Shown here one piece after another: positions 1 to 64,000 of a DNA stretch of 64,000 nucleotides. The stretch is from NCBI GenBank assembly GCA_937927775.1, contig CALBEF010000013.1:52079-116078 (forward strand), in the 5' to 3' direction. The translations under genes were made by a program, and so were the position numbers. This DNA comes from an uncultured Anaerolineae bacterium. GTDB lineage: Bacteria; Chloroflexota; Anaerolineae; J036; Brachytrichaceae. The notes under the pieces are model-generated. The model did no database searches, had not been told where the DNA came from, and was given only the letters and a program-made list of their open reading frames with translations. The first letter of the stretch is position 1, and the number at the start of each line of letters is the position of its first letter.

Positions 1-1605
1 GAGGAACAACGCGAACACAGCCAGCACGATGAGCGGAATGGTCATGCTGGGCGCAGATTCCGTGGCGTGTTCAGCGGCTGCGCTGCGCGGCTGCCCGAAG
101 AAGGTCATGGCGATCTGGCGGGTGGTGTAGAACGCCGTCAGGGTGGCCGAGAACACCAGCACCAGGAAGACGATCAGCGCCAGGGCGTTGCCTTCGCTCA
201 TCGCATGAAAGGCGTCGGCGAAGATTTCGTCTTTGCTCCAGAAGCCGGCAGTGATGAAGGGGAAACCCATCAGCGCCAGGCCGCCGATCAGGAACGTCCA
301 GAAAGTGACCGGCATTCTGTGGCGCAGGCCGCCCATGTTGCGCATGTCCTGCGGATCAAACGATTCCGGATTTTGGATTTCGGATTTTGGAGTGTGATCG
401 TCGTGGCCATGCGCTTCGTCGCTGCCATGCCCATTGTGATGGTTTGCATGGGCGTGCGCGGCGTGATGATGGCCGTGCTCGACGCCATGAATGACCGAGC
501 CGGAGCCGAGGAACAAGAGCGCCTTGAAGAAAGCGTGCGTGAGCAGGTGAAAGCCGGCGGCGATGTACGCGCCGATGCCGACCGCCGCCACCATGAAGCC
601 AAGCTGGCTGATGGTGGAGAAGGCCAGCACGCGCTTGATGTCGTACTGAGCGACCGCGATGGTCGCGCCGAGGAAAGCCGTGATTGCGCCGATTACGCCG
701 ACGATGGTGAAGGCGGCGCTGTCATGGCCGGCGAATTGAAACAGAGGAAAGAAGCGCAACAGCATGAACACGCCGGCGCTGACCATCGTCGCGGCATGGA
801 TCATCGCGCTGACCGGCGTCGGGCCTTCCATCGCGTCGGGCAACCACACATGCAGCGGGAACTGCGCGCTCTTGCCGACCGTGCCGCCGAAAATGAGAAC
901 GCCGATCATGCCGGCCGCCGAGATGCCCAGCCCCAGCACCGCCGGCGTCTCCGCCAGCAGGCGCAGCGCCTCTTCGTTGTGCAGAATGTCGAAGAAGTTG
1001 AGCGTGCCGGTCTGGCTGTACAAGTACACCATCCCCAGCAACAACAGCATGTCGCCGACGCGGGTGGTCATAAACGCCTTCACGGCCGCTTTGTACGCCG
1101 ACGGCTTGCGATAGAAGAAGCCGATCAACGAGTAGGAGCAGAAGCCCATCAACTCCCAGAAGATGAACAGGGCGAGCAGGCTGTCCGACACCACCAGACC
1201 CATCATCGAGCCGCCAAACAGGCTGAGGAAGGCAAAGAACCGGCTGTACAGCGGGTCGGACGCCATGTAGCCGGTGCTGTAAATGAAGATCAACGAACAC
1301 GTGACCGGCACCATGAACAGGAAGGTGGCGCCCAGAGGATCAACCGCAATGCCGATGCGCAGGAAGGTCTCGCCGGTCGGAATCCACGGGATGGATTGAC
1401 GGATGGGGGCTTTGCCCAAATCGGGCATGCCGATCACGTTGAAGAAGACAATGAGAGCCAGGATTGCCGACGCAAGCATCGCGCCTACGGCGATCGTCGA
1501 GCTGGTCTGACGATGCCGGTGGGTGAACAGCGCAATGACGGCAAACGCCAGCAGCGGCGGCAGCGGCGCCAGCCAGGTCAGGGTTTGAAGGAGTTCTCTG
1601 CTCAT
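1..1605 (-). CDS. nuoL: NADH-quinone oxidoreductase subunit L (N-terminal ~535 codons; gene runs off the left edge)
   Basis: Minus-strand frame from ATG 1605..1603 reads MSRELLQTLTWLAPLPPLLAF... and contains VGKSAQFPLHVWLPDAMEGPTPVSAM and DMRNMGGLRHRMPVTF. It has no stop inside the window, so it is absent from the ORF track. It follows nuoK in the conserved J-K-L order. Confidence 0.9.
   Translation of the reverse strand, partial: MSRELLQTLTWLAPLPPLLAFAVIALFTHRHRQTSSTIAVGAMLASAILALIVFFNVIGMPDLGKAPIRQSIPWIPTGETFLRIGIAVDPLGATFLFMVPVTCSLIFIYSTGYMASDPLYSRFFAFLSLFGGSMMGLVVSDSLLALFIFWELMGFCSYSLIGFFYRKPSAYKAAVKAFMTTRVGDMLLLLGMVYLYSQTGTLNFFDILHNEEALRLLAETPAVLGLGISAAGMIGVLIFGGTVGKSAQFPLHVWLPDAMEGPTPVSAMIHAATMVSAGVFMLLRFFPLFQFAGHDSAAFTIVGVIGAITAFLGATIAVAQYDIKRVLAFSTISQLGFMVAAVGIGAYIAAGFHLLTHAFFKALLFLGSGSVIHGVEHGHHHAAHAHANHHNGHGSDEAHGHDDHTPKSEIQNPESFDPQDMRNMGGLRHRMPVTFWTFLIGGLALMGFPFITAGFWSKDEIFADAFHAMSEGNALALIVFLVLVFSATLTAFYTTRQIAMTFFGQPRSAAAEHATESAPSMTIPLIVLAVFALFL
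368..390. repeat. Heptamer array, GGATTTT/CCAAAAT family (inside nuoL)
   Basis: GGATTTTGGATTTCGGATTTTGG. Translated in nuoL sense as PKSEIQNPES. Confidence 0.85.
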
Positions 1606-1626
1606 GGTGCAACTCAGCCATCGAGA

Positions 1627-1655
1627 CAATCACTCAATGACTCAATGGCTCAACC
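1627..1655. repeat. 8-mer array, TCAATGAC family (nuoK-nuoL spacer)
   Basis: CAATCACTCAATGACTCAATGGCTCAACC. Confidence 0.8.
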
Positions 1656-1656
1656 T

Positions 1657-1974
1657 CTACAGTTTCATCGAGTCGAGTTTGTCCGGGTCCACACTCTGCG
1701 TGTTGCGATACACCGAGATCATCAGCGCCAGGCCGATGGCGGCTTCGGCAGCCGCAATGACGAAAATAAACGCGGCAAACGCCAAGCCGGCGGCAGCGTT
1801 CGGGGCGACATAACGCCAGAAGGCCAGCAGATTGATGTTGACGGCATTCAGCATCAGCTCGACGCCCATCAGGATGGCGATGGCGTTTTTCCGCGCCAGC
1901 ACGCCATACAGCCCGATGCAAAAAAGAGCCGCCGAGACCAGCAAGAACCAGTAAAGCGGGATTCCATTCAGCAT
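1657..1974 (-). CDS. nuoK: NADH-quinone oxidoreductase subunit K
   Basis: 105-aa three-helix membrane protein, MLNGIPLYWFLLVSAALFCIGLYGVLARKNAIAILMGVELMLNAVNINLLAF..., typical NuoK/ND4L. Lies between nuoJ and nuoL. Confidence 0.95.
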   Translation of the reverse strand: MLNGIPLYWFLLVSAALFCIGLYGVLARKNAIAILMGVELMLNAVNINLLAFWRYVAPNAAAGLAFAAFIFVIAAAEAAIGLALMISVYRNTQSVDPDKLDSMKL

Positions 1975-2025
1975 TGCGCGACCTCAATCACCCTTGCCAA
2001 AATCCATGTCTCCTCTGGCGCAAAC

Positions 2026-2712
2026 TCAATGATGGGCAACGGACGCGGCCGGCGCTTCGGCGCTGCGCGTTTCAGCCAGCGGCAACGGCTGCTGCACCGG
2101 CCCGGCCAACATGGCTTCCTGCGCTTCTTCAGCCGCCAGTTCAGCGCGCTCTTCCATCACGTCCTTCAGCGCGCGGTCGCGCGCCACCCAGATTGCCCCG
2201 ACCATGGCCACCAGAATCAGCACTGCCGTCAGCAGAAACGCCGCGCCGTACTGATTGAAGTCTACGAACGACTGCCCGAGGCGAACCAGGTGATCGTCGG
2301 GCACAGCCGGCGCGGGCTGCCCCTCGACCACATTCGGCCAGCTCACACTGCCGAATTGCCGCTGGCCGATGGTCACGGCCACCGGGCCGAGCATGAGCGC
2401 CATGATGGCAAACACGATCACACTGACGACCAGGGCCGCCGGCCACTGCGAGTTGGCCGGCTGAGCCAGTTGCACGCCGCGCGTCAGCATGACCGCAAAG
2501 ATGATGAGGATGGATATTGCGCCGATGTAGACCAGGAATTGCGCGGCAGCAAAGAAGCCGGCGTCGAGCAGCACGTACAACCCCGTCACCCCGAAGAACG
2601 ACACAATCAGAAACAGCGCCGCGTGGAACAGGTTGCGCGCGGTCACCACCATCACGCCGCCGCCCAGGACGACAAGAGAGATCACAATGAACAGAACCTG
2701 TGAAATGGTCAT
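2026..2712 (-). CDS. nuoJ: NADH-quinone oxidoreductase subunit J
   Basis: MTISQVLFIVISLVVLGGGVMVVTARNLFHAALFLIVSFFGVTGLYVLLDAGFFAAAQFLVYIGAI... is a NuoJ/ND6 signature. The start is moved to the internal ATG at 2712 because the upstream 20 codons are encoded by the heptamer repeat array. Confidence 0.9.
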   Translation of the reverse strand: MTISQVLFIVISLVVLGGGVMVVTARNLFHAALFLIVSFFGVTGLYVLLDAGFFAAAQFLVYIGAISILIIFAVMLTRGVQLAQPANSQWPAALVVSVIVFAIMALMLGPVAVTIGQRQFGSVSWPNVVEGQPAPAVPDDHLVRLGQSFVDFNQYGAAFLLTAVLILVAMVGAIWVARDRALKDVMEERAELAAEEAQEAMLAGPVQQPLPLAETRSAEAPAASVAHH

Positions 2713-2721
2713 CTCTGCACC

Positions 2722-2795
2722 GATTGATGATTGACGATTGACGATTGACGATTGGAGCAAGCGACCTTTCAATCGTCAATTCAACAATCGACAAT
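2722..2795. repeat. Inverted pair of ATTGACG-family heptamer arrays (nuoH-nuoJ spacer)
   Basis: GATTGATGATTGACGATTGACGATTGACGATTGG (2722..2755) faces CAATCGTCAATTCAACAATCGACAAT (2770..2795). The two can pair as a long imperfect hairpin. Confidence 0.85.
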
Positions 2796-2797
2796 TT

Positions 2798-4081
2798 CTA
2801 CCTGGCCGGGGCGCCTCCGGCAAAGCCCGACACGGCGGCGCGGTTCGCTTCGCGCCGGCTTTCGATTTCCGCTTCTTCGGCCAGGCGCAGCACACGCGCC
2901 CGCCGGGCCACAATGGCCAGGCCGGACAGCAGGATCGCCACGTTAGCCACAAACAGGATGGCGGCCTGCGTCTCCGGCGTCACCAGAATGCCGCCGTTGG
3001 CCGCCTGAAGGCCGGGGCTGGTGACGAACAGCTTGGCCAGAATCATCACCGCAATGATATTGACGATCGACATTGGCACCAGCACTTTCCAGTTCAGCGA
3101 CATCAGTTGATCGACGCGCACGCGCGGCAGCGTGCCGCGCAGCCACATGAAGACGAAGAAGACCCCCGCCGTCTTGAGCGCCAGCCAGAGATAAGGCGGC
3201 AGAATCGGCCCGGCATAGCCGCCCAGGAACAGCGTGGCGAACACAATGGACACCGCCAGCGTGTTGACGTATTCGCCCAGCATGAACAGGGCGAATTTCA
3301 TGCCGCTGTATTCGACGTGGAAGCCGGCCACAATCTCCGACTCGGCTTCGAGCAGGTCAAAGGGCGAGCGGCCGGTCTCGGCTACGCCGGCGATAAAGAA
3401 CGCCAGCGCAGACAGGGGGAGATAGAGAATGAAGGGGATGCCGGGGTTGCCGTCGGCGAGTGTCTGGCGCTGCACGATATCGGCCAGCCCCATCGAGCCG
3501 GCCAGCAGGATCACCGGAATGACGTTGAGCAGCATGGGCACTTCATAACCCACCAACTGGGCCACGGTGCGAAAAGCGCCCAGCAGCGAATACTTGTTGT
3601 TGCTGCCCCACCCGGCCATCAGGATGGCAACCGTGCTGGCCGAGCCGACCGCGATGACGAAGAACACGCCGATATTGAGATTTGTGCCCACCACACCTGG
3701 CGCAAGCGGGAACACCGCGAAGGTCACGAGGGCAAACGTGGCGATGATGAGGGGAGCGGCGTTGTACACCCAGCGGTCGGCGCTGGCCGGCGTAGTGTCC
3801 TCTTTGGTGAACATCTTGATGCCATCGGCGATCGGTTGCAAGAGTCCAAACGGGCCAGCTTGATTAGGCCCCACCCGGTTCTGGATGCGCGCCACCACCT
3901 TGCGCTCGGCCCAGGTCATGCCCATGAAAACCAGAGCTACTATTGTGCACAACACCAGCGCACCCAGTCCCATCGTAATCAGATCGGCGCCCAGGCCAGG
4001 GCCTAATATGCCCTCAACCAGACCCGCCACACCATCACTGACGATCTTCAGCAGATTGTTGACCGTATCAATCACCGACAT
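2798..4081 (-). CDS. nuoH: NADH-quinone oxidoreductase subunit H (with C-terminal extension)
   Basis: WAERKVVARIQNRVGPNQAGPFGLLQPIADGIKMF and GWGSNNKYSLLGAFRTVAQLVGYEVP are NuoH/ND1 hallmarks. 427 aa. Confidence 0.95.
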   Translation of the reverse strand: MSVIDTVNNLLKIVSDGVAGLVEGILGPGLGADLITMGLGALVLCTIVALVFMGMTWAERKVVARIQNRVGPNQAGPFGLLQPIADGIKMFTKEDTTPASADRWVYNAAPLIIATFALVTFAVFPLAPGVVGTNLNIGVFFVIAVGSASTVAILMAGWGSNNKYSLLGAFRTVAQLVGYEVPMLLNVIPVILLAGSMGLADIVQRQTLADGNPGIPFILYLPLSALAFFIAGVAETGRSPFDLLEAESEIVAGFHVEYSGMKFALFMLGEYVNTLAVSIVFATLFLGGYAGPILPPYLWLALKTAGVFFVFMWLRGTLPRVRVDQLMSLNWKVLVPMSIVNIIAVMILAKLFVTSPGLQAANGGILVTPETQAAILFVANVAILLSGLAIVARRARVLRLAEEAEIESRREANRAAVSGFAGGAPAR

Positions 4082-4250
4082 AAGCTCACCAATTTCCGGC
4101 GAAACGAGTTCTTCCGCTTACAGCAAGCGCCCCGCACTCAACGCGCGGGGCGGCAAATATTCCACTTGACAGCCCGGTGCAGAAACTACGCATTGGCAGG
4201 CGTTAAGTCTCCGCCGTCCTGTATTGAGCGCGCATTCACCGGCTGCCCGG

Positions 4251-4607
4251 TCAATCCCACTGCAGCGCACCCCTGCGCCAGGCATAGAGCAATGCTGTCA
4301 TCAAAATGCCCAGGAAGACTGTTACGACCAGCACCGCGTAGAGCGGCACGACATTGAATGCGACGGCAAATGGAAACAGCAGCACCCCGCCAACGTCAAA
4401 TAACACGAAGATAAGGGCAAAGATGTAGTATTGAACGCGGAACTGAACCCACGCGTCGCCGACGGTCTCCATGCCGCACTCATAGGTCTCAAGCTTGGCC
4501 GGGCTGGGCTTCCTGGGCCGAAGGAGGGATGCCGCAAAGACCGCGACGCCCATCAACAGGAAAGCGGTGACGAGCATGACACCGATGAACGCAAAATCAG
4601 TTCTCAT
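4251..4607 (-). CDS. nuoA: NADH-quinone oxidoreductase subunit A (copy 1)
   Basis: MRTDFAFIGVMLVTAFLL...KLETYECGMETVGDAWVQFRVQYYIFALIFVLFDVGGVLLFPF is the NuoA/ND3 motif. Internal ATG at 4607 chosen as the start. Confidence 0.9.
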   Translation of the reverse strand: MRTDFAFIGVMLVTAFLLMGVAVFAASLLRPRKPSPAKLETYECGMETVGDAWVQFRVQYYIFALIFVLFDVGGVLLFPFAVAFNVVPLYAVLVVTVFLGILMTALLYAWRRGALQWD

Positions 4608-4722
4608 CCAAACCCCTGACCGATGCGCATCGCACACAGCCAAACGCGGCGGGAAACCATCAACAAAGCGCTTCGTTCACCCGGCCGGCCGCTCGATTGC
4701 GCCTAAGTTCACAAACGGGCTG

Positions 4723-4750
4723 ATTATAGCGAGGCTTCGGGTCACGTCAA
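4723..4750 (-). promoter_or_regulatory. Candidate sigma70-type promoter of the nuoA-H-J-K-L cluster
   Basis: Minus strand reads TTGACG (4750..4745), 16 nt, TATAAT (4728..4723), about 110 nt upstream of the nuoA start. The -35 box overlaps the stop of the upstream M23 gene. Confidence 0.55.
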
Positions 4751-6138
4751 GGAATCGGCTCAGTTGTCCAGCGCAGGCCGTCTACGGTCACGCCACCCAC
4801 CGCCAGTTCCCAATGCAAATGAGGGCCTTCGCTGCGCCCGGTGTTGCCCGACTTGCCGATCATGTCGCCGGCATTCACGATCTGGCCCACCTTGACGCCG
4901 GCCTCGGACAGGTGGCAGTACACGGTGAACACGCCTCGGCCATGATCGATGATGATCACCAGACCGCGCACCATGAATTCCTGCACGGCTGCGACACGGC
5001 CCGGCGCCGACGCATAAACCGGCGTGCCGGCCGGCGCCACAATATCCGTGCCGCTGTGATAGGTGCGCAATATCCCGCCGTTGAAGCTGCGTCGCGCGCC
5101 GAAGTACGACGCGATCCGGCCCGACGCGGGCAGCCTGAGCGGCCCTTCCCACCACTGTGTGCCAGACCACTGGCTGAGAATGGCGTCCAGTTCCACGCGT
5201 TCGTCAATGTTCACCTGTGGGTCGAGCAGCGGGATCAGGCGTCGGCTGATGGTGAGATTCTCGAAGCCGAATCCGCCGGCGGCGGTCTGGATGCGGCCAC
5301 CCACTTCGGCGGCAGCGCCGGATTCTGCAATGGCGCGCAGGGTAACCGTGTACACGCCCGGCTCCTGCAAGCCGGCCACGCCGGACAGCGCCACATATCC
5401 GCCGGCCTGCGGCACAAATCGCAACGGCCGGCCGGCCAGCGAGCCAACAATCTCCTGCAACGGGCGATTCGCGCGCACGCTTACCACAACGATGTCGCCC
5501 TGGCGCGGCACACGCGGCGTAATCTCAACACGCTCGAACGGCTCCGGCAGATTGGTAGCCACACCCTCCACCCCCTCGGGCAGTGGGATGCGCAGCAATT
5601 GTCCGACCACCAGACAGTTCGCGCATGATAGCTTGTTGGTGCGGCGCAGCAGATAGGGCGAGATGCCGTATTGCGCGCCCAGACTGGACAGGGTCTCGCC
5701 GGCCGCCACACGGTGCAGCCGAATGCGCGCCGACATGGGCGCCGGCAGCTTCAAGCGCTGGCCGGCCAGCAACAAATACGGCTGCGTCAGATTGTTGCGC
5801 TGGGCCAGGTCTGTCACGGCAAAGCCGGACTGCGCGCCAAGCGTCGCTAAGGTCTCTCCGACGGAAACAATGTGCGTCAGCGGATTGTCCGCATCCACAA
5901 TCGGCTCAGGCGTGGGAGGCGGAATCGGGGTTGCCACCACCTCGATCACCGGCGTCTCTTCGATGTCAGGCGGCTGATCGGCAGGCTGTTCAGGCGAGAC
6001 TGGCGTCGCTTCGGCCGGCGGCTGATTATCAGGAGGGGACTGCTCCTGGGCCACACTCGTCGCAACGCCCGCAATCTGAAGCGCGATGCTGACAATGAGG
6101 AGGGCCAGAACAACGATGCCAGGGCGAAGTCTGCTCAT
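4747..6138 (-). CDS. Secreted LysM-domain M23 family metallopeptidase
   Basis: N-terminal signal/TM segment and a Pro-rich linker. Two clear LysM repeats (HIVSVGETLATLGAQSGF..., HRVAAGETLSSLGAQYGISPYLL...). C-terminal M23 motifs HSGTDIVAPAGTPVYA and GNTGRSEGPHLHWEL. Confidence 0.85.
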   Translation of the reverse strand: MSRLRPGIVVLALLIVSIALQIAGVATSVAQEQSPPDNQPPAEATPVSPEQPADQPPDIEETPVIEVVATPIPPPTPEPIVDADNPLTHIVSVGETLATLGAQSGFAVTDLAQRNNLTQPYLLLAGQRLKLPAPMSARIRLHRVAAGETLSSLGAQYGISPYLLRRTNKLSCANCLVVGQLLRIPLPEGVEGVATNLPEPFERVEITPRVPRQGDIVVVSVRANRPLQEIVGSLAGRPLRFVPQAGGYVALSGVAGLQEPGVYTVTLRAIAESGAAAEVGGRIQTAAGGFGFENLTISRRLIPLLDPQVNIDERVELDAILSQWSGTQWWEGPLRLPASGRIASYFGARRSFNGGILRTYHSGTDIVAPAGTPVYASAPGRVAAVQEFMVRGLVIIIDHGRGVFTVYCHLSEAGVKVGQIVNAGDMIGKSGNTGRSEGPHLHWELAVGGVTVDGLRWTTEPIP

Positions 6139-6938
6139 GAAGGCTGTATTGTACGCTTCCAGTAACGTTCACCGCCCGTTCGAGCAATGTACTCTCTGAC
6201 ATGCTCCGGCATCGCCGCCGCGCCGCCCGGCATCTCGCCGAACAGCGCAAACAACTGCGAGCGATAGCAGGCAATGGCAGCGATGCGCAAATCGACCTCG
6301 GCTTCTATCAGATGGATCAGCACTGGGCGCCAGGCCGAGCCGGCCTGCTCCAGATAGGGGGTCAGCGCGCCGGCGTCCCTGCCGGCATACGGATAGTCCT
6401 CGTAATAGGCGACGCGCGCCGGATCGCACATCTGCTCGACAGCCCGCCGGACAATCACATGATCGACATGTCCGCCGATGCTCAAAGGGCAGTACACCTG
6501 CGCATCGCCGCCGGCGACAAGCAGCGCCTGCCGCACCGCGTCGATCACGCTCGGATAGAAGCGCTCCCAGTCATGGGGATGGACATGTCCGCCCATGAAC
6601 TGCTTGCCTTCATACAGGGGCCGGCCGGCGTCATCGTAGCGATAGATGGCGTCGAGCAGGCCCAGATGCAGGGCTTCGGCGCCGAGTAAATTGGCCGCCT
6701 GCCTGTCCTCGACCCGGCGCTGGTGATAGGGCCGCTCGCCAAGCTGCCACTGCCAGTGCTCGTGTTCGGCTGCCGCCGACAGCGCAAACGGGCCTTCATA
6801 GTCCGCCGTGCAGAAGGTCGCCATGATGACGCGCTGGCCCTGGCGCGCCAGCCGGCCGGCCAGCCCCGCGCAGGACAAGCCGATGTCATCCAGGTGTGGC
6901 GCGAGAAAGAGGTGAACCATCCAGCTTCGCGCTGTCAA
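6135..6938 (-). CDS. PIG-L/LmbE family deacetylase
   Basis: N-terminus MVHLFLAPHLDDIGLSCAGL (PIG-L P-H-x-D-D motif), later HVDH. 4-nt overlap with the downstream M23 gene. The start could be 6938 or 6920. Confidence 0.75.
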   Translation of the reverse strand: MTARSWMVHLFLAPHLDDIGLSCAGLAGRLARQGQRVIMATFCTADYEGPFALSAAAEHEHWQWQLGERPYHQRRVEDRQAANLLGAEALHLGLLDAIYRYDDAGRPLYEGKQFMGGHVHPHDWERFYPSVIDAVRQALLVAGGDAQVYCPLSIGGHVDHVIVRRAVEQMCDPARVAYYEDYPYAGRDAGALTPYLEQAGSAWRPVLIHLIEAEVDLRIAAIACYRSQLFALFGEMPGGAAAMPEHVREYIARTGGERYWKRTIQPS

Positions 6939-7696
6939 TATCGAATGACGACCAGCGTCCCGATTGTGGCCCAGTTGTACAGCGTGACAGCGTCTTTGGT
7001 GTTGAGCACCACGCAGCCAAAGGACCCCGGTGCGCCGACGCGCCAGCGCACCGGGCGGCCATTTTTAGTCATCGGCATGGCGTGAATGCCGTTCTCGATG
7101 CGACCCACATCGTAGATGCCCAGCCAGTTTGGCATCCGCAACTGCCATACGTTCGACCAGGCCTCATCCATTTTGGACTTGATGCGGAACGTGCCGGCTT
7201 TGGTGGCGCGGTCCGGCGTGCCCGTGCTGACGAGAAATGTCCACAGCAACGTGCCGTTCTCGTACACCCACATGCGTTGCCTGCTCAGGCTGACATAGAT
7301 GGCCTTGCCGCGCGTCCTGGCAGCCGGCGCGCCGGCTGCGGTGGATGGCGCGGCGGCAGCCGATGCGCCCGCGCGGCCGGGCGAATCCGGCTCTTTGGGC
7401 AGATACAGCCTCTGGCCGGCATAGATGGCGCGGGCGTTAGACAGATTGTTGGCGCGCATGATGCCGGCGATGCTCACATCGAAACGGGCCGAGATGCCAG
7501 AGAGCGTGTCCCCTTTGCGAACGGTGTACCAGAAGCCACCCGCGCTGGCCGGCGCAAACGCGCTCACCGGCGCATCCACCGCCTGGGCCGGGACAGTTGC
7601 CAGCGCGGCAAAACTGCTCAATCCGACGACAGCCGTCAACACAAGTCTCGACACAAAGCGCGTCCACAACATCGGCAGCAGGCGATTTCTCGGCAT
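6935..7696 (-). CDS. LysM-domain L,D-transpeptidase (YkuD family)
   Basis: Signal peptide, LysM (YTVRKGDTLSGISARFDVSIAGIMRANNL), YkuD catalytic region ...GIHAMP...GAPGSFGCVVL. Start taken at MPRNRLLPML (ATG 7696); the ORF-track extension to 8023 has no coding-like features. Confidence 0.8.
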   Translation of the reverse strand: MPRNRLLPMLWTRFVSRLVLTAVVGLSSFAALATVPAQAVDAPVSAFAPASAGGFWYTVRKGDTLSGISARFDVSIAGIMRANNLSNARAIYAGQRLYLPKEPDSPGRAGASAAAAPSTAAGAPAARTRGKAIYVSLSRQRMWVYENGTLLWTFLVSTGTPDRATKAGTFRIKSKMDEAWSNVWQLRMPNWLGIYDVGRIENGIHAMPMTKNGRPVRWRVGAPGSFGCVVLNTKDAVTLYNWATIGTLVVIRY

Positions 7697-8142
7697 GGCA
7701 TTCTCCCTGTCTAGACACCTGGCGTCCATTGGTATCACAGAATCGCCCCCCGTCAACCGCGCAGCAATTCCAAATCCGAGTTCTTCAGCCGGAAGTTGCG
7801 CGGCCTGATGAAAGGCGATGAGAGCAATAGTCAGATGCAATCGCCGGCACGTCCGGTAGACCCCGTTGGCTCCACGCGGACTGCCAAGTCCGCGTTGTGG
7901 ATCGACCTGTGCCGCCGGATTTGGCAATCCGGCGGGAGCCGCGCGAGCACAGTGATGCGCCGGATGCGCCGCTGCGATCCAATGGCGGCCAGCACGACAA
8001 AGCAGGCGTGGCTCCGCTGTCATGTATTGCCTGTCGATTCGGCCTCCACAGCCGGCGGCACCCCGGAGGAGTAGTTTGCTGCCAGACGGCGGAATCGACT
8101 CACAGTTCCAGATTTGGAATTGCTGTCAGCCACGCCACCGTC

Positions 8143-8170
8143 TTGACAAATCGCTGCTGGTCGATACACT
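8143..8170 (+). promoter_or_regulatory. Candidate promoter for the SPFH / NAD-kinase-like pair
   Basis: TTGACA (8143..8148), 16 nt, TACACT (8165..8170), about 100 nt upstream of the SPFH start, which has a GAGGAG Shine-Dalgarno. Confidence 0.4.
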
Positions 8171-8267
8171 TAGCGTCAAACATACACTAATTAGACCGGA
8201 CGCGCGGAACGACGTCAGCGAGACGGCAATCCGGCGCAGCCATTGCCATGAGGAGTTTGCAAAGGAC

Positions 8268-9296
8268 ATGTTTGGAATCCACTACGTGAAGACCAGCCCC
8301 ACCCAGTTCGCGCTGCACTATCACAACGGCCGGCTGCGCCACTCCGGCGCGGGCGTGGCGTTCCTGTGCTATGCGCCGGCGTCGGTGATCGCGCTGGTGC
8401 CGATCGGCAGCCAGCGCGCGCCGTTCATCTTCAACGAAATCACCGTTGACTATCAACCGGTCACGGTGCAGGGCGAGTTGATCTATCGCGTGATCGATCC
8501 GCCCAAAGTTGCGTCGCTGTTTGACTTCACGGTGGTCATTCCATCACACCGCTATCTGTCCGACGACCGCGAGCAGTTGCCGCAACGCCTGATCTACCTG
8601 ACACAGGCGCTGGCGCGCGCGACCATGCAGAGCCGGCCTCTGCGCCAGGCCATTCAGGCGTCAGACGACATTGCTGCGGCAGTGCAGGCCGGCCTGTCCG
8701 GCCAGAAAGAGCTGGCCGCGCTCGGCGTCGAGGTTCTGTCGGTGTCGATTCACGCCATCAAGCCCACGCCAGAGATGGCGCGCGCGCTGGAAGCCGAGGC
8801 GCGCGAAGAACTGCTGCGCAACGCCGACGAAGCCGTTTACGTCCGTCGCAACGCCGCTGTCGAGCAGGAACGCCGGATCAAGGAAAACGAGTTGAACACC
8901 GAGATCGCCGTCGAGGGCAAGAAGCGCCAGATCCGCGAAACCAAACTGGCTGCCGACCTGGCAGCGGAGGAGAAGGAGCAACAGATCCGCGAGTCGAAGC
9001 TGCAAGGGCAAGTCAAGCTGGAGGAGGAGCGCCGGCGACTGGTGGCAGCGCGCGCCGACAACGCGCGCGCCGAAGCCGACGCGCAGGGCTATGCCGTGGA
9101 GGCCGCTCTCAAACCTTTGCGCGAACTGGACGGCGATCTGTTGCAGGCGCTGGCAGTGCAATCGGCCGATCCGCGCCGGATGGTAAGCCTGGCCCTCAAG
9201 GAGATCGCTCAGAACGCGGGCAAGATCGGCCAGTTGAACATCTCTCCCGATCTGTTGGAGTCTCTGCTGAGCAAAGGCAACACAGACGACGATTGA
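8268..9296 (+). CDS. SPFH/band-7 (flotillin/stomatin-like) domain protein with long coiled-coil tail
   Basis: MFGIHYVKTSPTQFALHYHNGRLRHSGAGVAF...ITVDYQPVTVQGELIYRVIDP is SPFH-like. The C-terminal ~150 aa is E/A/R/K-rich heptad-like coiled coil. GAGGAG lies 12 nt upstream of ATG 8268. Confidence 0.8.
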   Translation: MFGIHYVKTSPTQFALHYHNGRLRHSGAGVAFLCYAPASVIALVPIGSQRAPFIFNEITVDYQPVTVQGELIYRVIDPPKVASLFDFTVVIPSHRYLSDDREQLPQRLIYLTQALARATMQSRPLRQAIQASDDIAAAVQAGLSGQKELAALGVEVLSVSIHAIKPTPEMARALEAEAREELLRNADEAVYVRRNAAVEQERRIKENELNTEIAVEGKKRQIRETKLAADLAAEEKEQQIRESKLQGQVKLEEERRRLVAARADNARAEADAQGYAVEAALKPLRELDGDLLQALAVQSADPRRMVSLALKEIAQNAGKIGQLNISPDLLESLLSKGNTDDD

Positions 9297-9300
9297 CGCG

Positions 9301-10248
9301 ATGGCCGGGGTGGTTGCCATGGATTACGAGAAGATCGTCCTCGTCACGCGCAAAACGCGACTGGAGGGCCTGATCGAGCGGTTCAACACCCGCTCGCAGG
9401 CCCGTTTCTACATCGAGCACAGCGGCGGCGACTTCAGCGTGTACGAGCGCGAGCACGACACCTATCACGCCGCGCTGTCGGCGTTGCGCGCGTCGCTCGA
9501 GCCGTTGCTGAACGTGCAGATGATCGAGCGCACCTATCTGCCGGCCTTTCTGTTCGCCGAGACGGATATGGTGGTGACGATCGGCGTCGATGGGCTGGTG
9601 GCGAATACCGCCAAGTATCTGAGCAGCCAGCCTCTCATCGCCGTCAACCCCGACCCGGCCCACATCGACGGCGTGCTGCTGCCATTCACGGTGCGCGAGG
9701 CGGCTGCGGCAGTGCGCCGTGTGATGAAGGGGCAGCACAACCTTCGCGCCGTAAGCATGGCCGAGGCGCGCTTAAACGACGGCCAGCGATTGCTGGCGTT
9801 CAACGATCTGTTCATCGGCGCGCGTACACACGTCTCGGCGCGTTACACGATTCACATTGGCGACCGCCGGGAAGCGCAGTCGTCCAGCGGTGTCATCGTC
9901 TCCACCGGCATCGGCGCAACCGGCTGGCTGAGCAGCCTGTTTAACATGGCGAATGGGCTGTGGGCTGCGTTCGGGCAACCAGCGTCTGCGCTGCAACCGC
10001 CGGCGCTGTCGCCAGAGGCGGACTGGCTGGCGTTCGTGGTGCGCGAACCCTTCGTCAGCAAGACTTCGCAGGCCGGCATCGTGGGAGGCGTAATCGAGCG
10101 CGACGCTCCCCTGCGCATCGAAGCGCACATGCCGGAAGGAGGGGTCATCTTCAGCGACGGCGTGGAATCGGACTTTCTGGCGTTCAACACCGGCAGCGCG
10201 GCGACGATTTGCCTCGCAGATCGTCGGGCATCGCTCGTGATCAAATAG
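9301..10248 (+). CDS. Atypical ATP-NAD kinase (PpnK) fold protein
   Basis: NAD-kinase-like motifs VVTIGVDGLVANTAKYL (GDG-type), NDLFIGARTHVSARY and SSGVIVSTGIGATGWLSS. Starts 4 nt after the SPFH stop. The start may be 9301 or 9319. Confidence 0.7.
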   Translation: MAGVVAMDYEKIVLVTRKTRLEGLIERFNTRSQARFYIEHSGGDFSVYEREHDTYHAALSALRASLEPLLNVQMIERTYLPAFLFAETDMVVTIGVDGLVANTAKYLSSQPLIAVNPDPAHIDGVLLPFTVREAAAAVRRVMKGQHNLRAVSMAEARLNDGQRLLAFNDLFIGARTHVSARYTIHIGDRREAQSSSGVIVSTGIGATGWLSSLFNMANGLWAAFGQPASALQPPALSPEADWLAFVVREPFVSKTSQAGIVGGVIERDAPLRIEAHMPEGGVIFSDGVESDFLAFNTGSAATICLADRRASLVIK

Positions 10249-10272
10249 CGAACAGCCGGCCTGTTTGCGACA

Positions 10273-10599
10273 TCACTCGTCCGGCTCCAGCGTGAACTTG
10301 AGCGGATAGCCCTCCAGCCGGGCGGCGAAGTGCGCTTTGTTCACCAACTGCTCGGCCTCGGACTTTGGGCGCGCGCAGACAAGCGCCCGGCCAGTGGTGT
10401 GCGCCAGCCATGTCACGTGCTCGGCAATGTCTGTCCCCAGCCTGAAGATACTCTTGAGCACGTGGATGACGAAATCGAACGGCGTCACGTCATCGTTGTG
10501 AATGATGACGCGCCAGGGCGGTTCGAGATCGACCGTCTGGCCGGCGATGGTTTCGACATCCGGCGTCGTGATCGTCGGGCCTGTCCTGCTGGTTGTCAT
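10273..10599 (-). CDS. clpS: ATP-dependent Clp protease adaptor ClpS
   Basis: PWRVIIHNDDVTPFDFVIHVLKSIF...AEHVTWLAHTTGRALV is the ClpS core. 108 aa. Confidence 0.9.
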   Translation of the reverse strand: MTTSRTGPTITTPDVETIAGQTVDLEPPWRVIIHNDDVTPFDFVIHVLKSIFRLGTDIAEHVTWLAHTTGRALVCARPKSEAEQLVNKAHFAARLEGYPLKFTLEPDE

Positions 10600-10690
10600 A
10601 GCGCGTTCCCGGAATGATACCCGCCCGCGCCGACAGCGTTACAATCGCGCCTGTTTGCTCGTCGGACACACTCAAACAAACCACGCGCAG

Positions 10691-10783
10691 AACCTGAGCG
10701 CATGAGACGTTGAGAGCGTGAGCGCATGAGAAACTGAGAACGCGCGAACCTGACAACCTTAACAACCTTAAGAACCTTAAACA
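10691..10783. repeat. Composite short-repeat region (clpS / yabN-like divergent spacer)
   Basis: GAGCGCATGAG-type units followed by AACCTTAAC AACCTTAAG AACCTTAAA (9-mer family, 10755..10783). Confidence 0.75.
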
Positions 10784-10788
10784 CCCCG

Positions 10789-12393
10789 ATGACTCACATG
10801 CTCACCATTCTCGGCCTCGGCCCCGGCGACGCCACCCTGCTCACCCGCGAAGCATGGGAGGTGTTGACTCATGCCCGCGTTGTGCATCTGCGCACGCGCA
10901 AGCATCCCACAATCAGCGGCCTGCCTTCGCACCTGACCCTGCGCGACTTCGACGCGCTGTACGACGCCGGCGACGACTTTGCGCAGGTCTACACGCGCAT
11001 TGTGGACGAGATCATCGCCGCCGCGCAGAGCGAGGACGTGGTGTACGCAGTCCCCGGCCATCCGCTGGTCGGCGAGGCGACTGTGCCCATGCTGCTTCAG
11101 CGCGCGCGCGACCTCGGCATCGAGACCCGCCTGGTCGCCGGCCTCAGCTTCATCGAGCCGGTGCTGGAGAGTCTGGTCAGTAGTCAGAAGTCAGAAGACG
11201 AGGCGCGCGACACGCAATACGCACTACGCACTACGCAACACGCAATACGCAACACGCAGCTTGCTGCCGACAATCCAAAATCCAAAATCCAAAATCCAAA
11301 ATCATTTGATCCGCTGGACGGCCTGCAACTCTGTGATGCGCTCGAACTGGCGGCGCTGCATCATCCGCCGTTGAACCCCGACCGGCCGGCGCTGATTGCC
11401 CAGCTCTACTCGCGCGCCATCGCATCGGATGTCAAACTGACGCTGATGAACCAGTACCCGCCGGCGCATCCCGTTGCTGTGGTGAACGGCGGCGCGCAGG
11501 ACGCAGATGAAAACGCTGTCGCCTGGGTAGCCCTTCACCGGCTCGATCACAGCGACCGCTTCGACCATCTGACCACGCTCTATGTGCCGGCCATGCCGAT
11601 AACGGCCAGCTTCGAGGGATTACAGGAGACCATCGCGCACCTGCGCGCGCCGGAGGGTTGCCCATGGGATCGCGCGCAAACCCATGAGTCGCTGCGCAGC
11701 GCGCTGCTGGAAGAGGTATACGAAGTGCTGACCGCGCTCGACGAGGGCGACCTGAGCGCCCTGCGCGAGGAAATGGGCGACCTGTTGATGAACCTCATCA
11801 TGCAGGCGCAGATTGCGACCGAAGCCGAAGAGTTCCGCATGGTGGATGTGATCGCCGAGATCGACGCCAAACTGAAACGCCGGCATCCGCATGTGTTCGG
11901 CGAGGTGGTTGTCAACGGCGTCGGCGAAGTGCTGAGCAACTGGAACGCCATCAAGCAACAGGAGCATGTCGAGAAGGGCGCCGCGCGCACGTCGGCCCTG
12001 GACGGCATTCCGCCGGCGTTGCCGGCGCTGGCGCAGGCGCAGAAGATGGCGCACAAGGCCGAGCGCGCCGGCTTTCAGTGGAGCAAGGACGCGCGCCAGG
12101 CCGCGCAGTTGCGGCTGGCGAAAGTCCACGAGGAGATTGATGAGATCGTTGCGGCCGGCGACAACGACCACCGCCGGGAGGAAATCGGCGACCTGCTGTT
12201 CACGCTGGCCGACCTGGCGGACGGGTTTGACATCGACGCCGAAACCGCCCTGCGCAAGGCGAACCTTAAATTCGCCCGGCGATTCCGCGCCATGGAAACG
12301 CTGATTCGTGAACGCGACCTGGATATGCAGGCCATGTCACTGACCGAACTGGAAGCGGTGTGGGCGGAAGTAAAACGAGCCGAGGCCGGCTAA
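10789..12393 (+). CDS. YabN-like fusion: tetrapyrrole (SAM) methylase domain + tandem MazG NTP pyrophosphohydrolase domains
   Basis: N-terminus LTILGLGPGDATLLT...VYAVPGHPLVGE (TP_methylase). C-terminus CPWDRAQTHESLRSALLEEVYEV...EEMGDLL and a second EEIGDLLFTLADLA MazG repeat. The interdomain linker carries three repeat arrays. Confidence 0.85.
   Translation: MTHMLTILGLGPGDATLLTREAWEVLTHARVVHLRTRKHPTISGLPSHLTLRDFDALYDAGDDFAQVYTRIVDEIIAAAQSEDVVYAVPGHPLVGEATVPMLLQRARDLGIETRLVAGLSFIEPVLESLVSSQKSEDEARDTQYALRTTQHAIRNTQLAADNPKSKIQNPKSFDPLDGLQLCDALELAALHHPPLNPDRPALIAQLYSRAIASDVKLTLMNQYPPAHPVAVVNGGAQDADENAVAWVALHRLDHSDRFDHLTTLYVPAMPITASFEGLQETIAHLRAPEGCPWDRAQTHESLRSALLEEVYEVLTALDEGDLSALREEMGDLLMNLIMQAQIATEAEEFRMVDVIAEIDAKLKRRHPHVFGEVVVNGVGEVLSNWNAIKQQEHVEKGAARTSALDGIPPALPALAQAQKMAHKAERAGFQWSKDARQAAQLRLAKVHEEIDEIVAAGDNDHRREEIGDLLFTLADLADGFDIDAETALRKANLKFARRFRAMETLIRERDLDMQAMSLTELEAVWAEVKRAEAG
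11176..11303. repeat. Three concatenated heptamer arrays inside the YabN-like interdomain linker
   Basis: GTCAGTA GTCAGAA GTCAGAA (11176..11197). ACGCAAT/ACGCACT x7 (11211..11259). CCAAAAT x4 (11271..11303). All in frame (..SSQKSEDE..DTQYALRTTQHAIRNTQ..NPKSKIQNPKS..). Confidence 0.9.
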
Positions 12394-12406
12394 CGCGAGC
12401 CAGTGG

Positions 12407-13780
12407 TCAGTTGATGCACAGCCGCTTGTCGCCGAACTGCACCCAGCGGCCATCTTTCAGTTTGATCAGCAGAAAGACGCGAAACGTCGCGCCGTCAGGA
12501 TACTCGCCGGCGTTGAAGCGGAACGAAGCAGCCCCCTGCGGAAATTGCAGGCTGATGGGCGCGCGCGCCGGACGATTGAACGGGCATACGCCGTCTGTTG
12601 GATCGAAGCGCAACCAGATCTCATCCACGTTCGCGCCGTACAGATTCCACGAGATGGACAGCGGGATGCTTTTGCCGTTCTCGTAGATCGCCCAGTCGCC
12701 CTGCGGGTCCCCCCAGGCAACGTCCTGGTCGACACAAAACGGATAGTTGGGATTGGCGCCGCGCCAGTTGGGCGACCTCTCAGTGCATGGGGCGCCGCCA
12801 TACGCCCTGGGTTCGGGGGTGGGCGTTGACAAGGCCGGCGCGGGCTGGCGCGCGGCCGCCGTCGCAGCCACTGTGATCGGCGCGCTCGTCGGGGTCGGTG
12901 GCGCCAGAGCCACGCCGACCGCGCGAGCCGCGTCGGTCGCCTGCGCCAACTCGGCAAAGACCCAGCCGACGCCGTCTGGCGCAGCGGGAAAACTGATCTG
13001 CCACCACTGGCCGTCGGCGCTCTTGCCGCGCACCGGCGCCGTTGCGCCCAGCGCCAGTTGGCCGACGACCGCGTAATTCGTCCCTGGCCCGGCGCGGACG
13101 TTGAGAAGATCGACCGCAACCGTCAGGCTGGGCTGGCCGGGCGCGCTCGCAGTGGGCGCAGCCGGTGTCGCGGCAGGTTGCGCGCTCTCAGCGGCGCCGG
13201 TTGCCGCACCCGTCGCCGGCTCGGCAGTGGCGGTTTCGCCGCCCGGCTGGCCCGCCTGCGTTGAAGGCGGCTGCTGGGTAGGGACAGGTGTCGGGGTCGG
13301 CGGCATGGCCGGCGTTGCTGTGGCCGGCGGCGGCGCTTCCGCTTCAGCAGCCGGCGTGGGAACAGCCAGTCCGGCCTGAGCAGTAAAGATAACCGGCTCC
13401 GAGGTCACCAGCAACTGGTCGCCCGGCCCGTACACGTTAAACTGGATAATATGAGTTCCCGCCAGCGCCGGCGTCCAGTTTGCCTGCACGGGAAAGTTGG
13501 AGACACCCTGACTGGTGTCGCGCACCGACAACAGCGCCATCTGCAAGCCGTCGATGAGAATCTCCACGCGCACGATGTTCTCGCCCGTCACCGTGCCCTG
13601 GATCGGCAGCTCAACGCCAACCGGCACCTGGGCGTTCATCGTGGGCGAGGTGATGGTCACCACAGTGGGTTGGGCCGCATCGACGCAGGCCGACAGCGCC
13701 AGCAGCGCGGCGATCAGGATGCCGCCTGACCAGGCGCGAGCCAGTTGCAAGCGCTGGACCATCCGTCGCCGTTGACCCAT
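12407..13780 (-). CDS. Lipoprotein with Ig-like N-domain, Pro/Ala/Thr linker, SH3b domain and a conserved Cys-containing C-terminal domain (paralog 1)
   Basis: Lipobox ALLALSAC. SH3b-like LNVRAGPGTNYAVVGQLALGATAPVRGKSADGQWWQI. C-terminal ...CTERSPNWRGANPNYPFC...WGDPQGDW...LCIN is shared with the neighbouring gene. Confidence 0.6.
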   Translation of the reverse strand: MGQRRRMVQRLQLARAWSGGILIAALLALSACVDAAQPTVVTITSPTMNAQVPVGVELPIQGTVTGENIVRVEILIDGLQMALLSVRDTSQGVSNFPVQANWTPALAGTHIIQFNVYGPGDQLLVTSEPVIFTAQAGLAVPTPAAEAEAPPPATATPAMPPTPTPVPTQQPPSTQAGQPGGETATAEPATGAATGAAESAQPAATPAAPTASAPGQPSLTVAVDLLNVRAGPGTNYAVVGQLALGATAPVRGKSADGQWWQISFPAAPDGVGWVFAELAQATDAARAVGVALAPPTPTSAPITVAATAAARQPAPALSTPTPEPRAYGGAPCTERSPNWRGANPNYPFCVDQDVAWGDPQGDWAIYENGKSIPLSISWNLYGANVDEIWLRFDPTDGVCPFNRPARAPISLQFPQGAASFRFNAGEYPDGATFRVFLLIKLKDGRWVQFGDKRLCIN

Positions 13781-13833
13781 AGTTCACCACCCTTGCTGTG
13801 TTCGTGATTATACGGTCAGGCGCGGGCGGCCTC

Positions 13834-15135
13834 TTATCGGATGCACAATTTCTTCTGCCCCCACTGCGACACCCGGCCATCCGTCAGGCGCACCGTGAAA
13901 TACACCCAGAATGTGCCGCCAAGTGGGAAATCGAGCACATTGAAGCTATAAGTGCCGGCAGCCGGCACAACCTGATCGACCTCGCGCTGAGCCGGGCGGG
14001 CAAAATCGCAGGCCGCGTCGCTTTGGGTGAAGTGGATGCGCACCTCGGCGATATTCGGCCCGAACATCGCCCACGAGATCGACAGCGGAATGTCCTTGCC
14101 GTTGTCGTACACATTCCAGTCGCCCTGCGGGTCGCCCCAGGCAGGGTCCTGGGTAGCACAGAAGGGATAGTTGGGATTGGCGCCGCGCCAGTAGGGCGAC
14201 GATTCATCGCACACCGGACCGGACGGCGAGGCGGTGGCTTCTGCAACAGGCGTGGCAGGGGCCGGCGCAGCCACGTCACCGGCTGTCACAGGCGCGCTGG
14301 TGGGGGGCGGCGGCGCCTGCGCCACCGTCACATTCTGCGCGGCAGCATTGGCCTGGGCCAGTTCGCCAAACACCCAGCCATTGCCATTCTGAAAGGCGAT
14401 TTGCCACCATGCGCCGTCGGCGCTCTTGCCTTTCACCGCCGCCGTCTGTCCATTTTGCAACTGGCCGATGGCCGGGTAATTCGTGCCCGGCCCTTCGCGC
14501 ACATTGACGGTTTCTGCCGTCACAGTTAGCGTGGGCGTTTCGAGCACACTGTCCGGCGGGGCCGCTATCGTCGCGGTGATCGTGGATGTGTCTGGCTGAG
14601 CTGCCGCGTCTGGCGTGGCAGTCGGCGGCGCCGGGGTTTGGGTTGGCTGAGGCAGCGGCTCTGGTGTTGGAGGCGGCGCGGCAGGCGTGGGGGAGACCGC
14701 ATTGACGGTAAACACCACTGCATCTGATTTGGCAATCAGGGTGTCATTCGGGCCGTACACGTTGAACTGAATGAAGTGCGCGCCGGCTGCGGTCGGCGTC
14801 CATTCCAACAGAATGGGCAACTGGGCTGCATTTCTGGCCTCCTCGCTCACCGGCGCGTTGGCGAGCGGCACGCCGTCCAGAACGACCTCGATGCGGGCGA
14901 TGTTTGCGCCGGGCAGGTTGTCGCCAGTGACCGTGCCCTGGATAGTCATCGGCGTATTGGCATCGACCGTGGCATTGGCAACCGGCGACGTAATGACAAC
15001 CGACGGCGGCTGCGCTGCTCCACCGCAGCCGGCCAGGCCGGCCAACGTCAGCGCCAGCGTCACAACAAGTGTCAACACCCGGGCCGGAAAGGCATTCAAG
15101 TGTTTGCGGTTCATAGTCCTCCACACACGCGGCAT
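13834..15135 (-). CDS. Lipoprotein, paralog 2 of 12407..13780 (same domain order)
   Basis: Lipobox LAGLAGC. SH3b-like VNVREGPGTNYPAIGQLQNGQTAAVKGKSADGAWWQI. C-terminal CDESSPYWRGANPNYPFC...WGDPQGDW...LCIR aligns with paralog 1. Confidence 0.6.
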   Translation of the reverse strand: MPRVWRTMNRKHLNAFPARVLTLVVTLALTLAGLAGCGGAAQPPSVVITSPVANATVDANTPMTIQGTVTGDNLPGANIARIEVVLDGVPLANAPVSEEARNAAQLPILLEWTPTAAGAHFIQFNVYGPNDTLIAKSDAVVFTVNAVSPTPAAPPPTPEPLPQPTQTPAPPTATPDAAAQPDTSTITATIAAPPDSVLETPTLTVTAETVNVREGPGTNYPAIGQLQNGQTAAVKGKSADGAWWQIAFQNGNGWVFGELAQANAAAQNVTVAQAPPPPTSAPVTAGDVAAPAPATPVAEATASPSGPVCDESSPYWRGANPNYPFCATQDPAWGDPQGDWNVYDNGKDIPLSISWAMFGPNIAEVRIHFTQSDAACDFARPAQREVDQVVPAAGTYSFNVLDFPLGGTFWVYFTVRLTDGRVSQWGQKKLCIR

Positions 15136-15293
15136 CCATTCCAGATCTCATCCTGTGGGGTCTGGCTGGAGGCCGTAATTACGGCAAAACATTCTAACCC
15201 AGCGATCAGACATCTCGGCCATCGGCGATTGATCCGCCGCGCTCCCCAGGCGGTATAGTTAACGCTTCACGCTCACGTGGGGCAGACAATGCC

Positions 15294-15629
15294 ATGTCAA
15301 AGATGGATCGCAAGCACATACATCTGGAAAAGCGACAACACAAATGGCTGAAGCAGGCGGCCAAAGCGCGCGGCGTGCCGCAGGCAGAGATCATCCGCGA
15401 AGCGATTGACTTGTATATCGCGTCCCAGACAGCGCGCGCGGCCAGAGCAAAGCAAAAACGCGCCGGCCCTGCCAACGCAAAATCGACCTCGGCGCGCCGG
15501 CCATCCCACCAGGCGCCAAAACCGCCCACGCCCGCAACGCCCCGCGCCGACACGCCATCCAAATGGCGCGGCGATGACCCGAACGAAGAACGCCTCAGAC
15601 AAATCGAGCGCCTGACCGCCGGGGGGTAG
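15294..15629 (+). CDS. Ribbon-helix-helix (CopG-like) domain protein with disordered basic/Pro-rich tail
   Basis: KHIHLEKRQHKWLKQAAKARGVPQAEIIREAIDLYI fits an RHH beta-alpha-alpha pattern. No partner toxin gene is adjacent. Confidence 0.55.
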   Translation: MSKMDRKHIHLEKRQHKWLKQAAKARGVPQAEIIREAIDLYIASQTARAARAKQKRAGPANAKSTSARRPSHQAPKPPTPATPRADTPSKWRGDDPNEERLRQIERLTAGG

Positions 15630-15648
15630 GGGCGAACGGCCGCGATTG

Positions 15649-15674
15649 CAGGGGCGAACAGCCGTTCGCCCCTG
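15649..15674. terminator. Hairpin between convergent genes (bidirectional terminator candidate)
   Basis: CAGGGGCGAAC-AGCC-GTTCGCCCCTG, an 11-bp perfect stem, lying between the RHH gene stop and the metallophosphoesterase stop (15675). No clear U-tract. Confidence 0.5.
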
Positions 15675-16523
15675 CTACATCTCCAGAAACGCCTCGACGG
15701 ATTCTTCCATCGTCATCCCGCCGGCCAGCACAGGCGCCTCGAACTGTTGCGCCCACTGGTAGAGTTGCGAGTGCGCCGTGCGCAATTCGATCCGCATCAG
15801 CCGCGCCAGCGGGCCGCCCTGTTCCAGAAAGCCGGTTTCCTCGTAGTCGCGATCGGCGCGCTCCAGGTCATAGGCCAGGCGAATGATCTCCGCCGACCAC
15901 GCGCCGTTGCGCCAGATGAGTTGCGCGTAAGCAGCGCGCGTGTCACCGTCGAACGGCATGCCCACCGACCCGGCATTGACCACCAGCGTGTCCTGGACAC
16001 AGCGCACAAACGGCATGTGCGTATGGCCGACACAGAACAGCGACGGCGGGCGATCGCCCGGACGGGGCGGGCCGACTTGCAGCAGCACTTCGGCGTCCGG
16101 TGCGCGCCGGTAGACGCCGTCGCGCGTCCCGCGCATCGAGGCGTGCGTGAAGCGCGCTTCGCTGCCATCGGGCGAATCCAGGCTGAGACTGAACGGCAGC
16201 GCGGCGAGCGGTCGCATATCACGCCCAAGCTGACAATAGGTGAAGTAAGAAGCGCGGCGAATCTCGAATGCCGGCCCGCTGCGCGGCGCGTCCGGCTCTG
16301 CGTGACGCATGACGTACTCCTCATGGTTGCCCAGCAGCAGGCGCCAGCCGGCAGCGCGCGCTTTATCTTGCGCAAAGTTCAGACATTCCAGCGAACGCGG
16401 GCCGCGATTCACCAGATCGCCGGCCACAATGACATGATCGGGCCGCCATGCCTGCAGGTGGTCTGTCACCGCTTCCAGCGCGGGGAGGTTGGCGTGCACA
16501 TCCGAGATAACGGCGATTTTCAT
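15675..16523 (-). CDS. Metallophosphoesterase (calcineurin-like, diadenosine tetraphosphatase/PrpE-like)
   Basis: MKIAVISDVHANLPALEAV...VIVAGDLVNRGP...LLGNHE...VGHTH are the MPP motifs. Confidence 0.85.
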   Translation of the reverse strand: MKIAVISDVHANLPALEAVTDHLQAWRPDHVIVAGDLVNRGPRSLECLNFAQDKARAAGWRLLLGNHEEYVMRHAEPDAPRSGPAFEIRRASYFTYCQLGRDMRPLAALPFSLSLDSPDGSEARFTHASMRGTRDGVYRRAPDAEVLLQVGPPRPGDRPPSLFCVGHTHMPFVRCVQDTLVVNAGSVGMPFDGDTRAAYAQLIWRNGAWSAEIIRLAYDLERADRDYEETGFLEQGGPLARLMRIELRTAHSQLYQWAQQFEAPVLAGGMTMEESVEAFLEM

Positions 16524-16594
16524 GCGTCTATTTTCAGCATCCCTATCATAGCCGCGCGGACAATGCGTTGATTGGTTTAGAATGAGAAGGCGAT

Positions 16595-17302
16595 ATGAGC
16601 CACGTCTCGGTTGCAGTCACCGTCGATATCGTCATCTTTGCGTTGCGGGACAACGACCTGCAGGTGCTGCTGGTCAAACGCAAGTACCCACCCTATCAGG
16701 GCCTGTGGGCCATTCCTGGCGGCTATGTGCAGGCCAACGAATCGCTGGAAGACGCCGCCGCCCGCGAGTTGCGCGAGGAGACCGGAATTAGCGTAGAGAA
16801 CCCCGCAAACGGCGCGGCACATCCGGGCGCGACTGTGCCCTACATCGAACAGCTCTACACCTTTGGCGATCCGGGCCGCGACCCGCGCGGGCGCGTGATC
16901 ACGGTGGCCTATTTCGCGCTGGTGCCGGCCCCGCTGGCGATTCAGGCCGGCAGCGACGCCAGCGACGCCGAATGGAAGCCCGTGCGCAGCCTGCCGCGCA
17001 TGGCCTTTGACCATGCGCAAATCGTCCGGTACGCGCTCAAAAGACTGCGCTATAAACTGGAGTACAGCGCGGTCGGGTTCCAGTTGCTGCCGCCTGTGTT
17101 CACCCTCAGCGAACTTCAGCGCGCCTACGAGACCATCCTGGGTGAAACGCTCGACAAGCGCAACTTCCGCCGGCGCATCCTGCAAGCCCAGGTCATCGAA
17201 GAAACCGGCCAGTACCAGGCCGGCGAAGGGCGCCCGGCCATGCTCTATCGCTTCCGCGAAGACGCCGTCGCCGAGGTCAAGGCCCGCCGGCTGTTCCCCT
17301 GA
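16595..17302 (+). CDS. Nudix hydrolase domain + C-terminal winged-helix (NrtR-like regulator)
   Basis: Nudix box GGYVQANESLEDAAARELREETGI. C-terminal FDHAQIVRYALKRLRYKLEYSAVGFQLLPPVFTLSELQRAYETILG...DKRNFRR resembles the NrtR DNA-binding domain. Confidence 0.7.
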   Translation: MSHVSVAVTVDIVIFALRDNDLQVLLVKRKYPPYQGLWAIPGGYVQANESLEDAAARELREETGISVENPANGAAHPGATVPYIEQLYTFGDPGRDPRGRVITVAYFALVPAPLAIQAGSDASDAEWKPVRSLPRMAFDHAQIVRYALKRLRYKLEYSAVGFQLLPPVFTLSELQRAYETILGETLDKRNFRRRILQAQVIEETGQYQAGEGRPAMLYRFREDAVAEVKARRLFP

Positions 17303-17305
17303 TAA

Positions 17306-17340
17306 CACATCCCCGGAATCTTGAAGATTCCGGGGATGTG
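17306..17340. repeat. 35-nt palindromic (REP-like) element, copy 1
   Basis: CACATCCCCGGAATCTT-G-AAGATTCCGGGGATGTG, 17-bp arms, 3 nt after the Nudix gene stop. A near-identical copy lies at 21030..21063. Confidence 0.8.
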
Positions 17341-17363
17341 CTGCTCACAGGCACCCCTCCCCC

Positions 17364-19841
17364 TCACCTCAACCAGCACACCGTCAACTGAGCATCGTCC
17401 ACAAACAGACTGGACGGCAAACTGCCGTCCGTGCTGGCCTTGAACGACACCCACACGCGCTGGCCGGCGTAGCGGCCCGCGTCGGGCACGCTGAGCGTGT
17501 GTTGCACCCAGGCATTGCGCCCGGCGCTGGTGTTGTCGATCTGCTGCGGCGCCACAATCTCGAGGCCCTGCTCTGTTTCCACACCCACCAGAAAACGGTC
17601 GTACACGGTTGAAACGCTGGTCTCACTGGTGCTGAGATAGCGCCAGTACGTCAGCGTGATGCTGACAACAGCCGGCGGCAGTTGCACGGTCTGGAGCAAT
17701 TCATTCCAGTAATAGTTGAGCGACGGCGAGCCGATGCGCCCGCTGCGCGCGCCGGCGCGCGGGCGCGTGGTGAAGATGAAGGCGTCGTTGTAGATCGCGC
17801 TGGAGGTGTTGGCAATCCCCACCCAGGGCCGGCCCGGCGGCGCGCCCTCGAAGTCGCCGTTGACCAGCAGATCGGCGCACTCAACCGACAGGAGCGCCGA
17901 TTCCTTATCTTCCTCGCTCAGGCCGATAATGGGCAAATAGGCTGCATGCGCCTGTTCCTGTTGCGGGGCGGCCGACGGGTCGGGCGCGGGCTGCGCATCC
18001 GTGATTGTCATCGCAGCGGCTTCGTTCGAGGCGGGCGGGCACTCGCGCATCAAGGACACATCATCGATGAAGAAACTGCTGGCGTTGTCGCCGTCGTTGT
18101 TGCCGGTGAAACTGAGGCGAACTACAGAGCCGGCATAGCCGGACACATCAAACACGAGGGCCTCTTTCACCCACACATTGCGCGCCGCCGCGCTGGTCAA
18201 CACCCAGGGCGGCGCGATGTCCGCGCCGGCGGGCGTCGTGAGACGCGCCACCAGCGTGTCGTCGCCGTTGCCGGCCGGCTCGTAACTGCGCGCCTGACGC
18301 CAGAAGGTGAGTGTCAGTTGCGCGCTGCCGGGCGGGATCGTGACGGTCTGCGCCAGTGTGTCCACGTAGTTCACCACGTTGCCCAGCCAGCCACCCCACA
18401 CACCGCTGTGCGGCCGGCTTTTGTAAATCAGCGGATCGTTGCGGCCCTGCGAGTTGGTCGCCGTCCAGGGGGTTCCCGGCAAGCCGCTCTCAAAGCCGCC
18501 GTTGACGATCAGCTCGGTTGGCTGGCAGCCGGGCGGCGGTTCGTTCAGCCGGGCGCGGATGAACTCGGTGGGGTTCACGTAGCCGGCAGCAGGATAAGGA
18601 TAGTCATCGGGATGAATGCGATAGGTATAGCCGCGCCCTGGATACGCATACGCGCAACTGGGATAGTTGTAGCCATAGGCGTTCGTGCCGGGCACATAGA
18701 TATTCGTGCCATCGAGGAACCAGCGCATCTCGAAGTGCAGATGCGAGTCATAGCTGGGATGCTGGCCGGCCGTGCGCCCGGTGTAGCCCTGCGACAACAC
18801 CGTCGCAATCTGCTGCCCGCGCGACACCATCTGCCCCTCGGCCACCCGCACATTCGTCACATGGCCGTACATCGAGTAGATGGCGCGTCCGTCGGGCAGG
18901 CGGTGGCGAATCATCACCACGTTGCCGGGATAGCTGATGCCCGGATTGTGTCTGGCCACCACGCCATCGGCCACTGCATAGACCGGCGCGCCGGCCGTGT
19001 TCGCGCCATCCAGCCGGTACCAGTCCTCGCCGCTGTGCAACATGCGCGACCAGTCCACGCCATAGCACTTGATACGCCACTGATCGAGATTGCGAATGGC
19101 GTAGCCCAGCCATTCCATATGCGTGTCGCTAATCACGATGCCGGTCGGGATGCCATACAGCACGCCGGCTGCCGAGCGCATGGGATAGGTAAACACCGAG
19201 GCCACCGGCGGCTCAGCCTGGGCACTCGATGGCTGGGCGATAAACGGCCTGGGCCGCAGTGGTTGCGCCAGCACGCGGAACGACGCAACCAGCCGGTTGA
19301 AGATGGCCTCGCTCTGCGGGGTCGGCTCCACCGGCCCGCCGATACCGCCACCGTACAGGTTGATGCGATACACCACGCCATCGCCGGCAACGAGCACGGT
19401 GTATTTGTCGCCGTCGCCCAGCGCCCGGTCGCGCTCCAGCCGAATGGCCGCGCGGCCATTGATCGACATCACCTCCGGCGTCGGAACTTGCGCGCCGGCT
19501 GCTGCTGCGCGCGCAGACGCAAAGGCAGCCAGGCCGAGAGCTTCGGGGTTGTCCAGCGCCATGATCGACACGCCCTGATAGTCGTATGTGTCGCTGACCG
19601 GGAATTGGGCGTAGACAATTTTGAAACGTTGCGAGGCGTCTTCGCTTTCGGTGATCAGCGTCCCATCGGGGTAGTCGAAGGCATACGCGGCGTCGGCGCT
19701 GACGTAGGCGCGCCAGCCGTTGTCGGCCTGCGCGCTGGATTGCGCCGGCTCTCTCACAACAGCCAGCGCCAGGCCGGCTGACACAATCAGGCCGGCCAGC
19801 AGCGCATATCGAGCCGCCAGTTTATCGGACGATTGAGTCAT
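17364..19841 (-). CDS. Large secreted M23 metallopeptidase with two C-terminal jelly-roll (CBM-like) repeats
   Basis: M23 motifs HSGEDWY...PVYAVADGVV...MYGH...HLHFEMRW. Two ~170-aa repeats begin C..LIVNGGFESG / C.DLLVNGDFEGA and end FIDDVSL / FVDDAQL. Start set at MTQSSDKLAARY (19841). Confidence 0.8.
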   Translation of the reverse strand: MTQSSDKLAARYALLAGLIVSAGLALAVVREPAQSSAQADNGWRAYVSADAAYAFDYPDGTLITESEDASQRFKIVYAQFPVSDTYDYQGVSIMALDNPEALGLAAFASARAAAAGAQVPTPEVMSINGRAAIRLERDRALGDGDKYTVLVAGDGVVYRINLYGGGIGGPVEPTPQSEAIFNRLVASFRVLAQPLRPRPFIAQPSSAQAEPPVASVFTYPMRSAAGVLYGIPTGIVISDTHMEWLGYAIRNLDQWRIKCYGVDWSRMLHSGEDWYRLDGANTAGAPVYAVADGVVARHNPGISYPGNVVMIRHRLPDGRAIYSMYGHVTNVRVAEGQMVSRGQQIATVLSQGYTGRTAGQHPSYDSHLHFEMRWFLDGTNIYVPGTNAYGYNYPSCAYAYPGRGYTYRIHPDDYPYPAAGYVNPTEFIRARLNEPPPGCQPTELIVNGGFESGLPGTPWTATNSQGRNDPLIYKSRPHSGVWGGWLGNVVNYVDTLAQTVTIPPGSAQLTLTFWRQARSYEPAGNGDDTLVARLTTPAGADIAPPWVLTSAAARNVWVKEALVFDVSGYAGSVVRLSFTGNNDGDNASSFFIDDVSLMRECPPASNEAAAMTITDAQPAPDPSAAPQQEQAHAAYLPIIGLSEEDKESALLSVECADLLVNGDFEGAPPGRPWVGIANTSSAIYNDAFIFTTRPRAGARSGRIGSPSLNYYWNELLQTVQLPPAVVSITLTYWRYLSTSETSVSTVYDRFLVGVETEQGLEIVAPQQIDNTSAGRNAWVQHTLSVPDAGRYAGQRVWVSFKASTDGSLPSSLFVDDAQLTVCWLR

Positions 19842-19904
19842 CGGGCCATTGGGGCATCGAGCCATTGGGGCATCGCCCAATCGCTCAATCAATCACTCAA
19901 TCAC
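19831..19904. repeat. 8-mer-type array (CCATTGGGGCATCGAG / CAATCRCT units) spanning the biotinyl-carrier gene stop and the M23 gene start
   Basis: GATTGAGTCATCGGGCCATTGGGGCATCGAGCCATTGGGGCATCGCCCAATCGCTCAATCAATCACTCAATCAC. Confidence 0.75.
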
Positions 19905-20390
19905 GACCAGCACCTGGTTCTGTTCGACCGCCTGGCGCGGTTCTACTTTGACCGCGACCACCTTGCCGTCGCGCGGCGCTTTGAGTTCGTTCTCCATCTT
20001 CATCGACTCAAGCACTGCCACGACCTGCCCTTTCTTCACCGTGTCGCCCGGCTGAACCGGCAACGAGACGATCAGGCCGGGCATGGGTGATTTCACGGTC
20101 AGCTCGCCGGTGGCAGCCGTGAATGCGCCGGCGGCTTCGGCAAGTCGCTTGGCTCGCTCGTCGACCACGCGCGCGTGATACAGCGTGCCATCAATCAAGA
20201 CGCGATAACCGTCTTCGCTCTCCTCCACCAGCGCCTCGAAAGACTGGTTCTCAACCAAAAGAGAATACAACCCTTCCTGGTCAATCGCGCGCATGTCCAG
20301 CGGGCGCGTCTGATTGTCAATAACAATTTCCCCCTCGCGGTCAATATCGATGGTGTAGACGCGGTCGCCGACGGCTGTGATATATCTCAT
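19893..20390 (-). CDS. Biotin/lipoyl attachment domain protein (biotin carboxyl carrier-like)
   Basis: C-terminal PMPGLIVSLPVQPGDTVKKGQVVAVLESMKMENELKAPRDGKV carries the MKM biotinylation motif. Start at MRYITAV (ATG 20390), with TATAAT 10 nt upstream. Confidence 0.8.
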   Translation of the reverse strand: MRYITAVGDRVYTIDIDREGEIVIDNQTRPLDMRAIDQEGLYSLLVENQSFEALVEESEDGYRVLIDGTLYHARVVDERAKRLAEAAGAFTAATGELTVKSPMPGLIVSLPVQPGDTVKKGQVVAVLESMKMENELKAPRDGKVVAVKVEPRQAVEQNQVLVVIE

Positions 20391-20426
20391 GGCCAGCAGT
20401 ATTATAGGCGCAAGAGAGTGGCGCCC

Positions 20427-21077
20427 ATGCCCAAAGTATTGACCGCATCCAACAACGCGCACAAGCAGCAGGAGTTGCGCGAGATTTTCGCGCTGTGCGA
20501 CGCGCCGGTTGAGCTTGTCGCGCCGCGCGATATTGGCCTGGACCTGCAGCCGGCCGAGACCGCCGACACCTACGCGGGCAACGCGCAACTCAAGGCGCGG
20601 GCTTTCGCGCAGGCGCTGGCAGAACGCGGCGGGGGGCTATGGGTCATGGCCGACGACTCCGGCCTGGAAGTGGACGCCCTGGCCGGCCGGCCCGGCATTC
20701 ATTCCTCGCGCTACCATCAGCAGGCGCCCGACGGCGACGGCTGCCGGGCGTTGCTGGCCGAGCTGGCCGGCGTGCCCGACGATCGGCGCGCTGCCCGCTT
20801 CCGGGCTGTCATCGTGCTGATCGCGCCCGACGGCAACGAATATGTGTTCGAGGGCCTGTGCGAAGGGCGCATCGGCCACGAGAAACGCGGGGCCAATGGC
20901 TTTGGGTTCGACCCGGTGTTCGTAACGGAGGACGGGCGCACGATGGCCGAGTTGCCGGCGGCGGCCAAACACTGCATCAGCCATCGCGGCATGGCCGCGC
21001 GCCGGGCAGCCGAGTTTTTGCGTGAGCTGACATCCCCGGAATCTTGTAGATTCCGGGGATGTGATAATGGGATGTGA
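20427..21077 (+). CDS. rdgB: Non-canonical purine NTP pyrophosphatase (RdgB/HAM1 family)
   Basis: VLTASNNAHKQQELREIF...DDSGLEVDALAGRPGIHSSRY...FGFDPVF...SHRG. The last ~15 codons run through the palindromic element, so the native C-terminus is uncertain. Confidence 0.88.
   Translation: MPKVLTASNNAHKQQELREIFALCDAPVELVAPRDIGLDLQPAETADTYAGNAQLKARAFAQALAERGGGLWVMADDSGLEVDALAGRPGIHSSRYHQQAPDGDGCRALLAELAGVPDDRRAARFRAVIVLIAPDGNEYVFEGLCEGRIGHEKRGANGFGFDPVFVTEDGRTMAELPAAAKHCISHRGMAARRAAEFLRELTSPESCRFRGCDNGM
21030..21063. repeat. Palindromic (REP-like) element, copy 2
   Basis: ACATCCCCGGAATCTT-GT-AGATTCCGGGGATGTG. Same arms as 17306..17340. Followed by the direct duplication GATGTGATAAT GG GATGTGATAAT (21054..21079). 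Confidence 0.8.
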
Positions 21078-21087
21078 TAATCCTGGC

Positions 21088-21495
21088 ATGGCACACAAGA
21101 AACCCGGAACGCGCGCCAAAGGGGACGTGAACATTCAGATCGGCCAGGCCGACAACGCCCAGATCGCCGCCGGCTATGAGCGCGTGGATGCCACGTTCGG
21201 CCCGCGTCTCGACGTGAAGCTGGGCGGGCGTGGGCGCAAACGCAAAGCGCCGGCCAAAACCGCCGACAAGCCCGGCCCTGCCCCTGAACAGCTTGCTGTG
21301 TTCCAGACCCTGCGCGAGCGGTTCACGCTGGAGGAGATCGAGGCCATCTGCTGGGAATTGGGAATCACGTTCGACGACCTGCCGGCGCGCACGCTGACCG
21401 GCAAGGCCCGCCAACTGGTCGAGCGCGCAACCGCCCTGAACGCGCTCGACAAGCTGATCGACATCGTGCGCCGCGAGCGCCCGCAGACAGAGTAG
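21088..21495 (+). CDS. Small hypothetical protein with basic linker and C-terminal helical effector-associated-domain-like module
   Basis: C-terminus LRERFTLEEIEAICWELGITFDDLPARTLTGKARQLVERATALNALDKLIDIVRRERP resembles adaptor (EAD/death-like) helical domains of conflict systems; this is pattern recognition only. GATAAT lies 6 nt upstream of ATG 21088, and an intrinsic terminator follows. Confidence 0.45.
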   Translation: MAHKKPGTRAKGDVNIQIGQADNAQIAAGYERVDATFGPRLDVKLGGRGRKRKAPAKTADKPGPAPEQLAVFQTLRERFTLEEIEAICWELGITFDDLPARTLTGKARQLVERATALNALDKLIDIVRRERPQTE

Positions 21496-21517
21496 GCGCG
21501 CCTTCGGCGCGCTTTTG
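21495..21517 (+). terminator. Intrinsic terminator after the small EAD-like gene
   Basis: GGCGCGCC-TTC-GGCGCGC followed by TTTTGG. A second hairpin, CCTTGTG-TTGA-CACAAGG (21526..21543), faces the convergent mrr gene. Confidence 0.65.
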
Positions 21518-21562
21518 GCGCGCTTTCCTTGTGTTGACACAAGGTAGCAACGCGGCCTGGCC

Positions 21563-22483
21563 TCAATCCAGGTCGAAGTAATCTGCGTCGATGCGTTTGA
21601 CGATGTAGCTGGCCACCTCGGCAACGCCGATGCCGTAGTCAATCATCAACTGCGCCAGTTGCTCGCCGTCGATCAGCACGATCTTTTTCTCAATGCGACT
21701 CACATAGTCGCGCGCGTCCTGCGAGAACTGCGACGTTGTGATCAACACGCCTTTGCGCGCGCGCTGGCCTTCCAGGCTGCCGGCAAAAGCCTGCACGACC
21801 GAGCGTCCAACTGTCCCATCCCAACGCTTGGCCTGCACATACACCACATCCAGGCCGAGCCGGTCTTCCTTGATGATGCCGTCGATGCCCCCATCGCCGC
21901 TCTGACCAACCGCCTGGCCGGCGTCCTTGCGCGAACCGCCGTAGCCCATCGCCACCAGCAAGTCAACCACCAGTCTCTCGAAGAAGCGGGGCGAGACCGA
22001 TTTGACCCTCTCCAGAAGTTCACGGGCCAATTCGCGGCGCAGGCTCTGATGGGCGGCCTCGAGCGTTTCTTCCGGCGTCTGGACAATGTCATCGGTCTCA
22101 TCAGCCGCCGCATCGTCCGCGCGCCGATTGTTGCGCCGGGAAGCCTGGCGACTCTCGGCCAACTCCGGGAATCGCATCAGATATTTGATATCGATGCGTT
22201 CGGGCCGGCTTTGCAGCGCCTCGACGCCCCGTGGCGTAATTTTGACCCAGCCCCTGCCGGCGTTCTCAACCAGGAGCGCGCGCTTAAGGTACGAACGCGC
22301 CCAGGAAACACGATTCAGAAAGCGCTCCTGCTTGCCGCTCGGCAGAAGTTCTTTTCGTTCGTCGTCGGTCAAACCAAAGCGCAAAGCCAGCGCCTCGACC
22401 AGTTCTCCGTGCGCGCGCTCTCGTCCATCGGCAAGCAATTCGAGCAGCGGCAACATCAAAGACTGAAAATCGGGTATCGCCAT
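21563..22483 (-). CDS. mrr: Mrr-family type IV restriction endonuclease
   Basis: N-terminal Mrr winged helix MAIPDFQSLMLPLLELLADGRERAHGEL...RVSWARSYLKRALL. C-terminal Mrr_cat core GGIDGIIKEDRLGLDVVYVQAKRW. Start at ATG 22483; the longer track ORF is a GC-driven extension. Confidence 0.85.
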   Translation of the reverse strand: MAIPDFQSLMLPLLELLADGRERAHGELVEALALRFGLTDDERKELLPSGKQERFLNRVSWARSYLKRALLVENAGRGWVKITPRGVEALQSRPERIDIKYLMRFPELAESRQASRRNNRRADDAAADETDDIVQTPEETLEAAHQSLRRELARELLERVKSVSPRFFERLVVDLLVAMGYGGSRKDAGQAVGQSGDGGIDGIIKEDRLGLDVVYVQAKRWDGTVGRSVVQAFAGSLEGQRARKGVLITTSQFSQDARDYVSRIEKKIVLIDGEQLAQLMIDYGIGVAEVASYIVKRIDADYFDLD

Positions 22484-22568
22484 GTTGTGGTGTCTCAGCA
22501 ATTCACTGCGCGCGCCTGATGTATGACACACCCGCCAGGGCAGGCGCACCGGCCGGCCCTCGGCGCAA

Positions 22569-22997
22569 TCACAGGGTGCGTGTGCAGAACTCAGTGCCGC
22601 CGGCGCGGGTGAACATGCCGCCACAGGCGCGAATCGGGCCGCTCCACATACGGCTCCAGATCTGGCGCGCGTGCCACTGCTGCAAGGTGCGATTGCCCAT
22701 CCCCATGAACGCATACGGCGTGCCGCGCGCCAGCCAGTCGCTGGGCACAGTGAAGCGCGACCATTTGGCGTTGCAGGCGCGCGAGTAACGCAACTCGACG
22801 CGCGCGCCACGCTCGATGACGGAGGCGATGGTGATCGCGTCACGGTTGCAGCCCATGGCCTGCGGGTCCCTGCCGCGACAGCCGGCGCCCCAGCATCCCA
22901 CCCCGGCCTGCGCCGGGGATGGCGCAGCCAGAAACGCCGCGAGGCTGACACACACGGCGAACAACATCACGACATTGAAGGATTTCGCGGTTTTCAC
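22569..22997 (-). CDS. Secreted Cys-rich protein (DUF2690-like)
   Basis: Signal peptide MKTAKSFNVVMLFAVCVSLAAFLAAPSPAQA, then C.G..C.GRDPQAMGC..DA...VELRYSRACNAKWSRF, a pattern typical of DUF2690. Confidence 0.65.
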   Translation of the reverse strand: MKTAKSFNVVMLFAVCVSLAAFLAAPSPAQAGVGCWGAGCRGRDPQAMGCNRDAITIASVIERGARVELRYSRACNAKWSRFTVPSDWLARGTPYAFMGMGNRTLQQWHARQIWSRMWSGPIRACGGMFTRAGGTEFCTRTL

Positions 22998-23068
22998 ATG
23001 CGCCTCCTGGTCCGATTCAAACCGGTCGCCGTGTCAATTATGCGCCCGCGCACGGCGCGACGCGCGGG

Positions 23069-23569
23069 CTAAGCGCGCTGCAAAGCCCACAACTGGCGCG
23101 TCAACTGGGCATGGCCGATGTGCTGGCTGAGATGGTCGATGGCGTGCACGATGCAGTGGCGGGTGGTGAACACGCGCTCCGGCCGTTTGGGATGCGCGCG
23201 CTCGGCGTCCAGTTCAGCCGGTGTGAAGCCGTTCAACAGGTCATGCGCCAGTTCGCGGATGCGGCGGGCGCGCTCGCGCAGGGCAGCCGGGTCGTGATCG
23301 GCCGGCGTGAACTCATCGCGCCCGCGATCGCCGTCCACGGCGCTGAACTCGCGCCTGCCGGCGCAGTATTCGGCCAGCCGCAACAGATACACGGTGGAAG
23401 AGAGGCCATGCGCGATCACCCAGCCCAATTGGCCGCTGGGGCCTTTCCACGGGCTGGACTCGAACGGCCGCCACAGCAGCGCTTCGGGTTCGAGGCCATC
23501 CAGCACTTCGTCCATTTGCGCGCACAATTCGTCGAGCACTCTGCGATAGGTGTCCAGTTCAGTTGCCAT
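23069..23569 (-). CDS. DinB-family (DinB_2) four-helix-bundle protein
   Basis: 166 aa. ...LGWVIAHGLSSTVYLL... and C-terminal HAIDHLSQHIGHAQL are typical DinB metal-ligand histidines. Confidence 0.75.
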   Translation of the reverse strand: MATELDTYRRVLDELCAQMDEVLDGLEPEALLWRPFESSPWKGPSGQLGWVIAHGLSSTVYLLRLAEYCAGRREFSAVDGDRGRDEFTPADHDPAALRERARRIRELAHDLLNGFTPAELDAERAHPKRPERVFTTRHCIVHAIDHLSQHIGHAQLTRQLWALQRA

Positions 23570-23619
23570 ATCCGCATGATAGCCGGTATGGGGCAGACGG
23601 GCAGACGCAACCGATCGGG

Positions 23620-24423
23620 TCAGCGACCAAGCGCCTGCAGAATGGTGTCTTTAGTGAGCAGATCCGCTTCTGCGCTCGTCTCGAGAAAGGGCCGCACATC
23701 ATCTGCCACACGCCCCCAGTCCAGATCGAGCGCGCGCCGGCGAACTGTCGCGCGCCAGTTGGTCAGGGACAGGCGCGGCCCCGGCCAGCCGGTTTGCTCG
23801 AGGGCATTATTGAGCATGACGAGATTGGGCGGCGGCCAGGCCGGGTCACTCAGATACCACAAGAGGTCATACCAGTCGCGCCCTTTGGCATACAGGCGCG
23901 AGAGAATCGCGTGCAACTTGCCGGCCAACAATGAGGCGCGGTCGTGATGCTGAAGCCGCAGCATCACGTGCCGGCGCACCACCGTTGTCGCCAGGATTGC
24001 CCCGGCCGGCGGTCTGGTGTCCACTTCGATCTTGACCGAGAACGTTTCGTCTCGCAACGGCGAGAGGCCAAGCTCATACAACAAACCGCGAAATTGAACG
24101 AACGCGCTGTGAACCACCTTGCGGTCATTCACCCTCAACTCGACGGTGTAACCTTCAGCGGAAAGCGTCGAGCGCACCCGTTCGAGATAAGCGCGGAAGT
24201 CATACTGTTCGGGCGCGCGTTCCAGGGCAAAGTCCAGGTCTTCTGAAAAGCGCGGCGCGCCGTGCAAAAACCGCAGGGCCGTGCCGCCGTGAAAGGCCAG
24301 CGGGATCATCGCGCCGGCGCGCTGCAAAGCGGCCAGGATGCGCGCCTGAAGATATTCACGCGCCAGATTGCGGCCGCGCAGCGGGGGCTGGCTGCGCATC
24401 TGCTGCGCCAGATGTTCTTTCAT
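23620..24423 (-). CDS. AbiEii/AbiGii nucleotidyltransferase toxin (type IV TA)
   Basis: LAFHGGTALRFLHGAPRFSEDLDFAL... and ...GRDWYDL motifs. 4-nt overlap with the upstream antitoxin gene. Confidence 0.8.
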   Translation of the reverse strand: MKEHLAQQMRSQPPLRGRNLAREYLQARILAALQRAGAMIPLAFHGGTALRFLHGAPRFSEDLDFALERAPEQYDFRAYLERVRSTLSAEGYTVELRVNDRKVVHSAFVQFRGLLYELGLSPLRDETFSVKIEVDTRPPAGAILATTVVRRHVMLRLQHHDRASLLAGKLHAILSRLYAKGRDWYDLLWYLSDPAWPPPNLVMLNNALEQTGWPGPRLSLTNWRATVRRRALDLDWGRVADDVRPFLETSAEADLLTKDTILQALGR

Positions 24424-25061
24424 AGCGACTCATGGGCGAACGCCCCGGCCTGAATCATCCCGGCAATGAGGGTCGCCGCGCGTTTGAGCCGGGGTTGGCC
24501 GGCCCGCTCGGCCATCTGCCGCAACACAGGCAAATCGAATAGTTCGACGTGTTGCAGCCGCAGCTCGGCCAGATAGTCCTGCGAGTCGGCGCCGGGTGTG
24601 AGATGGATCAAATCGAGCAACGCCTTCTCCGGGCGCGCGACAAATGCCGACTGGCCCTGACCCAGCGCCACGAGTTGATAGCCGAACATCAGGTCGCGCT
24701 TGAGCACGTGGAACTCGAAACTGCCGCCGGGAGTGTCCCAGCGCCGGCGGCGGTGGACAGACACACTGACCGTCAGCGGGACAGATTCTGGAATCAGGCC
24801 ATAGTGAGCCAGCGCAGACTGGCAACTGACATAGGAGCCGGTCAACAGTCGATTGGCGACTACAAACGGATGCGGCGCGACTTTCTGGTACGGCTGCGCA
24901 AGCGCGTACAGCCCGCGCCTGAACTGCCACAACCGCCCGGCCCTGACCCAGCGCGACAACTGGCGACGCGCGTCGCCGGGGTCAACCGCGCCGGCCAGCA
25001 ACAAGCCGGTCTCGAAAACCGGCTCATCAGCCACAACTTCGATCAACTCACTAAATTTCAC
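24420..25061 (-). CDS. AbiEi-family antitoxin / transcriptional regulator (type IV TA)
   Basis: N-terminal wHTH ...ARRQLSRWVRAGRLWQFRRGLYAL... followed by ...YVSCQSALAHYGLIPE, the AbiEi_4 pattern. Immediately upstream of the AbiEii gene. Confidence 0.8.
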   Translation of the reverse strand: MKFSELIEVVADEPVFETGLLLAGAVDPGDARRQLSRWVRAGRLWQFRRGLYALAQPYQKVAPHPFVVANRLLTGSYVSCQSALAHYGLIPESVPLTVSVSVHRRRRWDTPGGSFEFHVLKRDLMFGYQLVALGQGQSAFVARPEKALLDLIHLTPGADSQDYLAELRLQHVELFDLPVLRQMAERAGQPRLKRAATLIAGMIQAGAFAHESL

Positions 25062-25155
25062 GGCATTATTTTACCGCAAATGGCAACTTGCTGCTTTGAA
25101 AATCCGACGGAACTGCCCGCGCGCTCTGGCAGACATTTCGATGGAGTGCGGCTCC

Positions 25156-25161
25156 TATAAT
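25156..25161 (+). promoter_or_regulatory. -10 box (TATAAT) 7 nt upstream of the metH ATG, suggesting a leaderless transcript
   Basis: TATAAT at 25156..25161, spacer CGCGCCC, ATG at 25169. No Shine-Dalgarno is possible in that spacing. Confidence 0.4.
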
Positions 25162-25168
25162 CGCGCCC

Positions 25169-28100
25169 ATGTCGATGACAACGCACACTTTTGCCGAGAA
25201 CCGCGCCGCCCGTTATTTGCAGGCGGTGTCCGAACGCGCCATTCTGTTCGATGGCGCCATGGGCACCAGCATCCAGAAATACGATCTGTCGAACGAAGAC
25301 TTCGGCGGCGCGCAGTACTACGGCTGCAACGATTATCTGTGTATCACCCGGCCCGATGTGATTGCGCAGATCCATCGCTCCTACATCGAGGCCGGCGCGG
25401 ACGTGATCGAGACCAACACCTTCCGCTCGAATCGCATCACGATGGCCGAATACGGCCTGCACGAGCGCGTGGTGGAGATCAACCGCGCGGCAGCGCAACT
25501 GGCGCGCAGCGTGGCCGGCGACAAATTCGTGGCCGGCTCGATCGGCCCCAGCGGCAAGCTGCCCTCGGCCAACGACCCGGTCCTCAGCGATGTCACTTAC
25601 GACCAGTTGATCGAGGTGTTCCGCGAGCAGGCCGCCGGCCTGCTGCTGGGCGGAGTTGACATTTTATTGATCGAAACCAGCCAGGACATCCTGGAAGTGA
25701 AAGCGGCGGTCGAAGGCTGCCACCGCGCCATGGCCGAAACCGGCATCCGCGCCGCGCTGCAAGCGCAAGTCACGCTCGACACCACCGGCAGGATGCTGCT
25801 GGGCACCGACATCGGCGCGGCGCTCGCCATCCTGGAGCCGCTGGGCATCGATGTGATCGGCCTGAACTGCTCGACCGGTCCTGACTACATGCGCGAGCCG
25901 ATCCGCTATCTGACCAGCCACACCCGGCTGCCTGTGTCGGCCATTCCCAACGCCGGCCTGCCCATCAACGTGGACGGCCAGGCGGTGTACCCCATGCAGC
26001 CTGTGCCAATGGCCGAGATGCTGGCCGCGTTCGTCACCGAGTTCGGCTGCAACATCATCGGCGGCTGTTGCGGCACGACGCCCGATCACATCCGCGAATT
26101 CCGCGCGCGCATCGATGGGATCAACCCATGGCGCCATCGCCCGGCCGAGATGGACACGCGCCCGCGCGCGGCCAGCGCCATGCGCGCCGTGACGCTGGAT
26201 CAGGAGCCAAAGCCGCTGCTGATCGGTGAGCGCGTCAACAGCCAGGGCAGCCGCAAAGTCAAACAACTGTTGCTGGCCGAAGACTACGACGCCATTCTGG
26301 AAATCGCGCGCGAGCAGGTGGAGGGCGGCGCGCACGTGCTGGATGTGCAGGTCGCGCTGACCGAACGCAACGACGAAGCCGAGCAGATGCGCAAGCTGGT
26401 CAAGCTGCTCAGCATGAGCGTCGAGACGCCGCTGATGATCGACTCGACCGACGCCGAGGTGATTCGGGTGGCGCTGGAAACCGCGCCGGGGCGCTGCATC
26501 ATCAACTCGATCAACATGGAGACAGGCCGCAAGCGCATTGAAGATGTGCTGCCGGCGGCGAAACAACACGGCGCGGCCGTGGTGGCGCTCACCATCGACG
26601 AAGAGGGCATGGCCCACACCGCCGAGCGCAAGTTTGCCATCGCCCGGCGCATTCACGACATCGCAGTGAATGAATACGGCCTGACGCCCGACGCGCTCAT
26701 CTTCGACGTATTGACCTTCCCTGTCACCACCGGCCAGCCGGAACTGCGCCGCTCGGCGATTGAAACACTGGAAGGCATCAGGCTGGTCAAGGAGCGGCTG
26801 CCGGGCGCGTACACCCTGCTGGGCGTGAGCAACGTGTCGTTCGGGCTGAAACAATCCGCGCGCGCGGTGATCAACAGCGTTTTTCTGCATCACGCCGTGC
26901 AGGCCGGCCTGGACATGGCCATCGTCAACCCCAGCCACATCACGCCCTACGCTGAAATCCCGGAGGAGCAGCGCCGGCTGGTGGACGATCTGATCTTCGA
27001 CCGCAGCGAGGACGCGCTGCCCAAAGTGATCGCCTGTTTCGAGTCGTCCGGCGCGACGCGCCAGGCCGCCGCGTCGCCACAGGAAGAGGCGGCAATGGAT
27101 GTGGACGAGCGGTTGCGCTGGCAAATCGTGCATCGCAAGAAGGAGGGCGTCGAGACGCTGGTGGACGCAGCCATCGCGCGGCGCGCCGCCGGCGGGCCGC
27201 CGTCCGAAGCGGCAGTGTGGGTGCTGAACAATGTGCTGTTGCCGGCCATGAAGGAAGTGGGTGACAAGTTCGGGGCCGGCGAGTTGATCCTGCCTTTCGT
27301 GCTGCAAAGCGCCGAAGTGATGAAGAAAGCCGTGGCGCGGCTGGAAACCTATCTCGACCGCAAAGAGGGCGCCAGCAAAGGCACGGTCATCCTGGCCACC
27401 GTGTTCGGCGACGTGCACGACATCGGCAAGAACCTGGTCGGCACGATCCTGAGCAACAACGGCTACACCGTCGTCGATCTGGGCAAGCAGGTGCCGGTCA
27501 ACGCCATCATCGACGCGGCGCTGCAACACAACGCCGTCGCCATCGGCCTGAGCGCGCTGCTGGTCAGCACCAGCAAGCAGATGCCGATCTGCGTGCAGGA
27601 GCTGCATCAGCGCGGGCTGAAGTTTCCCGTGCTGATCGGCGGCGCAGCCATCAACCGGCGCTTCGGGCAGCGCATCCTGTTCATGGAAGACGGGCAACCC
27701 TACGGCCCCGGCGTGTTCTATTGCAAGGACGCCTTCGAGGGCCTGGCGACGATGGATCAGTTGACCGGCGATCAGCGCGAGCAGTTCGTGAGCGAGATCA
27801 AAGCGACAGCGCGCCAGGCGCTGATCGAGGATGAGCAGAAGCGGCGCATCCTGCAGGACAGAGAAGCAGCGGAAGCTGCGCCGATTGCGCGCGCCGTGCC
27901 GCCGGCGCCGGCCATCCCGCGCGCGCCGTTCTGGGGCGCGCGCGCTATTCCGCGCGTTGAAATCAACCCGCGCGAGGTCGTGCGCCTGATCGACACCAAC
28001 ACGCTGTTCCGCCTGCACTGGGGCGGCAAATCGCGCCAGGGCGAGGCGTGGGAACATCTGGTCAGCACGGTGTTTCAGCCTGCGCTGGCGCGCTTCGTCG

Positions 28101-28744
28101 AGGAACTGACCGAGGCCGGCTGGATGTCCTACGGCGCGGCCTACGGCTACTTCCCCTGCGCGGCGGAAGGCAACGATCTGCTGCTGTTTGACCCCGATGA
28201 CCCGGATGCAATCATGGCGCGCTGGGCCTTTCCACGCCAGCCCGACCGCCAGCGCCTGTGCCTGAGCGATTATTTCATGCCGCGCGAAGAAGGGCGCGAC
28301 GTCGTGGCACTGCAAGTGGTCACTGCCGGCCCGGAGCCGGCCCGCCGCATGGAGCAGTTGCAGAAAGAAGGGCTGTACACCGACGCTTACTACCTGAACG
28401 GCTTTGCCGACTCGTTTGCCGAGGCGCTGGCCGAGTGGACGCACCGGCGTGTGCGGCGTGAACTGGGGTTGCCCGTGAATCAGGGATTGCGCTACTCGTG
28501 GGGCTATCCCTCCTGCCCGGACATGAGCCAACACACCGACGTGCTGCGGTTGCTGGAAGCAGAACGGATCGGCGTCAGCCTGTCGGAGGGGCATCAGCTC
28601 ATCCCGGAGCACAGCACAGCCGCGCTGGTCGTGCACCACCCGGCGGCGATCTACTTCACCACCGGCGTGGAGCGCCGGCAACAGGAAGCCGCCGTGCGCG
28701 AGGTGCTGGGCGAATTGCAGTTGCGCCCAGAGGCGCGCCTGTGA
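25169..28744 (+). CDS. metH: Cobalamin-dependent methionine synthase
   Basis: 1191 aa with Hcy-binding, pterin-binding, B12-binding (GDVHDIGKNLV) and AdoMet activation domains in canonical order. Confidence 0.97.
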   Translation: MSMTTHTFAENRAARYLQAVSERAILFDGAMGTSIQKYDLSNEDFGGAQYYGCNDYLCITRPDVIAQIHRSYIEAGADVIETNTFRSNRITMAEYGLHERVVEINRAAAQLARSVAGDKFVAGSIGPSGKLPSANDPVLSDVTYDQLIEVFREQAAGLLLGGVDILLIETSQDILEVKAAVEGCHRAMAETGIRAALQAQVTLDTTGRMLLGTDIGAALAILEPLGIDVIGLNCSTGPDYMREPIRYLTSHTRLPVSAIPNAGLPINVDGQAVYPMQPVPMAEMLAAFVTEFGCNIIGGCCGTTPDHIREFRARIDGINPWRHRPAEMDTRPRAASAMRAVTLDQEPKPLLIGERVNSQGSRKVKQLLLAEDYDAILEIAREQVEGGAHVLDVQVALTERNDEAEQMRKLVKLLSMSVETPLMIDSTDAEVIRVALETAPGRCIINSINMETGRKRIEDVLPAAKQHGAAVVALTIDEEGMAHTAERKFAIARRIHDIAVNEYGLTPDALIFDVLTFPVTTGQPELRRSAIETLEGIRLVKERLPGAYTLLGVSNVSFGLKQSARAVINSVFLHHAVQAGLDMAIVNPSHITPYAEIPEEQRRLVDDLIFDRSEDALPKVIACFESSGATRQAAASPQEEAAMDVDERLRWQIVHRKKEGVETLVDAAIARRAAGGPPSEAAVWVLNNVLLPAMKEVGDKFGAGELILPFVLQSAEVMKKAVARLETYLDRKEGASKGTVILATVFGDVHDIGKNLVGTILSNNGYTVVDLGKQVPVNAIIDAALQHNAVAIGLSALLVSTSKQMPICVQELHQRGLKFPVLIGGAAINRRFGQRILFMEDGQPYGPGVFYCKDAFEGLATMDQLTGDQREQFVSEIKATARQALIEDEQKRRILQDREAAEAAPIARAVPPAPAIPRAPFWGARAIPRVEINPREVVRLIDTNTLFRLHWGGKSRQGEAWEHLVSTVFQPALARFVEELTEAGWMSYGAAYGYFPCAAEGNDLLLFDPDDPDAIMARWAFPRQPDRQRLCLSDYFMPREEGRDVVALQVVTAGPEPARRMEQLQKEGLYTDAYYLNGFADSFAEALAEWTHRRVRRELGLPVNQGLRYSWGYPSCPDMSQHTDVLRLLEAERIGVSLSEGHQLIPEHSTAALVVHHPAAIYFTTGVERRQQEAAVREVLGELQLRPEARL

Positions 28745-28868
28745 TTTTTGCGAGCATAATCAGGCCGAGGGGGCATAGCGAGCGCGGCCGACCGGCTGTT
28801 TGCGCCATGACACGACCGGTTGTAACTGGAAGGTGTGCGGCCAGCCCTGCCTCTCAAACAATGCGGAT

Positions 28869-30491
28869 TTATCCGCCGCCCGACGCCAGCCCAGCAATGG
28901 CGCGGCGGGCATCCTGCTCATCCACCTCACTGGTGATGAATGCGTCGCCGGGCGCGCGCAGCAGGACGAAGCGCACTTTTCCGCCGCACTTCTTCTTGTC
29001 CGATTGCATCAGGCGCCACACGGCATCGACATCGACCGCCGGCAGCGACACCGGCAGTCCGGCGCGCGACAGCGCATTGGTGACTGCCTCGACCAGATCC
29101 GCGCCACACACGCCCAACCTTTGGCCCAGACACATGGCGCACACCATGCCCAGCGACACAGCCTGACCGTGCTTGATAGCGAAATTGCTCCACGCTTCGA
29201 TGCCATGTCCGAAGGTGTGGCCCAGATTCAACAACGCCCGCCGGCCCCGCTCGAACGGGTCTTCCTCCACCACGTCGCGCTTCAGCAGAATCGCGTCGCG
29301 CAGAGATCGTGCGAGTGATGCGCGGAGTTCAGGATTCGCCGTCAATTGCCAATCGTCAATCGTCAATTGCGCGATGCGCTCCCACGCCTCGCCCCCGCGC
29401 AACAGCGCCGCTTTGACAATCTCGGCGTAGCCGCATTGCAACTCGACGGCGGGCAGCGATTGAAGCAGCGCCTGATCCATGATGACAATGTCTGGCTGCT
29501 TGAACGCGCCGACCAGGTTCTTGCCGAACGGTGTGTCCACACCCACTTTGCCGCCAATGCTCGAGTCGGCCATGGCCAGCAACGAAGTCGGAATCTGCGC
29601 AAAAGAGACCCCGCGCATGAACGTGGCAGCGGCGAAGCCGGCCACGTCGCCCACCACGCCCCCGCCCAGCGCAATCACCGCGCCATTGCGCTCCAGTCCG
29701 TTCGCGGCAAACGCCTGATACATGTCCTCGACCGAGCGCAGGGTTTTGTGGGTTTCGCCGGCCGGCATGAGATGAATAAAGCTGGCGAGACCGGCCCGGC
29801 TCAGCGCGCGTTGCAGCCGCCCGGCGTACAACGGCCCCACCTCGCTGTCCGACACAATGGCCAGCGGCGACAACCAGCCGCGCGGCGCCAGCGCAAACCC
29901 CGCCTGGTCGATCAGCCCCTCGCCCATCACGATGTCGTACTGGCCGGCGGGATGGCGCACCGCAATGCGCTCCTGTTCGGCGCGGTAGATGTCCAGCGCG
30001 CACTGCGCCGCCTCTTCGGGGCTGCGGTGCGTAGTGTCGAGGTGATAGTGCAGTTCGGCGTAGGCCGGCGCGCGCGCTTTGAGCAACTGCGCCACGCGGT
30101 CGTGGATGTGTTCGCCCGGCTGTGTGGCGCGCAGCAGGGGGCGCGTAGAGGCGTCCACACGGCGCAGGATCGCTTCCGGCGAGGCGGTCAGACAGAGCGT
30201 GACGCCGGCCCGCAACAGCGCCGCGCGGTTGGCCGGGTCCACGATCATGCCGCCGCCGGTGGCGATGACAATCCGCTCGCGCCCGATCAATTCGCGCGCC
30301 AGCGCCGTCTCCAGCGCGCGGAAATGCGCTTCTCCCATCTGATCGAAGAGCTGCGGGATGGTCAATCCGGCGCGGCGTTCGATCTCGGCGTCGGTATCGA
30401 TGAACTCGTAGCCCAGGCGTTGAGCCACGATCTGGCCGATGGTGGTTTTGCCGGCGCCCATGAAGCCGGCGAGGATGAGCGGTCTAGTCAT
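28869..30491 (-). CDS. aroKB: Bifunctional shikimate kinase / 3-dehydroquinate synthase (AroK-AroB fusion)
   Basis: N-terminus MTRPLILAGFMGAGKTTIGQIVAQRLGYEFIDTD (AroK P-loop). C-terminus GGGVVGDVAGFAAATFMRGVSFAQIPTSLLAMADSSIGGKVGVD (AroB). Start ATG 30491 overlaps the aroC stop by 8 nt. Confidence 0.9.
   Translation of the reverse strand: MTRPLILAGFMGAGKTTIGQIVAQRLGYEFIDTDAEIERRAGLTIPQLFDQMGEAHFRALETALARELIGRERIVIATGGGMIVDPANRAALLRAGVTLCLTASPEAILRRVDASTRPLLRATQPGEHIHDRVAQLLKARAPAYAELHYHLDTTHRSPEEAAQCALDIYRAEQERIAVRHPAGQYDIVMGEGLIDQAGFALAPRGWLSPLAIVSDSEVGPLYAGRLQRALSRAGLASFIHLMPAGETHKTLRSVEDMYQAFAANGLERNGAVIALGGGVVGDVAGFAAATFMRGVSFAQIPTSLLAMADSSIGGKVGVDTPFGKNLVGAFKQPDIVIMDQALLQSLPAVELQCGYAEIVKAALLRGGEAWERIAQLTIDDWQLTANPELRASLARSLRDAILLKRDVVEEDPFERGRRALLNLGHTFGHGIEAWSNFAIKHGQAVSLGMVCAMCLGQRLGVCGADLVEAVTNALSRAGLPVSLPAVDVDAVWRLMQSDKKKCGGKVRFVLLRAPGDAFITSEVDEQDARRAIAGLASGGG
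29341..29370. repeat. ATTGACG-family array inside aroK-aroB
   Basis: GTCAATTGCCAATCGTCAATCGTCAATTGC. Translated on the minus strand as QLTIDDWQLT, with TGA positions replaced by TGG. Confidence 0.8.
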
Positions 30492-31683
30492 ATCCAAATC
30501 GCCACGGCGTGTTGTCCATGCGCAGCGCGTCCAGCCGCAGCCGGCGCAGCGCCTCAAAGCGCGGGCGCATTTCGTCAATCGAGTCGCCGCCCAGTTTCTC
30601 CAGCAGCGCGTCGGCCAGCACGATGCACAGCATGGCTTCGACGATGGGCACGGCGCGCGGAACCTGGCAGAAGTCGCTGCGCTCGTACTGTGTGGCCGCC
30701 GGCGCGCCGGTTGCCAGATCGACCGACTGCAGGGGGGTGAGGGTGGTGGCGATCGGCTTGAGGGCGGCGCGCACGACGATCGGCGCGCCGTTGGTGATGC
30801 CGCCCTCCAGCCCGCCGGCGTGGTTGCTGGTCTGGCGAATCTCGCCATCTTCGACCATCAGTTGATCCTGAACGTGTGTGCCGGGGCGCAGCGTCTCGGC
30901 GAAGCCGTCGCCGATCTCAACGCCTTTCATGGCGTGAATGCTCATCACGGCGGCAGCGATGCGCGCCGACAGCCGGCGATCCCAGTGCACGTGGCTGCCC
31001 AGGCCGGGCGGGACGTTCAGCGCCACGCATTCGATCACACCGCCCAGCGTGTCCTTTGCCTGCATGATCTGGCGAATGGCCTCGCGCATGCGCTCGGCGG
31101 TTGCGGGGTCGTAGCAGCGCACATCAGAGGCTTCGGCGGCGCGGAAACGCTCCAGATAATCCACCCCCTCAACCTTACCAACCTGCCCAACCTGACCAAT
31201 TCCCTCTGTCGACACCTCCCCAATGCTGACCACATACCCGCCTGCCAGAATGCCGAATTCGGCGAGCAGCTTGCGGCAGGCTGCGCCGACCGCTACGCGC
31301 ATGGTGGTCTCGCGGGCCGAGGCGCGCTCCAGCGCCAGGCGCAGCTCGCGGTAGCCGTATTTGACGGCGCCGGTCAGATCGGCGTGGCCGGGGCGCGGAA
31401 TCGTCATCGGCGCGATGTCGCGCTCGCGCCATTTGACATGATCGAGGTTCTCGACCACGAAGGCAATCGGGCCGCCGGTGGTTTTGCCGGCCATCACGCC
31501 GGCGGTGATGCGGGCGTGGTCGCGCTCGATCTTCATGCGCCCCCCGCTGCCAAAGCCCTGCTGCCTGCGCGCCAGGTCTGCGTCGATGTCGGCGGATGAC
31601 AACGGCAGGCCGGCCGGCATGCCTTCCAGAATGGCCGTGAGCGAGGGGCCGTGCGATTCGCCGGCGGTGAGAAATCGGATCAT
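30484..31683 (-). CDS. aroC: Chorismate synthase
   Basis: MIRFLTAGESHGPSLTAILEGMPAGL...GRSSARETTMRVAVGA-like core. Contains an in-frame 9-mer-repeat insertion (GQVGQVGKV). Confidence 0.95.
   Translation of the reverse strand: MIRFLTAGESHGPSLTAILEGMPAGLPLSSADIDADLARRQQGFGSGGRMKIERDHARITAGVMAGKTTGGPIAFVVENLDHVKWRERDIAPMTIPRPGHADLTGAVKYGYRELRLALERASARETTMRVAVGAACRKLLAEFGILAGGYVVSIGEVSTEGIGQVGQVGKVEGVDYLERFRAAEASDVRCYDPATAERMREAIRQIMQAKDTLGGVIECVALNVPPGLGSHVHWDRRLSARIAAAVMSIHAMKGVEIGDGFAETLRPGTHVQDQLMVEDGEIRQTSNHAGGLEGGITNGAPIVVRAALKPIATTLTPLQSVDLATGAPAATQYERSDFCQVPRAVPIVEAMLCIVLADALLEKLGGDSIDEMRPRFEALRRLRLDALRMDNTPWRFGYD
31171..31200. repeat. 9-mer array (AACCTNMCC family) inside aroC
   Basis: AACCTTACC AACCTGCCC AACCTGACC AAT, translated on the minus strand as IGQVGQVGKV. 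Confidence 0.8.
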
Positions 31684-31710
31684 TGCCTGATTGGGTGATC
31701 GGGCCACTGG

Positions 31711-31768
31711 GCGATTGACTCAATGACTCAATGACTCAATCGCCCAACGGCTCAATGCCTGAATGGCC
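31711..31768. repeat. 8-mer array, TCAATGAC family (pepC-aroC spacer)
   Basis: GCGATTGAC TCAATGAC TCAATGAC TCAATCGC CCAACGGC TCAATGCC TGAATGGC. Confidence 0.85.
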
Positions 31769-33126
31769 TAATTCGCAATCGCCAGCGCGCCCATCGGGTC
31801 CCACGGCGGCAACCGCACCGGCTCCGTTTCCAGAATCGGCAGCAGCTCCTGTGGCACGTACTGCTTCTCGACGGCGATCTCGTACATGTACTCGTCGAAC
31901 CAGGCGTCGCTCATCACCAGAAAGCCCTTGTCGCCCAGCTTGTCGCCCCAGCTATTTTCGACGCGCCACTTCACCGGCCGGCCCTGTTCGTCCAGATCGA
32001 CGCCGGTGAAGACCATGGCGTGCGTCATCACGCTCTGGCCGTACTCAACGCGCTCGGCTTTGTCTGCGCGGAATGGCGCGCCGTACACCGAGGCGTAGTC
32101 GTACAACCGGGTGTGCAAAATGCCCAGATCGCGCTCCAGCATCTTGCCCACATCGCAGCCGAACCAGACCGGCTTGCCGTCCGTGATCTGTTTGACCGCA
32201 GCCTGCTTGAACACCGGCAGCGGCACATTCAGATATCGGATGATGTCGCCTTCGGCCACATTGCCCAGGTACGAGATGGTGTACAGCGTATTAAACGGCT
32301 TGTCTGCGGTCGGGCAATGGATCAGGCAAGTCATTGAATCCAGGTCGAACTGAACATAGCGGTTGAAGAACTGCTGCGGCGTGATGACGCCATCGCGGTG
32401 GAACTGGTCGTCCTTGTCGCGCCATTGCCAGTAGAACTCGCGCGGCGGCTGGCCGAGATGGATCGTCAACATGCGGTAGATGTCGGACATCATGTCCACC
32501 TTGCGCGCCTGCAGATCGGCCATGCCGGCGCCCTGCGCGCTCATGCGCCGCAACTCGGCGGCGTCTTCGCGCAGCCGGTTGGTGATCAGCGCGGTCATGA
32601 CCCACGAATTGCTGCTGCTTTCCGTCTCCGGCATAAAGCTCTTTGGCACAACCCCGTATTTCTTCACCAGGTTGACAAACATATCCCATTGCCCGCCGTC
32701 CTGAATCGGGTTTTGCAACAGGAACATGATCAGTCGGCCATCCGTTGGCTCGCTCAGCGTGTCGAGGATGCTCTCCAGGAAATAGTTGGCCTTCTCCAGC
32801 TTGTCCCAGAACATCATGTAGCTCTGAGACAACTCGAACTTCTCCACGTTCAGGCGCTTCATGGCCTCGACGCGGAACAGGTTCAGGCCGGCAAACAGCC
32901 AGCATCGCCCGCTGCGCTCCTGGGCCGTCGCCTCGTTGCTTTTCAGCATGTGCGAGTACACGTGGTTGACGCTGGCGACGACTTCGCGGTTGAGCGCCAC
33001 CGCATGCACCGGGTTTTTGGTGACGGCGTTCATCGCCAGGCGGTTTTTGGGGTCACGCTCGAACTCTGACTGGTACCGTTGCAAGTGTTCGGGCGTGAGG
33101 GGACCTGCTGCGTGTGTGGACTTCAT
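31768..33126 (-). CDS. pepC: Aminopeptidase C / bleomycin hydrolase (peptidase C1B)
   Basis: QERSGRCWLFAGLN (catalytic Cys context), ...HAMVFTGVD...WRVENSWG. GGAGG Shine-Dalgarno upstream of ATG 33126. Confidence 0.88.
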   Translation of the reverse strand: MKSTHAAGPLTPEHLQRYQSEFERDPKNRLAMNAVTKNPVHAVALNREVVASVNHVYSHMLKSNEATAQERSGRCWLFAGLNLFRVEAMKRLNVEKFELSQSYMMFWDKLEKANYFLESILDTLSEPTDGRLIMFLLQNPIQDGGQWDMFVNLVKKYGVVPKSFMPETESSSNSWVMTALITNRLREDAAELRRMSAQGAGMADLQARKVDMMSDIYRMLTIHLGQPPREFYWQWRDKDDQFHRDGVITPQQFFNRYVQFDLDSMTCLIHCPTADKPFNTLYTISYLGNVAEGDIIRYLNVPLPVFKQAAVKQITDGKPVWFGCDVGKMLERDLGILHTRLYDYASVYGAPFRADKAERVEYGQSVMTHAMVFTGVDLDEQGRPVKWRVENSWGDKLGDKGFLVMSDAWFDEYMYEIAVEKQYVPQELLPILETEPVRLPPWDPMGALAIAN

Positions 33127-33156
33127 CGCTATCCTCCAAAAAAGTTGATTGAGAGA

Positions 33157-34089
33157 TTACGTGGGTTGGGCCGGCGCGTCAAGCGGTGGTGACGTTTGCA
33201 AAGCGCGGCGCATGACGCTGGCGACTTCGGCGATGGAAAGCGGCAGCGTCAGGCCGGCTGTCCACAGCGCAAAGGCGGCTGCGCCCTGCTCGGCCAACAT
33301 GCCGATCCCGCCGATCACGCGCAGGCCGGCGGCTTCCGCCTGCCGCATCAGGCGCGTCACACGCGGCTTGTACACCAGGTCGTACAGCACGGCGTCGCGC
33401 GGGAAGGGTATCCCCTTGATCCAGGGCGTGCTGTCTGCGTTGGGTTCCATGCCGGCTGACGTGCAATTCACAATCAATCGCGCGCCTTGCTCGGCCCGGC
33501 TCAATCCATTTGCGTCCAGCGCCTGCGCAGACAAACACGCGTTGGGGAACACGGCGCGCATGTCCTCGACCAGCCGCTGCGCGCGGGCTGCGTCGCGGTT
33601 GACGACGGTGACCGACCATCCACTGTGCGCCAGCGCGTACACCACGCCGCGCGCCGACCCGCCTGCGCCGAGCGCCAGCGCCCGGCGCTCCTCCGGCCCC
33701 GCGCCTGACTCAATCGCCACGCCGTGCCAGCGCAGATCGTTGAGGAAGCCGACCCAGTCTGTGTTCTCGCCGATCAGGCGGGGCCGGTCATCGGCAACTT
33801 TGACGATGGTGTTGACCGCGCCGATGGCCTCGGCGTGCCGGCTGATCTCGTCCAGGAACGGCATGACGTTGACCTTGTGCGGCACGGTCACGTTGGCGCC
33901 GGCGATGCCGGTGTCGTCGCGGATGCGCCACACGCGCTCGGCCAGCTCCTCCAGTGGCGTGTGCCATAGCTCGTATTGCCAGTCCAGGCCGGCGGCGGCG
34001 AATGCCGCGCCCTGCATACGCGGCGACGCGCTGTGCGCCACGGGAAAGCCGATCAACCCGATGCGTTTCACGCGACTGCCTCCGGGCAT
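33157..34089 (-). CDS. aroE: Shikimate dehydrogenase
   Basis: IGLIGFPVAHSASPRMQGAAF...NVTVPHK...GAVNT...LGAGGSARGVVYAL are AroE motifs. Confidence 0.9.
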   Translation of the reverse strand: MPGGSRVKRIGLIGFPVAHSASPRMQGAAFAAAGLDWQYELWHTPLEELAERVWRIRDDTGIAGANVTVPHKVNVMPFLDEISRHAEAIGAVNTIVKVADDRPRLIGENTDWVGFLNDLRWHGVAIESGAGPEERRALALGAGGSARGVVYALAHSGWSVTVVNRDAARAQRLVEDMRAVFPNACLSAQALDANGLSRAEQGARLIVNCTSAGMEPNADSTPWIKGIPFPRDAVLYDLVYKPRVTRLMRQAEAAGLRVIGGIGMLAEQGAAAFALWTAGLTLPLSIAEVASVMRRALQTSPPLDAPAQPT

Positions 34090-35405
34090 AGCGCCGCCAG
34101 GTCGTTGAAGAATCCGGGATATGTCTTGCTAACACACTCGGCGCCGGTGATGACCGTTTCGCCGTCGGCCACCAGCGCGGCCACGGCCAGCGCCATCGCC
34201 ATGCGATGATCGCCCCGGCCATCCACGACTGCGCCGCGCAGGCGGGTCGGCCCCTCCACGATGAATCCGTCGGGCGTGGCTTCGATGCGCGCGCCCATCT
34301 TGCGCAGCTCTTCCACCAGTCCGTCGATGCGATTGCTCTCCTTCACGCGCAACTCTTCCGCGTCGCGCACTACGGTCGTTCCCTGCGCCTGGGTGGCGGC
34401 CACAGCGAAGACGGGGAACTCGTCGATCATGCGCGCCACCTGTTCGCCGCCGACGGTGACGCCGCGCAGCGCGGCGGATGAAATGGTCAGGTTGCCGGCC
34501 GGCTCATTGCCCGCGTCCGGCGCGCGCGCTTCGGTTTCAATCTGCGCGCCCATGTCCCGCAGGGCGTCAAGCAGGCCGGTGCGCGTGGGGTTCAGGCCGA
34601 CATCGGTCAGCCGCAGCCGGGCCTGGGGATGCGCGCAGCCGGCGACGAGAAAGAACGCCGCCGAGGAAAAGTCCGCCGGCACACGCAGGTCAACCGGCTG
34701 AAGAGCGCGCGACGGGGGCGTGACATGATTGACGATTGACGATTGGCGGTTAAGGGGGGACTGGCTGCTCGCGTCCGTTGTGTGCCGCGCAATCGGGACG
34801 CCCATGGCAGCCATCAACCGCTCGGTGTGGTCGCGGGTGACGACCGGCTCCTCAATGCGCGTGTCGCCTTCGGCGTACAGCGCGGCCAGCAGCAGCGCCG
34901 ACTTGATCTGCGCGCTGGCGATCGGCAGGGTGTAGGCGATGCCGCGCAGCGCGGCGGGTTCGATGCGCAACGGAGCGCAGCCGGCGGTGTCGGTGATGCG
35001 CGCGCCCATCCGTGCCAGCGGCTCGGTGACGCGGCGCATGGGCCGCCGGCGCAGTTGCGCGCTGCCATCCAGGATGCTGCCGAACGATTGACCGGCCAAC
35101 AAGCCGGCCAGCAGGCGCATCGTCGTGCCCGATGAATCACAGTACAGGGTGTCGCGCGCCGGTGTCAATCCGCGCAGCCCGCGCCCATGCAGCGTGAGCG
35201 TTTGTTCGCGCTGCTCGATGACGATACCCAGTTGGCGCATGATATTGATCGCCGCGCGCGTGTCGTCGCTGTCCAGATATTCCTCGACGCGGCATACGCC
35301 ATCGGCAAGACTGCCCAGCAACACGCCGCGCACGGTCATGCTGCGGTCGCTCGGCGCGCGCAGGCTGCCGGCGAGTTGGCGGGGCGGATGGATGGATTGG
35401 TCCAT
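34068..35405 (-). CDS. aroA: 3-phosphoshikimate 1-carboxyvinyltransferase (EPSP synthase)
   Basis: LRAPSDRSMTVRGVLLGSLA...LYCDSSGTTMRLLAGLLA...RVKESNRI...DHRMAMALAVAAL. Contains an in-frame heptamer-repeat insertion (NRQSSIVN). Confidence 0.95.
   Translation of the reverse strand: MDQSIHPPRQLAGSLRAPSDRSMTVRGVLLGSLADGVCRVEEYLDSDDTRAAINIMRQLGIVIEQREQTLTLHGRGLRGLTPARDTLYCDSSGTTMRLLAGLLAGQSFGSILDGSAQLRRRPMRRVTEPLARMGARITDTAGCAPLRIEPAALRGIAYTLPIASAQIKSALLLAALYAEGDTRIEEPVVTRDHTERLMAAMGVPIARHTTDASSQSPLNRQSSIVNHVTPPSRALQPVDLRVPADFSSAAFFLVAGCAHPQARLRLTDVGLNPTRTGLLDALRDMGAQIETEARAPDAGNEPAGNLTISSAALRGVTVGGEQVARMIDEFPVFAVAATQAQGTTVVRDAEELRVKESNRIDGLVEELRKMGARIEATPDGFIVEGPTRLRGAVVDGRGDHRMAMALAVAALVADGETVITGAECVSKTYPGFFNDLAALCPEAVA
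34725..34749. repeat. ATTGACG-family array inside aroA
   Basis: ATGATTGACGATTGACGATTGGCGG, translated on the minus strand as NRQSSIVNH. Confidence 0.8.
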
Positions 35406-35408
35406 TTT

Positions 35409-35487
35409 GTGATTGTGTGATTGAGCGATTGACGATTGTATGATTTGGTGATTGGCTCAATGACCCAATGACTCAATCGCCCAATCC
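35409..35487. repeat. Mixed GATTG-type heptamer and 8-mer arrays (aroA-tyrA spacer)
   Basis: GTGATTGTGTGATTGAGCGATTGACGATTGTATGATTTGGTGATTGGCTCAATGACCCAATGACTCAATCGCCCAATCC. Confidence 0.8.
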
Positions 35488-35490
35488 CTT

Positions 35491-36423
35491 TCAGAAGTGC
35501 GCTTTGCGGGTTTGGGCAGCCGCAGTCAGATAGGCGCGCAGACCGGCTTCGTCCCTGCGCTCGATCAGGGCCGTGAGCTGGTCGAGCGAGAACTGAAAGT
35601 CGCGGATCGCGCCGGTGACGGCGTCTGCGTTGGTCAACAGGATATCGATCATCATGCCCACATCGCTGGCGGCCACCCGGCTGGTGTCGCGGAAGCCGCT
35701 GGCGGTCACCCGCCACAGCGCGGGGTCGTTCAGGCCGGCCTGTTCCGCCGCCGTGACCAGCGCAACCGCGAGCGCGTAGGGCAGATGGCTGGCACAGGCC
35801 ACCAGCATGTCATGCCGGGCAGGGTCAAGCTCAAGGGTAATGGCCCCGGCGTTCTCTGCCAGCGTCCTGACAGCCGCGAGCGCGTCGTCGTCGGTGCGCG
35901 CCGTGCGCGTGAGAATCCAGGTCTTGCCGCGATACAACGCGGCGTCGGCAGCGTCGAGGCCGGGCACCTCTTTGCCGCACATGGGGTGCGACCCGACGGC
36001 CCGCAGGTGATCGGGCAACTGATTCATGGCGCGGATGATCTCGGACTTGGTGCTGCCCAGGTCAGTGATGACGGCGCCGGCCTTGGCCGCGCCGGCCAGA
36101 TTGCCGATCTGCGCGATGATCGTGCGCACCGGCGTGGCAAGAACGACAATGTCCGCCTCGCTTACGCCTTCCGCCAACTCGGTTGTGCCGGCGTCGATGA
36201 TGCCCCGCCCCAGCGCCTCGCGGAGGGTCTCGGCGCGCCGGGCCACGCCGGTGATGCGGGCGTAGCGACCGCGCACGGCCAGCGCAAGCGACGCTCCCAT
36301 CAGGCCCAGCCCGACGATACAAATAGAGGAGTGGCGATTGACGATTGACGGTTGGCGATTGACGATTGACGATTGGCTCACACGCTGATTGTACGGGACG
36401 CTGCTTTCACACGCTGCGGTCAA
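35491..36423 (-). CDS. tyrA: Prephenate dehydrogenase
   Basis: [17 protein letters not shown] (Rossmann), ...GSHPMCG... The true start is uncertain (ATG 36423 or GTG 36381). Either way the N-terminus is encoded by the ATTGACG-family array ([15 protein letters not shown]). Confidence 0.85.
36333..36376. repeat. ATTGACG-family array at the tyrA 5' end
   Basis: GGCGATTGACGATTGACGGTTGGCGATTGACGATTGACGATTGG, minus-strand sense [15 protein letters not shown]. Confidence 0.85.
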
Positions 36424-37438
36424 CGGCTTCGGCCACCCGGCGCACCTGCGCCACCAGGTCGGCGTAGCGGGCCGGCGTCAGCGACTGGGCGCCGTCGGAC
36501 AACGCCTGCTCCGGGTGTGGATGCACTTCGACGATCAGGCCGTCGGCGCCGGCGGCAATGGCGGCTTTGGAGACGGCGGTCACGTACTCCCATTTGCCCG
36601 TGCCGTGGCTGGGATCGACGATCACCGGCAGGTGGCTGAGCTGCTTCAGCACCGGCACGGCGTTGATGTCGAGCGTGTTGCGTGTGTAGGTCTCGAAGGT
36701 GCGGATGCCCCGCTCGCACAGCATGACGTTGTAGTTGCCCTGCGACATGATGTACTCGGCGGCCATCAGCAGCTCCTCAAGCGTGCTCGACATGCCGCGC
36801 TTGAGCAGCACCGGCTTCATGCTCGCGCCAACAGCCGTCAGCAGCGGGTAGTTCTGCATGTTGCGCGCGCCGATTTGAAGGATGTCGGCGTAACCGGCCA
36901 CAAGGTTCACCTGCTCCGTCGCCATCACTTCCGTCACAATTGCAAGGCCGTATTCGGCGCGCGCCTCGGCCAGCCACTTCAGCGCGTCTTCGCCGTAGCC
37001 CTGAAAGGAGTAGGGCGAGGTGCGCGGCTTGTAAGCGCCGCCGCGCAGGATGCTGGCGCCGGCTTCCTTCACCATGCGCGCGCTCTCCATGATCTGCTCG
37101 CGGCTCTCGGCGGAACACGGCCCGGCCATCAGCGCGATCGCCGCCGGCGGCCCGCCGATCGGCACCGTGTGCCCGTTGACGCGGATGGGAATGATCGTGT
37201 CGTCCTTTTTGAAATCACGGCTGGCCAGTTTGAAGGGGCGCAGGATGGGCACCACGCGCTCCACGCCGCTGAGCAGCTCAAACACATCGCGGTTTACCGG
37301 CCGGTCATTTCCCACCACGCCGATGATGGTGCGCTCCTCGCCCTGAGACAGGTGCGCTTTCAGGCCGATCTCTTCGATTCGTTTTACGACTGCCCCGACT
37401 TCGGCTGTCGAGGCGTTGGATTTCATGATGATGACCAT
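36407..37438 (-). CDS. aroF: 3-deoxy-7-phosphoheptulonate (DAHP) synthase, type I-beta with N-terminal ferredoxin-like regulatory domain (paralog A)
   Basis: [44 protein letters not shown] (FL domain), then ...[11 protein letters not shown]...[17 protein letters not shown]...VDPSH. Confidence 0.9.
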
Positions 37439-37440
37439 AG

Positions 37441-37520
37441 GATTTGGTGATTTGTCCATCTGGCCATTGAGTCATTGCCCAATCGCCAAATGGCTCAATG
37501 ACACGATGGCTAAATGGTTC
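37441..37520. repeat. 8-mer-family arrays in inverted arrangement (spacer between the two DAHP synthase genes)
   Basis: ...GGCCATTGAGTCATTGCCCAATCGCCAAATGGCTCAATGACACGATGGCTAAATGG... Confidence 0.7.
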
Positions 37521-38538
37521 GGTCCATCGCCTCGGCAATGCGCCGCGACTGCCGCACCAGATCGGCAAACGCTTCGGGCGTGAGCGACTGCGCGCCGTCG
37601 GACATGGCCTGGGTTGGGTCGGGGTGCACTTCGACGATCAGGCCATCGGCGCCGGCGGCAATGGCGGCCCGGCTGGCGGCGATGACGTACTCGGACTTGC
37701 CGGTGGCATGGCTGGGATCGACCACAACCGGGAGGTGACTGAGCTTCTTGAGCACCGGCACGGCGTTGATGTCGAGCGTGTTGCGGGTGTAGGTCTCGAA
37801 GGTGCGGATGCCGCGCTCGCACAGCATGACGTTGTAGTTCCCGCGCGACATGATGTACTCGGCGGCCATCAGCAACTCTTCGATGGTGTTGGCCATGCCG
37901 CGCTTGAGCAGCACCGGCTTCATGCTGGCGCCGGCGGCGTTGAGCAGCGCAAAGTTCTGCATGTTGCGCGCGCCGATCTGAAGCACGTTGGCGTATTGCG
38001 CCACCAGCGGCACCTGTTCGGGCGACATCACTTCGGTCACAACGGCCAGGCCGGTCTGCTCGCGCGCCTCGGCCATCCATTGCAGCGCCTTTTCGCCGTA
38101 GCCCTGGAATGAATACGGCGAGGTGCGCGGCTTGTACGCGCCACCACGCAGCCCTTTGGCGCCGGCCTCCTTCACCGCGTGCGCCGCCTCCAGCACCTGC
38201 TCGCGGCTTTCGGCGGAACACGGGCCGGCGATGATGATGATTTCACCGTTGCCCATTTTGACGCCATGCCCGTTCATGCCAATCAGCGTGACAGCCGTGT
38301 TTTCCTTCTTGAAGTCGCGGCTGGCGAGTTTGAACGGCTTGAGAATAGGCAGCGTCGCCTCGACGCCCGGCGATGTCTCGAAGATGGTGCGATCCACCGG
38401 CCGGTCGTTGCCGACCACGCCGATGACCACCCGCTCTTCGCCGTAGATTGGATGGGCCTGAAAACCCAGCGACTCGATGCGGGCCATGATGGCGCCGACT
38501 TCTTTGGCAGTTGCGCCTGCCTTCATGATGATGACCAT
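37510..38538 (-). CDS. aroF: DAHP synthase, type I-beta with ferredoxin-like domain (paralog B)
   Basis: [44 protein letters not shown]...[11 protein letters not shown]...VDPSH. AGGAG Shine-Dalgarno 6 nt upstream. Tandem paralog of 36407..37438. Confidence 0.9.
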
Positions 38539-38550
38539 CTCACACTCCTG

Positions 38551-38605
38551 GATTGAGTCATTGGGCGATTGAGCCATTGAGTCATTGAGTCATTGACCAA
38601 ATGGC
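38551..38605. repeat. 8-mer array, GTCATTGA family (aroH / DAHP synthase spacer)
   Basis: GATTGAGTCATTGGGCGATTGAGCCATTGAGTCATTGAGTCATTGACCAAATGGC. Confidence 0.85.
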
Positions 38606-38633
38606 AAAATCACACAATGGCGCAATTCGTCAA

Positions 38634-39002
38634 TCAGCCTTCCTGAATGCGGTCGGGGCGCAGTTTTTCCGCGCCCCGAATATAGACATGCTTTATCTGG
38701 TTAGCTGGCTTGTCTGTGTTCCAGTGGATCAGGATGCGCACGCAGCGCGCCAGGCCGTGCGGCACATCCATTTCGTGCATACACATGAGCGCGGCGTCTG
38801 TCCAGCCAAGCTGGCGCGCGGCGATGGCAGGGTACTCCGCGTTCAAGTCGCGCGTTGTGCTGAAGAAGGCGCTGGCGACATCTTCGGCGCAAATGCCGTT
38901 TGCCTCGACCAGTTTCTCCAGCAACTCGCGGGTTGCCTCAATGATCGCTGTCTTTGTGTTCCCGGTCGCTACTGTCGCGCCGCGCACGCCGCGTAATTCC
39001 AT
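38634..39002 (-). CDS. aroH: Chorismate mutase, AroH class
   Basis: [36 protein letters not shown]...[14 protein letters not shown]...[10 protein letters not shown] is the AroH signature. GGAGG Shine-Dalgarno upstream of ATG 39002. Confidence 0.9.
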
Positions 39003-39061
39003 ATGCCGATAGTCCTCCTATGCGGTGAATCGCTCATCCACTCGGTCTTCTGCCATCACAA

Positions 39062-39099
39062 CAACAAAAAGAGCGCGGGGCTTACTGCTCCGCGCTCTC
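39062..39099 (-). terminator. Intrinsic terminator / attenuator hairpin in the aro operon leader
   Basis: Minus strand reads GAGAGCGCGG-AGCAGTAAGCC-CCGCGCTCT followed by TTTTGTTGT. It lies between the leader mini-ORF stop (39122) and the aroH Shine-Dalgarno. Confidence 0.65.
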
Positions 39100-39121
39100 G
39101 ATTCCCTGAAATCCGTCTACT

Positions 39122-39229
39122 TCAACTGGTCATTCCCTTCGTAGACCCGCGTGGGAGTAAGCTGCTTTTGCCATCGGCAAAGTAGCCATAAAACCAGAAG
39201 TAGCTAAACGAGAAAGCTCCGCGAGTCAT
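39122..39229 (-). CDS. Candidate aromatic-rich leader peptide (35 aa) of the aro operon
   Basis: Minus strand ATG ACT CGC GGA GCT TTC TCG TTT AGC TAC TTC TGG TTT TAT GGC TAC TTT ... TGA = MTRGAFSFSYFWFYGYFADGKSSLLPRGSTKGMTS. This is the 3' part of track ORF 39122..39322. 9 of 12 consecutive codons are F, Y or W. Confidence 0.55.
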   Translation of the reverse strand: MTRGAFSFSYFWFYGYFADGKSSLLPRGSTKGMTS

Positions 39230-39244
39230 TGCTGAGTTGGCGCG

Positions 39245-39273
39245 ATGGTAATTCATGCCGGGTGGCCTGTCAA
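39245..39273 (-). promoter_or_regulatory. Candidate promoter of the aro operon leader
   Basis: Minus strand TTGACA (39273..39268), 17 nt, TACCAT (39250..39245). It is preceded by the A-rich tandem AAACTGGAAAACTGGAAAAA (UP-element-like, 39300..39281). The predicted TSS is ~9 nt before the leader ATG. Confidence 0.45.
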
Positions 39274-39320
39274 GAGGCATTTTTCCAGTTTTCCAGTTTG
39301 GGCGTTTTACAATCCCGGCC

Positions 39321-39956
39321 ATGCCGCGCTACATCGCCCTGTTCAAGCCTTATGGTGTGCTGTCGTCGTTCACCCACGAGTCACGCGAGTTTTCTGGATC
39401 GCCTGACCACGCTGCAAAGCGCACGCTCAGCGAATTCGGCCTGCCCCCCGGCGTCTACGCAGCCGGCCGGCTGGATTACGACAGTGAAGGTCTGCTTATC
39501 CTGAGCGATGACGGCAGCTTCATCCACCGCTTGACCGATCCACGCCACAAGCTGCCCAAAACTTATTGGGCGCAGGTCGAAGGCGAGCCGACTGAATCCC
39601 AACTGAGCCAGTTGCGGCGTGGTGTGATCGTGCGCGGCTATCGCACGCGGCCCTGTCAGGCGCGTGTTCTGGCAGCCGGCATCCTGCCAGGCGAGTCGAA
39701 CGGGCCGTTTCCTCGGTTGCGGCTGGCCGGTAAGCCCGTCGAACTGCCCCCACGCGACAAGCCGGTGACGCCGCATGGCCCCACCGCCTGGATCGAGCTG
39801 ATCCTGACCGAGGGCAGGAAACGCCAGGTTCGCCACATGACGGCCAGCGTCGATTTGCCCACCTTGCGCCTGGTTCGCGTGGCGATTGGCCGGCTGACCA
39901 TCGCAGGCTTGTTGCCCGGCCAGTGGCGCACTGTCGCGCCGCAGGATATTCTGTAG
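39321..39956 (+). CDS. Pseudouridine synthase (RsuA/RluE family)
   Basis: MPRYIALFKPYGVLSSFT...AGRLDYDSEGLLILSDDG...KTYWAQV...GRKRQVR are RsuA/RluB/E-family motifs. Confidence 0.85.
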   Translation: MPRYIALFKPYGVLSSFTHESREFSGSPDHAAKRTLSEFGLPPGVYAAGRLDYDSEGLLILSDDGSFIHRLTDPRHKLPKTYWAQVEGEPTESQLSQLRRGVIVRGYRTRPCQARVLAAGILPGESNGPFPRLRLAGKPVELPPRDKPVTPHGPTAWIELILTEGRKRQVRHMTASVDLPTLRLVRVAIGRLTIAGLLPGQWRTVAPQDIL

Positions 39957-39977
39957 GGCAAGCCGCCGGGCTTGCCC
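39956..39977. terminator. Hairpin between convergent pseudouridine synthase and S8 protease genes
   Basis: GGGCAAGCC-GCCG-GGCTTGCCC, a 9-bp perfect stem starting at the stop codon of the + gene. No U-tract. Confidence 0.45.
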
Positions 39978-40008
39978 TACTACAAACAAGCCGCCGGCCC
40001 TGCCGAGT

Positions 40009-43000
40009 TCAGCGCAGAATCACGGGCAGGAAGCGCGTTTGCGCGCCGGGCGAGACCCACAGCGCGCTCTGGCTGAGCGTGCCTGTGCCGTCGTCAATGA
40101 GCACAGCATGATAGAAGTCACGCTGAGTCAGATGCAGCCCCGGCACGCTCACGGCATACGTCAGGCTGATGGACGCCCCGGCGGACAGCGTTCCCGTCCA
40201 ACTGACACGGTTGCGGTCTAAAGCGACATTGCCCGTTTGTGGCCCTCGCACGGTGTGCGTGAGCAGCATCAGGCCAGGCGGAATCACAGCGGTCAGCAAG
40301 GCTGTCGGCGCGAGCAGGCTGCCGGCGTTGGTCATGCGCGCCGTGAAGGTGATGAGACTGCGCCAGCTTGGCGCAGCCGGCTGCATCTCCAGCGACGAGA
40401 TCAGGCGCGGCGCCGCTGCGCGCAGCGCCGCGTGGCGGGTGAAGCGAATGTCCGGCTGTTGGGTGGCAATGTGCAGCGTGGCAGTCAGGGGCGCGCCGGC
40501 GGGCAACCCGGCGCTGGTGGTCGCCACAAAGGTCCAGCTCAGCGTTAAGCCGGCCTGCAATGCCCCGCTCCACGCGCCGGCGGAGTGAATTGTCCAACCC
40601 GGCAGGGTGGACGAGATCACAAACAAATCGGTGGATACCGGCGCTGAAAGCGCAACTGTGGGTGTGATCGCCAGCGGTGACGAGATGATCTCGTCGGCGC
40701 GCAACGTGATCGTGAAGGTGACGCTGTCGCCGGCAGCGATGCGCTCCTGATGCGGCGCAATCTGCGAACGCCCCAGCCAGGACAACCAGCCGGCAATACG
40801 ATTCATCAGGTCGGCGCGCACGGTGGCCGTGAGCGCCTCGAAGGCAAACGGCAGCAGGGTTGTGCGCCATGCCGCGCCAGAAATGTTGCGTGGCCGCTCG
40901 CGCGCCAGGCCGGCCGGCTGGCCGCTGTCCCCGCGCAGAATGACCTGCGTGCCGCTCAGCGGTTGCACCGCCGTGCTCAGATTCCACGCATACGGGAACT
41001 GCCCAAACGAATCGAGCAGGCTGCCGCCGGGGAAGTCGTCTCCCAGCGCACTCGGCGCGCCGATCACATTCGAGAAAACATCGTCGTAGTCAATCGCGGC
41101 AACGCCCAGATAGTTCTGGGTGAACGCGCTCAGCTCGGTGTAGAACAGCGCCGCCTGCGAGGAGAACAACAAGCGCCCGCCACCCTCCAGGTACTGGCGC
41201 AGGGTGTCTTCTTCGGCGGGCTGGATGGGATCGAACCAGTCATAGCCGTTGAACCACACCACCAGCGGATACATGCGCAGCGCCGTGATGGGCGGCGAGT
41301 TGGCAACGCCGAAGCCCCAGCGCGTATCCCAGCGATCCGCGAAATTGCCCTGCGCCGCCAGCGCGTCCAGGTAGTCCTGTTCGCGGTTGTAGAAGCGGTC
41401 GTCGTCCACCAGCAGGATGCCGGCCGGCGTCTTGCTGGTGAAACTGATGGCTGATTGAATGGCCGGCGAGCTGACCAGCGACGCGCTGATCGTCACTGTG
41501 TCGCTCACGTTCCATAGCGCGGTGATCGGAAGGGTGACGCTGATCTCGACCAGCGCCGACGCGCATGGCGCGAGGGTGACTGTGGCGCTGGCGACGCTGG
41601 TGGGCCAGGTGTGGCCGCTCAGGCTGAGCGCAAAGGTTTGTGTGACGCCCGCCTCGCCGGTGTTGCGAATGCGCGCCAGATGCGTGACCACTTGCCCCGG
41701 CAGGCCGATGGCCGGGCCGGTGAAGTGCGTGTCGCGCGACAGCAGTTCCACGCCCATCGTGGGGCGCGGCGCGTCAAAAGCGTCGCGCACTCGCCGCAGC
41801 ACATCGGCGCGTTCAGCGGCGGAATCAATCGCCTCGAAACCGAAGGCGAAAAGCGCCGATTTGTAATTCAGACATTGCGCGGCATACACGCCGGCCGCCT
41901 CGTAGTCTCGATAGACAAAGCCATACTGGCCCAGCGCGTGTCCGCGATCCGGGTTAACAACTTGAACCGCATCGACCAGGTACTGGTTGTTCGCCCCGTC
42001 CCCGCCGGCGATGGTCAAGACCTTGCCGGTCAACAGCGAGCCGTGCGCGCCGGTCACGACGCGCGAAGGGATGTCATCCGCCGCGTAGTAAGCGTTGAGC
42101 CTGGAGAAGTATGGCTCGAAGAGGAATCCGCCGCCATCGTAGAACGCGATGTCCTGACCGCTCAGCATCAGATTGCGCCCGGCGGCCAGATAGCGCGAGA
42201 TGACATCGCCGGCGCCGATGTAGCCAGGCGAGTCGAAGGGGGCCGACCAGATCACTGTGTCGTAGCGCAGCAGTTGGGTAATGGTGGGCGTGTCCGCCGG
42301 CAGGCGTTTGACGCGCAACTCGTCGTAAGGCAGCGACAGATCATCGAGCGCGGCGCGGTATTGCGCGGCGGCGCTGCCGTAGTACCACGCGCCGCTGTCC
42401 ACAAATGCAATGCGCCGGGTGGGCGTCAGCGCGAAGTTCAGCTCGCTGATGCTGCCATCGGTCACGGCGACTGTCCGAGTCTGGACAATATAGCCGAGCA
42501 AACGCGCTTCGATTGTGTATACGCCGGCCGGCAAATTGAGCGCGTAGTAGCGCGCCGGAAAGCCGCCGTTCGCCAGCGAGGATTCGGGCGTGCCCAGCGC
42601 GCGCACCACGGTTTGCGTCAGGTAGATGCTGCTCTGCACATCCGTCGCCACGCCGCGCACGATGCCCGAAGGCAGCGCGGTCAGATTGAAGTTAACCACG
42701 GTCGCGCTGTTCGTGATGACAATGCGCGGCGATGAGGTGGCCGGCTGATAGCCAAAGGCGCCGGCGGTGACGGTGTAGATGCCGAACGGCGCGGGAATCG
42801 TGTAGCCGCCATCCGCGCCGGTGACGGCGTGGAGTTGTTGCGGGCCGGATTGCGCGACGATCTGCGCGCCGCTGATCGGCTGCGCGCCGTCCAGCACGCG
42901 CCCGGTAATCACGCCGGTGCTGATAACCGAGAGCACAGCGTTCCAGGCGTCAACCCGCCCCCAGCCGCTTTCATTGTTGGGCAGCGTCGTTGAGAGCGGC

Positions 43001-44532
43001 ACAGCAGTGCTGGTAAGCGCGCGCGTCACGCTGATCACCGTCAGGGCAGGGTTGGCGCTGAGCAGCAGCGCGGCAACGCCGGCCACATGCGGCGTCGCCA
43101 TTGACGTGCCGTTGGCGGTGACGTAAGCGCCGCCCGGGAACGTGGAAAGCACGCCGACGCCGGGGGCGACGATGTCCGGGCGCGCCGGCCCAAAGGGCGA
43201 TGGCCCCCGGCTGGAGAAATACGCCACATCGTCATCTGGATCGCTGGCCCCAACCCCAAACGCGCCGGGCAGACTGGCCGGCGAACCGACCGTGCCCGCC
43301 TGCGGCCCTTTGTTGCCGTTCGCAAACAGCACGACGATGCCGGCTGCGCGCAAGGCGGCAATATCATCGGTAAACTCGGTGTCCAGGCCGTTGTCGCTGC
43401 CCCAGGAGTTGCTGAGCACGTCCGGCGCATGGGCCGGGTCGCCGCCCGGCGCCAGCATGAACTCGAACGCGGCGTGCAGCCAGCTATACAAGCCGTATCC
43501 CGCTCCGTTCAACCCTTTGGCGGCCATCCAGCGCGCGCCCGGCGCCACGCCTATGCCCTCGCGCCCGGCAATGCTGCCCATGGTGTGCGTGCCGTGCCCG
43601 TGCATGTCTGTGGGATAGGTGGCCGCTTCGTTCGTCGCGTCGAACCAGTTGCGCAGATGATCGGCTACCGGCCCATGTCCCCAGCCGCGATAGTTTGCGC
43701 GCAGCGCGGGATGATTCCAGTCCACGCCGGTGTCGATGTTCGCCACCACAACACCCGTGCCGGTGATGTTGAAGCCGCGCCAGACCTGATCGGCGCGAAT
43801 CTGCGCGATGCCCCACGTTGTTGTGCCCGGCGCCGGCGGATCGCTCATTACTTTGTTGTTCAGTGTGACGCTGACCGGCGAACGCGCCGGCAGTGATTCG
43901 GGAGACGGGCCGGCCAACCCACGCGCCGCGAGCAGCGGCGGAACCGCGCCCGATTTTAGATTTTGGATTTCGGGGTTTGGATTTTCGATTTTGGATTGCC
44001 GGCTGTCGGCGTTGATCCACTGCCGCCATTCGTCCAGACTGATGGAAGCCACCTCCTCGCGCGCGGCGATGGCTTTGACGACCTCCGGGGTTGTCTGGAG
44101 CGCCAGGCCGTTGAAGATCCAGAAGGAGCGCATCTCGCTGATCTGTGGCGCGATGTCGGGCCGCGAGAGGAAAGCGCGCAGGCCGGCCTGGGATGCCTGA
44201 GCGTGTTGCTGAAGCGACGCCGCCAGAGCGCGCCGGCGCGCAACCCTTTGCTCGCGCGGCATGGCCTCGGCGGGCGCATCCTGCGCCAGCAGGCTGGCGA
44301 CAGACGAAGGCCGGCTGTCGCGCAGCCGCACAATCACGCGCAACATCGCGCCGGGCAGGGCGGATTGCAGCGCCTGTTGCAGGCCGGGGGATTCGATTTT
44401 GGATTGTGGATTGTGGATTGTGGATTGTGGTTCGACAGTCTTACCACTGCGCGCCGCGTTGATGGTGTGAGCAGGCATCCACATCGCGCAGCACAGCGCG
44501 GCAAGCAGGACGATTCGGGTCAGGTTTTTCAT
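40009..44532 (-). CDS. Giant secreted subtilisin-like serine protease (peptidase S8) with multiple beta-sandwich domains
   Basis: Signal peptide MKNLTRIVLLAALCCAMW. Catalytic triad contexts VVANIDTGVDWNHPAL, HGHGTHTMGSIAG, NGTSMATPHVAGVAALL. CarboxypepD_reg-like repeats and a ~800-aa C-terminal region of unknown function. Confidence 0.9.
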   Translation of the reverse strand: MKNLTRIVLLAALCCAMWMPAHTINAARSGKTVEPQSTIHNPQSKIESPGLQQALQSALPGAMLRVIVRLRDSRPSSVASLLAQDAPAEAMPREQRVARRRALAASLQQHAQASQAGLRAFLSRPDIAPQISEMRSFWIFNGLALQTTPEVVKAIAAREEVASISLDEWRQWINADSRQSKIENPNPEIQNLKSGAVPPLLAARGLAGPSPESLPARSPVSVTLNNKVMSDPPAPGTTTWGIAQIRADQVWRGFNITGTGVVVANIDTGVDWNHPALRANYRGWGHGPVADHLRNWFDATNEAATYPTDMHGHGTHTMGSIAGREGIGVAPGARWMAAKGLNGAGYGLYSWLHAAFEFMLAPGGDPAHAPDVLSNSWGSDNGLDTEFTDDIAALRAAGIVVLFANGNKGPQAGTVGSPASLPGAFGVGASDPDDDVAYFSSRGPSPFGPARPDIVAPGVGVLSTFPGGAYVTANGTSMATPHVAGVAALLLSANPALTVISVTRALTSTAVPLSTTLPNNESGWGRVDAWNAVLSVISTGVITGRVLDGAQPISGAQIVAQSGPQQLHAVTGADGGYTIPAPFGIYTVTAGAFGYQPATSSPRIVITNSATVVNFNLTALPSGIVRGVATDVQSSIYLTQTVVRALGTPESSLANGGFPARYYALNLPAGVYTIEARLLGYIVQTRTVAVTDGSISELNFALTPTRRIAFVDSGAWYYGSAAAQYRAALDDLSLPYDELRVKRLPADTPTITQLLRYDTVIWSAPFDSPGYIGAGDVISRYLAAGRNLMLSGQDIAFYDGGGFLFEPYFSRLNAYYAADDIPSRVVTGAHGSLLTGKVLTIAGGDGANNQYLVDAVQVVNPDRGHALGQYGFVYRDYEAAGVYAAQCLNYKSALFAFGFEAIDSAAERADVLRRVRDAFDAPRPTMGVELLSRDTHFTGPAIGLPGQVVTHLARIRNTGEAGVTQTFALSLSGHTWPTSVASATVTLAPCASALVEISVTLPITALWNVSDTVTISASLVSSPAIQSAISFTSKTPAGILLVDDDRFYNREQDYLDALAAQGNFADRWDTRWGFGVANSPPITALRMYPLVVWFNGYDWFDPIQPAEEDTLRQYLEGGGRLLFSSQAALFYTELSAFTQNYLGVAAIDYDDVFSNVIGAPSALGDDFPGGSLLDSFGQFPYAWNLSTAVQPLSGTQVILRGDSGQPAGLARERPRNISGAAWRTTLLPFAFEALTATVRADLMNRIAGWLSWLGRSQIAPHQERIAAGDSVTFTITLRADEIISSPLAITPTVALSAPVSTDLFVISSTLPGWTIHSAGAWSGALQAGLTLSWTFVATTSAGLPAGAPLTATLHIATQQPDIRFTRHAALRAAAPRLISSLEMQPAAPSWRSLITFTARMTNAGSLLAPTALLTAVIPPGLMLLTHTVRGPQTGNVALDRNRVSWTGTLSAGASISLTYAVSVPGLHLTQRDFYHAVLIDDGTGTLSQSALWVSPGAQTRFLPVILR
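43952..44000. repeat. GGATTTT-family array inside the S8 protease gene
   Basis: GATTTTAGATTTTGGATTTCGGGGTTTGGATTTTCGATTTTGGATTGCC, minus-strand sense RQSKIENPNPEIQNLKS. Confidence 0.85.
44390..44440. repeat. GGATTGT/GGATTTT-family array near the S8 protease N-terminus
   Basis: GATTCGATTTTGGATTGTGGATTGTGGATTGTGGATTGTGG, minus-strand sense PQSTIHNPQSKIES. Confidence 0.85.
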
Positions 44533-45644
44533 ATCAGGTCAGGCCATGCAGGCGATTCGATTTCAGATTGTGGATTGCCGGTGATGCGCGCGATGGCCCA
44601 GGCCGCATGTTCGCGCAGCAGCGGCTCTTCATCGTTCAGCAGCGCGCGCAGGGCCGGCAATGCGTCGGGGCTGCCCCAGTTGCCGGCTGCCACACAGGCG
44701 TTGCGCAGCAGCCCGCGCCGTTTCGCGCGCAGCACCGCTGCGCCTTTGAAGCGCGCGTTGAACGCAGCGCGATCCCAGCTCAACACGTCGAGCAGGGGCG
44801 GGGCCATGCGCCATTCTGCCGGCGGGTAAAACGCATTGTCGCGCGTCGGGCGCGAATATTGACGCACATACGGGCACACCTCCTGGCACACATCGCAGCC
44901 GAAGATCCAGTTGCCCATCAACGGGCGCAGTTCCAGGGGGATGCTGCCTTTCAACTCGATGGTGAGATAGGAGATGCAGCGCCGCGCGTCGAGCACAAAC
45001 GGTTCGGGGAAAGCCTGTGTGGGACAGGCAACCAGGCAGCGCGCGCAGTTGCCGCAGCCGCACTTCGATTTTGGATTGTGGGTTGCGGACTGTGAATTGC
45101 CCTGCTCGTCGCCGGGCGCAGCGTCATCCGGCTGTATCTCCACCGGCGCGAAGATAGCGCCGAGGAAGAAGTACGAGCCGCGCGTCCTGTGGATCAGGCA
45201 GGTGTTCTTGCCGATGAATCCCAGGCCGCATCGCTCGGCCCAGGCGCGTTCGAGCACCGGGCCGGTGTCCACCCAGGCGCGTGATTCGCGGGCGATGAAT
45301 GCGCCGAGTTCCCGCAGGCGCGGCGTCAGAATATCGTGATAATCGGCGCCCCAGGCATAGCGCGCGATGCGACCGCGCGCGGGGTCGGTCAACAATTCAG
45401 CGGGCACAGCCGGTGTGTCGTAGCTTGCGCCGGCCAGAATGACCGTGCGCGCGCCCGGCAGCGCAAGACGCGGGTCGGCGCGCTTGTCGGCGCTGCGTTC
45501 GAGGTAGTCCATCTCGCCGGCATAGCCCAGGCTGAGCCAGCGCAGGAAACGGTCGGCGCCGGGGGTGGGGCCGGCTGGCGCAAAGCCGATCAGGTCAAAC
45601 CCCAGTTCCAGGGCGCGCTCAATGACCAATCGGGCTATCAGCAT
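44529..45644 (-). CDS. queG: tRNA epoxyqueuosine(34) reductase
   Basis: Two 4Fe-4S motifs (CGNCARCLVACP, CDVCQEVCP), CISYLTIELKG, and C-terminal HEAT-like ...ALRALLNDEEPLLREHAAWAI. Stop overlaps the S8 ATG (ATGA). Confidence 0.9.
   Translation of the reverse strand: MLIARLVIERALELGFDLIGFAPAGPTPGADRFLRWLSLGYAGEMDYLERSADKRADPRLALPGARTVILAGASYDTPAVPAELLTDPARGRIARYAWGADYHDILTPRLRELGAFIARESRAWVDTGPVLERAWAERCGLGFIGKNTCLIHRTRGSYFFLGAIFAPVEIQPDDAAPGDEQGNSQSATHNPKSKCGCGNCARCLVACPTQAFPEPFVLDARRCISYLTIELKGSIPLELRPLMGNWIFGCDVCQEVCPYVRQYSRPTRDNAFYPPAEWRMAPPLLDVLSWDRAAFNARFKGAAVLRAKRRGLLRNACVAAGNWGSPDALPALRALLNDEEPLLREHAAWAIARITGNPQSEIESPAWPDLI
44554..44579. repeat. GGATTGT-family short array at the queG 3' end
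   Basis: GATTCGATTTCAGATTGTGGATTGCC, minus-strand sense GNPQSEIES. Confidence 0.7.
45066..45101. repeat. GGATTGT-family array inside queG
   Basis: CGATTTTGGATTGTGGGTTGCGGACTGTGAATTGCC, minus-strand sense GNSQSATHNPKSK, directly before the first Fe-S Cys motif. Confidence 0.75.
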
Positions 45645-45690
45645 GGTGGCTCACTTGCGCGCCGGCTTCGCGGCAGGGCCGCATACGCCG

Positions 45691-46692
45691 TTATTTGACC
45701 TCGAAGTTGGCGACAAACTGCAACTGGTCATCGAGGAAGACGCGCACTTCGTACACGCCGGCGTCGAAGCCGTTTGGCGGCGACCAATCGATCGCAGCGT
45801 TGCCGCTGCCAGATCGTTCCCAGGGCAGCGACTCGAAGTACACGCTGCCGCCATCGCGGAACCAGTTGTGCCGCAAGCGCCTGCCTGCGGGCACGTTTTG
45901 AAAGTCGAAGAACACGTAGATGGACGGAACGCCGGCGTCGAATTGCAGGGATGGATTGACGGGCAGGCCGGACAGATCGATCCCGCCGGCAATGGCGCGC
46001 AACACGAAATACTTGTTGCCTGCTGCCGGGGCCGGTGTCGCGGTCTCAGTTTGAGCGGCTAAGGGGACATCGGTGATGACTGCGGTCGCTTCTGGCGATA
46101 GAGGGGACGGCTCTGGAGAGGGTGACTGCGCCGGGGGACGAGGCTCAACGGTATCCGCAGGCAGCGCGTCGGCGGGCGTTGGCGGCGCGAGAGAGGCATC
46201 CACACCAGGAAGCTGGCCGGATTGTGGCTGCTCGGAGGTGGGGGCAGGTTCCGGGGTTGACAAAATCGTGGCGACGATGAAGACATCCGGGGTTGTGTAC
46301 ACAGCCGGCTCTGCGGGGATGGCAGGATCGCCGGGCCGAGGCTCCTGCGGGATAATCCGGCTGGCGATGAACACACCGGCAGCGATGAGCAACAGCAGGA
46401 TTGACCACAGAAACTGCCGGTTGGCGGTGTCTTGTGAATGGCGGCGCGTCACATAGTAAGCTGCCCGGCGGGCGTGGCGCGCCCTTCGGATGGCGATGCC
46501 GAGGAGAATGATCGCGAATGCGGCAACGGCGGCAGCGATCACAGTCAGGCTGTCGTGCGTTGTGATCACATAAAGGATTATACGGGCGGTTGCACGGCGT
46601 GCGTCTTGTCGGGATGGAACCTCTGATACCAGATGATTGACCAGTTGCAACGGTTTTTTGTCGCCAACGACAGTCTGGTGCACTTCGTCCAC
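45691..46692 (-). CDS. Membrane-anchored Pro-rich hypothetical protein with C-terminal beta-rich domain
   Basis: Two TM segments (TVIAAAVAAFAIILLGIAI, FLWSILLLLIAAGVFIA), a P/A/E-rich spacer and a conserved-looking C-terminal ~110 aa. The start is uncertain (ATG 46692, or GTG 46569 preceded by TATAAT). Confidence 0.5.
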   Translation of the reverse strand: MDEVHQTVVGDKKPLQLVNHLVSEVPSRQDARRATARIILYVITTHDSLTVIAAAVAAFAIILLGIAIRRARHARRAAYYVTRRHSQDTANRQFLWSILLLLIAAGVFIASRIIPQEPRPGDPAIPAEPAVYTTPDVFIVATILSTPEPAPTSEQPQSGQLPGVDASLAPPTPADALPADTVEPRPPAQSPSPEPSPLSPEATAVITDVPLAAQTETATPAPAAGNKYFVLRAIAGGIDLSGLPVNPSLQFDAGVPSIYVFFDFQNVPAGRRLRHNWFRDGGSVYFESLPWERSGSGNAAIDWSPPNGFDAGVYEVRVFLDDQLQFVANFEVK

Positions 46693-48096
46693 GGCCAGAT
46701 GTTCATGATTCTGGGTGTGGCGATGTGGTTGCAGTGGCGGCAGCGCAGCCAGTTGGAATTGGCGCGCGCCCTGCCCTGGCTGGCGGCTTTCGGCATTCTG
46801 GAAGCCTTTGCAGTGTGGGCGAATGTGTTTGTGCCGCTGCAGGCGCGCTTACTATCCTCAGACACAATTGAGACGCTGAGATTTCTGCAATTGCTGTTGA
46901 TGCTGGGCGCGTTTGTCGCGCTGCTGGGTTTCGGGTTAAAGCTGAATGAGCCATTTTTGCCTGCCTGGTCGTCCTGGCGCATCCCGCTGTTGGTAGCCCT
47001 GACTGTGACGGTTGCGTTCGCGCTTCAACGCATCCTGGCCCCCGGTCCGGGGTCGGTGCGCAACGCGACGAGCGAGGTTTTTTTGCGCTATACGATCTGC
47101 GCGCCGGCGGCGTTGATGGCGGCGTTTGGGCTGCGGCAGCAGGCCGGCCGGCTGATCGGCCCGCTCCGCATCGAACGCACGGTGCGCGCCCTGCGCGTGG
47201 CCGGCCTCGGCTTTGTGCTCTATGCGCTGTTGGAGGGCCTGCTGGTCCCGGTGGCCCCGTTCTTCCCGGCCAGTGTCCTGAACGAGATCGCGCTGTACCG
47301 GGCGATCGGCGTGCCGGCCGGCATCCCGCGCATCCTGGCCGGGGCTGTGATTGCCTGGTCATTCCTGCGCGCGCTGGAAGTCTTTCGCGTCGAGGCCGAG
47401 CGCGTGGCCCAGGCGCTGCAACGCGAACAATCGCTGAACGCCGAACGGGAACGCATCAGCCGCGAATTGCATGACGGCACAATCCAGTCGATCTACGCCG
47501 CCGGCCTGGCGCTGGATGACGCCTGGCACGCGCTCGAATCCGTGCAGCCGTCGCCCGGCGCGCTGTCTCCCGAACAATCGGCGGCCCTGTCGCACACCCG
47601 CAGCCAGATGCGAACCGTAATGGACTCGCTCAATCGCACGGTGCAGGACATCCGCCGCTATATCTATGATTTGCGCGCCGCCGGCATGGAAGAAGACCTG
47701 GCGCGCGGGCTGGTGCAAATTGTCAACGAGTGGCGCGCGCGCGCGCGCCTGCCGATTGAGTGGTCTGTTGAAGGCCGGCCTTTGCGGGAGATGACCCTGG
47801 AGCAGCGCCAGCATGTGTACCAGATTGCCCGCGAAGCCTTGAGCAACGTCGCCCGGCACTCGGGCGCGACTCAGGCGCGCGTGGAACTGCGCTACGGCGG
47901 CTGCGCCGACGATCGGGCCGACTTGTGCCTGCGAATCAGCGATAATGGAAACGGTCAGGCGCCGCCGGCGGACCATCAGGGATATGGCTTGCGCAATATG
48001 CGCGAGCGCGCCCGCTTGCTGGGCGCTCACCTGACAGTGCAGAGCACGCCTGGCGCGGGAACTGTCGTGACGTTGCAATTCGAATCGCGGAATTGA
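46633..48096 (+). CDS. Membrane sensor histidine kinase (HisKA_3 / NarL-partner type)
   Basis: ~6 TM N-terminal region. H-box ERERISRELHDGTIQSIY. HATPase_c motifs ...REALSNVARHSGA...DNGNG...GYGLRNMRERA. Confidence 0.85.
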   Translation: MIDQLQRFFVANDSLVHFVHGQMFMILGVAMWLQWRQRSQLELARALPWLAAFGILEAFAVWANVFVPLQARLLSSDTIETLRFLQLLLMLGAFVALLGFGLKLNEPFLPAWSSWRIPLLVALTVTVAFALQRILAPGPGSVRNATSEVFLRYTICAPAALMAAFGLRQQAGRLIGPLRIERTVRALRVAGLGFVLYALLEGLLVPVAPFFPASVLNEIALYRAIGVPAGIPRILAGAVIAWSFLRALEVFRVEAERVAQALQREQSLNAERERISRELHDGTIQSIYAAGLALDDAWHALESVQPSPGALSPEQSAALSHTRSQMRTVMDSLNRTVQDIRRYIYDLRAAGMEEDLARGLVQIVNEWRARARLPIEWSVEGRPLREMTLEQRQHVYQIAREALSNVARHSGATQARVELRYGGCADDRADLCLRISDNGNGQAPPADHQGYGLRNMRERARLLGAHLTVQSTPGAGTVVTLQFESRN

Positions 48097-48099
48097 GAA

Positions 48100-48753
48100 G
48101 TGGGCAAGCTGAGACTGATTCTGGTGGACGATCATGAAGTGGTGCGCGTCGGTTTGCGCACGTTGCTCAGTCGCAATCCCGATCTGGAGATCGTGGATGA
48201 GGCGTCGAGCGGTCAGGAAGCTGTGCGCAAGGCGTTGATGCATCGCCCGGACATTGTGGTGATGGATGTGCGGCTGGCCGGCATGAGCGGCATCGAAGCG
48301 TGCCGGGAGATCACTCAGGCCGCGCCGGGCATCAAGATCATCATGCTGACATCCTACGGCGACGATGACACCTTGTTTGAAGCCATTGCCGCCGGCGCGT
48401 CGGGCTATGTGCTCAAGCAGATCGGCAGCAACGATCTCATCAAGGCTATCGAGACTGTTGGGCGCGGCGACGCGGCGCTCGACCCGGCCACCACCTCGCG
48501 CGTGTTCGCGCGCATGCGCGAGGAAGCGCGCAGGAAAGAAGAGAGCGCCTTTTCTGAACTCACCGAACAGGAGTTGCGCGTGCTGTCCTATTTGTCCGAG
48601 GGGCGCACCAACCGCGAGATCGCCGACGCGCTGATGTTGGGCGAGGGCACGGTGCGCAACTACGTCAGCTCGATCTTCTCCAAGCTGCACGTCAACAACC
48701 GGGCCGAAGCGGCCGCTTACGCGGCAGCGCACAACATCCGCGACTATCTGTGA
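48100..48753 (+). CDS. NarL/LuxR-family response regulator
   Basis: Receiver [13 protein letters not shown]...VVMDVRL...LTS and C-terminal Lux[50 protein letters not shown] start 4 nt after the kinase stop. Confidence 0.92.
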
Positions 48754-48768
48754 CGGGGCGCGCCGCAC

Positions 48769-48859
48769 GTAGTGCGTGTTGCGTAGTGCGTGTTGCGTAG
48801 TGCGTATTACGTAGTGCGTATTACGTATTGCGTATTGCGTATTGCGCATTACGTATTGG
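48769..48859. repeat. 13-unit heptamer array (GTAGTGC / GTGTTGC / GTATTAC / GTATTGC)
   Basis: 91 nt = 13 x 7, between the response-regulator stop (48753) and the convergent HEPN gene. The last units encode the HEPN C-terminus and stop. Confidence 0.9.
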
Positions 48860-49271
48860 GGCGGGACAGGATTTCCTGCGCAGCTTGCAGAAAGAAATCG
48901 GCGTGCTGGATGGCTGCTTCAGCGTCTGCCAGGAAATAGTTCTGAGCCGGTGTCAAGTCCGGCAGGCTGTCCGGGTAACGTGTGGGGATGTAAAAACGGT
49001 CGAGAATCGCTGCGCACTGAAGCCATTCAGACCGGCGCTCAAAAAGCTCTGGATGCGGGAAGTCCATGACCAGACGCTGAATCGAATGCCCCCATCCGTC
49101 CAGGCCGTACAGCCTCCAGATCGCCTTCATCGCCTTCTCTGCGCTTTGTTGCGCGTTGAAGCAGGCATGAGCGTGCATGGCATTGTCACGCAAGGCGCGC
49201 GCTGCGCGCAGGTCGTCCTGCGCGGTGGAAAGCCAGCGCGCGGCCTCGTGATGGTCTTTACTCTGACTCAT
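48849..49271 (-). CDS. HEPN domain protein (toxin-like partner of MNT)
   Basis: 140 aa. ...ACFNAQQSAEKAMKAI...HSI..L...DRFYIPTRYPD is a HEPN-type pattern. Overlaps the upstream MNT gene by 14 nt. Confidence 0.78.
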   Translation of the reverse strand: MSQSKDHHEAARWLSTAQDDLRAARALRDNAMHAHACFNAQQSAEKAMKAIWRLYGLDGWGHSIQRLVMDFPHPELFERRSEWLQCAAILDRFYIPTRYPDSLPDLTPAQNYFLADAEAAIQHADFFLQAAQEILSRPNT

Positions 49272-49599
49272 AGATCACACGTCCTTCGCGCAGAATCGTG
49301 GCTATAAAAGGACGATGCCGCATCGCCTCCAGTTCATCCGGCGTGTAAATCAGCGCGTCGATCTCTCGATGGGGCCGAACGGCCAGCATCAGCTCGGTGA
49401 GCAGGCCCTCGTAACGGTCAAAGAATCGTTTGTCGGTGTTCTGGATCAGCAGCAGATCCAAATCGCTGCGCGGAGACGGCTCGCCGCGCGCAAACGACCC
49501 AAACACAATCGCCTTTTGCACGTTGTGCCGGATCAGGACAGGCGTGACCTGATCGCGGATGCGCTGAAGGTCAGGGGCGAGATCGATCGTTGCGCTCAT
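49258..49599 (-). CDS. Minimal nucleotidyltransferase (MNT, antitoxin-like partner of HEPN)
   Basis: IVFGSFARGEPSPRSDLDLLL carries the GS-x10-DxD NTase motif. Start at MSATIDL (ATG 49599). Confidence 0.8.
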   Translation of the reverse strand: MSATIDLAPDLQRIRDQVTPVLIRHNVQKAIVFGSFARGEPSPRSDLDLLLIQNTDKRFFDRYEGLLTELMLAVRPHREIDALIYTPDELEAMRHRPFIATILREGRVIYESE

Positions 49600-49656
49600 G
49601 GCGATTGCCTCAACCAGTATAGCGGAAGACGCCCGCGCTCGCGCTACAATGCTTCC

Positions 49657-52600
49657 ATGCCGACTGCCAATAGTTCCCTCCAACAGGCGCTCGCCCGACA
49701 CGTTTCCGGCGAAGTGCGCTTTGACGACGCGATGCGCGTGCTCTACAGCACTGACGCCAGCAATTATCAGGTGTGGCCGCAGGGCGTGGTGTTGCCCAGG
49801 ACTGCCGACGATGTCATTGCGGCCGTCAACCTATGCGCCGAACATGGCGCGCCGATCATCCCGCGCGGCGGGGGCAGCGGGCTGTGCGGCCAGGCCATCG
49901 GCCCCGGCGTCATCCTCGATCTCTCCAAATACATGAATCAGGCGCTGGAGGTGGATGCGGCAGGCCGGCGCGCGCATGTTCAGCCCGGCATGGTGCTGCA
50001 ACAGTTGAACAAGCAACTCGCGCCCATGAAGTTGCAGTTCGGCCCCGATCCGGCCAGCGGCGAGCGAGCGGTCATCGGCGGCATCATCGGCACAAACGCC
50101 ACCGGCGCGCACTCCATCCGCCACGGCATGACTGCCGACCATGTGATTGCCATGCGCTGCGTGCTGGCCGATGGCACGCTGGTCGAGTTTGGCCCGCGCG
50201 AGAACGGCCCACAGGGCAAACTCGAACAGGCCATCGCCGACATCGTGCGCCGCCATGAGGCCGTTATCCGCCGCGATTTTCCGCAGGTGTGGCGCCGGGC
50301 CAGCGGCTACAACGTGGACTTTATCGCTGAAATGCTGGCCTGGGATCCGACCCATCCAGAGGCCGCGCTGCTCGACGCCAGCCGCAACCGGCAGTCGCTG
50401 AACTACCAGTCGCATCTCGACATGATCAGCCGGTTCAACCTGTCGCCGCTGATTGTGGGATCAGAGGGCACGCTGGCCGTGGTGCTGGACGCCACGCTGA
50501 AGCTGATGCCGAAGCCGGCGCGCACCGGCCTGGTGGTGTGCGCGTTCAACTCGCTGTCCGATGCGATGGACGCTACGCCGGCCATGTTGACCAGCGATCC
50601 CTCCGCGCTGGAGCTGATGGATGGCTTGATGGCGCGCCTGGCGCGCGGCCTGCCGGAGCAGGCGCGCAAGATGACCTGGCTGAGCGGCGAGCCGGACGCC
50701 GTGTTGATCGTGGAGTTCGACGGCGAAACAGAAAATGAAGTGAAGGCCGGCTTCGAGCGGCTGAAGCGCGTGCTGGCGCAGGAGCGCATCCCCTGCTCGG
50801 TCGCCGAGTTGATCGACCCGCAGGCGCAGGCCGACGTGTGGGCCGTGCGCAAGATCGGGCTGGGCATTCTGCTGAGCATCCGCAGCGACCACAAGCCGAT
50901 TTCGGTGATCGAAGATGTGGCGGTGCCGGTGGCGCGGCTGGGCGAATATGTGCGCCGGATGCGCGAGGTGTTCGCCCGCCATAAAACGGATGGCGCGTTC
51001 TACGCCCACGCCAGCGCCGGCGTGCTGCATGTGCGTCCGCTGGTCAACCTCAAGACGCTGGAAGGGCTGCGCGCCATGGAGGACATCGGCCTGAGCGCGC
51101 TGGCGCTGTGCCGCGAGATGGGCGGCGCGCTCAGCGGCGAGCACGGCGACGGCTACGAGCGCACGCGCTGGAACGAGGCGCTGTACGGCAAAGCGGTGTA
51201 TCAGGCGTTTTGCGAGATCAAGGACGCCTTCGACCCGCGCGGTCTGTTGAATCCCGGCAAGAAAGTGCGCGGCGAAGCAATGGAAGACTTCATGCGCATC
51301 GGGCCATGGCTGAAGATGAAGCCGTATGCAAGCGTGTTCACCTATCAGCAGGACGGCTCGTTTGCCGGCCTGGTGGAGCAGTGCAACGGCAACGGCATCT
51401 GTCGCAAATTAGACGGCGGCGTGATGTGCCCGTCGTACCGCGCCACGCTCGATGAAACCCACAGCACGCGCGGGCGGGCCAACCTGCTGCGCCATTTCAT
51501 CACCGATCGCGCGACGTGGAAACGAAACGACCGCCAGCCGGCAGAAAAGGCCGGCGCTCAATCGTCAATCGCTCAATCGTCAATCGCTCAATCGTCAATC
51601 GTCAATCCTTCTGACGTTCCCGTTATTTCGATGGACGACGTGAAATCCGCGCTGTCGTTGTGTCTGTCCTGCAAAGCCTGCCACACCGAATGCCCGTCCA
51701 GCGTGGACATGTCGAAGCTCAAGAGCGACTTTCTGGAGCACTACTACGCCGAGCGCGGCAAGCCGTTGCGCGCGTGGATGTTCGGCCACTTTGCCAATCT
51801 CAGCGCGCTGGCCGCGCCGTTTGCGCCGCTGGTCAACCGGCTGTTTGCGTTGCCGCCGGCCAAGTGGGCGATGCGCCGTATCGGGATCACCGATCAGCGT
51901 CCGTTCCCCCATTTCGCCTCGCAGACTTTCAAGGCGTGGTGGCGGCGTCAGGAGACAGGAGACAGGAGTCAGGAGTCAGACGAGTCGCCAATCCCCAATC
52001 CCCAATCCAAAATCAAAAATCCAAAATCGGTGGTGTTGTTTGCCGACACATTCGCCAACTACAACCACCCGCATGTGGCGCAGCGGGCGGTGGCATTGCT
52101 GGAGGCAGCCGGCTATTGCGTGATTGTGCCGGACTGCAAGTGCTGCGGGCGCACGCTGGTGTCGCAGGGCCAGCCGGGCGAGGTTGTGCCGCTCGCCAGA
52201 CACAACATCAGGACGCTGGCGCCGTTGGCGAAGCAGGGCCTGCCGATTCTGGGTCTGGAGCCGAGCTGCATCGCCATGTTCAAGGATGACTATCTGGACA
52301 TGCTGCCCGGCGATGACACTACAGCCGTGGCCGACGCCTTCATGGGCGTCGAGGACTTTCTGGCGCGCGAGGCAGCCGGCGGCGAGCGCGGCTTCAGCCT
52401 GAGCCGGCGCTTCCCGAACAACACCGATGTGCTGGTTCACGGCCACTGCCACCAGAAGGCCGGCTGGGGCACGCAGGGCATGAAGCAGGCCATGACAATG
52501 GCCGGCTATCGCGTGAAAGAGGTCGATTCGACGTGCTGCGGCATGGCCGGCGCGTTCGGCTATGAAGCCGAGCATTTTGAGGTGTCGCGCAAGGTCGGCG

Positions 52601-52743
52601 AGCTATCACTGTTGCCGGCGGTGCGCAGCGCCCCCGCCGAGACGCTGATCGTCGCGCCCGGCACTTCCTGCCGCGAGCAAATCGAGCAACTGGGCGGGCG
52701 CACGCCGCTGCATCCCGTGGAAATTCTGGAAGTGGAACGATAA
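49657..52743 (+). CDS. YdiJ-like FAD-binding (GlcD-type) + 4Fe-4S + CCG-domain oxidoreductase
   Basis: VVLPRTADDVIAAVNLCAEHGAPIIPRGGGSGLCGQA (FAD PCMH), CNGNGICRK...CPS and CLSCKACHTECPS (Fe-S), C-terminal CCG motifs (CCGRT..., CCGMAG). 1028 aa, with two repeat-encoded insertions. Confidence 0.9.
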   Translation: MPTANSSLQQALARHVSGEVRFDDAMRVLYSTDASNYQVWPQGVVLPRTADDVIAAVNLCAEHGAPIIPRGGGSGLCGQAIGPGVILDLSKYMNQALEVDAAGRRAHVQPGMVLQQLNKQLAPMKLQFGPDPASGERAVIGGIIGTNATGAHSIRHGMTADHVIAMRCVLADGTLVEFGPRENGPQGKLEQAIADIVRRHEAVIRRDFPQVWRRASGYNVDFIAEMLAWDPTHPEAALLDASRNRQSLNYQSHLDMISRFNLSPLIVGSEGTLAVVLDATLKLMPKPARTGLVVCAFNSLSDAMDATPAMLTSDPSALELMDGLMARLARGLPEQARKMTWLSGEPDAVLIVEFDGETENEVKAGFERLKRVLAQERIPCSVAELIDPQAQADVWAVRKIGLGILLSIRSDHKPISVIEDVAVPVARLGEYVRRMREVFARHKTDGAFYAHASAGVLHVRPLVNLKTLEGLRAMEDIGLSALALCREMGGALSGEHGDGYERTRWNEALYGKAVYQAFCEIKDAFDPRGLLNPGKKVRGEAMEDFMRIGPWLKMKPYASVFTYQQDGSFAGLVEQCNGNGICRKLDGGVMCPSYRATLDETHSTRGRANLLRHFITDRATWKRNDRQPAEKAGAQSSIAQSSIAQSSIVNPSDVPVISMDDVKSALSLCLSCKACHTECPSSVDMSKLKSDFLEHYYAERGKPLRAWMFGHFANLSALAAPFAPLVNRLFALPPAKWAMRRIGITDQRPFPHFASQTFKAWWRRQETGDRSQESDESPIPNPQSKIKNPKSVVLFADTFANYNHPHVAQRAVALLEAAGYCVIVPDCKCCGRTLVSQGQPGEVVPLARHNIRTLAPLAKQGLPILGLEPSCIAMFKDDYLDMLPGDDTTAVADAFMGVEDFLAREAAGGERGFSLSRRFPNNTDVLVHGHCHQKAGWGTQGMKQAMTMAGYRVKEVDSTCCGMAGAFGYEAEHFEVSRKVGELSLLPAVRSAPAETLIVAPGTSCREQIEQLGGRTPLHPVEILEVER
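51556..51608. repeat. CGTCAAT/CGCTCAAT-family array inside the YdiJ-like gene
   Basis: GCTCAATCGTCAATCGCTCAATCGTCAATCGCTCAATCGTCAATCGTCAATCC, translated as AQSSIAQSSIAQSSIVNP. Confidence 0.9.
51947..52030. repeat. Two concatenated heptamer arrays inside the YdiJ-like gene
   Basis: GTCAGGA GACAGGA GACAGGA GTCAGGA GTCAGAC GAGTC, then GCCAATCCCCAATCCCCAATCCAAAATCAAAAATCCAAAATCGG. Translated as RQETGDRSQESDESPIPNPQSKIKNPKS. Confidence 0.9.
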
Positions 52744-52777
52744 AGCCGGCGCGCAACGAAATTCCGGACTTGCCGAA

Positions 52778-53014
52778 ATGCCTACCGTCCTCAGAACTGG
52801 TCCGTATCGATTCTTTTTCTACGCAGTGGATCGCGATGAGCCGCCACATGGGCATGTGGAACGCGAGGATAATAAGGCCAAGTTCTGGCTGAATCCTGTC
52901 CGACTTCAATCCAGCGGTGGATTTGGTCGCGCAGAGATCAATCGAATCCAGCAGCTTGTGGAAGAAAACCGGGATGCGCTGTTGCGAGGTTGGGATGAGT
53001 ATTTTGTTGACTGA
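52778..53014 (+). CDS. DUF4160 family small protein
   Basis: MPTVLRTGPYRFFFYAVDRDEPPHGHVEREDNKAKFWLNPV is the DUF4160 signature. Confidence 0.75.
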   Translation: MPTVLRTGPYRFFFYAVDRDEPPHGHVEREDNKAKFWLNPVRLQSSGGFGRAEINRIQQLVEENRDALLRGWDEYFVD

Positions 53015-53300
53015 GATTCCTGCGGTCAAGGCTCAGAATGTCAATGTCACGGATGATGCTCTGATTGTGGACCTGTCCGACGGACGCACCCTCTCAGTGC
53101 CGCTGGCATGGTATCCCCGATTGTGGCATGGCACGCCGGAGGAACGCAACAACTGGCGCCTGATCGGAAGCGGTGAGGGCATTCACTGGCCCGACTTGGA
53201 TGAAGATATCAGCGTCGAGGGTCTCATTCTTGGCAAGCCGTCTGGCGAAAGCCAGCGTTCGTTTAAGCGCTGGCTGAGCCAGAGGCGCGAATCGTTATAG
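52995..53300 (+). CDS. DUF2442 family small protein
   Basis: VTDDALIVDLSDGRTLSVPLAWYPRL...W.LIGSGEGIHWPDLDEDISVEGLI is the DUF2442 signature. Overlaps the DUF4160 gene by 20 nt. Confidence 0.75.
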   Translation: MSILLTEIPAVKAQNVNVTDDALIVDLSDGRTLSVPLAWYPRLWHGTPEERNNWRLIGSGEGIHWPDLDEDISVEGLILGKPSGESQRSFKRWLSQRRESL

Positions 53301-53311
53301 CGTGTTCGTCG

Positions 53312-54124
53312 GTGAATACGTCGCTCATCACCAGCCGAAGCAACGCGCGTGTCAAACAGATGCGCGCGCTGCGCCAGCGCAAGGAGCGCGACAGCAGCGG
53401 TCTGTGTCTGATCGAGGGCGTCCGGCACGTGAGCGAGGCTGCTGCAGCCGGTATCGCGCTCGACGCGATCGCCTATGCCCCTGACCAGCTCGCCAGCCCC
53501 TTTGCGCTGGCGTTCATCCGGGAACAAGCCGCGCGCGGCGTGCCCTGTCTGGCGCTGAGCGCCGATGTGTTCGAGTCCGTCGCCGACAAGGACAGCCCGC
53601 AGGGGATTGTGGCAATCGCCCGTCAGCGCAAGACTGAGCTGGCAGCGTTGCCGCCGGCCAGCGTCGATCTGGCCGTTGCGCTGGTCGCCCCGCAGGATCC
53701 CGGCAATGTCGGTTCGATTCTGCGCACGATGGACGCGGTCGGGGCCGGCGCGCTCATCCTCATCGACGCGGCAACCGATCCCTGGCACCCGACCTGCATC
53801 CGCGCCAGCATGGGCGCGTTGTTCTGGCATCCGGTGGCGACGGCGACGTTCGACGAGTTCGCAAGCTGGGCGCGCCGGCATGACTATCGCATCGTGGGCG
53901 CGTCGGCGCGCGGCGCAGTCGATTACCGCCAGGCCGACTACACGCGCCCGCTGATCTTGTTGATGGGCAGCGAACGCGAGGGACTATCCGACGCTCAGAA
54001 GGCCGTGTGTCATCAACTGGCGCGGCTGCCGATGCAGGGCCGGGTCAGCTCGCTCAATCTTTCTGTGGCAAGCGGCGTCCTGTTGTACGCGGCGCTGGCG
54101 CAATCTGACAGATCAGCACCTTGA
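53312..54124 (+). CDS. TrmH/SpoU family RNA 2'-O-methyltransferase
   Basis: SNARVKQMRALRQRKER (substrate-binding N-domain), LVAPQDPGNVGSILRTMDAVGA, LLMGSEREGLS, SLNLSVASGVLLY are SpoU motifs. GTG start. Confidence 0.85.
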   Translation: MNTSLITSRSNARVKQMRALRQRKERDSSGLCLIEGVRHVSEAAAAGIALDAIAYAPDQLASPFALAFIREQAARGVPCLALSADVFESVADKDSPQGIVAIARQRKTELAALPPASVDLAVALVAPQDPGNVGSILRTMDAVGAGALILIDAATDPWHPTCIRASMGALFWHPVATATFDEFASWARRHDYRIVGASARGAVDYRQADYTRPLILLMGSEREGLSDAQKAVCHQLARLPMQGRVSSLNLSVASGVLLYAALAQSDRSAP

Positions 54125-55070
54125 GGTAAGGCTGCGCGCCGGCGGCGACGGGAAAATCCGTCTCCGGTTCGTGGAGCGTCCGAACGATGCGCGCGCTGGT
54201 CTGTGCCAGGCCTTCATTGACCCGCGCGCGAAAAGCGCGTGGGCTGATCTGGTGGTGATTGGTGGCTGCCACGAGCCAGCCGCCCGGCTGGGTCGCTGCG
54301 GCCGCCAGCGCGACCAGGCCGGCCATATCACGCTCGACCGAAAAGCGCGACGCGCGCGTGGTGGAGAAGCTGGGCGGATCAAGAATGACGATGTCAAAGC
54401 GCTGCCCGCGCCGGGCGAAACGGCGCAGCCAGTCGAACACGTCGCCGGCCACAAAGTCGGTTTTCACCGCGTGCAGGCCGTTCAGCGTGTAGTTGCGCTC
54501 GCCCCAGTCGAGGATGCGCCGCGAGATATCGAGGTTGAGCGCGCGCGCCGCGCCTCCCACCAGCGCCGCGACGCCGAAGCCGCAGGTGTAGGCAAACGTG
54601 TTCAGCACGGTCTTGCCAGCCGACACCGATCGCACCCAGGCGCGCACCTCGCGCATGTCGGGGAACAGGCCGGGGTTCAACCCGTCGCCGGGGCGAATCT
54701 CGAAGCGCAGTCCGTTTTCAAGAGCCGTGATGCGCTCGACGGCCTGACCGAGAACCGGCGTCGCGGGAGCCAGATTGGCGCGCAGGTTTTCATCGAGCGC
54801 GTTGGCCTGCGCCGGCCGGTACTTCACGTAGACGCTTTGCGCGCCGGCGCGTTCGGCCAGCAGGCGCAAAACACGCATCGGCGGATCGACGACAGCGCCC
54901 GCGCTGTACACGTGCGCGACCAGCGCATCGCCGTAACGATCTACGGCCAGATCGGGGAAACCATCGGCGGCGCGGTTGATGAGCCGGTAGGCGGTGGTGT
55001 GGGGCGCGCTGTGCAAAGCAGCCCGGCGTTGCCAGGCCGCGTCGATCAGGCCGGCAAGGGGCGCTGGCAT
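54054..55070 (-). CDS. Class I SAM-dependent rRNA methyltransferase (RlmI/RlmK-like)
   Basis: DGFPDLAVDRYGDALVAHVYS, VLNTFAYTCGFGVAAL, FDIVILDPPSF. Start at MPAPLAGL (ATG 55070). The 3' end overlaps the convergent TrmH gene by 71 nt. Confidence 0.8.
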   Translation of the reverse strand: MPAPLAGLIDAAWQRRAALHSAPHTTAYRLINRAADGFPDLAVDRYGDALVAHVYSAGAVVDPPMRVLRLLAERAGAQSVYVKYRPAQANALDENLRANLAPATPVLGQAVERITALENGLRFEIRPGDGLNPGLFPDMREVRAWVRSVSAGKTVLNTFAYTCGFGVAALVGGAARALNLDISRRILDWGERNYTLNGLHAVKTDFVAGDVFDWLRRFARRGQRFDIVILDPPSFSTTRASRFSVERDMAGLVALAAAATQPGGWLVAATNHHQISPRAFRARVNEGLAQTSARIVRTLHEPETDFPVAAGAQPYLKVLICQIAPAPRTTGRRLPQKD

Positions 55071-55126
55071 GGCCGGAATTATAGCGATGGGACGAGTAGC
55101 GGACGCCTGGTTGGCAAAGGTGTTTG

Positions 55127-55135
55127 TGATAAAAT
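55127..55135 (+). promoter_or_regulatory. Candidate extended -10 promoter of the nuoA-G cluster
   Basis: TGaTAAAAT at 55127..55135, ~55 nt upstream of the GTG start of nuoA, which has GGAG 8 nt upstream. Confidence 0.4.
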
Positions 55136-55188
55136 GCGCAAACTTTTCAGGCCGGCAGGCCGGCCTGGCTCGATGATGGAGTAGCAAG

Positions 55189-55563
55189 GTGTCGGAGTAC
55201 TGGTCGATCCTGGTGCTGTTTGCGCTGTCCGTCGCGCTGGCGATCCTCATCGTGCTCATTTCCATCCTGTTCGGCCCCCGACGCCGCGCGAAGCTGGCTC
55301 GCAAGCAGGCGCCCTACGAAAGCGGCATGATGGCGATCGGCGCAGCGCAGCGCCGGCTGCCGGTGCGCTTTTATCTCATTGCCGTCTTGTTTATCCTGTT
55401 CGATGTCGAGGTGATCTTTCTGTTCTCGCTCGCCGCGGCATTGCGCGATCTGGGCTGGACAGGATTCTTTGCCCTGTTCGTATTTATAGTCGTGCTGCTC
55501 CTGGGCGACGTGTGGTTGTGGAAAAAGGGCGCCTTCGAGTGGGAGACGATGGACAAACAGTGA
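55189..55563 (+). CDS. nuoA: NADH-quinone oxidoreductase subunit A (copy 2)
   Basis: ...KQAPYESGMMAIGAAQRRLPVRFYLIAVLFILFDVEVIFLF... is the NuoA/ND3 motif. GTG start. Confidence 0.9.
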   Translation: MSEYWSILVLFALSVALAILIVLISILFGPRRRAKLARKQAPYESGMMAIGAAQRRLPVRFYLIAVLFILFDVEVIFLFSLAAALRDLGWTGFFALFVFIVVLLLGDVWLWKKGAFEWETMDKQ

Positions 55564-55571
55564 GTTCGCAG

Positions 55572-55717
55572 GGTTGGTAAGGTTCGTAAGGTTGGTAAGG
55601 TTCATAAGGTTCATCAGGTTGGCAAGGTTCATTCAAGACGGGACAAGAGCGCGACTTTGCGAACTCCGCAAACCTTACGAACCTTAAGAACTTTACAAAC
55701 CTTAAGAACCCTAAAGG
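55572..55717. repeat. Inverted pair of 9-mer arrays (GGTTSRTAA / TTASGAACC) in the nuoA-nuoB spacer
   Basis: Arm 1 at 55572..55634 is (GGTTGGTAA GGTTCGTAA GGTTGGTAA GGTTCATAA GGTTCATCA GGTTGGCAA GGTTCATTC). Arm 2 at 55668..55717 is (..AACCTTACG AACCTTAAG AACTTTACA AACCTTAAG AACCC..). The arms are reverse complements of the same unit. Confidence 0.85.
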
Positions 55718-55724
55718 CAAGAGC

Positions 55725-56207
55725 ATGGGTCTGGAACAGAAACTTGGCGATATGGGGGTGGTGACGACCTCGCTGGAAAAGGCAGTCGGCTGGGCGCGTT
55801 CAAACGCGATCTGGCCGATGTTGTTTGGCCTGGCGTGTTGCGCCATCGAGATGATGAGCACGCAGGCCAGCCGCTATGACCTGTCGCGCTTCGGCATGGA
55901 GTTGATGCGGGCCAGCCCGCGCCAGTCGGATTTGATGATTGTGGCCGGCCGCGTCAGCCGCAAGATGGCCCCGGTGCTGCGCACGCTGTACGACCAGATG
56001 CCGGATCCGAAATGGGTGATCGCCATGGGCGACTGCGCATCCTGCGGGGGCGTGTTCAATAACTACGCCATCGTGCAGGGCGTGGACGAGATCGTGCCCG
56101 TGGATGTGTACGTGGCCGGTTGCCCGCCCCGGCCCGAAACACTCATCGAAGGCATCCTCAAGCTCCAGGACAAGATCAAGCAGGAGCCGCTGAAGAAGTG
56201 GCAGTGA
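55725..56207 (+). CDS. nuoB: NADH-quinone oxidoreductase subunit B
   Basis: [15 protein letters not shown]...GDCASCGG...VAGCPPRPE are the N2 cluster ligands. Confidence 0.95.
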
Positions 56208-56208
56208 C

Positions 56209-56247
56209 GATTTTGGATTTTGGATTTTGGATTTGCGATTGCAGATT
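56209..56247. repeat. GGATTTT-family array (nuoB-nuoC spacer)
   Basis: GATTTTGGATTTTGGATTTTGGATTTGCGATTGCAGATT. This non-coding copy has GGATTTT on the transcribed sense strand, the opposite of all coding copies. Confidence 0.85.
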
Positions 56248-56260
56248 ACTGGTTGTCGAT

Positions 56261-56785
56261 ATGCCGGATACGCTGGTTTCACTTCCTGACTTTTCGGGCA
56301 TTGTGGCCGACCTGGGCGACGCAGTGATCGAAACTGTTGTGGCGCACGGCGAAGTGACGCTCGTCACCACGCGCGAGCGCCTGATCGAAGCGCTGACGTA
56401 TCTGCGCAATCAGGCGCGATTCGAGATGCTCGTTGACGAGACGTGCGTGGACTACTTCCCGCAGGAGCCGCGCTTCGCCATCGTCTACCAGCTCAACTCG
56501 CTCTCGCGGACGATGCGGCTGCGGGTCAAGGTCTTTTTGAGCGAGCACGACAAAACGATCCCCTCGGCGTGCGCCGTGTACCTCAGCGCCAACTGGCTGG
56601 AGCGCGAGATTTACGACCTGTTTGGCGTGACGTTCGAGGGGCATCCCGACCTGCGGCGCATTCTGATGCCGGCCGGCTACGAAGGACATCCCTTGCTGAA
56701 GGAAGTGCCGGTGACGGTCGAGGAAGTCGCGTTCTCGTTCAACCGCCGGCGCATTGACGCCGACAAACCCTATGCCCGCGAATAA
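56261..56785 (+). CDS. nuoC: NADH-quinone oxidoreductase subunit C
   Basis: ...DETCVDYFPQEPRFAIVYQLNSL...ANWLEREIYDLFGVTFEGHPDLRRIL. Start at MPDTLVSL (ATG 56261), downstream of the repeat array. Confidence 0.9.
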   Translation: MPDTLVSLPDFSGIVADLGDAVIETVVAHGEVTLVTTRERLIEALTYLRNQARFEMLVDETCVDYFPQEPRFAIVYQLNSLSRTMRLRVKVFLSEHDKTIPSACAVYLSANWLEREIYDLFGVTFEGHPDLRRILMPAGYEGHPLLKEVPVTVEEVAFSFNRRRIDADKPYARE

Positions 56786-58055
56786 CCCCACCCTTCACGA
56801 AGCGCCGGAGAGCGTGCTGACCGAATCCAACGCGCAGTTGGACATCACGCTCGAGCAACTGAAGAAGCTGGTCACCCCGCGCGCCTTCACCGGCGAGACA
56901 ATGCTGCTGAACATGGGGCCGCAGCACCCCTCCACGCACGGTGTGCTGCGCCTGCTGCTGGAGCTGGACGGCGAAACCATTGTCAGTTGCATCCCGGATA
57001 TCGGCTTTCTGCACACCGGCATCGAAAAGACGCACGAAGGCAAGACCTACAGCAAAGGCATTCCGCTCACCGACCGCATCGACTATCTCGCCCCGCTGTC
57101 GAACAACCTGGCCTACGTCGGCTGTGTTGAGAAGCTTCTCGATCTGGAAGTGCCGTTGCGCGCGCAGTACATTCGCGTCATTCTGCTCGAATTGACGCGC
57201 ATGAACAGCCATCTGGTGTGGCTGGGCACCCACGCGCTGGACATCGGCGCGATGAGCGTGTTCCTGTACTGCATGCGCGAGCGCGAGATGATCCTGGACG
57301 TGTACGAGCTGGTGGCCGGCGCGCGCATGATGACCAGCTATTTCCGCGTGGGCGGCCTGTGGCGCGACATTCCTCCGGGCTTCACCGATCTTGTCCAGAA
57401 AATCCTGGACGTTTTCCCGGAGCGCCTGCTGGAGTACGAGAAACTGCTGAAAGACAACCCGATGTGGAAAGAGCGCACCGTGGGCATCGGCGTCATCGGC
57501 AAAGAGGACGCCATCGCCTATGGCATGACCGGCCCTTCACTGCGCGGCAGCGGCGTCAACTACGACGTGCGCAAGGCGTATCCCTACAGCAGCTACGACC
57601 AGTTCGAGTTCAGCGTGCCGGTCGGCTCGAATGGCGACGTGTACGACCGCTATCGCTGCCGGATGGAAGAGTTCCATCAGAGCCTGAAGATCATTGAGCA
57701 GGCGATGAAGCGTCTGCCGGCCGGCCCGGTGATGGTGGACAACCGCAAGATCGCGCCGCCGCCCAAGCACGAGATCGCCTATTCGATGGAGTCGCTCATC
57801 CATCACTTCAAGCTGTGGACGGAAGGATTCTCCGTGCCCGAAGGCGAAGCCTACTTCGCCGTGGAGAGCGGCAAGGGCGAGTTTGGCTGTTACATTTCCG
57901 CGAACGGCGGGCCGAAGCCGCGCCGGGTGCATTTCCGCGCGCCGTCGCTGTGCAACCTGCAGGCGCTGCCCAGGATGAGCCGGGGCTGCCTGATCGCAGA
58001 CATGGTAGCCATCGTCGGCTCAATCGACATTGTGCTGGGCGAAGTGGATCGCTGA
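56754..58055 (+). CDS. nuoD: NADH-quinone oxidoreductase subunit D
   Basis: LNMGPQHPSTHGVLRLLLELDGE...HTGIEK...RLDYL-type motifs and C-terminal DIVLGEVDR. The start could be 56754 or 56772. Confidence 0.95.
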   Translation: MTPTNPMPANNPTLHEAPESVLTESNAQLDITLEQLKKLVTPRAFTGETMLLNMGPQHPSTHGVLRLLLELDGETIVSCIPDIGFLHTGIEKTHEGKTYSKGIPLTDRIDYLAPLSNNLAYVGCVEKLLDLEVPLRAQYIRVILLELTRMNSHLVWLGTHALDIGAMSVFLYCMREREMILDVYELVAGARMMTSYFRVGGLWRDIPPGFTDLVQKILDVFPERLLEYEKLLKDNPMWKERTVGIGVIGKEDAIAYGMTGPSLRGSGVNYDVRKAYPYSSYDQFEFSVPVGSNGDVYDRYRCRMEEFHQSLKIIEQAMKRLPAGPVMVDNRKIAPPPKHEIAYSMESLIHHFKLWTEGFSVPEGEAYFAVESGKGEFGCYISANGGPKPRRVHFRAPSLCNLQALPRMSRGCLIADMVAIVGSIDIVLGEVDR

Positions 58056-58101
58056 TATCCAGTGCGGGCTACTGGGCCGGGAGCGCGCCGTTTTGATTTC
58101 A

Positions 58102-59499
58102 ATGGACACTCAGCTACACGCCAAGGATGAACTGATTGATATTCCTTCGACTCCCTATTGCTACGCAATTGGCCTCGCTGATAGCATCGCAGAGATCGCG
58201 GCGCGGGTCCAAAGTCTACGCAGCACTGGCAGGCTCACGCCCGAAGTATTAGGCAACCTGAGACGGTATTTTAAGATCAAGAATATCTACAATTCGAATG
58301 CAATTGAGGGAAACACTCTCAATGTAGGAGAGACAGAACTTGTTGTGCAACAAGGATTGACCCTCACCGGCAAACCATTGCGCGACCAGGCAGAAGCAAG
58401 AAATCTCTCAGAAGCTTTGGACTTTTTGGAGGATATGGCAAGTTGCGCGGATAAGCCGATTACAGAAACAGATATAAGGCAGATGCACGCATTTGTGCTC
58501 AAAGGCATCAATGATGAAGAAGCTGGCCGCTACCGCCGCGTGACAGTGGTCATCTCCGGATCAAAATATGCGCCACCGCCTGCTGAGGATGTCGGTCCAC
58601 AAATGCTGCAATTCTGCAACTGGTTGGCTGCCGTAACCACGTCTCCAGCATTGGGGACGCAAGAGGGTCTGCTTTATGCGGCTGTTGCGCACACCTGGTT
58701 CGTAACGATCCATCCATTTATTGACGGGAATGGCCGTGTAGCCAGGCTGCTCATGAATCTTGTGCTGATGCGTTATGGGTATCCAATTGCCATCATCACT
58801 CGTGAAGATCGGCAGCGATATTACGATGCCCTTGAGGAATCACAGAGCAGCAATCTTTCTCTCTTTCTTGCTCTCGTCATCGATTGCCTCACTGAAAGTC
58901 TGGAGGAATATGAGTCTGCTGCTCAGGAGCAGAGAGAGAGACTGGAGTGGGCTCAGTCGCTTGCTGCAAGACTAGGGGCGAATGAACTCGCGACTTCAAA
59001 AAACAAATACGAGGTTTGGAGACGCGCGATGGAGTTGTTCGAGGCTCAGGTTGCGCAGTTGGCAGACATGGTGAATCAAAGTTTGCCACTCGTGCGAATT
59101 CAGGTGAGAGAGTTTGGGGAACTTGAGTTTGAAAAGTACTTGAGCCTAAGCAAGGGCCACTCAGCAAAAAAGACCTGGTTCTTTCGCATAGATTTTCGCG
59201 CGGCGCACAAAGTCGTGCGTTACTTGTTCTTCTTTGGCTCTGCTTCCCCGCTAATGAGCAAAGAGGGAGTGGATGTTACGGTCCTGGTGGCGCGAGAAGA
59301 ACCGCCAGGATCTTTCTACTATGAGCGGCTTGAGAACATCGATGCGCCCAACGTGCCTGACATCGTCGAAATTGGATACAAGATGCGAGATGAGACTTTT
59401 GTGGCTCGCAATCGCAATGGAAAGGTGGTTGCTCACAAAGTTGAGAGAATTGTCCAGACCTTCTTCGAGCAGGTTACAGCGAAGCACTTTGCAAGTTAG
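58102..59499 (+). CDS. Fic-family protein (class II-like, with N-terminal inhibitory S-x-x-x-E-G motif) and ~200-aa C-terminal extension
   Basis: Fic active site HPFIDGNGRVARLLMNL. Upstream NSNAIEGN matches the (S/T)xxxE(G/N) auto-inhibition motif. Clearly AT-richer than its neighbours. Sits between nuoD and nuoE on the same strand. Confidence 0.85.
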   Translation: MDTQLHAKDELIDIPSTPYCYAIGLADSIAEIAARVQSLRSTGRLTPEVLGNLRRYFKIKNIYNSNAIEGNTLNVGETELVVQQGLTLTGKPLRDQAEARNLSEALDFLEDMASCADKPITETDIRQMHAFVLKGINDEEAGRYRRVTVVISGSKYAPPPAEDVGPQMLQFCNWLAAVTTSPALGTQEGLLYAAVAHTWFVTIHPFIDGNGRVARLLMNLVLMRYGYPIAIITREDRQRYYDALEESQSSNLSLFLALVIDCLTESLEEYESAAQEQRERLEWAQSLAARLGANELATSKNKYEVWRRAMELFEAQVAQLADMVNQSLPLVRIQVREFGELEFEKYLSLSKGHSAKKTWFFRIDFRAAHKVVRYLFFFGSASPLMSKEGVDVTVLVAREEPPGSFYYERLENIDAPNVPDIVEIGYKMRDETFVARNRNGKVVAHKVERIVQTFFEQVTAKHFAS

Positions 59500-59529
59500 T
59501 GTGTGAACTGTGCGGAATTTGAGATCACT

Positions 59530-60009
59530 ATGCTCAAGGAAAAACGCGCACCCGACATCGAGAAGACGCTGGCGAAATATCCCAGCAGGCGCAGCGCCGT
59601 CATGCCGCTGCTGTATATCGCGCAGGAGGAATACGGCTACTGCGACGACAGCGCCATCCGCGAGGTGGCGGAGATTCTGGGGCTGGACCCGACCGAGGTC
59701 AAGTCCATCGTCGGCTTCTACACCATGTTCTACGAAGAGCCGACCGGCCAGTATGTGATCGACGTGTGCGATGACCTGCCCTGCGCGCTGCGCGGCGCGG
59801 ACGAATTTGTGAGCCACTGCGAGCGCAAACTGGGCGTCAAGGCCGGCCAGACCACCCCGGACGGCAAGTTCACCCTGCGCACCGTCATGTGCATCGCCGC
59901 CTGCGACCGCGCGCCGGTGGCCCAGGTGAACACCGAATATCGCTATGCGCTGACGCCGGAAAGTTTTGACCAGATGATCGACGAGTTAAGAGAACGAGAC
60001 GGCAAGTGA
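59530..60009 (+). CDS. nuoE: NADH-quinone oxidoreductase subunit E
   Basis: ...SAVMPLLYIAQEEYGY...DVCDDLPCALRGA...CIAACDRAP are the 2Fe-2S ligands. Start at MLKEKR (59530). Confidence 0.9.
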   Translation: MLKEKRAPDIEKTLAKYPSRRSAVMPLLYIAQEEYGYCDDSAIREVAEILGLDPTEVKSIVGFYTMFYEEPTGQYVIDVCDDLPCALRGADEFVSHCERKLGVKAGQTTPDGKFTLRTVMCIAACDRAPVAQVNTEYRYALTPESFDQMIDELRERDGK

Positions 60010-61274
60010 TGGACAAGCATGTATTGTTGCGCGATCTGGATGCGCCGAATATCCGCGAACTGGCGGTGTATGAGGCCAACGACGGCTACGCGGCCTGGCG
60101 CAGGGCGCTCACCGACATGAAGCCGGAAGAAGTGGTCGCGGTTGTCAAGGATTCCGGCCTGCGCGGGCGCGGCGGCGCCGGCTTCCCCGCCGGCCTGAAG
60201 TGGAGCTTCATCCCCAGAGACATCTTCCCCAAGTACGTCGTTGTCAACGGCGACGAAAGCGAAGCCGGCACGTTCAAGGATCATCAGCTTCTTGACAACA
60301 ATCCGCACCAGGTCATCGAAGGCACTGCCCTGTGCGCCTACGCCGTGCAGGCCAACACGGCTTATATCTACCTGCGCGGCGAATTCCTGGAGCCATCGCG
60401 GACATTGCAAAAGGCAATTGACGAAGCGTATGCCGCCGGCCTGCTGGGCAGGAACATTCTGGGCACGGGCTACAACCTGGACATTCACATTCACCTGGGA
60501 GCCGGCGCGTACATCTGCGGCGAGGAAACCGCGCTCCTGTCGTCGCTTGAAGGGCAACTGGGCCAGCCGCGCCTGCGCCCGCCCTTCCCCGCTGTGCAAG
60601 GGTTGTACGCCAAGCCAACCGTCATCAACAATGTGGAGACGCTGGCCAATGTGCCGCCCATCGTGTTGAACGGCGCGCAGTGGTACCGCCAGTTCGGCAC
60701 CGAGAAAAGCCCCGGCACCAAAATCTTCTGTGTCAGCGGGCGGGTGAACAAGCCGGGCAACTACGAGCTGCCGCTGGGCCAGCACACCATCCGCGAGTTG
60801 ATCGAGATGGCCGGCGGGACAATTAACAACCGTCCGGTCAAGGGTGTCTTGCCGGCGGGGTCGTCGGCGCCCATTCTGCCGGCCAGCGCGCTCGACACAA
60901 AGCTCGACTACGAAAGTATGCAGGCGGCCGGCTCGCTGCTCGGCTCGGCGTCCTTCGTCATCCTCGACGACACCGTGGACATCGTCTGGGCGGCGCGCAA
61001 GATGGTGCGCTTCTTCAAGCACGAGTCGTGCGGCAAATGCACGCCGTGCCGCGAAGGCACGCACTGGGCGATGAATCTGTACGACAAGATCATCAGCGGG
61101 AAAGGCTCCCTGCACGATGTGGACATGCTGGCCGAGGTCGCCAACAGCATGGCCGGCAAATGTTTCTGTCTGTTGGGCGAGTTTGCCACCAGCCCGATTC
61201 TGAGCACGCTCAAACACTTCCGGCCCGAATACGAGAAGTGGGTCTCGGAGTCCGGGGCGCTCGCCGGTGCGTAA
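60006..61274 (+). CDS. nuoF: NADH-quinone oxidoreductase subunit F
   Basis: GLRGRGGAGFPAGLKWSF (FMN site), YICGEETALLSSLEG, ESCGKCTPCREG (N3 cluster). Confidence 0.95.
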   Translation: MMDKHVLLRDLDAPNIRELAVYEANDGYAAWRRALTDMKPEEVVAVVKDSGLRGRGGAGFPAGLKWSFIPRDIFPKYVVVNGDESEAGTFKDHQLLDNNPHQVIEGTALCAYAVQANTAYIYLRGEFLEPSRTLQKAIDEAYAAGLLGRNILGTGYNLDIHIHLGAGAYICGEETALLSSLEGQLGQPRLRPPFPAVQGLYAKPTVINNVETLANVPPIVLNGAQWYRQFGTEKSPGTKIFCVSGRVNKPGNYELPLGQHTIRELIEMAGGTINNRPVKGVLPAGSSAPILPASALDTKLDYESMQAAGSLLGSASFVILDDTVDIVWAARKMVRFFKHESCGKCTPCREGTHWAMNLYDKIISGKGSLHDVDMLAEVANSMAGKCFCLLGEFATSPILSTLKHFRPEYEKWVSESGALAGA

Positions 61275-61449
61275 TCACGCGCACAACGTCTGAGCTCGTT
61301 TTTCGAGTGGCTGACAGTATTGCAATTCTGGCTTGAAGTTCTGAAAGGAGATCAATCGTATCCGGTTATAGCGGCAGATGATGATGGCTGCGCGCGACTA
61401 ATGAGGTGTGCGGATGTGGATGCGTTCCCATATCCGATACAGGAGACAC

Positions 61450-62169
61450 ATGAACTTGCGCAACCTCACGCTGTCGTTTGTGGCCGTTTTGCTTGCGTTG
61501 CCGTTGTCTCTGCCTGGCGCGAATGCTGCCGGCGGGCAGCCGCCGCCGATTGTGCCGTTGGGAGACATTAGCCCAACAGACGAGGGTAAGACCCTCACCG
61601 TTGAGGGCGCGGTGGTTGACACGGAGAATTTCTCGTCCGGCTTCAAGTTGCACATCAACGACGGGTCGGCGCAGGTGGTTGTGTTGATCTGGGCCAGCGA
61701 CTGGGATCACATCTACGACACGTATCACATCAACGTCGGCGCAGTGATCCGCGTGACCGGCCAGGTCGATGTCTATCGCGGGCAGATCGAGATTGTGCCC
61801 AAACGGGGCAGCGACGTGAAAGTGGTCAAATGGGCCAAACGCAACTGGCGCAAGTACGCGCTGGGCGGCATGAATGGCAACGACCACAATGCGGTGGTGT
61901 GGGTTGAAGGCTGGATTGCCGACATCACGCCGGCCCGCGATGGCGCGTATTTGCTGATCTACGATGACACCGGCGCGCAGAAGGTGCATCTGTACGATGT
62001 CGTGGCGCGGCGCATCCCGCGACAGGAGCAGTTGTGGGTCGGCCAGCGCGTGAGCATCGTCGGGCGTGTGCGCGCCAGGCGGCGCGTGGGCATTGAGATC
62101 GTGCCGGCCCTGCCGCACGATGTGTATGTCGCAGCCGGCGACGCCGACGCAGGAGGCGAGTCGAAATGA
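61450..62169 (+). CDS. Secreted protein with two OB-fold (tRNA_anti-like) repeats, paralog 1
   Basis: Signal peptide MNLRNLTLSFVAVLLALPLSLPGANA. OB-like units TVEGAVVDTENFSSGFKLHINDGSAQVVVLIW...IRVTGQVDVYRGQIEIVP and VWVEGWIADI...LLIYDDTGAQKVHLY...VSIVGRV. AGGAG Shine-Dalgarno upstream. Confidence 0.6.
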   Translation: MNLRNLTLSFVAVLLALPLSLPGANAAGGQPPPIVPLGDISPTDEGKTLTVEGAVVDTENFSSGFKLHINDGSAQVVVLIWASDWDHIYDTYHINVGAVIRVTGQVDVYRGQIEIVPKRGSDVKVVKWAKRNWRKYALGGMNGNDHNAVVWVEGWIADITPARDGAYLLIYDDTGAQKVHLYDVVARRIPRQEQLWVGQRVSIVGRVRARRRVGIEIVPALPHDVYVAAGDADAGGESK

Positions 62170-62846
62170 AGACGCGCTTCACTGCCATCGGGTTGAGCGC
62201 GCTGGCTGCGCTCGTGGGCGCGGGTGTTGTGTGGGCCGCCGGCCGTCCGGTGACGCCGATCGGGCAAATCAGCGCCAAAGATGTCGGCGCGGTGGTGGCG
62301 ATCAGTGGCGTGGTCAGCGACACGAGCAACTTTTCCGCCGGCTTCAAGTTCGTGATTTCGGACGCGACCGGCGCGCTGCCGGTGACGCTGTTCACGCGGC
62401 TGTATGATGAGATCGACGCGCCGGCCCGGCTGAATGTCGGCGCGCTGGTTACAATGACCGGCAAGCTGAATCAGTACAAGGGCGCGCTCGAACTGGCGCC
62501 GGCCAGACTGTCGGATGTGCAAATCGGCGCGATCATTGCGCCGCCGCCCGCGCTGACGCAAACAACGGGCCGAATCACGGCGCGGCAGGGCGAGCGGGTG
62601 GTCATTTCCGGCACGATCGCCAAAGTCGAGCCGTTCAAGTCCGGCGTGAAGTTGATCGTGGATGACGGCAGCGGCCCGCGCCGCGTGACCCTGTTCAACG
62701 CAGTGCGCGAGCGCATTCCGGCGGGAGACAAACTGACGCCGGGCGCGCGGGTGCGCGTGATCGGCAAAGTGAATGTGTATCGCAAGGTGGCCGAAATCGC
62801 CGTCGCCTTGCCATACGACGTGATGGTGTTGGAGAGCAAAAAGTAG
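62166..62846 (+). CDS. Secreted protein with two OB-fold (tRNA_anti-like) repeats, paralog 2
   Basis: Signal peptide MKTRFTAIGLSALAALVGAGVVWA. VAISGVVSDTSNFSAGFKFVISDATGALPVTLF...VTMTGKLNQYKGALELAP and VVISGTIAKVEPFKSGVKLIVDDGSGPRRVTLF...VRVIGKVNVYRKVAEI. ATGA overlap with paralog 1. Confidence 0.6.
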   Translation: MKTRFTAIGLSALAALVGAGVVWAAGRPVTPIGQISAKDVGAVVAISGVVSDTSNFSAGFKFVISDATGALPVTLFTRLYDEIDAPARLNVGALVTMTGKLNQYKGALELAPARLSDVQIGAIIAPPPALTQTTGRITARQGERVVISGTIAKVEPFKSGVKLIVDDGSGPRRVTLFNAVRERIPAGDKLTPGARVRVIGKVNVYRKVAEIAVALPYDVMVLESKK

Positions 62847-62851
62847 GTTCA

Positions 62852-64000
62852 ATGGCTGACCTGGTTAATCTCACAATCGATGGACGAGCGGTCGCCGTGC
62901 CGAAAGGCACGGTGATCGTTGATGCGGCCAAGAAGCTGGGCATTGATATTCCGGTGTTCTGTTATCACCCCAAGCTGAAGCCGGTCGGCATGTGCCGGAT
63001 GTGCCTGGTCGAAGTCGGCACGCCCAGGGTTGACCCGGCCACAAAGCAGGTGGTGAAGGACGACGCCGGCAATGTGGTCATCGCCTGGATGCCCAAGCTG
63101 CAAACCGCCTGCACCACAACGGTGAGCGAGGGCATGTCGGTGCGCACGAACACCCCGCAGGTGGCCGACGCGCGCGAGGACATTCTGGAGTTTCTGCTCA
63201 CCAGCCACCCGCTTGACTGTCCTGTCTGCGACAAGGGCGGCGAGTGCCCGTTGCAAAACCTCACCATGGGCTACGGGCCGGGCATGAGCCGGTTCGATTA
63301 CGAGGCCAAGCAGCGCAACGACAAGCATGTGCCGCTGGGCGACCTGATCTTCCTCGACCGCGAGCGGTGCATCCAGTGCGGACGTTGTGTGCGATTTCAG
63401 GACGATGTGGCCGGCGACCCCGTGCTTCAGTTTCACGAGCGCGGCCGGCACATGGAGATCGTCACGTTCAGCGACCCGCCGTTCGATTCGTATTTCAGCG
63501 GCAACACCACCGACATCTGCCCGGTCGGGGCGCTGACCACGGCCGACTTCCGCTTCAAGGCCCGGCCCTGGGAGCTGGCCAGCAGCCAGAGCGTGTGCCT
63601 GCACTGCCCGGTCGGCTGCAACATCACGCTCAACACGCGCCTGGAGACGCGCACGGGCGGCTACGAGATCAAGCGCGTCATGCCGCGCCAGAACGAGCAG
63701 GTCAACGAAATCTGGATGTGCGACAAGGGCCGTTTTGTCCACCATTTCACGCGCGCCGCAGACCGCCTGAAGATCCCCCTGGTTCGGGACGCCAGCGGCC
63801 AACTGGTCGAGACAAGCTGGGAAGAGGCGTTGACGCGCGTCGCCGGCAAGCTGGGCGCGGGCGCAGCAGTGGCCGGCGTGATCGGCGACCGCATCCCCAA
63901 CGAAGACGCTTTCCTGTTTGCGCAGCTATTCCGTGACACACTGGGACGCGCTGATCGTCGGCAGGCCGGCGTGTTCGTCTCGCCGCGCGTGCCGGCTGCC
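62852..64000 (+). CDS. nuoG: NADH-quinone oxidoreductase subunit G (N-terminal 383 codons; runs off the right edge)
   Basis: MADLVNLTIDGRAVAVPKGTVIVDAAKKLGIDIPVFCYHPKLKPVGMCRMCLVEV..., SHPLDCPVCDKGGECPLQ, CIQCGRCVRF. It has no stop inside the window, so it is absent from the ORF track. Confidence 0.93.
   Translation, partial: MADLVNLTIDGRAVAVPKGTVIVDAAKKLGIDIPVFCYHPKLKPVGMCRMCLVEVGTPRVDPATKQVVKDDAGNVVIAWMPKLQTACTTTVSEGMSVRTNTPQVADAREDILEFLLTSHPLDCPVCDKGGECPLQNLTMGYGPGMSRFDYEAKQRNDKHVPLGDLIFLDRERCIQCGRCVRFQDDVAGDPVLQFHERGRHMEIVTFSDPPFDSYFSGNTTDICPVGALTTADFRFKARPWELASSQSVCLHCPVGCNITLNTRLETRTGGYEIKRVMPRQNEQVNEIWMCDKGRFVHHFTRAADRLKIPLVRDASGQLVETSWEEALTRVAGKLGAGAAVAGVIGDRIPNEDAFLFAQLFRDTLGRADRRQAGVFVSPRVPAA

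Follow-up and report, generated by a model that had tools for sequence, protein, structure and literature searches.

The window, by which we mean the whole 64-kb stretch of DNA analysed, belongs to the genome of an uncultured, Thermoflexales-like member of the Chloroflexota and carries short tandem repeat arrays in the spacers of its aro and nuo genes as well as inside coding sequences (Table 1). TRF rows with a period of 7-9 nt and at least 3 copies, overlapping rows being dropped, give 26 arrays in the 64 kb, whereas 50 dinucleotide-preserving shuffles of the window gave 1.0 on average and never more than 4. The resulting density is 4.1 arrays per 10 kb, against 0.77 per 10 kb in 86 comparison loci of other genomes (1.33 Mb), only 7 of which reach at least 3 arrays per 10 kb. 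The arrays are AT-rich, with a GC content of 0.44 versus 0.636 for the window. A first-pass annotation, made by eye, had claimed at least 23 arrays from a few recurring unit families, often concatenated and reused at unrelated loci, had excluded CRISPR and had called the gene content non-cyanobacterial; TRF places arrays at essentially all the positions it named, and each of these statements agrees with the present results.

Table 1. Location and composition of the repeat arrays in the window
Location	Positions	Strand	Array and features
nuoL	362..391	-	(AAAATCC)~4 in frame; encodes PKSEIQNPES within 19-aa loop insertion
nuoK/nuoL spacer	1627..1653	-	8-mer ATTGAGYC array, fills spacer
nuoH/nuoJ spacer	2721..2795	-	(TCAATCG)4.9 at 2721-2754; degenerate inverted CGATTGA-type arm 5'; hairpin dG -29.1, z -2.2
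5' of TP-methylase/MazG gene	10695..10780	+	degenerate TGAGMGCR 8-mers, then (AACCTTAAC)3
TP-methylase/MazG gene	11176..11303	+	composite, in frame: (GTCAGAA)3, (ACGCAAT)6.7, (AATCCAA)4.6
Biotin-lipoyl protein gene/M23 peptidase gene spacer	19824..19903	-	ATTG-type, then CAAT-type arm; hairpin dG -39.9, z -4.3
aroB	29340..29367	-	(ATTGACG)4 tract; variant unit avoids in-frame TGA
aroC	31170..31199	-	9-mer (GGTNAGGTT)3.3 in hypervariable AroC loop; encodes GQVGQVGKV
pepC/aroC spacer	31690..31765	-	8-mer ATTGAGYC arm and CAAT-type arm; hairpin dG -36.6, z -6.1
aroA	34727..34745	-	(GTCAATC)2.7; encodes NRQSSIV
tyrA/aroA spacer	35404..35485	-	(ATTGRGYC)3.5, then (CAATCNN)6.5, reaching the aroA ATG; hairpin dG -26.7, z -3.5
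DAHPS1/tyrA spacer	36332..36377	-	(TCAATCG)6, single orientation, unstructured
DAHPS2/DAHPS1 spacer	37460..37509	-	short 8-mer ATTG/CAAT inverted pair
Chorismate mutase (CM)/DAHPS2 spacer	38551..38633	-	degenerate ATTG-type arm and (CAATGACT)5.6 arm, then Shine-Dalgarno sequence
S8 protease, N-terminal region	43952..43997	-	(CAAAATC)6.6 in frame
S8 protease, directly past signal peptide	44395..44430	-	(CACAATC)5.1 in frame
Between convergent response-regulator and HEPN genes	48768..48858	+	(CGTAKTG)13; RNA of + strand dG -66.2, folding via G-U pairs, of - strand -26.0
FAD-oxidase/Fe-S protein gene	51555..51607	+	(TCAATCG)6.9, 15-nt higher-order unit, in frame
FAD-oxidase/Fe-S protein gene	51949..52028	+	composite, in frame: (CAGGAGA)4.4, (CCAATCC)3, (AATCCAA)3.6
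nuoA/nuoB spacer	55564..55714	+	(AAGGTTCNT)7.4, loop, (AACCTTANG)4.9; long hairpin dG -60.7, z -7.7
nuoB/nuoC spacer	56208..56247	+	(GGATTTT)~4, single orientation, unstructured

When units are clustered across all rotations and both strands with one mismatch allowed, 20 of the 26 arrays fall in five families. The families are AAAATCC/GGATTTT with its forms GGATTGT and CCAATCC (7 arrays), TCAATCG/CGATTGA (4), the 8-mer GTCATTGA/ATTGAGYC (4), the AACCTTANN 9-mers (3) and ACGCAAT/CGTATTG (2), and two arrays, CGTCGGCG at 53893 and TGAGAGCA at 10695, lie outside the recurring families. Most units share an ATTG/CAAT or GATT/AATC core in unit lengths of 7, 8 and 9 nt, and different families are concatenated at 11176-11303, 35404-35485 and 51949-52028.

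Each array could have arisen alone in situ, through slippage of whichever heptamer, octamer or nonamer was present there, the loci being unrelated to one another. In many prokaryotes the most frequent tandem-repeat period is reportedly that of heptamers, with polymerase slippage as the proposed cause (Mrazek 2007), and relatives of the window carry native unit-like sequences at the borders of the aroA (GTCATCC) and aroB (ATTGACG) arrays. However, an identical unit is found in 18 array pairs more than 300 nt apart, whereas 2000 simulations of the null average 0.11 such pairs and never exceed 3. Non-periodic variants are likewise repeated: TTGGGCGATTGAGYCATTG is present at three spacers, TTGGGCGATTGAGTCATTGAG has six matches with at most 3 mismatches at four spacers (0 expected), and the mix of ACGCAAT, ACGCACT and ACGCAAC units is alike at 11206 and 48768. 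Variants of this kind, common to different loci, point to copying from one locus to another and away from independent slippage, which we hold to be quite improbable, and the data support a common origin for arrays that lie at different loci.

As the first-pass annotation had described for almost every aro and nuo spacer, array sequence fills 9 of the 11 non-overlapping ones (aro 5/6, nuo 4/5). Many spacer arrays are inverted pairs, in which an ATTG-type arm is followed by a CAAT-type arm, and the paired arms fold as imperfect hairpins of 20-50 bp, with z below -3 at five spacers. In metagenome contigs carrying TCAATCG arrays, 143 of 312 arrays are matched within 150 nt by an inverted partner; the figures are 10 of 29 for relatives and 14 of 43 for other phyla, against 0-5 in the controls. 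Inverted pairing is a general trait of such arrays. The pairing of spacer arrays into hairpins had not been part of the first-pass annotation. Paired TCAATCG arrays are biased in polarity, 44 in one order and 11 in the other. Because most hairpins fold equally on either strand, a role at the RNA level stays putative; the conserved pepC/aroC hairpin shows weak covariation, with 1 of its 29 pairs compensatory in 4 sequences, and the CM/DAHPS2 consensus structure is poor.

The palindromic architecture, being general, and the preferred polarity, which resembles that of terminal inverted repeats, would suit non-autonomous MITE or REP/BIME elements with tandem-repeat arms, mobilised by a transposase whose gene lies elsewhere (RAYT/IS200-like) or deposited at breaks by a reverse transcriptase or a templated polymerase. 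One hairpin type occurs both in the nuoA/nuoB spacer and inside aroC of the genomes L001 and L333, the distribution among relatives is patchy, and the dispersed heptamer satellites of Chloroflexus have been published as 'probably transposed'. Against this, neither the window nor the inspected neighbourhoods contain a transposase or reverse transcriptase, the compared loci include no clean empty site from which a target-site duplication could be defined, many arrays have a single orientation, and sister genomes keep arrays at orthologous positions, so that mobile elements appear unlikely.

ORFs contain 13 of the 26 TRF arrays, consistent with the earlier estimate of about half, every one in frame and in variable loops. 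The array-bearing ORFs are nuoL, the TP-methylase/MazG gene, aroB, aroC, the S8 protease and the FAD-oxidase/Fe-S gene; aroA has an additional, shorter array of 2.7 copies, likewise in frame. TCAATCG arrays in genes of the metagenome contigs are read as sense in 14 cases and as antisense in none, the antisense reading having TGA, and all in-gene AAAATCC-type arrays are oriented to code QNPKSKI. Genic arrays demonstrably persist only in frame, in the stop-free (hydrophilic-coding) orientation and in variable surface loops. Compared with L333, AroA of the window has a 7-aa insertion (+21 nt, exactly 3 units), and the aroB array region has the same length as in four relatives; from these alignments, the AroA and AroB differences may mean either that the window gained or kept these sequences or that the relatives lost them or let them decay, as both directions fit.

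Gain or loss of one 7- or 8-nt unit shifts the reading frame, and a phase-variation role has been suggested for heptamers in Xanthomonas. Nevertheless, contingency loci at which array slippage toggles genes are highly improbable here, since the hosts are essential housekeeping genes (nuoL, aroA, aroB, aroC), arrays are in frame in every examined genome, and apart from one secreted protease there is no tie to surface or variable-antigen genes.

The window's families recur in four syntenic sister genomes (L001, L330, L332 and L333), in more distant relatives and in at least 120 metagenome contigs; independent slippage fits poorly with their presence in the sister genomes and the more distant relatives. 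Orthologous arrays were found in the CM/DAHPS2, DAHPS1/tyrA and pepC/aroC spacers, including the pepC/aroC hairpin in L001, L332 and L333 and the DAHPS1/tyrA (TCAATCG)6 array in L330, L332 and L333. The four sister genomes are 65-81% identical at four-fold-degenerate sites; spacer identity is 0.85-0.93 for DAHPS1/tyrA and 0.75-0.92 for pepC/aroC, the two spacer values being possibly inflated by the flexible alignment of low-complexity repeats. Because orthologous arrays share spacers and protein loops across diverged sisters, the arrays are old and fairly stable. An assembly or sequencing artefact can be practically dismissed: the source is probably a metagenome-assembled genome and the window's exact proteins are absent from public collections, but families and orthologous arrays appear in five independent assemblies and in the metagenome contigs, and in-gene arrays keep the reading frame with conserved domains on either side.

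At some orthologous sites one family has been swapped for another, as in the DAHPS2/DAHPS1 spacer, where relatives have a GGATTTT/AAAATCC hairpin and the window an 8-mer ATTG/CAAT pair, in the 5' half of the tyrA/aroA spacer and in the AroC loop; different families at one site also speak against independent slippage. In GCA_025354985.1 (L081) the nuoA/nuoB spacer is just 2 nt, and arrays are absent from 13.6 kb of L081 and 20 kb of L088. Patchy array density among relatives is also the expected outcome of lineage-restricted activity.

The TCAATCG heptamer recurs in contigs with a GC content of 0.36-0.71, and this recurrence, together with the polarity bias, hints at a sequence-specific factor, as neutral slippage predicts neither. 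The arrays might be multivalent targets of the ribosome or of a sequence-specific protein (S1, Csp, CsrA-like or a DNA-binding regulator) in a transcriptional or post-transcriptional network, as has been proposed for the TAACTGA repeats of Beggiatoaceae and the heptamer repeats of Nostoc. Arrays adjoin the start codons of aroA, nuoJ and nuoL, which lack a clear Shine-Dalgarno sequence, spacer arrays are conserved no less than synonymous sites, and the identical unit is found in very different genomes. We nonetheless regard the binding-site reading as rather unlikely: intergenic TCAATCG arrays upstream of starts are 13 sense and 13 antisense, half of the arrays occupy loops encoded by housekeeping genes unrelated to one another, one family can take the place of another at an orthologous site with no visible consequence, and a binder would be required for each of at least five families, which span three period lengths.

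Here it is proposed, with about an even chance of being correct, that the arrays are dispersed STRR-type long simple-sequence repeat families, long resident in the Thermoflexales-like lineage. Replication slippage would expand, contract and re-homogenise them, and homology-guided copying between arrays, through ectopic gene conversion or template switching seeded by unit-like native sequences, could spread them or let them replace one another, the inverted partner probably being made by strand-switching. Selection would then filter the outcomes, with intercistronic spacers and protein loops tolerating arrays, and the hairpins of the spacers may have been recruited to act as REP-like mRNA structures in processing, stability or the uncoupling of cistrons. 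The first-pass annotation had suggested an active generating or spreading mechanism, of which the shared origin between loci is supported and current activity is not, the arrays being old; the 64-kb window contains no candidate enzyme such as a reverse transcriptase or transposase. On this reading of resident STRR-type families, the arrays are chiefly DNA that perpetuates itself and is tolerated, with a possible secondary use, and a dedicated enzyme is not their source.

Dispersed heptamer families are known from cyanobacteria (STRR), Chloroflexus aurantiacus, Geobacter, Beggiatoaceae and surveys of long simple-sequence repeats. The analogy drawn earlier with the cyanobacterial STRR is a fair one, although the host here belongs to the Chloroflexota; the occurrence of such repeats well beyond cyanobacteria, including Chloroflexus, had not been mentioned there. 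The window is a real, well-documented case of an already known kind of bacterial microsatellite, to which it adds the inverted-pair hairpins, the arrays shared with four sister genomes, the replacement of one family by another and the generality of inverted pairing.

TRF recovered the positions of the dense, recurrent arrays of 7-9-nt units that the first-pass annotation had described from the sequence. After collapsing overlapping TRF rows (period 7-9, at least three copies), the window has 26 arrays, whereas 50 dinucleotide-preserving shuffles averaged 1.0 and never exceeded 4; its density is 4.1 arrays per 10 kb versus 0.77 across 86 loci of other genomes. The arrays, with a GC content of 0.44 versus 0.636 for the window, span 0.4-56 kb of it and are also present in the aro and nuo loci of relatives. 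Five unit families account for 20 of the 26 arrays, and the earlier claim that the same few units are re-used at unrelated loci was borne out by 18 pairs of identical-unit arrays located more than 300 nt apart (0.11 expected; maximum of 3 in 2000 simulations). AATC/GATT was found within 12 of the 26 units, with 1.9 expected, and CAAT/ATTG in 13, so the 7- and 8-nt families resemble variants of a single core. The concatenation of different families is real, arrays occupy five of the six aro and four of the five nuo non-overlapping spacers (almost every one, as had been stated), and 13 of the 26 TRF arrays lie inside ORFs, the proportion of about one half noted by eye. Also, the 21-mer TTGGGCGATTGAGTCATTGAG has six matches at four spacers (up to three mismatches; 0 expected), and one mixture of three unit variants is common to the arrays at 11206-11258 and 48768-48858, which are oppositely oriented. 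This shared non-periodic detail suggests that arrays were copied from locus to locus and did not arise independently.

The gene content of the window (GC of 0.57-0.66 over the 64 kb) was obtained from Pfam scans and is listed in the table together with the predicted RNA folds of the spacers. It is not cyanobacterial, in agreement with the first-pass annotation, and the closest relatives are Thermoflexales and Anaerolineae MAGs. The best match of AroA is from a Thermoflexales MAG (78% identity, one-genome-per-species GTDB contigs), the nearest AroC proteins are 85-91% identical and come from Anaerolineae or Thermoflexales MAGs, and the closest NuoB (96-97%) and AroC (91%) both belong to other species. 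Exact look-ups of proteins of the window in the public collections gave no match. No tRNA genes were found in the window, and there were 0 matches to Rfam families at the gathering score. CRISPR arrays, which have repeats of 23-55 nt, unique spacers of similar length and usually cas genes, had been dismissed earlier, and this holds, with periods of 7-9 nt, no spacers and no Cas domains in the Pfam scans of the window.

Features of the window, with strand, basis of assignment and RNA fold where available
Feature	Position	Strand	Details	Basis	dG (kcal/mol)	z
nuoL, K, J, H	1-4081	-		Pfam		
Cell-wall enzymes	window			Pfam		
TP-methylase/MazG fusion	10789-12393			Pfam		
Two adjacent paralogues	12407-15135	-	Big_7 + SH3_3 domains			
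Spacer	19815-19910			RNA fold	-39.9	-4.3
Defence and toxin-antitoxin cluster	21061-25061		EAD7-domain protein, Mrr restriction endonuclease, DUF2690, DinB-family protein, AbiEii toxin with upstream partner ORF			
metH	window			Pfam		
aro operon	28869-39002	-	CM, two DAHP synthases, tyrA, aroA, aroE, C1 peptidase (pepC), aroC, aroK-aroB	Pfam		
C1-like (bleomycin-hydrolase-type) peptidase	31768-33126	-	between aroE and aroC; kept there in 4/4 syntenic relatives			
Two tandem DAHP synthase paralogues	36407-38577		aro operon; ferredoxin-like N-domains			
Inverted repeat	39957-40008		between convergent rluA-like and S8 protease genes			
Secreted S8 protease, queG, two-component system	window			Pfam		
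HEPN/nucleotidyltransferase pair	48849-49701		separate from defence cluster	Pfam		
FAD-oxidase/Fe-S protein	window			Pfam		
nuoA, B, C, D, Fic gene, then nuoE, F	55189-61274	+		Pfam		
Fic/DOC-family gene	58030-59499	+	within nuo operon, between nuoD and nuoE			
nuoA-nuoB spacer				RNA fold	-60.7	-7.7
pepC-aroC spacer				RNA fold	-36.6	-6.1
response regulator >< HEPN spacer				RNA fold	-66.2	-6.2
tyrA-aroA spacer				RNA fold	-26.7	-3.5

Additional features of the window concern its organization. No arrays were found between 20 and 29 kb, a stretch that includes the defence/toxin-antitoxin cluster. The complex I genes are split into two blocks on opposite strands, with nuoG and nuoI missing from the nuoA-F block and two OB-fold/DUF4131 genes 3' of nuoF (one in L088). 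Two other relatives with nuo loci, L087 and L088, each have a single contiguous nuoA-L operon, with nuoE directly after nuoD and no intervening gene. The lowest-GC block of the window is at 56-60 kb, around the Fic/DOC gene (GC of 0.574). The cumulative GC skew has its minimum at ~36-40 kb, and gene orientation changes from mostly minus to mostly plus at ~46 kb; this switch at 36-46 kb may correspond to a replication origin, a terminus or a rearrangement boundary, and no dnaA was seen in the window.

Most spacers have ATTG-type units on the 5' side and CAAT-type units on the 3' side, and therefore contain two inverted arrays each. The spacers nuoH-nuoJ and CM-DAHPS2 have weaker folds (z near -2), and the arrays of DAHPS1-tyrA and nuoB-nuoC are single-orientation and unstructured (CM, chorismate mutase; DAHPS1 and DAHPS2, the paralogous DAHP synthases). 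An inverted partner of the same unit within 150 nt was found for 143 of 312 arrays in metagenome contigs (among the matches listed), for 10 of 29 in Thermoflexales-like relatives and for 14 of 43 in array-rich loci of other phyla, with 0-5 in the controls using the reversed or complemented unit. Among the matches listed, the TCAATCG pairs have a median arm of 32 nt and a median loop of 23 nt, and a CGATTGA-arm followed by a TCAATCG-arm occurs 44 times versus 11 for the opposite order; because each arm order is its own reverse complement, this polarity is not a strand effect. The hairpins of the window have the majority order. Sense and antisense folding energies are symmetric in six of nine elements, one strand being favoured only in 48768-48858, 19824-19903 and 1627-1653, and since most hairpins fold equally on both strands, folding does not distinguish DNA-level from RNA-level roles. 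Covariation is weak in two conserved spacer hairpins, with four sequences each. Like REP elements, the spacer hairpins may plausibly contribute, in a secondary way, to the processing or stability of mRNA.

The GC-rich inverted repeat between the rluA-like and S8 protease genes (GGGCAAGCCGCCGGGCTTGCCC) has no array within and looks like an ordinary terminator, so some structured spacers are not array-derived. In the metagenome contigs L215 and L217, some paired TCAATCG arrays surround a central GC-rich perfect stem-loop, i.e., a terminator-like core with heptamer-array arms, and L217 also has a 21-22-nt higher-order repeat, (GATTGACGATTGACGATTGCGG)n.

Each array was read in the sense direction of the gene that hosts it or lies downstream of it, and the spacers missed by TRF were inspected separately. 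The in-gene arrays, which include the 13 TRF arrays and a shorter one within aroA, are in frame in every case. AroA of the window is 14 aa longer than that of the sister genome L001, in a variable loop, and its peptide NRQSSIV (7 aa, 21 nt) represents exactly three units more than in the sister genome L333. Similarly, NuoL has a 19-aa loop insertion, including PKSEIQNPES, compared to the NuoL of one relative. The arrays of the S8 protease are located 3' of the signal peptide, with an in-frame GC3 of 0.84 between them, and those of the TP-methylase/MazG (128-nt composite) and FAD-oxidase (80-nt) genes have conserved domains on both sides in one frame; in the PDB alignments of these two proteins, the array regions were outside the aligned parts. 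The one antisense-type array, in aroB, has TGG in place of the in-frame TGA, and its tract has the same length as in four relatives, which have a degenerate 7-periodic tract there. The nuoL and MazG-gene arrays have similar sequences on their 3' side (TTTGATCCGC.GGAC), which gave the impression of co-insertion but are native codons for F/T-D-P-x-D, also present in an array-free NuoL. Phase-variation contingency loci, in which repeats in the promoter or 5' coding region of surface or virulence genes switch the reading frame by copy-number change, were rejected because the arrays reside in housekeeping genes and keep the frame in each of the five genomes.

The orientation of the intragenic arrays is explained by a coding filter. 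In predicted genes of metagenome contigs with a GC of at least 0.55, the TCAATCG arrays were sense in 14 cases and antisense in 0, among the matches listed, and the antisense reading includes TGA. The AAAATCC-type arrays in genes all encode the hydrophilic QNPKSKI-type peptide and none DFGFWIL. The intergenic arrays show no RNA-strand preference, with 13 sense and 13 antisense TCAATCG arrays upstream of starts (metagenome contigs with a GC of at least 0.55, among the matches listed); several arrays directly adjoin start codons. In AroC, the loop after GGYVVSIG.VS has from 0 to ~50 residues among 15 orthologues and is filled by translated arrays of different families; some orthologues translate both arms of a 9-mer pair (VDKVDKVD...NLTNLPNFTN), and more distant lineages have the CGATTGA/TCAATCG pair as FVNRQSSIVN. 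The TCAATCG-encoded peptide IVNRQ or FVNRQSSIVN was observed in the same AroA and AroC loops of distant proteins, namely AroA of L002 (5934-7292; 62-64% identity to the protein of the window) and AroC of P0175 and P0196 (78-79%), so array-derived peptides recur in the same loops across deep divergence.

The four syntenic sister genomes (L001, L330, L332 and L333) have 89-95% aa identity over CM, DAHPS1, pepC and AroC, and 65-81% of the four-fold-degenerate sites are identical. They carry the same families (AAAATCC, AATCGTC, AATGACTC, AACCTT-type 9-mers and AATACGC), with orthologous arrays of similar length in the CM-DAHPS2, DAHPS1-tyrA and pepC-aroC spacers. The identity of these spacers is equal to or higher than that of the four-fold sites which, with repeats that align flexibly, is only suggestive of array conservation. 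In three relatives, the DAHPS2-DAHPS1 spacer is occupied by a 93-220-nt GGATTTT/AAAATCC hairpin, and in the window by a 50-nt 8-mer hairpin, and the 5' half of the tyrA-aroA spacer has (GGTGAGT)9 in L001 versus (ATTGRGYC)3.5 in the window. In L330 (GCA_034431495.1), the pepC-aroC array hairpin is missing at 9437-10004, its place being taken by a pair of small ORFs that overlap, of 89 and 77 aa and with no Pfam match, and by an unrelated perfect hairpin (ATTCACATTCCCGGAG...CTCCGGGAATGTGAA-like). In the nuo locus of L081, a relative with 96% NuoB identity, nuoA and nuoB are 2 nt apart and 0 arrays were found in 13.6 kb. MITE have terminal inverted repeats, a flanking target-site duplication and presence/absence polymorphism; the observations here are inverted arms and the absence of the nuoA-nuoB element from L081, and no alignable empty site, at which a target-site duplication would show, was found. 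Another relative, with 93% NuoB identity, has 0 arrays in 20 kb, and a third one has an AGAGATT/CAATCTC hairpin in the nuoB-nuoC spacer.

Beyond this lineage, (TCAATCG)3 is present in at least 120 metagenome contigs, with a GC of 0.36-0.71 (5th-95th percentile) and 5.2 arrays per 10 kb, including the seeded array, among the matches listed. In IMG/VR, the TCAATCG pattern has 36 stretches, and two control heptamers matched to it in composition have 12 and 2; a general period-7 AATC pattern in viral contigs was rejected as too unspecific, with at least 119 matches from heterogeneous sources. Array-rich unrelated loci were also found in Armatimonadota, Caldilineaceae and Kiritimatiellia, having their own families.

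From the density and re-use of the units, the first-pass annotation had suggested an active generating or spreading mechanism, possibly with a co-occurring enzyme. The relatedness of the arrays by common descent is shown; the active mechanism was not demonstrated, and no such enzyme is encoded in the window. Here it is proposed that the arrays could be dispersed, long-lived microsatellite families, which would change in length and be re-homogenised by slippage, with unit homology guiding their copying or conversion between loci, and which would gain inverted partners and persist where harmless. The patterns of frame, stop codons and loops appear to give good support to length change and re-homogenisation by slippage and to persistence where harmless, and we infer copying between loci from the shared variants and family replacement. 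The data do not point to a dedicated enzyme, but the patchy distribution and the polarity bias leave room for one. In a stronger version, which is considered improbable, the inverted tandem-repeat hairpins would be a distinct and widespread element class (~4-5-unit arms, ~23-nt loop, GATTG...CAATC polarity, contigs with a GC of 0.36-0.71, several phyla), tolerated even within essential genes and installed, homogenised and family-swapped by dedicated sequence-specific machinery, e.g., a recombinase, nuclease or templated polymerase that recognises repeats or hairpins, with the AroC loop and operon spacers as preferred landing sites and not relics.

The lineage offers a compact comparative system, with five syntenic genomes and orthologous arrays, some of them translated inside essential enzymes. 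Family replacement is visible at fixed sites, and the polarity-biased hairpin architecture is also present in environmental contigs. A specific factor, if one underlies the polarity bias and family turnover, could be found here by phylogenetic profiling; if there is none, the locus is a clear illustration of selfish microsatellites filtered by coding and operon constraints. The arrays are also an annotation hazard, as they inflate ORF calls and give spurious N-terminal extensions and apparent insertions.

Among known systems, the STRR of heterocystous cyanobacteria have the units CCCCAGT, TTGGTCA and CAACAGT, and some reportedly form stem-loops in nif intergenic regions. Similarly to STRR, whose function is unknown, the window has dispersed heptanucleotide arrays of few families, frequent in intergenic or intercistronic operon regions, and, as in the long simple sequence repeats with 5-11-nt units, head-to-tail copies beyond chance with the same few units at many loci. 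Unlike STRR, they belong to Chloroflexota, include 8- and 9-nt families beside the 7-mers, and are AT-rich in a GC-rich genome, with half of them in frame within genes. Strict cyanobacterial STRR were rejected, since the relatives are Thermoflexales/Anaerolineae and none of the three STRR units occurs as a tandem dimer in the window. The REP/BIME of enterobacteria, imperfect palindromes in intercistronic and 3' operon regions that form mRNA hairpins and have a conserved tetranucleotide head, offer the nearest parallel to a possible mode of action of the spacer hairpins. Five spacers of the window fold with z < -3, although intragenic arrays make up half of the total and several arrays have a single orientation. 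However, the arms of REP are not tandem repeats, and REP are strictly extragenic and linked to RAYT transposases, none of these features being found here; no RAYT (Y1 HUH) transposase was detected in the Pfam scans of the window. Several known motif types, considered only on the basis of the unit sequences, were rejected, as none is common to all families: GANTC methylation sites, G-quadruplexes, A-tract curvature, iterons and DnaA-type boxes.

Long simple sequence repeats are described as having units of 5-11 nt, for the most part heptamers, with a mainly intergenic location and an unknown function (Mrazek, Guo and Shah 2007). In the SPADE survey of 7006 genomes, tandem heptamers ranked first in abundance among the periodic DNA between prokaryotic genes, without a functional clue. 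Both surveys deal with abundance per genome and, as far as their accounts extend, do not describe recurring families with inverted pairing, orthologous persistence or family replacement. In the same phylum, the (GATAGRA)n of Chloroflexus aurantiacus is a single heptamer family scattered through the genome and read as transposed (Subirana and Messeguer 2019); it differs in unit, class (Chloroflexia) and in being one family, and its account, so far as it goes, describes no in-gene or hairpin organisation. The TAACTGA direct repeats of marine Beggiatoaceae, cyanobacteria and Bacteroidetes occur at well over a hundred sites with a patchy phylogeny, often immediately upstream of Shine-Dalgarno-less starts and in some cases within ORFs (MacGregor 2015). 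These are almost always forward, with one inverted case, whereas the arrays studied here often form inverted pairs and show no orientation bias between genes; TAACTGA-type translational-regulation repeats were rejected on this even orientation upstream of starts and on the absence of TAACTGA from the window. Geobacter metallireducens has (GGACCGG)x4 at 49 sites and MTYCTGA x5 in pairs, within and between genes and in some cases drawn as palindromic pairs; unlike the arrays of the window, its main family is GC-rich, fixed at ~4 copies and annotated as putative regulatory sites. In Nostoc, reporter expression is affected by heptamer repeats close to starts and promoters. No relevant report came from a literature search on Thermoflexus and tandem repeats. 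The arrays of the window are a new lineage-level instance of the already known dispersed heptamer-type repeats, and their hairpin organisation and translated in-gene arrays are described here in more detail than in the compared literature.

What the first reader, a model, noticed from the sequence alone, without database searches (positions are those of the whole stretch)
11176..11303. Repeat arrays are inserted in frame into conserved proteins, with a strand bias that avoids stops and hydrophobic peptides
Twelve arrays lie inside genes: nuoL, the yabN-like gene, aroK-aroB, aroC, aroA, tyrA, the S8 protease (x2), queG (x2) and the ydiJ-like gene (x2). All preserve the reading frame.

A heptamer repeated three times encodes the same 7-aa period in every frame.
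- (CCAAAAT)3 gives P-K-S-K-I-Q-N. The complementary sense (ATTTTGG)3 gives I-L-D-F-G-F-W.
- All seven coding copies of this family have CCAAAAT as the mRNA sense: PKSEIQNPES in NuoL, NPKSKIQNPKS in YabN-like, PNPQSKIKNPKS in YdiJ-like, HNPQSKIES and SKIENPNPEIQN in S8, HNPKSK and NPQSEIES in QueG.
- The clearly non-coding copy at 56209..56247 has the opposite orientation.

For the ATTGACG family, the ATTGACG sense hits TGA in every frame.
- Coding copies therefore use the CGTCAAT sense (RQSSIVN in TyrA, AroA and YdiJ-like).
- The one exception, in aroK-aroB (29341..29370), has the TGA positions changed to TGG (TIDDWQLT).

The insertions fall at linkers, loops or termini. In the YabN-like protein three families sit together exactly at the methylase/MazG junction. 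This looks like selection filtering a frequent insertion process.
Basis: seen in the sequence. Interest (0 to 1): 0.65.

Follow-up and report, generated by a model that had tools for sequence, protein, structure and literature searches.

The report
In-frame heptamer repeats inside housekeeping genes
Short 7-base tandem repeats that litter this Chloroflexota genome also sit in frame inside conserved enzymes, almost always with the A-rich strand as mRNA, so they add harmless water-loving loops; this is a clear case of selection filtering a known kind of repeat, not a new system.

Summary
All twelve repeat sites exist, lie in intact conserved genes and are far above chance: 15 and 12 matches for the two main families against 0 in shuffles.

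All seven coding CCAAAAT arrays have CCAAAAT as the mRNA sense. CGTCAAT arrays avoid the TGA-bearing sense, and the aroB exception carries TGG at its one in-frame TGA position.

The orientation bias generalises:
- (CCAAAAT)3 in 120 loci from many phyla is 48 sense to 3 antisense inside coding sequence, against 33 to 19 in intergenic DNA.
- (ACGCAAT)3 is 44 to 10.
- Other heptamer families found in the same loci show A>T on the sense strand 39 to 15 in coding sequence, against 67 to 60 in intergenic DNA.

Between relatives, coding arrays differ only by multiples of 3 nt, whereas four of the five intergenic heptamer-array differences are multiples of 7 nt (-7, -21, -56, -70). Arrays are about 5.5 times denser outside genes.

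Corrections:
- The YabN insert lies between the two halves of the methylase-like domain, not at the MazG junction.
- The aroB array adds only about 4 residues.
- Intergenic arrays also lean towards the sense orientation, more weakly.

The stop-codon and orientation argument was already published for TAACTGA heptamers (PMC4679880). This is a new member of the known heptanucleotide-repeat class.

The parts
362..391 (-). CCAAAAT-family array in nuoL. It encodes TPKSEIQNPES (residues 413-423) in the hypervariable His-rich loop between GSGSVIH and FDPQDMRNMGGL.
   Evidence: L244 has no array at this site and L245 has a different repeat there.
11176..11197 (+). GTCAGAA x3.1 array in the YabN-like gene (VSSQKSED). 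The antisense strand carries TGA.
11206..11258 (+). ACGCAAT-family x6.7 array in the YabN-like gene (RDTQYALRTTQHAIRNTQ).
11272..11303 (+). CCAAAAT x4.6 perfect array in the YabN-like gene (NPKSKIQNPKS). It ends the disordered insert between the two halves of the methylase-like domain.
29340..29370 (-). Array in aroK-aroB in the ATTGACG sense (AQLTIDDWQLT). The one in-frame TGA position reads TGG, and the net gain is about 4 residues.
31170..31199 (-). Nonamer array in aroC (IGQVGQVGKVE), in a loop whose length varies among solved chorismate synthases.
34727..34745 (-). CGTCAAT x2.7 array in aroA (NRQSSIVNH), inside an insertion of about 13 residues relative to solved EPSP synthases.
36332..36377 (-). 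CGTCAAT-family x5.9 array at the N-terminus of tyrA ([16 protein letters not shown]), before the Rossmann motif.
43952..43997 (-). CCAAAAT-family array in the S8 protease (QSKIENPNPEIQNLKS, from residue 179), upstream of the catalytic domain that starts at residue 258.
44395..44430 (-). CCACAAT/CCAAAAT array in the S8 protease (PQSTIHNPQSKI, from residue 35), just after the N-terminal hydrophobic, signal-peptide-like segment.
44553..44576 (-). Degenerate CCAAAAT-family array forming the QueG C-terminal tail (NPQSEIES). It is absent from relative L001.
45063..45080 (-). Short CCAAAAT-family array in QueG (HNPKSK), within an insertion of about 17 residues just before the first Cys motif.
51555..51607 (+). 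CGTCAAT/CGCTCAAT array in the YdiJ-like gene (GAQSSIAQSSIAQSSIVNP), between the two Fe-S Cys motifs. It is absent from L002 as a clean 69-nt gap.
51949..51979 (+). CAGGAGA x4.4 array in the YdiJ-like gene (QETGDRSQESD), in the linker between the Fe-S and CCG domains.
51988..52028 (+). CCAATCC/CCAAAAT array in the YdiJ-like gene (PIPNPQSKIKNPKS), in the same linker.
56208..56247 (-). Non-coding comparator: a CCAAAAT array (GATTTTG on the + strand) between the nuoB stop and the nuoC start, antisense to the operon.
48768..48858 (-). Non-coding comparator: an ACGCAAT-family x13 array between the response-regulator gene and the ydiJ-like gene, antisense to both. It is 70 and 56 nt shorter in relatives.
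2721..2754 (-). Non-coding comparator: a CGTCAAT x4.9 array upstream of the nuoJ ATG, forming one arm of an intercistronic hairpin.

Best explanation
These are heptanucleotide (plus some 8- and 9-nt) tandem-repeat arrays of the class called STRR or long SSR. The lineage is a GC-rich Chloroflexota (Anaerolineae/Thermoflexales-like) and it is prone to making and resizing such arrays. Arrays change by whole-unit gain and loss, most likely replication slippage, and they decay by point mutation. They are commonest in intergenic spacers.

Inside genes only a filtered subset survives. A surviving array must:
1. have a net length that is a multiple of 3;
2. have no in-frame stop;
3. have the A-rich strand as the mRNA sense;
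4. sit in a surface loop, an inter-domain linker or a terminus.

The A-rich rule follows from the code. A 7-nt unit is read in all three frames over 21 nt, so each of its bases is the second codon base exactly once per period. The number of A's therefore sets the number of hydrophilic NAN residues (K, N, Q, E, D). The number of T's sets the number of hydrophobic NTN residues (I, L, F, V).

The encoded peptides are probably passive, disordered loop extensions with no function of their own.

Shown here: the arrays, their orientation bias, their depletion in coding sequence, the 3n versus 7n length changes, and their loop or linker positions. Inferred: slippage as the generator, and hydropathy as the selected property.
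For: - Arrays are real and far above chance.
- In the window, 7 of 7 coding CCAAAAT arrays are sense. Most coding arrays have negative Kyte-Doolittle means (mostly -0.4 to -2.8; aroC and YdiJ array 1 are slightly positive), while their antisense readings are hydrophobic or contain stops.
- Across phyla, (CCAAAAT)3 is 48 sense to 3 antisense in coding sequence (p=2e-11), against 33 to 19 in co-directional intergenic DNA (Fisher p=2e-4).
- (ACGCAAT)3, which is stop-free in both orientations, is 44 to 10 in coding sequence.
- Period-7 arrays of other families found in the same loci have A>T on the sense strand 39 to 15 in coding sequence (p=0.0015), against 67 to 60 in intergenic DNA.
- All 10 sampled sense-orientation hosts are real proteins with Pfam domains, and in most the array lies between or outside the domains.
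- Arrays are 5.5 times denser per base outside coding sequence.
- Between relatives, coding arrays differ by +6, 0, -69, +12, +3, -3, +48, -30 and +12 nt, all multiples of 3. Four of the five intergenic heptamer-array differences are -70, -56, -21 and -7 nt, all multiples of 7; the fifth, the nuoH-nuoJ spacer, differs by -8 nt.
- Host proteins stay 86-95% identical to those of relatives, so they are not pseudogenes.
- Inserts map to gaps or variable loops against solved structures.
- The YabN insert is predicted disordered, with pLDDT below 50 for residues 140-171.
- The same YabN site carries 0 to about 110 extra low-complexity residues in 35 homologs.
Against: - Intergenic arrays of the two searched families also lean towards the sense orientation (58 to 27 overall; 30 to 17 in spacers of 250 nt or less). 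Part of the bias may therefore not act at the protein level.
- Hosts of the rare A<T coding arrays are not significantly enriched in membrane proteins (6 of 25 against 26 of 121), although several clear cases are.
- Gene calls in the 240 comparison loci are heuristic, based on ORF length and codon-position GC. Only 18 of them were checked with Pfam.
- Stepwise 7-nt slippage cannot by itself create an in-frame array in an essential gene without passing through frameshifted intermediates. The birth step is therefore unexplained.
- There is no expression or proteomic evidence.
Confidence: 0.75

Rival explanations
1. The orientation preference acts at the RNA or transcription level rather than the protein level. 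For example, an A-rich repeat might be favoured in transcripts because it is unstructured, binds a heptamer-recognising RNA-binding protein, or reflects transcription-coupled mutation or repair. The coding arrays would then simply inherit that bias.
For: Intergenic arrays between co-directional genes also lean towards the sense orientation for both searched families: 33 to 19 and 25 to 8, and 30 to 17 in short spacers. Many intergenic arrays sit immediately upstream of start codons.
Against: The bias is significantly stronger in coding sequence than in intergenic DNA: 88% against 68% (Fisher p=2e-4 for CCAAAAT; p=2e-7 for all period-7 arrays). Intergenic arrays of other families show no bias (67 to 60). 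In the window, the two transcribed intergenic arrays of these families are antisense.
Confidence: 0.12
2. The arrays spread by a templated copy-and-paste or otherwise sequence-specific insertion process, such as ectopic conversion from other arrays or a dedicated enzyme or mobile element, rather than by local slippage. That process would seed the same unit families at many sites and in many phyla.
For: - The same heptamers form arrays in Cyanobacteria, Chloroflexota, Acidobacteriota, Verrucomicrobiota and Planctomycetota.
- They are hugely over-represented in four metagenomes.
- Different families lie side by side.
- At one site the unit family differs between relatives while the architecture is kept.
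- In NuoL an array replaces loop sequence with almost no length change.
- Half of the clade's arrays share an AATC core.
- An in-frame birth needs a jump of a multiple of 3 nt.
Against: - No transposase, terminal inverted repeats or target duplications were seen, though they were not searched for systematically.
- The only shared flank found, after the nuoL and yabN arrays, is native conserved coding sequence in both genes.
- Intergenic length differences are mostly whole units, as slippage predicts.
- Families could diverge from one another by mutation within arrays.
Confidence: 0.2
3. The in-frame arrays are adaptive. They would be selected as flexible hydrophilic linkers or tails that tune the spacing, solubility or interactions of the host enzymes.
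For: Arrays persist at the same sites across species-level divergence. They lie at linkers.
Against: - The sequence, length and even presence of arrays vary freely among close relatives: L002 lacks YdiJ array 1, L001 lacks the QueG tail and L244 lacks the NuoL array.
- Homologs with no insert at all are common.
- The peptide is dictated by whichever DNA unit is present.
Confidence: 0.08
4. The arrays are contingency loci. Slippage by one 7-nt unit would switch the host genes off and on, giving phase variation.
For: Unit lengths are not multiples of 3, and several arrays are perfect enough to slip (11272-11303 is 100% matched).
Against: - The hosts are housekeeping genes (aroA, aroC, aroB, tyrA, nuoL, queG).
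- Every orthologous comparison keeps the frame.
- No frameshifted allele was seen in five related assemblies.
Confidence: 0.03

Closest known systems
TAACTGA heptamer direct repeats of Beggiatoaceae, Cyanobacteria and Bacteroidetes (MacGregor 2015, PMC4679880)
   Same: - Dispersed tandem 7-nt arrays, mostly intergenic and often just upstream of start codons.
- One orientation has stops in all three frames, so only the other occurs inside ORFs, where it encodes a 7-residue period.
- Intragenic copies lie in variable surface loops or at protein ends.
- Differences between strains come in 7-nt steps.
- The same unit occurs in distant phyla.
   Different: - The unit sequences and the phylum differ; no Chloroflexota are mentioned in that paper.
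- Several families here are stop-free in both orientations and still show a strong coding-strand bias. That bias needs the extra hydropathy (A>T) rule, which is not stated in that paper.
- The hosts here are core metabolic enzymes.
Cyanobacterial STRR (short tandemly repeated repetitive) heptanucleotide sequences; long SSRs of 5-11 nt (Mrazek et al. 2007, as summarised in PMC4679880)
   Same: - Heptamers are the dominant unit length.
- Arrays of different units lie side by side.
- Arrays are tolerated inside a functional gene at a permissive position, as in the RNase P RNA gene (Vioque 1997; title seen).
- Rotations of the TAACTGA unit and of GGGGATT (the GGGGA(C/T)T repeat of PMC4692102) occur in the same loci as CCAAAAT arrays. 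So does a rotation of CAACAGT, which I recall as STRR3 (my own knowledge).
   Different: The classical STRR units (CCCCAGT, TTGGTCA, CAACAGT; from my own knowledge) are not the families of this window. The host here is a non-cyanobacterial, 64% GC genome.
GGGAATC / GGGGA(C/T)T G-quadruplex-forming heptamer repeats of Xanthomonas and Nostoc (Rehm et al. 2015, PMC4692102)
   Same: [quoted passage not shown]
   Different: Those repeats are G-rich, and their bias is attributed to G4 structure. The families here are A/T-rich in a GC-rich genome and cannot form G4. The bias here fits the hydropathy of the encoded peptide.
Phase-variable simple-sequence contingency loci (Haemophilus, Neisseria)
   Same: Tandem short units not divisible by 3, lying inside coding regions and prone to slippage.
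   Different: Here the frame is always kept among relatives, the hosts are housekeeping genes, and nothing suggests on/off switching.

Membership tests
Heptanucleotide tandem repeats (STRR / long SSR class) | Head-to-tail arrays of a 5-11 nt unit, longer than chance allows | tested here: met
   TRF arrays of period 7, 8 and 9. There were 15 and 12 matches against 0 in shuffles.
Heptanucleotide tandem repeats (STRR / long SSR class) | The same unit families are dispersed at many loci of the genome, mostly intergenic | tested here: met
   There are 28 arrays in 64 kb, about half of them in the roughly 10% of the window that is non-coding. The density ratio is 5.5 in 240 other loci. The whole genome was not available.
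Heptanucleotide tandem repeats (STRR / long SSR class) | Copy number changes in whole units between related strains | tested here: met
   Intergenic heptamer arrays differ by -70, -56, -21 and -7 nt between the window and L001/L002. One spacer, nuoH-nuoJ, differs by -8 nt.
Classical cyanobacterial STRR1-3 | Unit sequences CCCCAGT, TTGGTCA or CAACAGT in heterocystous cyanobacteria (from my own knowledge) | tested here: not met
   The window's units are CCAAAAT, CGTCAAT, ACGCAAT, GTCAGAA and CAGGAGA. The organism is a Chloroflexota.
TAACTGA-type heptamer repeats (MacGregor 2015) | Unit TAACTGA | tested here: not met
   No TAACTGA array is in the window. It appears only in arrays found incidentally in cyanobacterial loci.
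TAACTGA-type heptamer repeats (MacGregor 2015) | Only the stop-free orientation occurs inside ORFs | tested here: met
   The CGTCAAT and GTCAGAA arrays follow this rule. The single exception has its in-frame TGA changed to TGG.
Phase-variable contingency locus | Alleles among strains differ by a non-multiple of 3 and so switch the reading frame | tested here: not met
   All nine coding comparisons differ by multiples of 3, and all the ORFs are intact.
Mobile element (MITE/REP-like) or intein/intron | Terminal inverted repeats and target duplication, or splicing motifs and removal from the product | not tested
   There was no systematic search. The arrays are pure tandem units with no other recognisable sequence, and no Rfam family matches the window.

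The most novel reading that the evidence does not exclude
A sequence-specific, horizontally shared process seeds arrays of a few related heptamers (AATC/CAAT-core units such as CCAAAAT, CGTCAAT and ACGCAAT) in distant phyla. It would act by jumps, or by conversion from other arrays, rather than by stepwise slippage. The same process would build inverted-array hairpins between cistrons. These hairpins keep their structure while the unit family is swapped, as in the nuoH-nuoJ spacer. The in-frame arrays would then be a steady source of new disordered linkers in conserved enzymes.
Probability: 0.12. Interest if true: 0.7.

Novelty: new member of a known kind. Interest (0 to 1): 0.38.

Why it matters
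The window gives a clean natural experiment on what a protein will tolerate. A mutational process drops the same 7-residue periods into many unrelated enzymes, and the survivors show the rules: keep the frame, have no stops, put the A-rich (hydrophilic) strand on the mRNA, and sit in loops, linkers or termini.

The rule that A count minus T count of the unit sets the hydropathy of the peptide is simple and testable. It held in three independent samples here. I did not find it stated in the heptamer-repeat papers I could read.

Practical consequences:
- Such arrays inflate and diversify linker regions.
- They can mislead gene callers about start codons.
- They break assemblies.
- They are a likely origin of low-complexity segments in Chloroflexota and cyanobacterial proteins.

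None of this reveals a new molecular system.

Tried and rejected
- **Copy-and-paste evidence from shared flanks.** The CCAAAAT arrays of nuoL and yabN are both followed by TTTGATCCGC.GGAC, with 14 of 16 bases identical at the same offset. Alignments show that FDPQD in NuoL and DPLDG in YabN are native and conserved even in homologs without arrays. This is therefore not proof of transfer. At most it hints at ATCC microhomology.
- **Membrane proteins as refuges for hydrophobic arrays.** Three of the antisense hosts checked with Pfam are membrane proteins: PMT, PMT_2 and DUF2142. Over all hosts there is no enrichment (6 of 25 against 26 of 121, p=0.79).
- **Population-level indel spectrum.** Only assembled contigs, not raw reads, were available for the runs that hold this sequence. 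The contigs break at the arrays.
- **Exact look-up of the YabN-like protein.** It failed because the recorded gene call starts 3 codons later.
- **Rfam.** No family matches the window.
- **Papers.** Mrazek 2007 and Vioque 1997 could not be read. They are cited only through other papers.
Full report
**1. What is there**

The window is 64 kb of a 61-67% GC genome. The closest named relatives of its proteins are Chloroflexota MAGs labelled Anaerolineae, Thermoflexales and Candidatus Roseilinea. Tandem Repeats Finder lists dozens of short-period arrays, with period 7 dominant.

At the given coordinates three families lie side by side inside one ORF:
- GTCAGAA x3.1 (11176-11197)
- ACGCAAT-type x6.7 (11206-11258)
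- CCAAAAT x4.6, perfect (11272-11303)

With up to 3 mismatches, (CCAAAAT)3 occurs 15 times and (CGTCAAT)3 12 times in the window. Dinucleotide-preserving shuffles gave 0 for both.

**2. The twelve genic sites**

A codon-position GC analysis and Pfam identify the hosts:
- nuoL (1-1629, minus strand, running off the window)
- a TP_methylase+MazG (YabN-like) gene
- aroK-aroB
- aroC
- aroA (34068-35405; the ORF at 31768-33126 is a C1 peptidase)
- tyrA
- an S8 protease
- a FAD-oxidase/Fe-S/CCG (YdiJ-like) gene

QueG (44529-45644) is identified by its match to solved epoxyqueuosine reductases. The hosts are not pseudogenes. The ORFs are intact, and orthologs in related assemblies are 86-95% identical in protein while the DNA is 78-86% identical.

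**3. Codon arithmetic and orientation in the window**

A heptamer is read in all three frames over 21 nt, so any frame gives the same 7-residue period.
- CCAAAAT gives PKSKIQN and its complement gives ILDFGFW. All 7 coding arrays of this family are CCAAAAT-sense, on both DNA strands according to the strand of the gene.
- ATTGACG has TGA in every frame. The aroA, tyrA and YdiJ arrays use the CGTCAAT sense.
- The aroB array is in the ATTGACG sense. Only every third unit places its TGA in frame, and that unit reads TGG.

Most coding arrays have negative mean hydropathy. The exceptions are aroC and YdiJ array 1, which are slightly positive, and aroB, which is only slightly negative. The antisense readings are hydrophobic or contain stops.

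A simple rule follows. Each base of the unit is the second codon base once per period. The A count therefore gives the number of hydrophilic NAN residues and the T count gives the number of hydrophobic NTN residues.

**4. Where the inserts sit**

Comparison with solved structures gives these positions:
- aroA: an insertion of about 13 residues in a loop.
- aroC: a segment whose length varies among chorismate synthases.
- nuoL: an unaligned stretch of about 40 residues between GSGSVIH and DMRNMGGL. In 28 homologs this is a hypervariable His-rich loop.
- queG: about 17 extra residues just before the first Cys motif, plus a C-terminal tail.
- aroB: a net gain of only about 4 residues over an existing segment.
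- S8: both arrays lie between the N-terminal hydrophobic, signal-peptide-like segment and the catalytic domain at residue 258.
- YdiJ-like: the arrays lie between the two Fe-S motifs, where 111 residues span a 68-position profile, and between the Fe-S and CCG domains.
- tyrA: the array precedes the Rossmann motif, and no canonical start codon lies after it.

One claim is wrong. The YabN insert (residues about 128-172) is not at the methylase/MazG junction. MazG homology starts at about residue 276-282. The AlphaFold model has folded strands and helices after the insert and pLDDT below 50 for residues 140-171. The insert therefore lies between the two halves of the methylase-like domain. In 35 homologs the same site holds 0 to about 110 low-complexity residues with different repeat-like peptides.

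**5. Does the orientation bias generalise?**

They came from Cyanobacteria, Chloroflexota, Acidobacteriota, Verrucomicrobiota, Planctomycetota and others. I called genes heuristically, from ORF length and codon-position GC.

| Sample | Coding sequence | Co-directional intergenic |
|---|---|---|
| (CCAAAAT)3, sense : antisense | 48 : 3 (p=2e-11) | 33 : 19 |
| (ACGCAAT)3, sense : antisense | 44 : 10 (strict set 23 : 3) | 25 : 8 |
| Other period-7 families, A>T : A<T on the sense strand | 39 : 15 (p=0.0015) | 67 : 60 |

- For CCAAAAT, coding and intergenic ratios differ with Fisher p=2e-4. In loci below 50% GC, where long ORFs are reliable, the coding count is 18 to 0.
- (ACGCAAT)3 is stop-free in both orientations. 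It was scanned in metagenome contigs.
- Ten of ten sampled sense-orientation hosts are real proteins with Pfam domains. In most of them the array lies between or outside the Pfam domains.
- Arrays are 5.5 times denser per base outside coding sequence. Coding arrays pile up in the first fifth of ORFs, partly because longest-ORF calling absorbs 5' leaders.

Caveats:
- Intergenic arrays of the two searched families also lean towards the sense orientation (30 to 17 in short spacers). A transcript-level contribution cannot be excluded.
- Hosts of A<T arrays are not enriched in membrane proteins.

**6. Dynamics in relatives**

Five syntenic loci were recovered: L001, L002 and L003, and L244 and L245.
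- Coding arrays differ from the window by +6, 0, -69, +12, +3, -3, +48, -30 and +12 nt. All are multiples of 3.
- Four of the five intergenic heptamer-array differences are -70, -56, -21 and -7 nt, all multiples of 7. The fifth, the nuoH-nuoJ spacer, differs by -8 nt. Spacers holding octamer and nonamer arrays also vary freely in length.
- L002 lacks YdiJ array 1 as a clean 23-residue gap, and L001 carries a decayed version.
- L001 lacks the QueG tail.
- In the NuoL loop, L244 has no repeat and L245 has a different repeat. Only the window and a 95%-identical protein carry the CCAAAAT peptide.

Arrays are thus born, resized, decayed and replaced at tolerant sites, and selection allows only in-frame states within genes.

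**7. Mechanism and rivals**

The best account is a slippage-prone class of repeats filtered by purifying selection on frame, stops, hydropathy and position (confidence about 0.75).

The weak point is the birth of an in-frame array in an essential gene. Single-unit slippage would pass through frameshifts, so a jump of 21 nt or another multiple of 3, or conversion from another array, is needed. A shared flank after the nuoL and yabN arrays looked like copy-and-paste but is native sequence in both genes.

Phase variation is contradicted by the comparisons between relatives. Adaptive-linker function is contradicted by free presence/absence and sequence turnover.

**8. What is known**

The stop-codon and orientation logic, the loop or terminus location of intragenic copies, the 7-nt indels between strains and the cross-phylum occurrence have all been described for TAACTGA heptamers (PMC4679880). 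That paper also summarises the finding of Mrazek et al. 2007 that 7-nt units dominate long SSRs. Strand preferences of heptamer repeats relative to ORFs are described for GGGAATC repeats (PMC4692102). STRR sequences inside the cyanobacterial RNase P RNA gene are known (Vioque 1997; title seen).

What I did not find in those papers is the A-rich-sense (hydropathy) rule for stop-free units, or any account of this phenomenon in Chloroflexota. My searches turned up no such paper.

**9. Verdict**

This is a new member of a known kind and of moderate interest.

Noticed in passing
window 2705-2800 (- strand); L244:4400-4490 (-); L245:4409-4499 (-): The nuoH-nuoJ spacer is a hairpin built from an array and its inverted copy, ending about 10 nt before the nuoJ ATG. 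It folds in all three relatives (-29.1, -28.2 and -37.3 kcal/mol; z = -2.8, -2.9 and -5.1). The stem is made of CGTCAAT units in the window and of CCAAAAT units in L244 and L245. The structure is kept while the unit family is replaced in both arms.
   Followed up: partly
window 55560-55724 (+): The nuoA-nuoB spacer holds two inverted nonamer arrays (GGTTCGTAA x7 and AACCTTAAG x5). They fold into a long hairpin (-62.6 kcal/mol, z = -6.3). The hairpin is weaker in L001 and L002.
   Followed up: partly
window, all arrays; L001-L003, L244-L246: Half of this clade's period 7-9 arrays (25 of 50) share an AATC core. Seventeen of 50 contain CAAT/ATTG, against 3.8 expected. Examples are CGTC-AATC, CCAA-AATC, CCCC-AATC, CCAC-AATC and CAATGACT. 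This suggests either descent of families from one another or a sequence preference of the generating process.
   Followed up: partly
window 11210-11331; loci L004-L243: The same heptamers form arrays in many phyla. In four metagenomes (labelled marine, soil and hot spring) the assembler word depth over these arrays is hundreds to thousands of times that of the flanks, with many different flanking sequences. Inverted array pairs 20-60 nt apart recur in other phyla, for example L023, L074, L076, L114 and L115.
   Followed up: partly
window 58030-59499 (+): A gene with a Fic/DOC domain lies in a low-GC stretch (53% against about 64%) between genes of the nuo operon. It looks like a foreign insertion.
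   Followed up: no
window 31768-33126 (-): A C1-family (PepC/bleomycin-hydrolase-like) peptidase gene sits inside the shikimate/aromatic amino acid operon, between aroC and aroE. It carries no arrays.
   Followed up: no
window 8022-10248 (+): An SPFH/Band 7 gene and an ORF with no Pfam match lie between the YkuD-type transpeptidase gene and the ClpS-sized ORF. Both are absent from the otherwise syntenic loci L244 and L245.
   Followed up: no
window 38551-38596, 1627-1653, 19824-19903, 31716-31765, 35404-35485: Octamer arrays (CAATGACT-type) fill the leaders just upstream of several start codons. The unit itself contains ATG, so the arrays create in-frame candidate starts (for example [14 protein letters not shown] before the conserved MVIIMK of the second DAHP synthase). 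They can mislead start-codon calls.
   Followed up: no
window 330-480 (-), NuoL residues about 385-425: The NuoL loop after GSGSVIH is His-rich (HGHHHAAHAHANHH...) and hypervariable in length (0 to about 90 residues) in all 28 homologs. L245 carries a different repeat, of roughly 21-nt period by eye, in this loop.
   Followed up: partly
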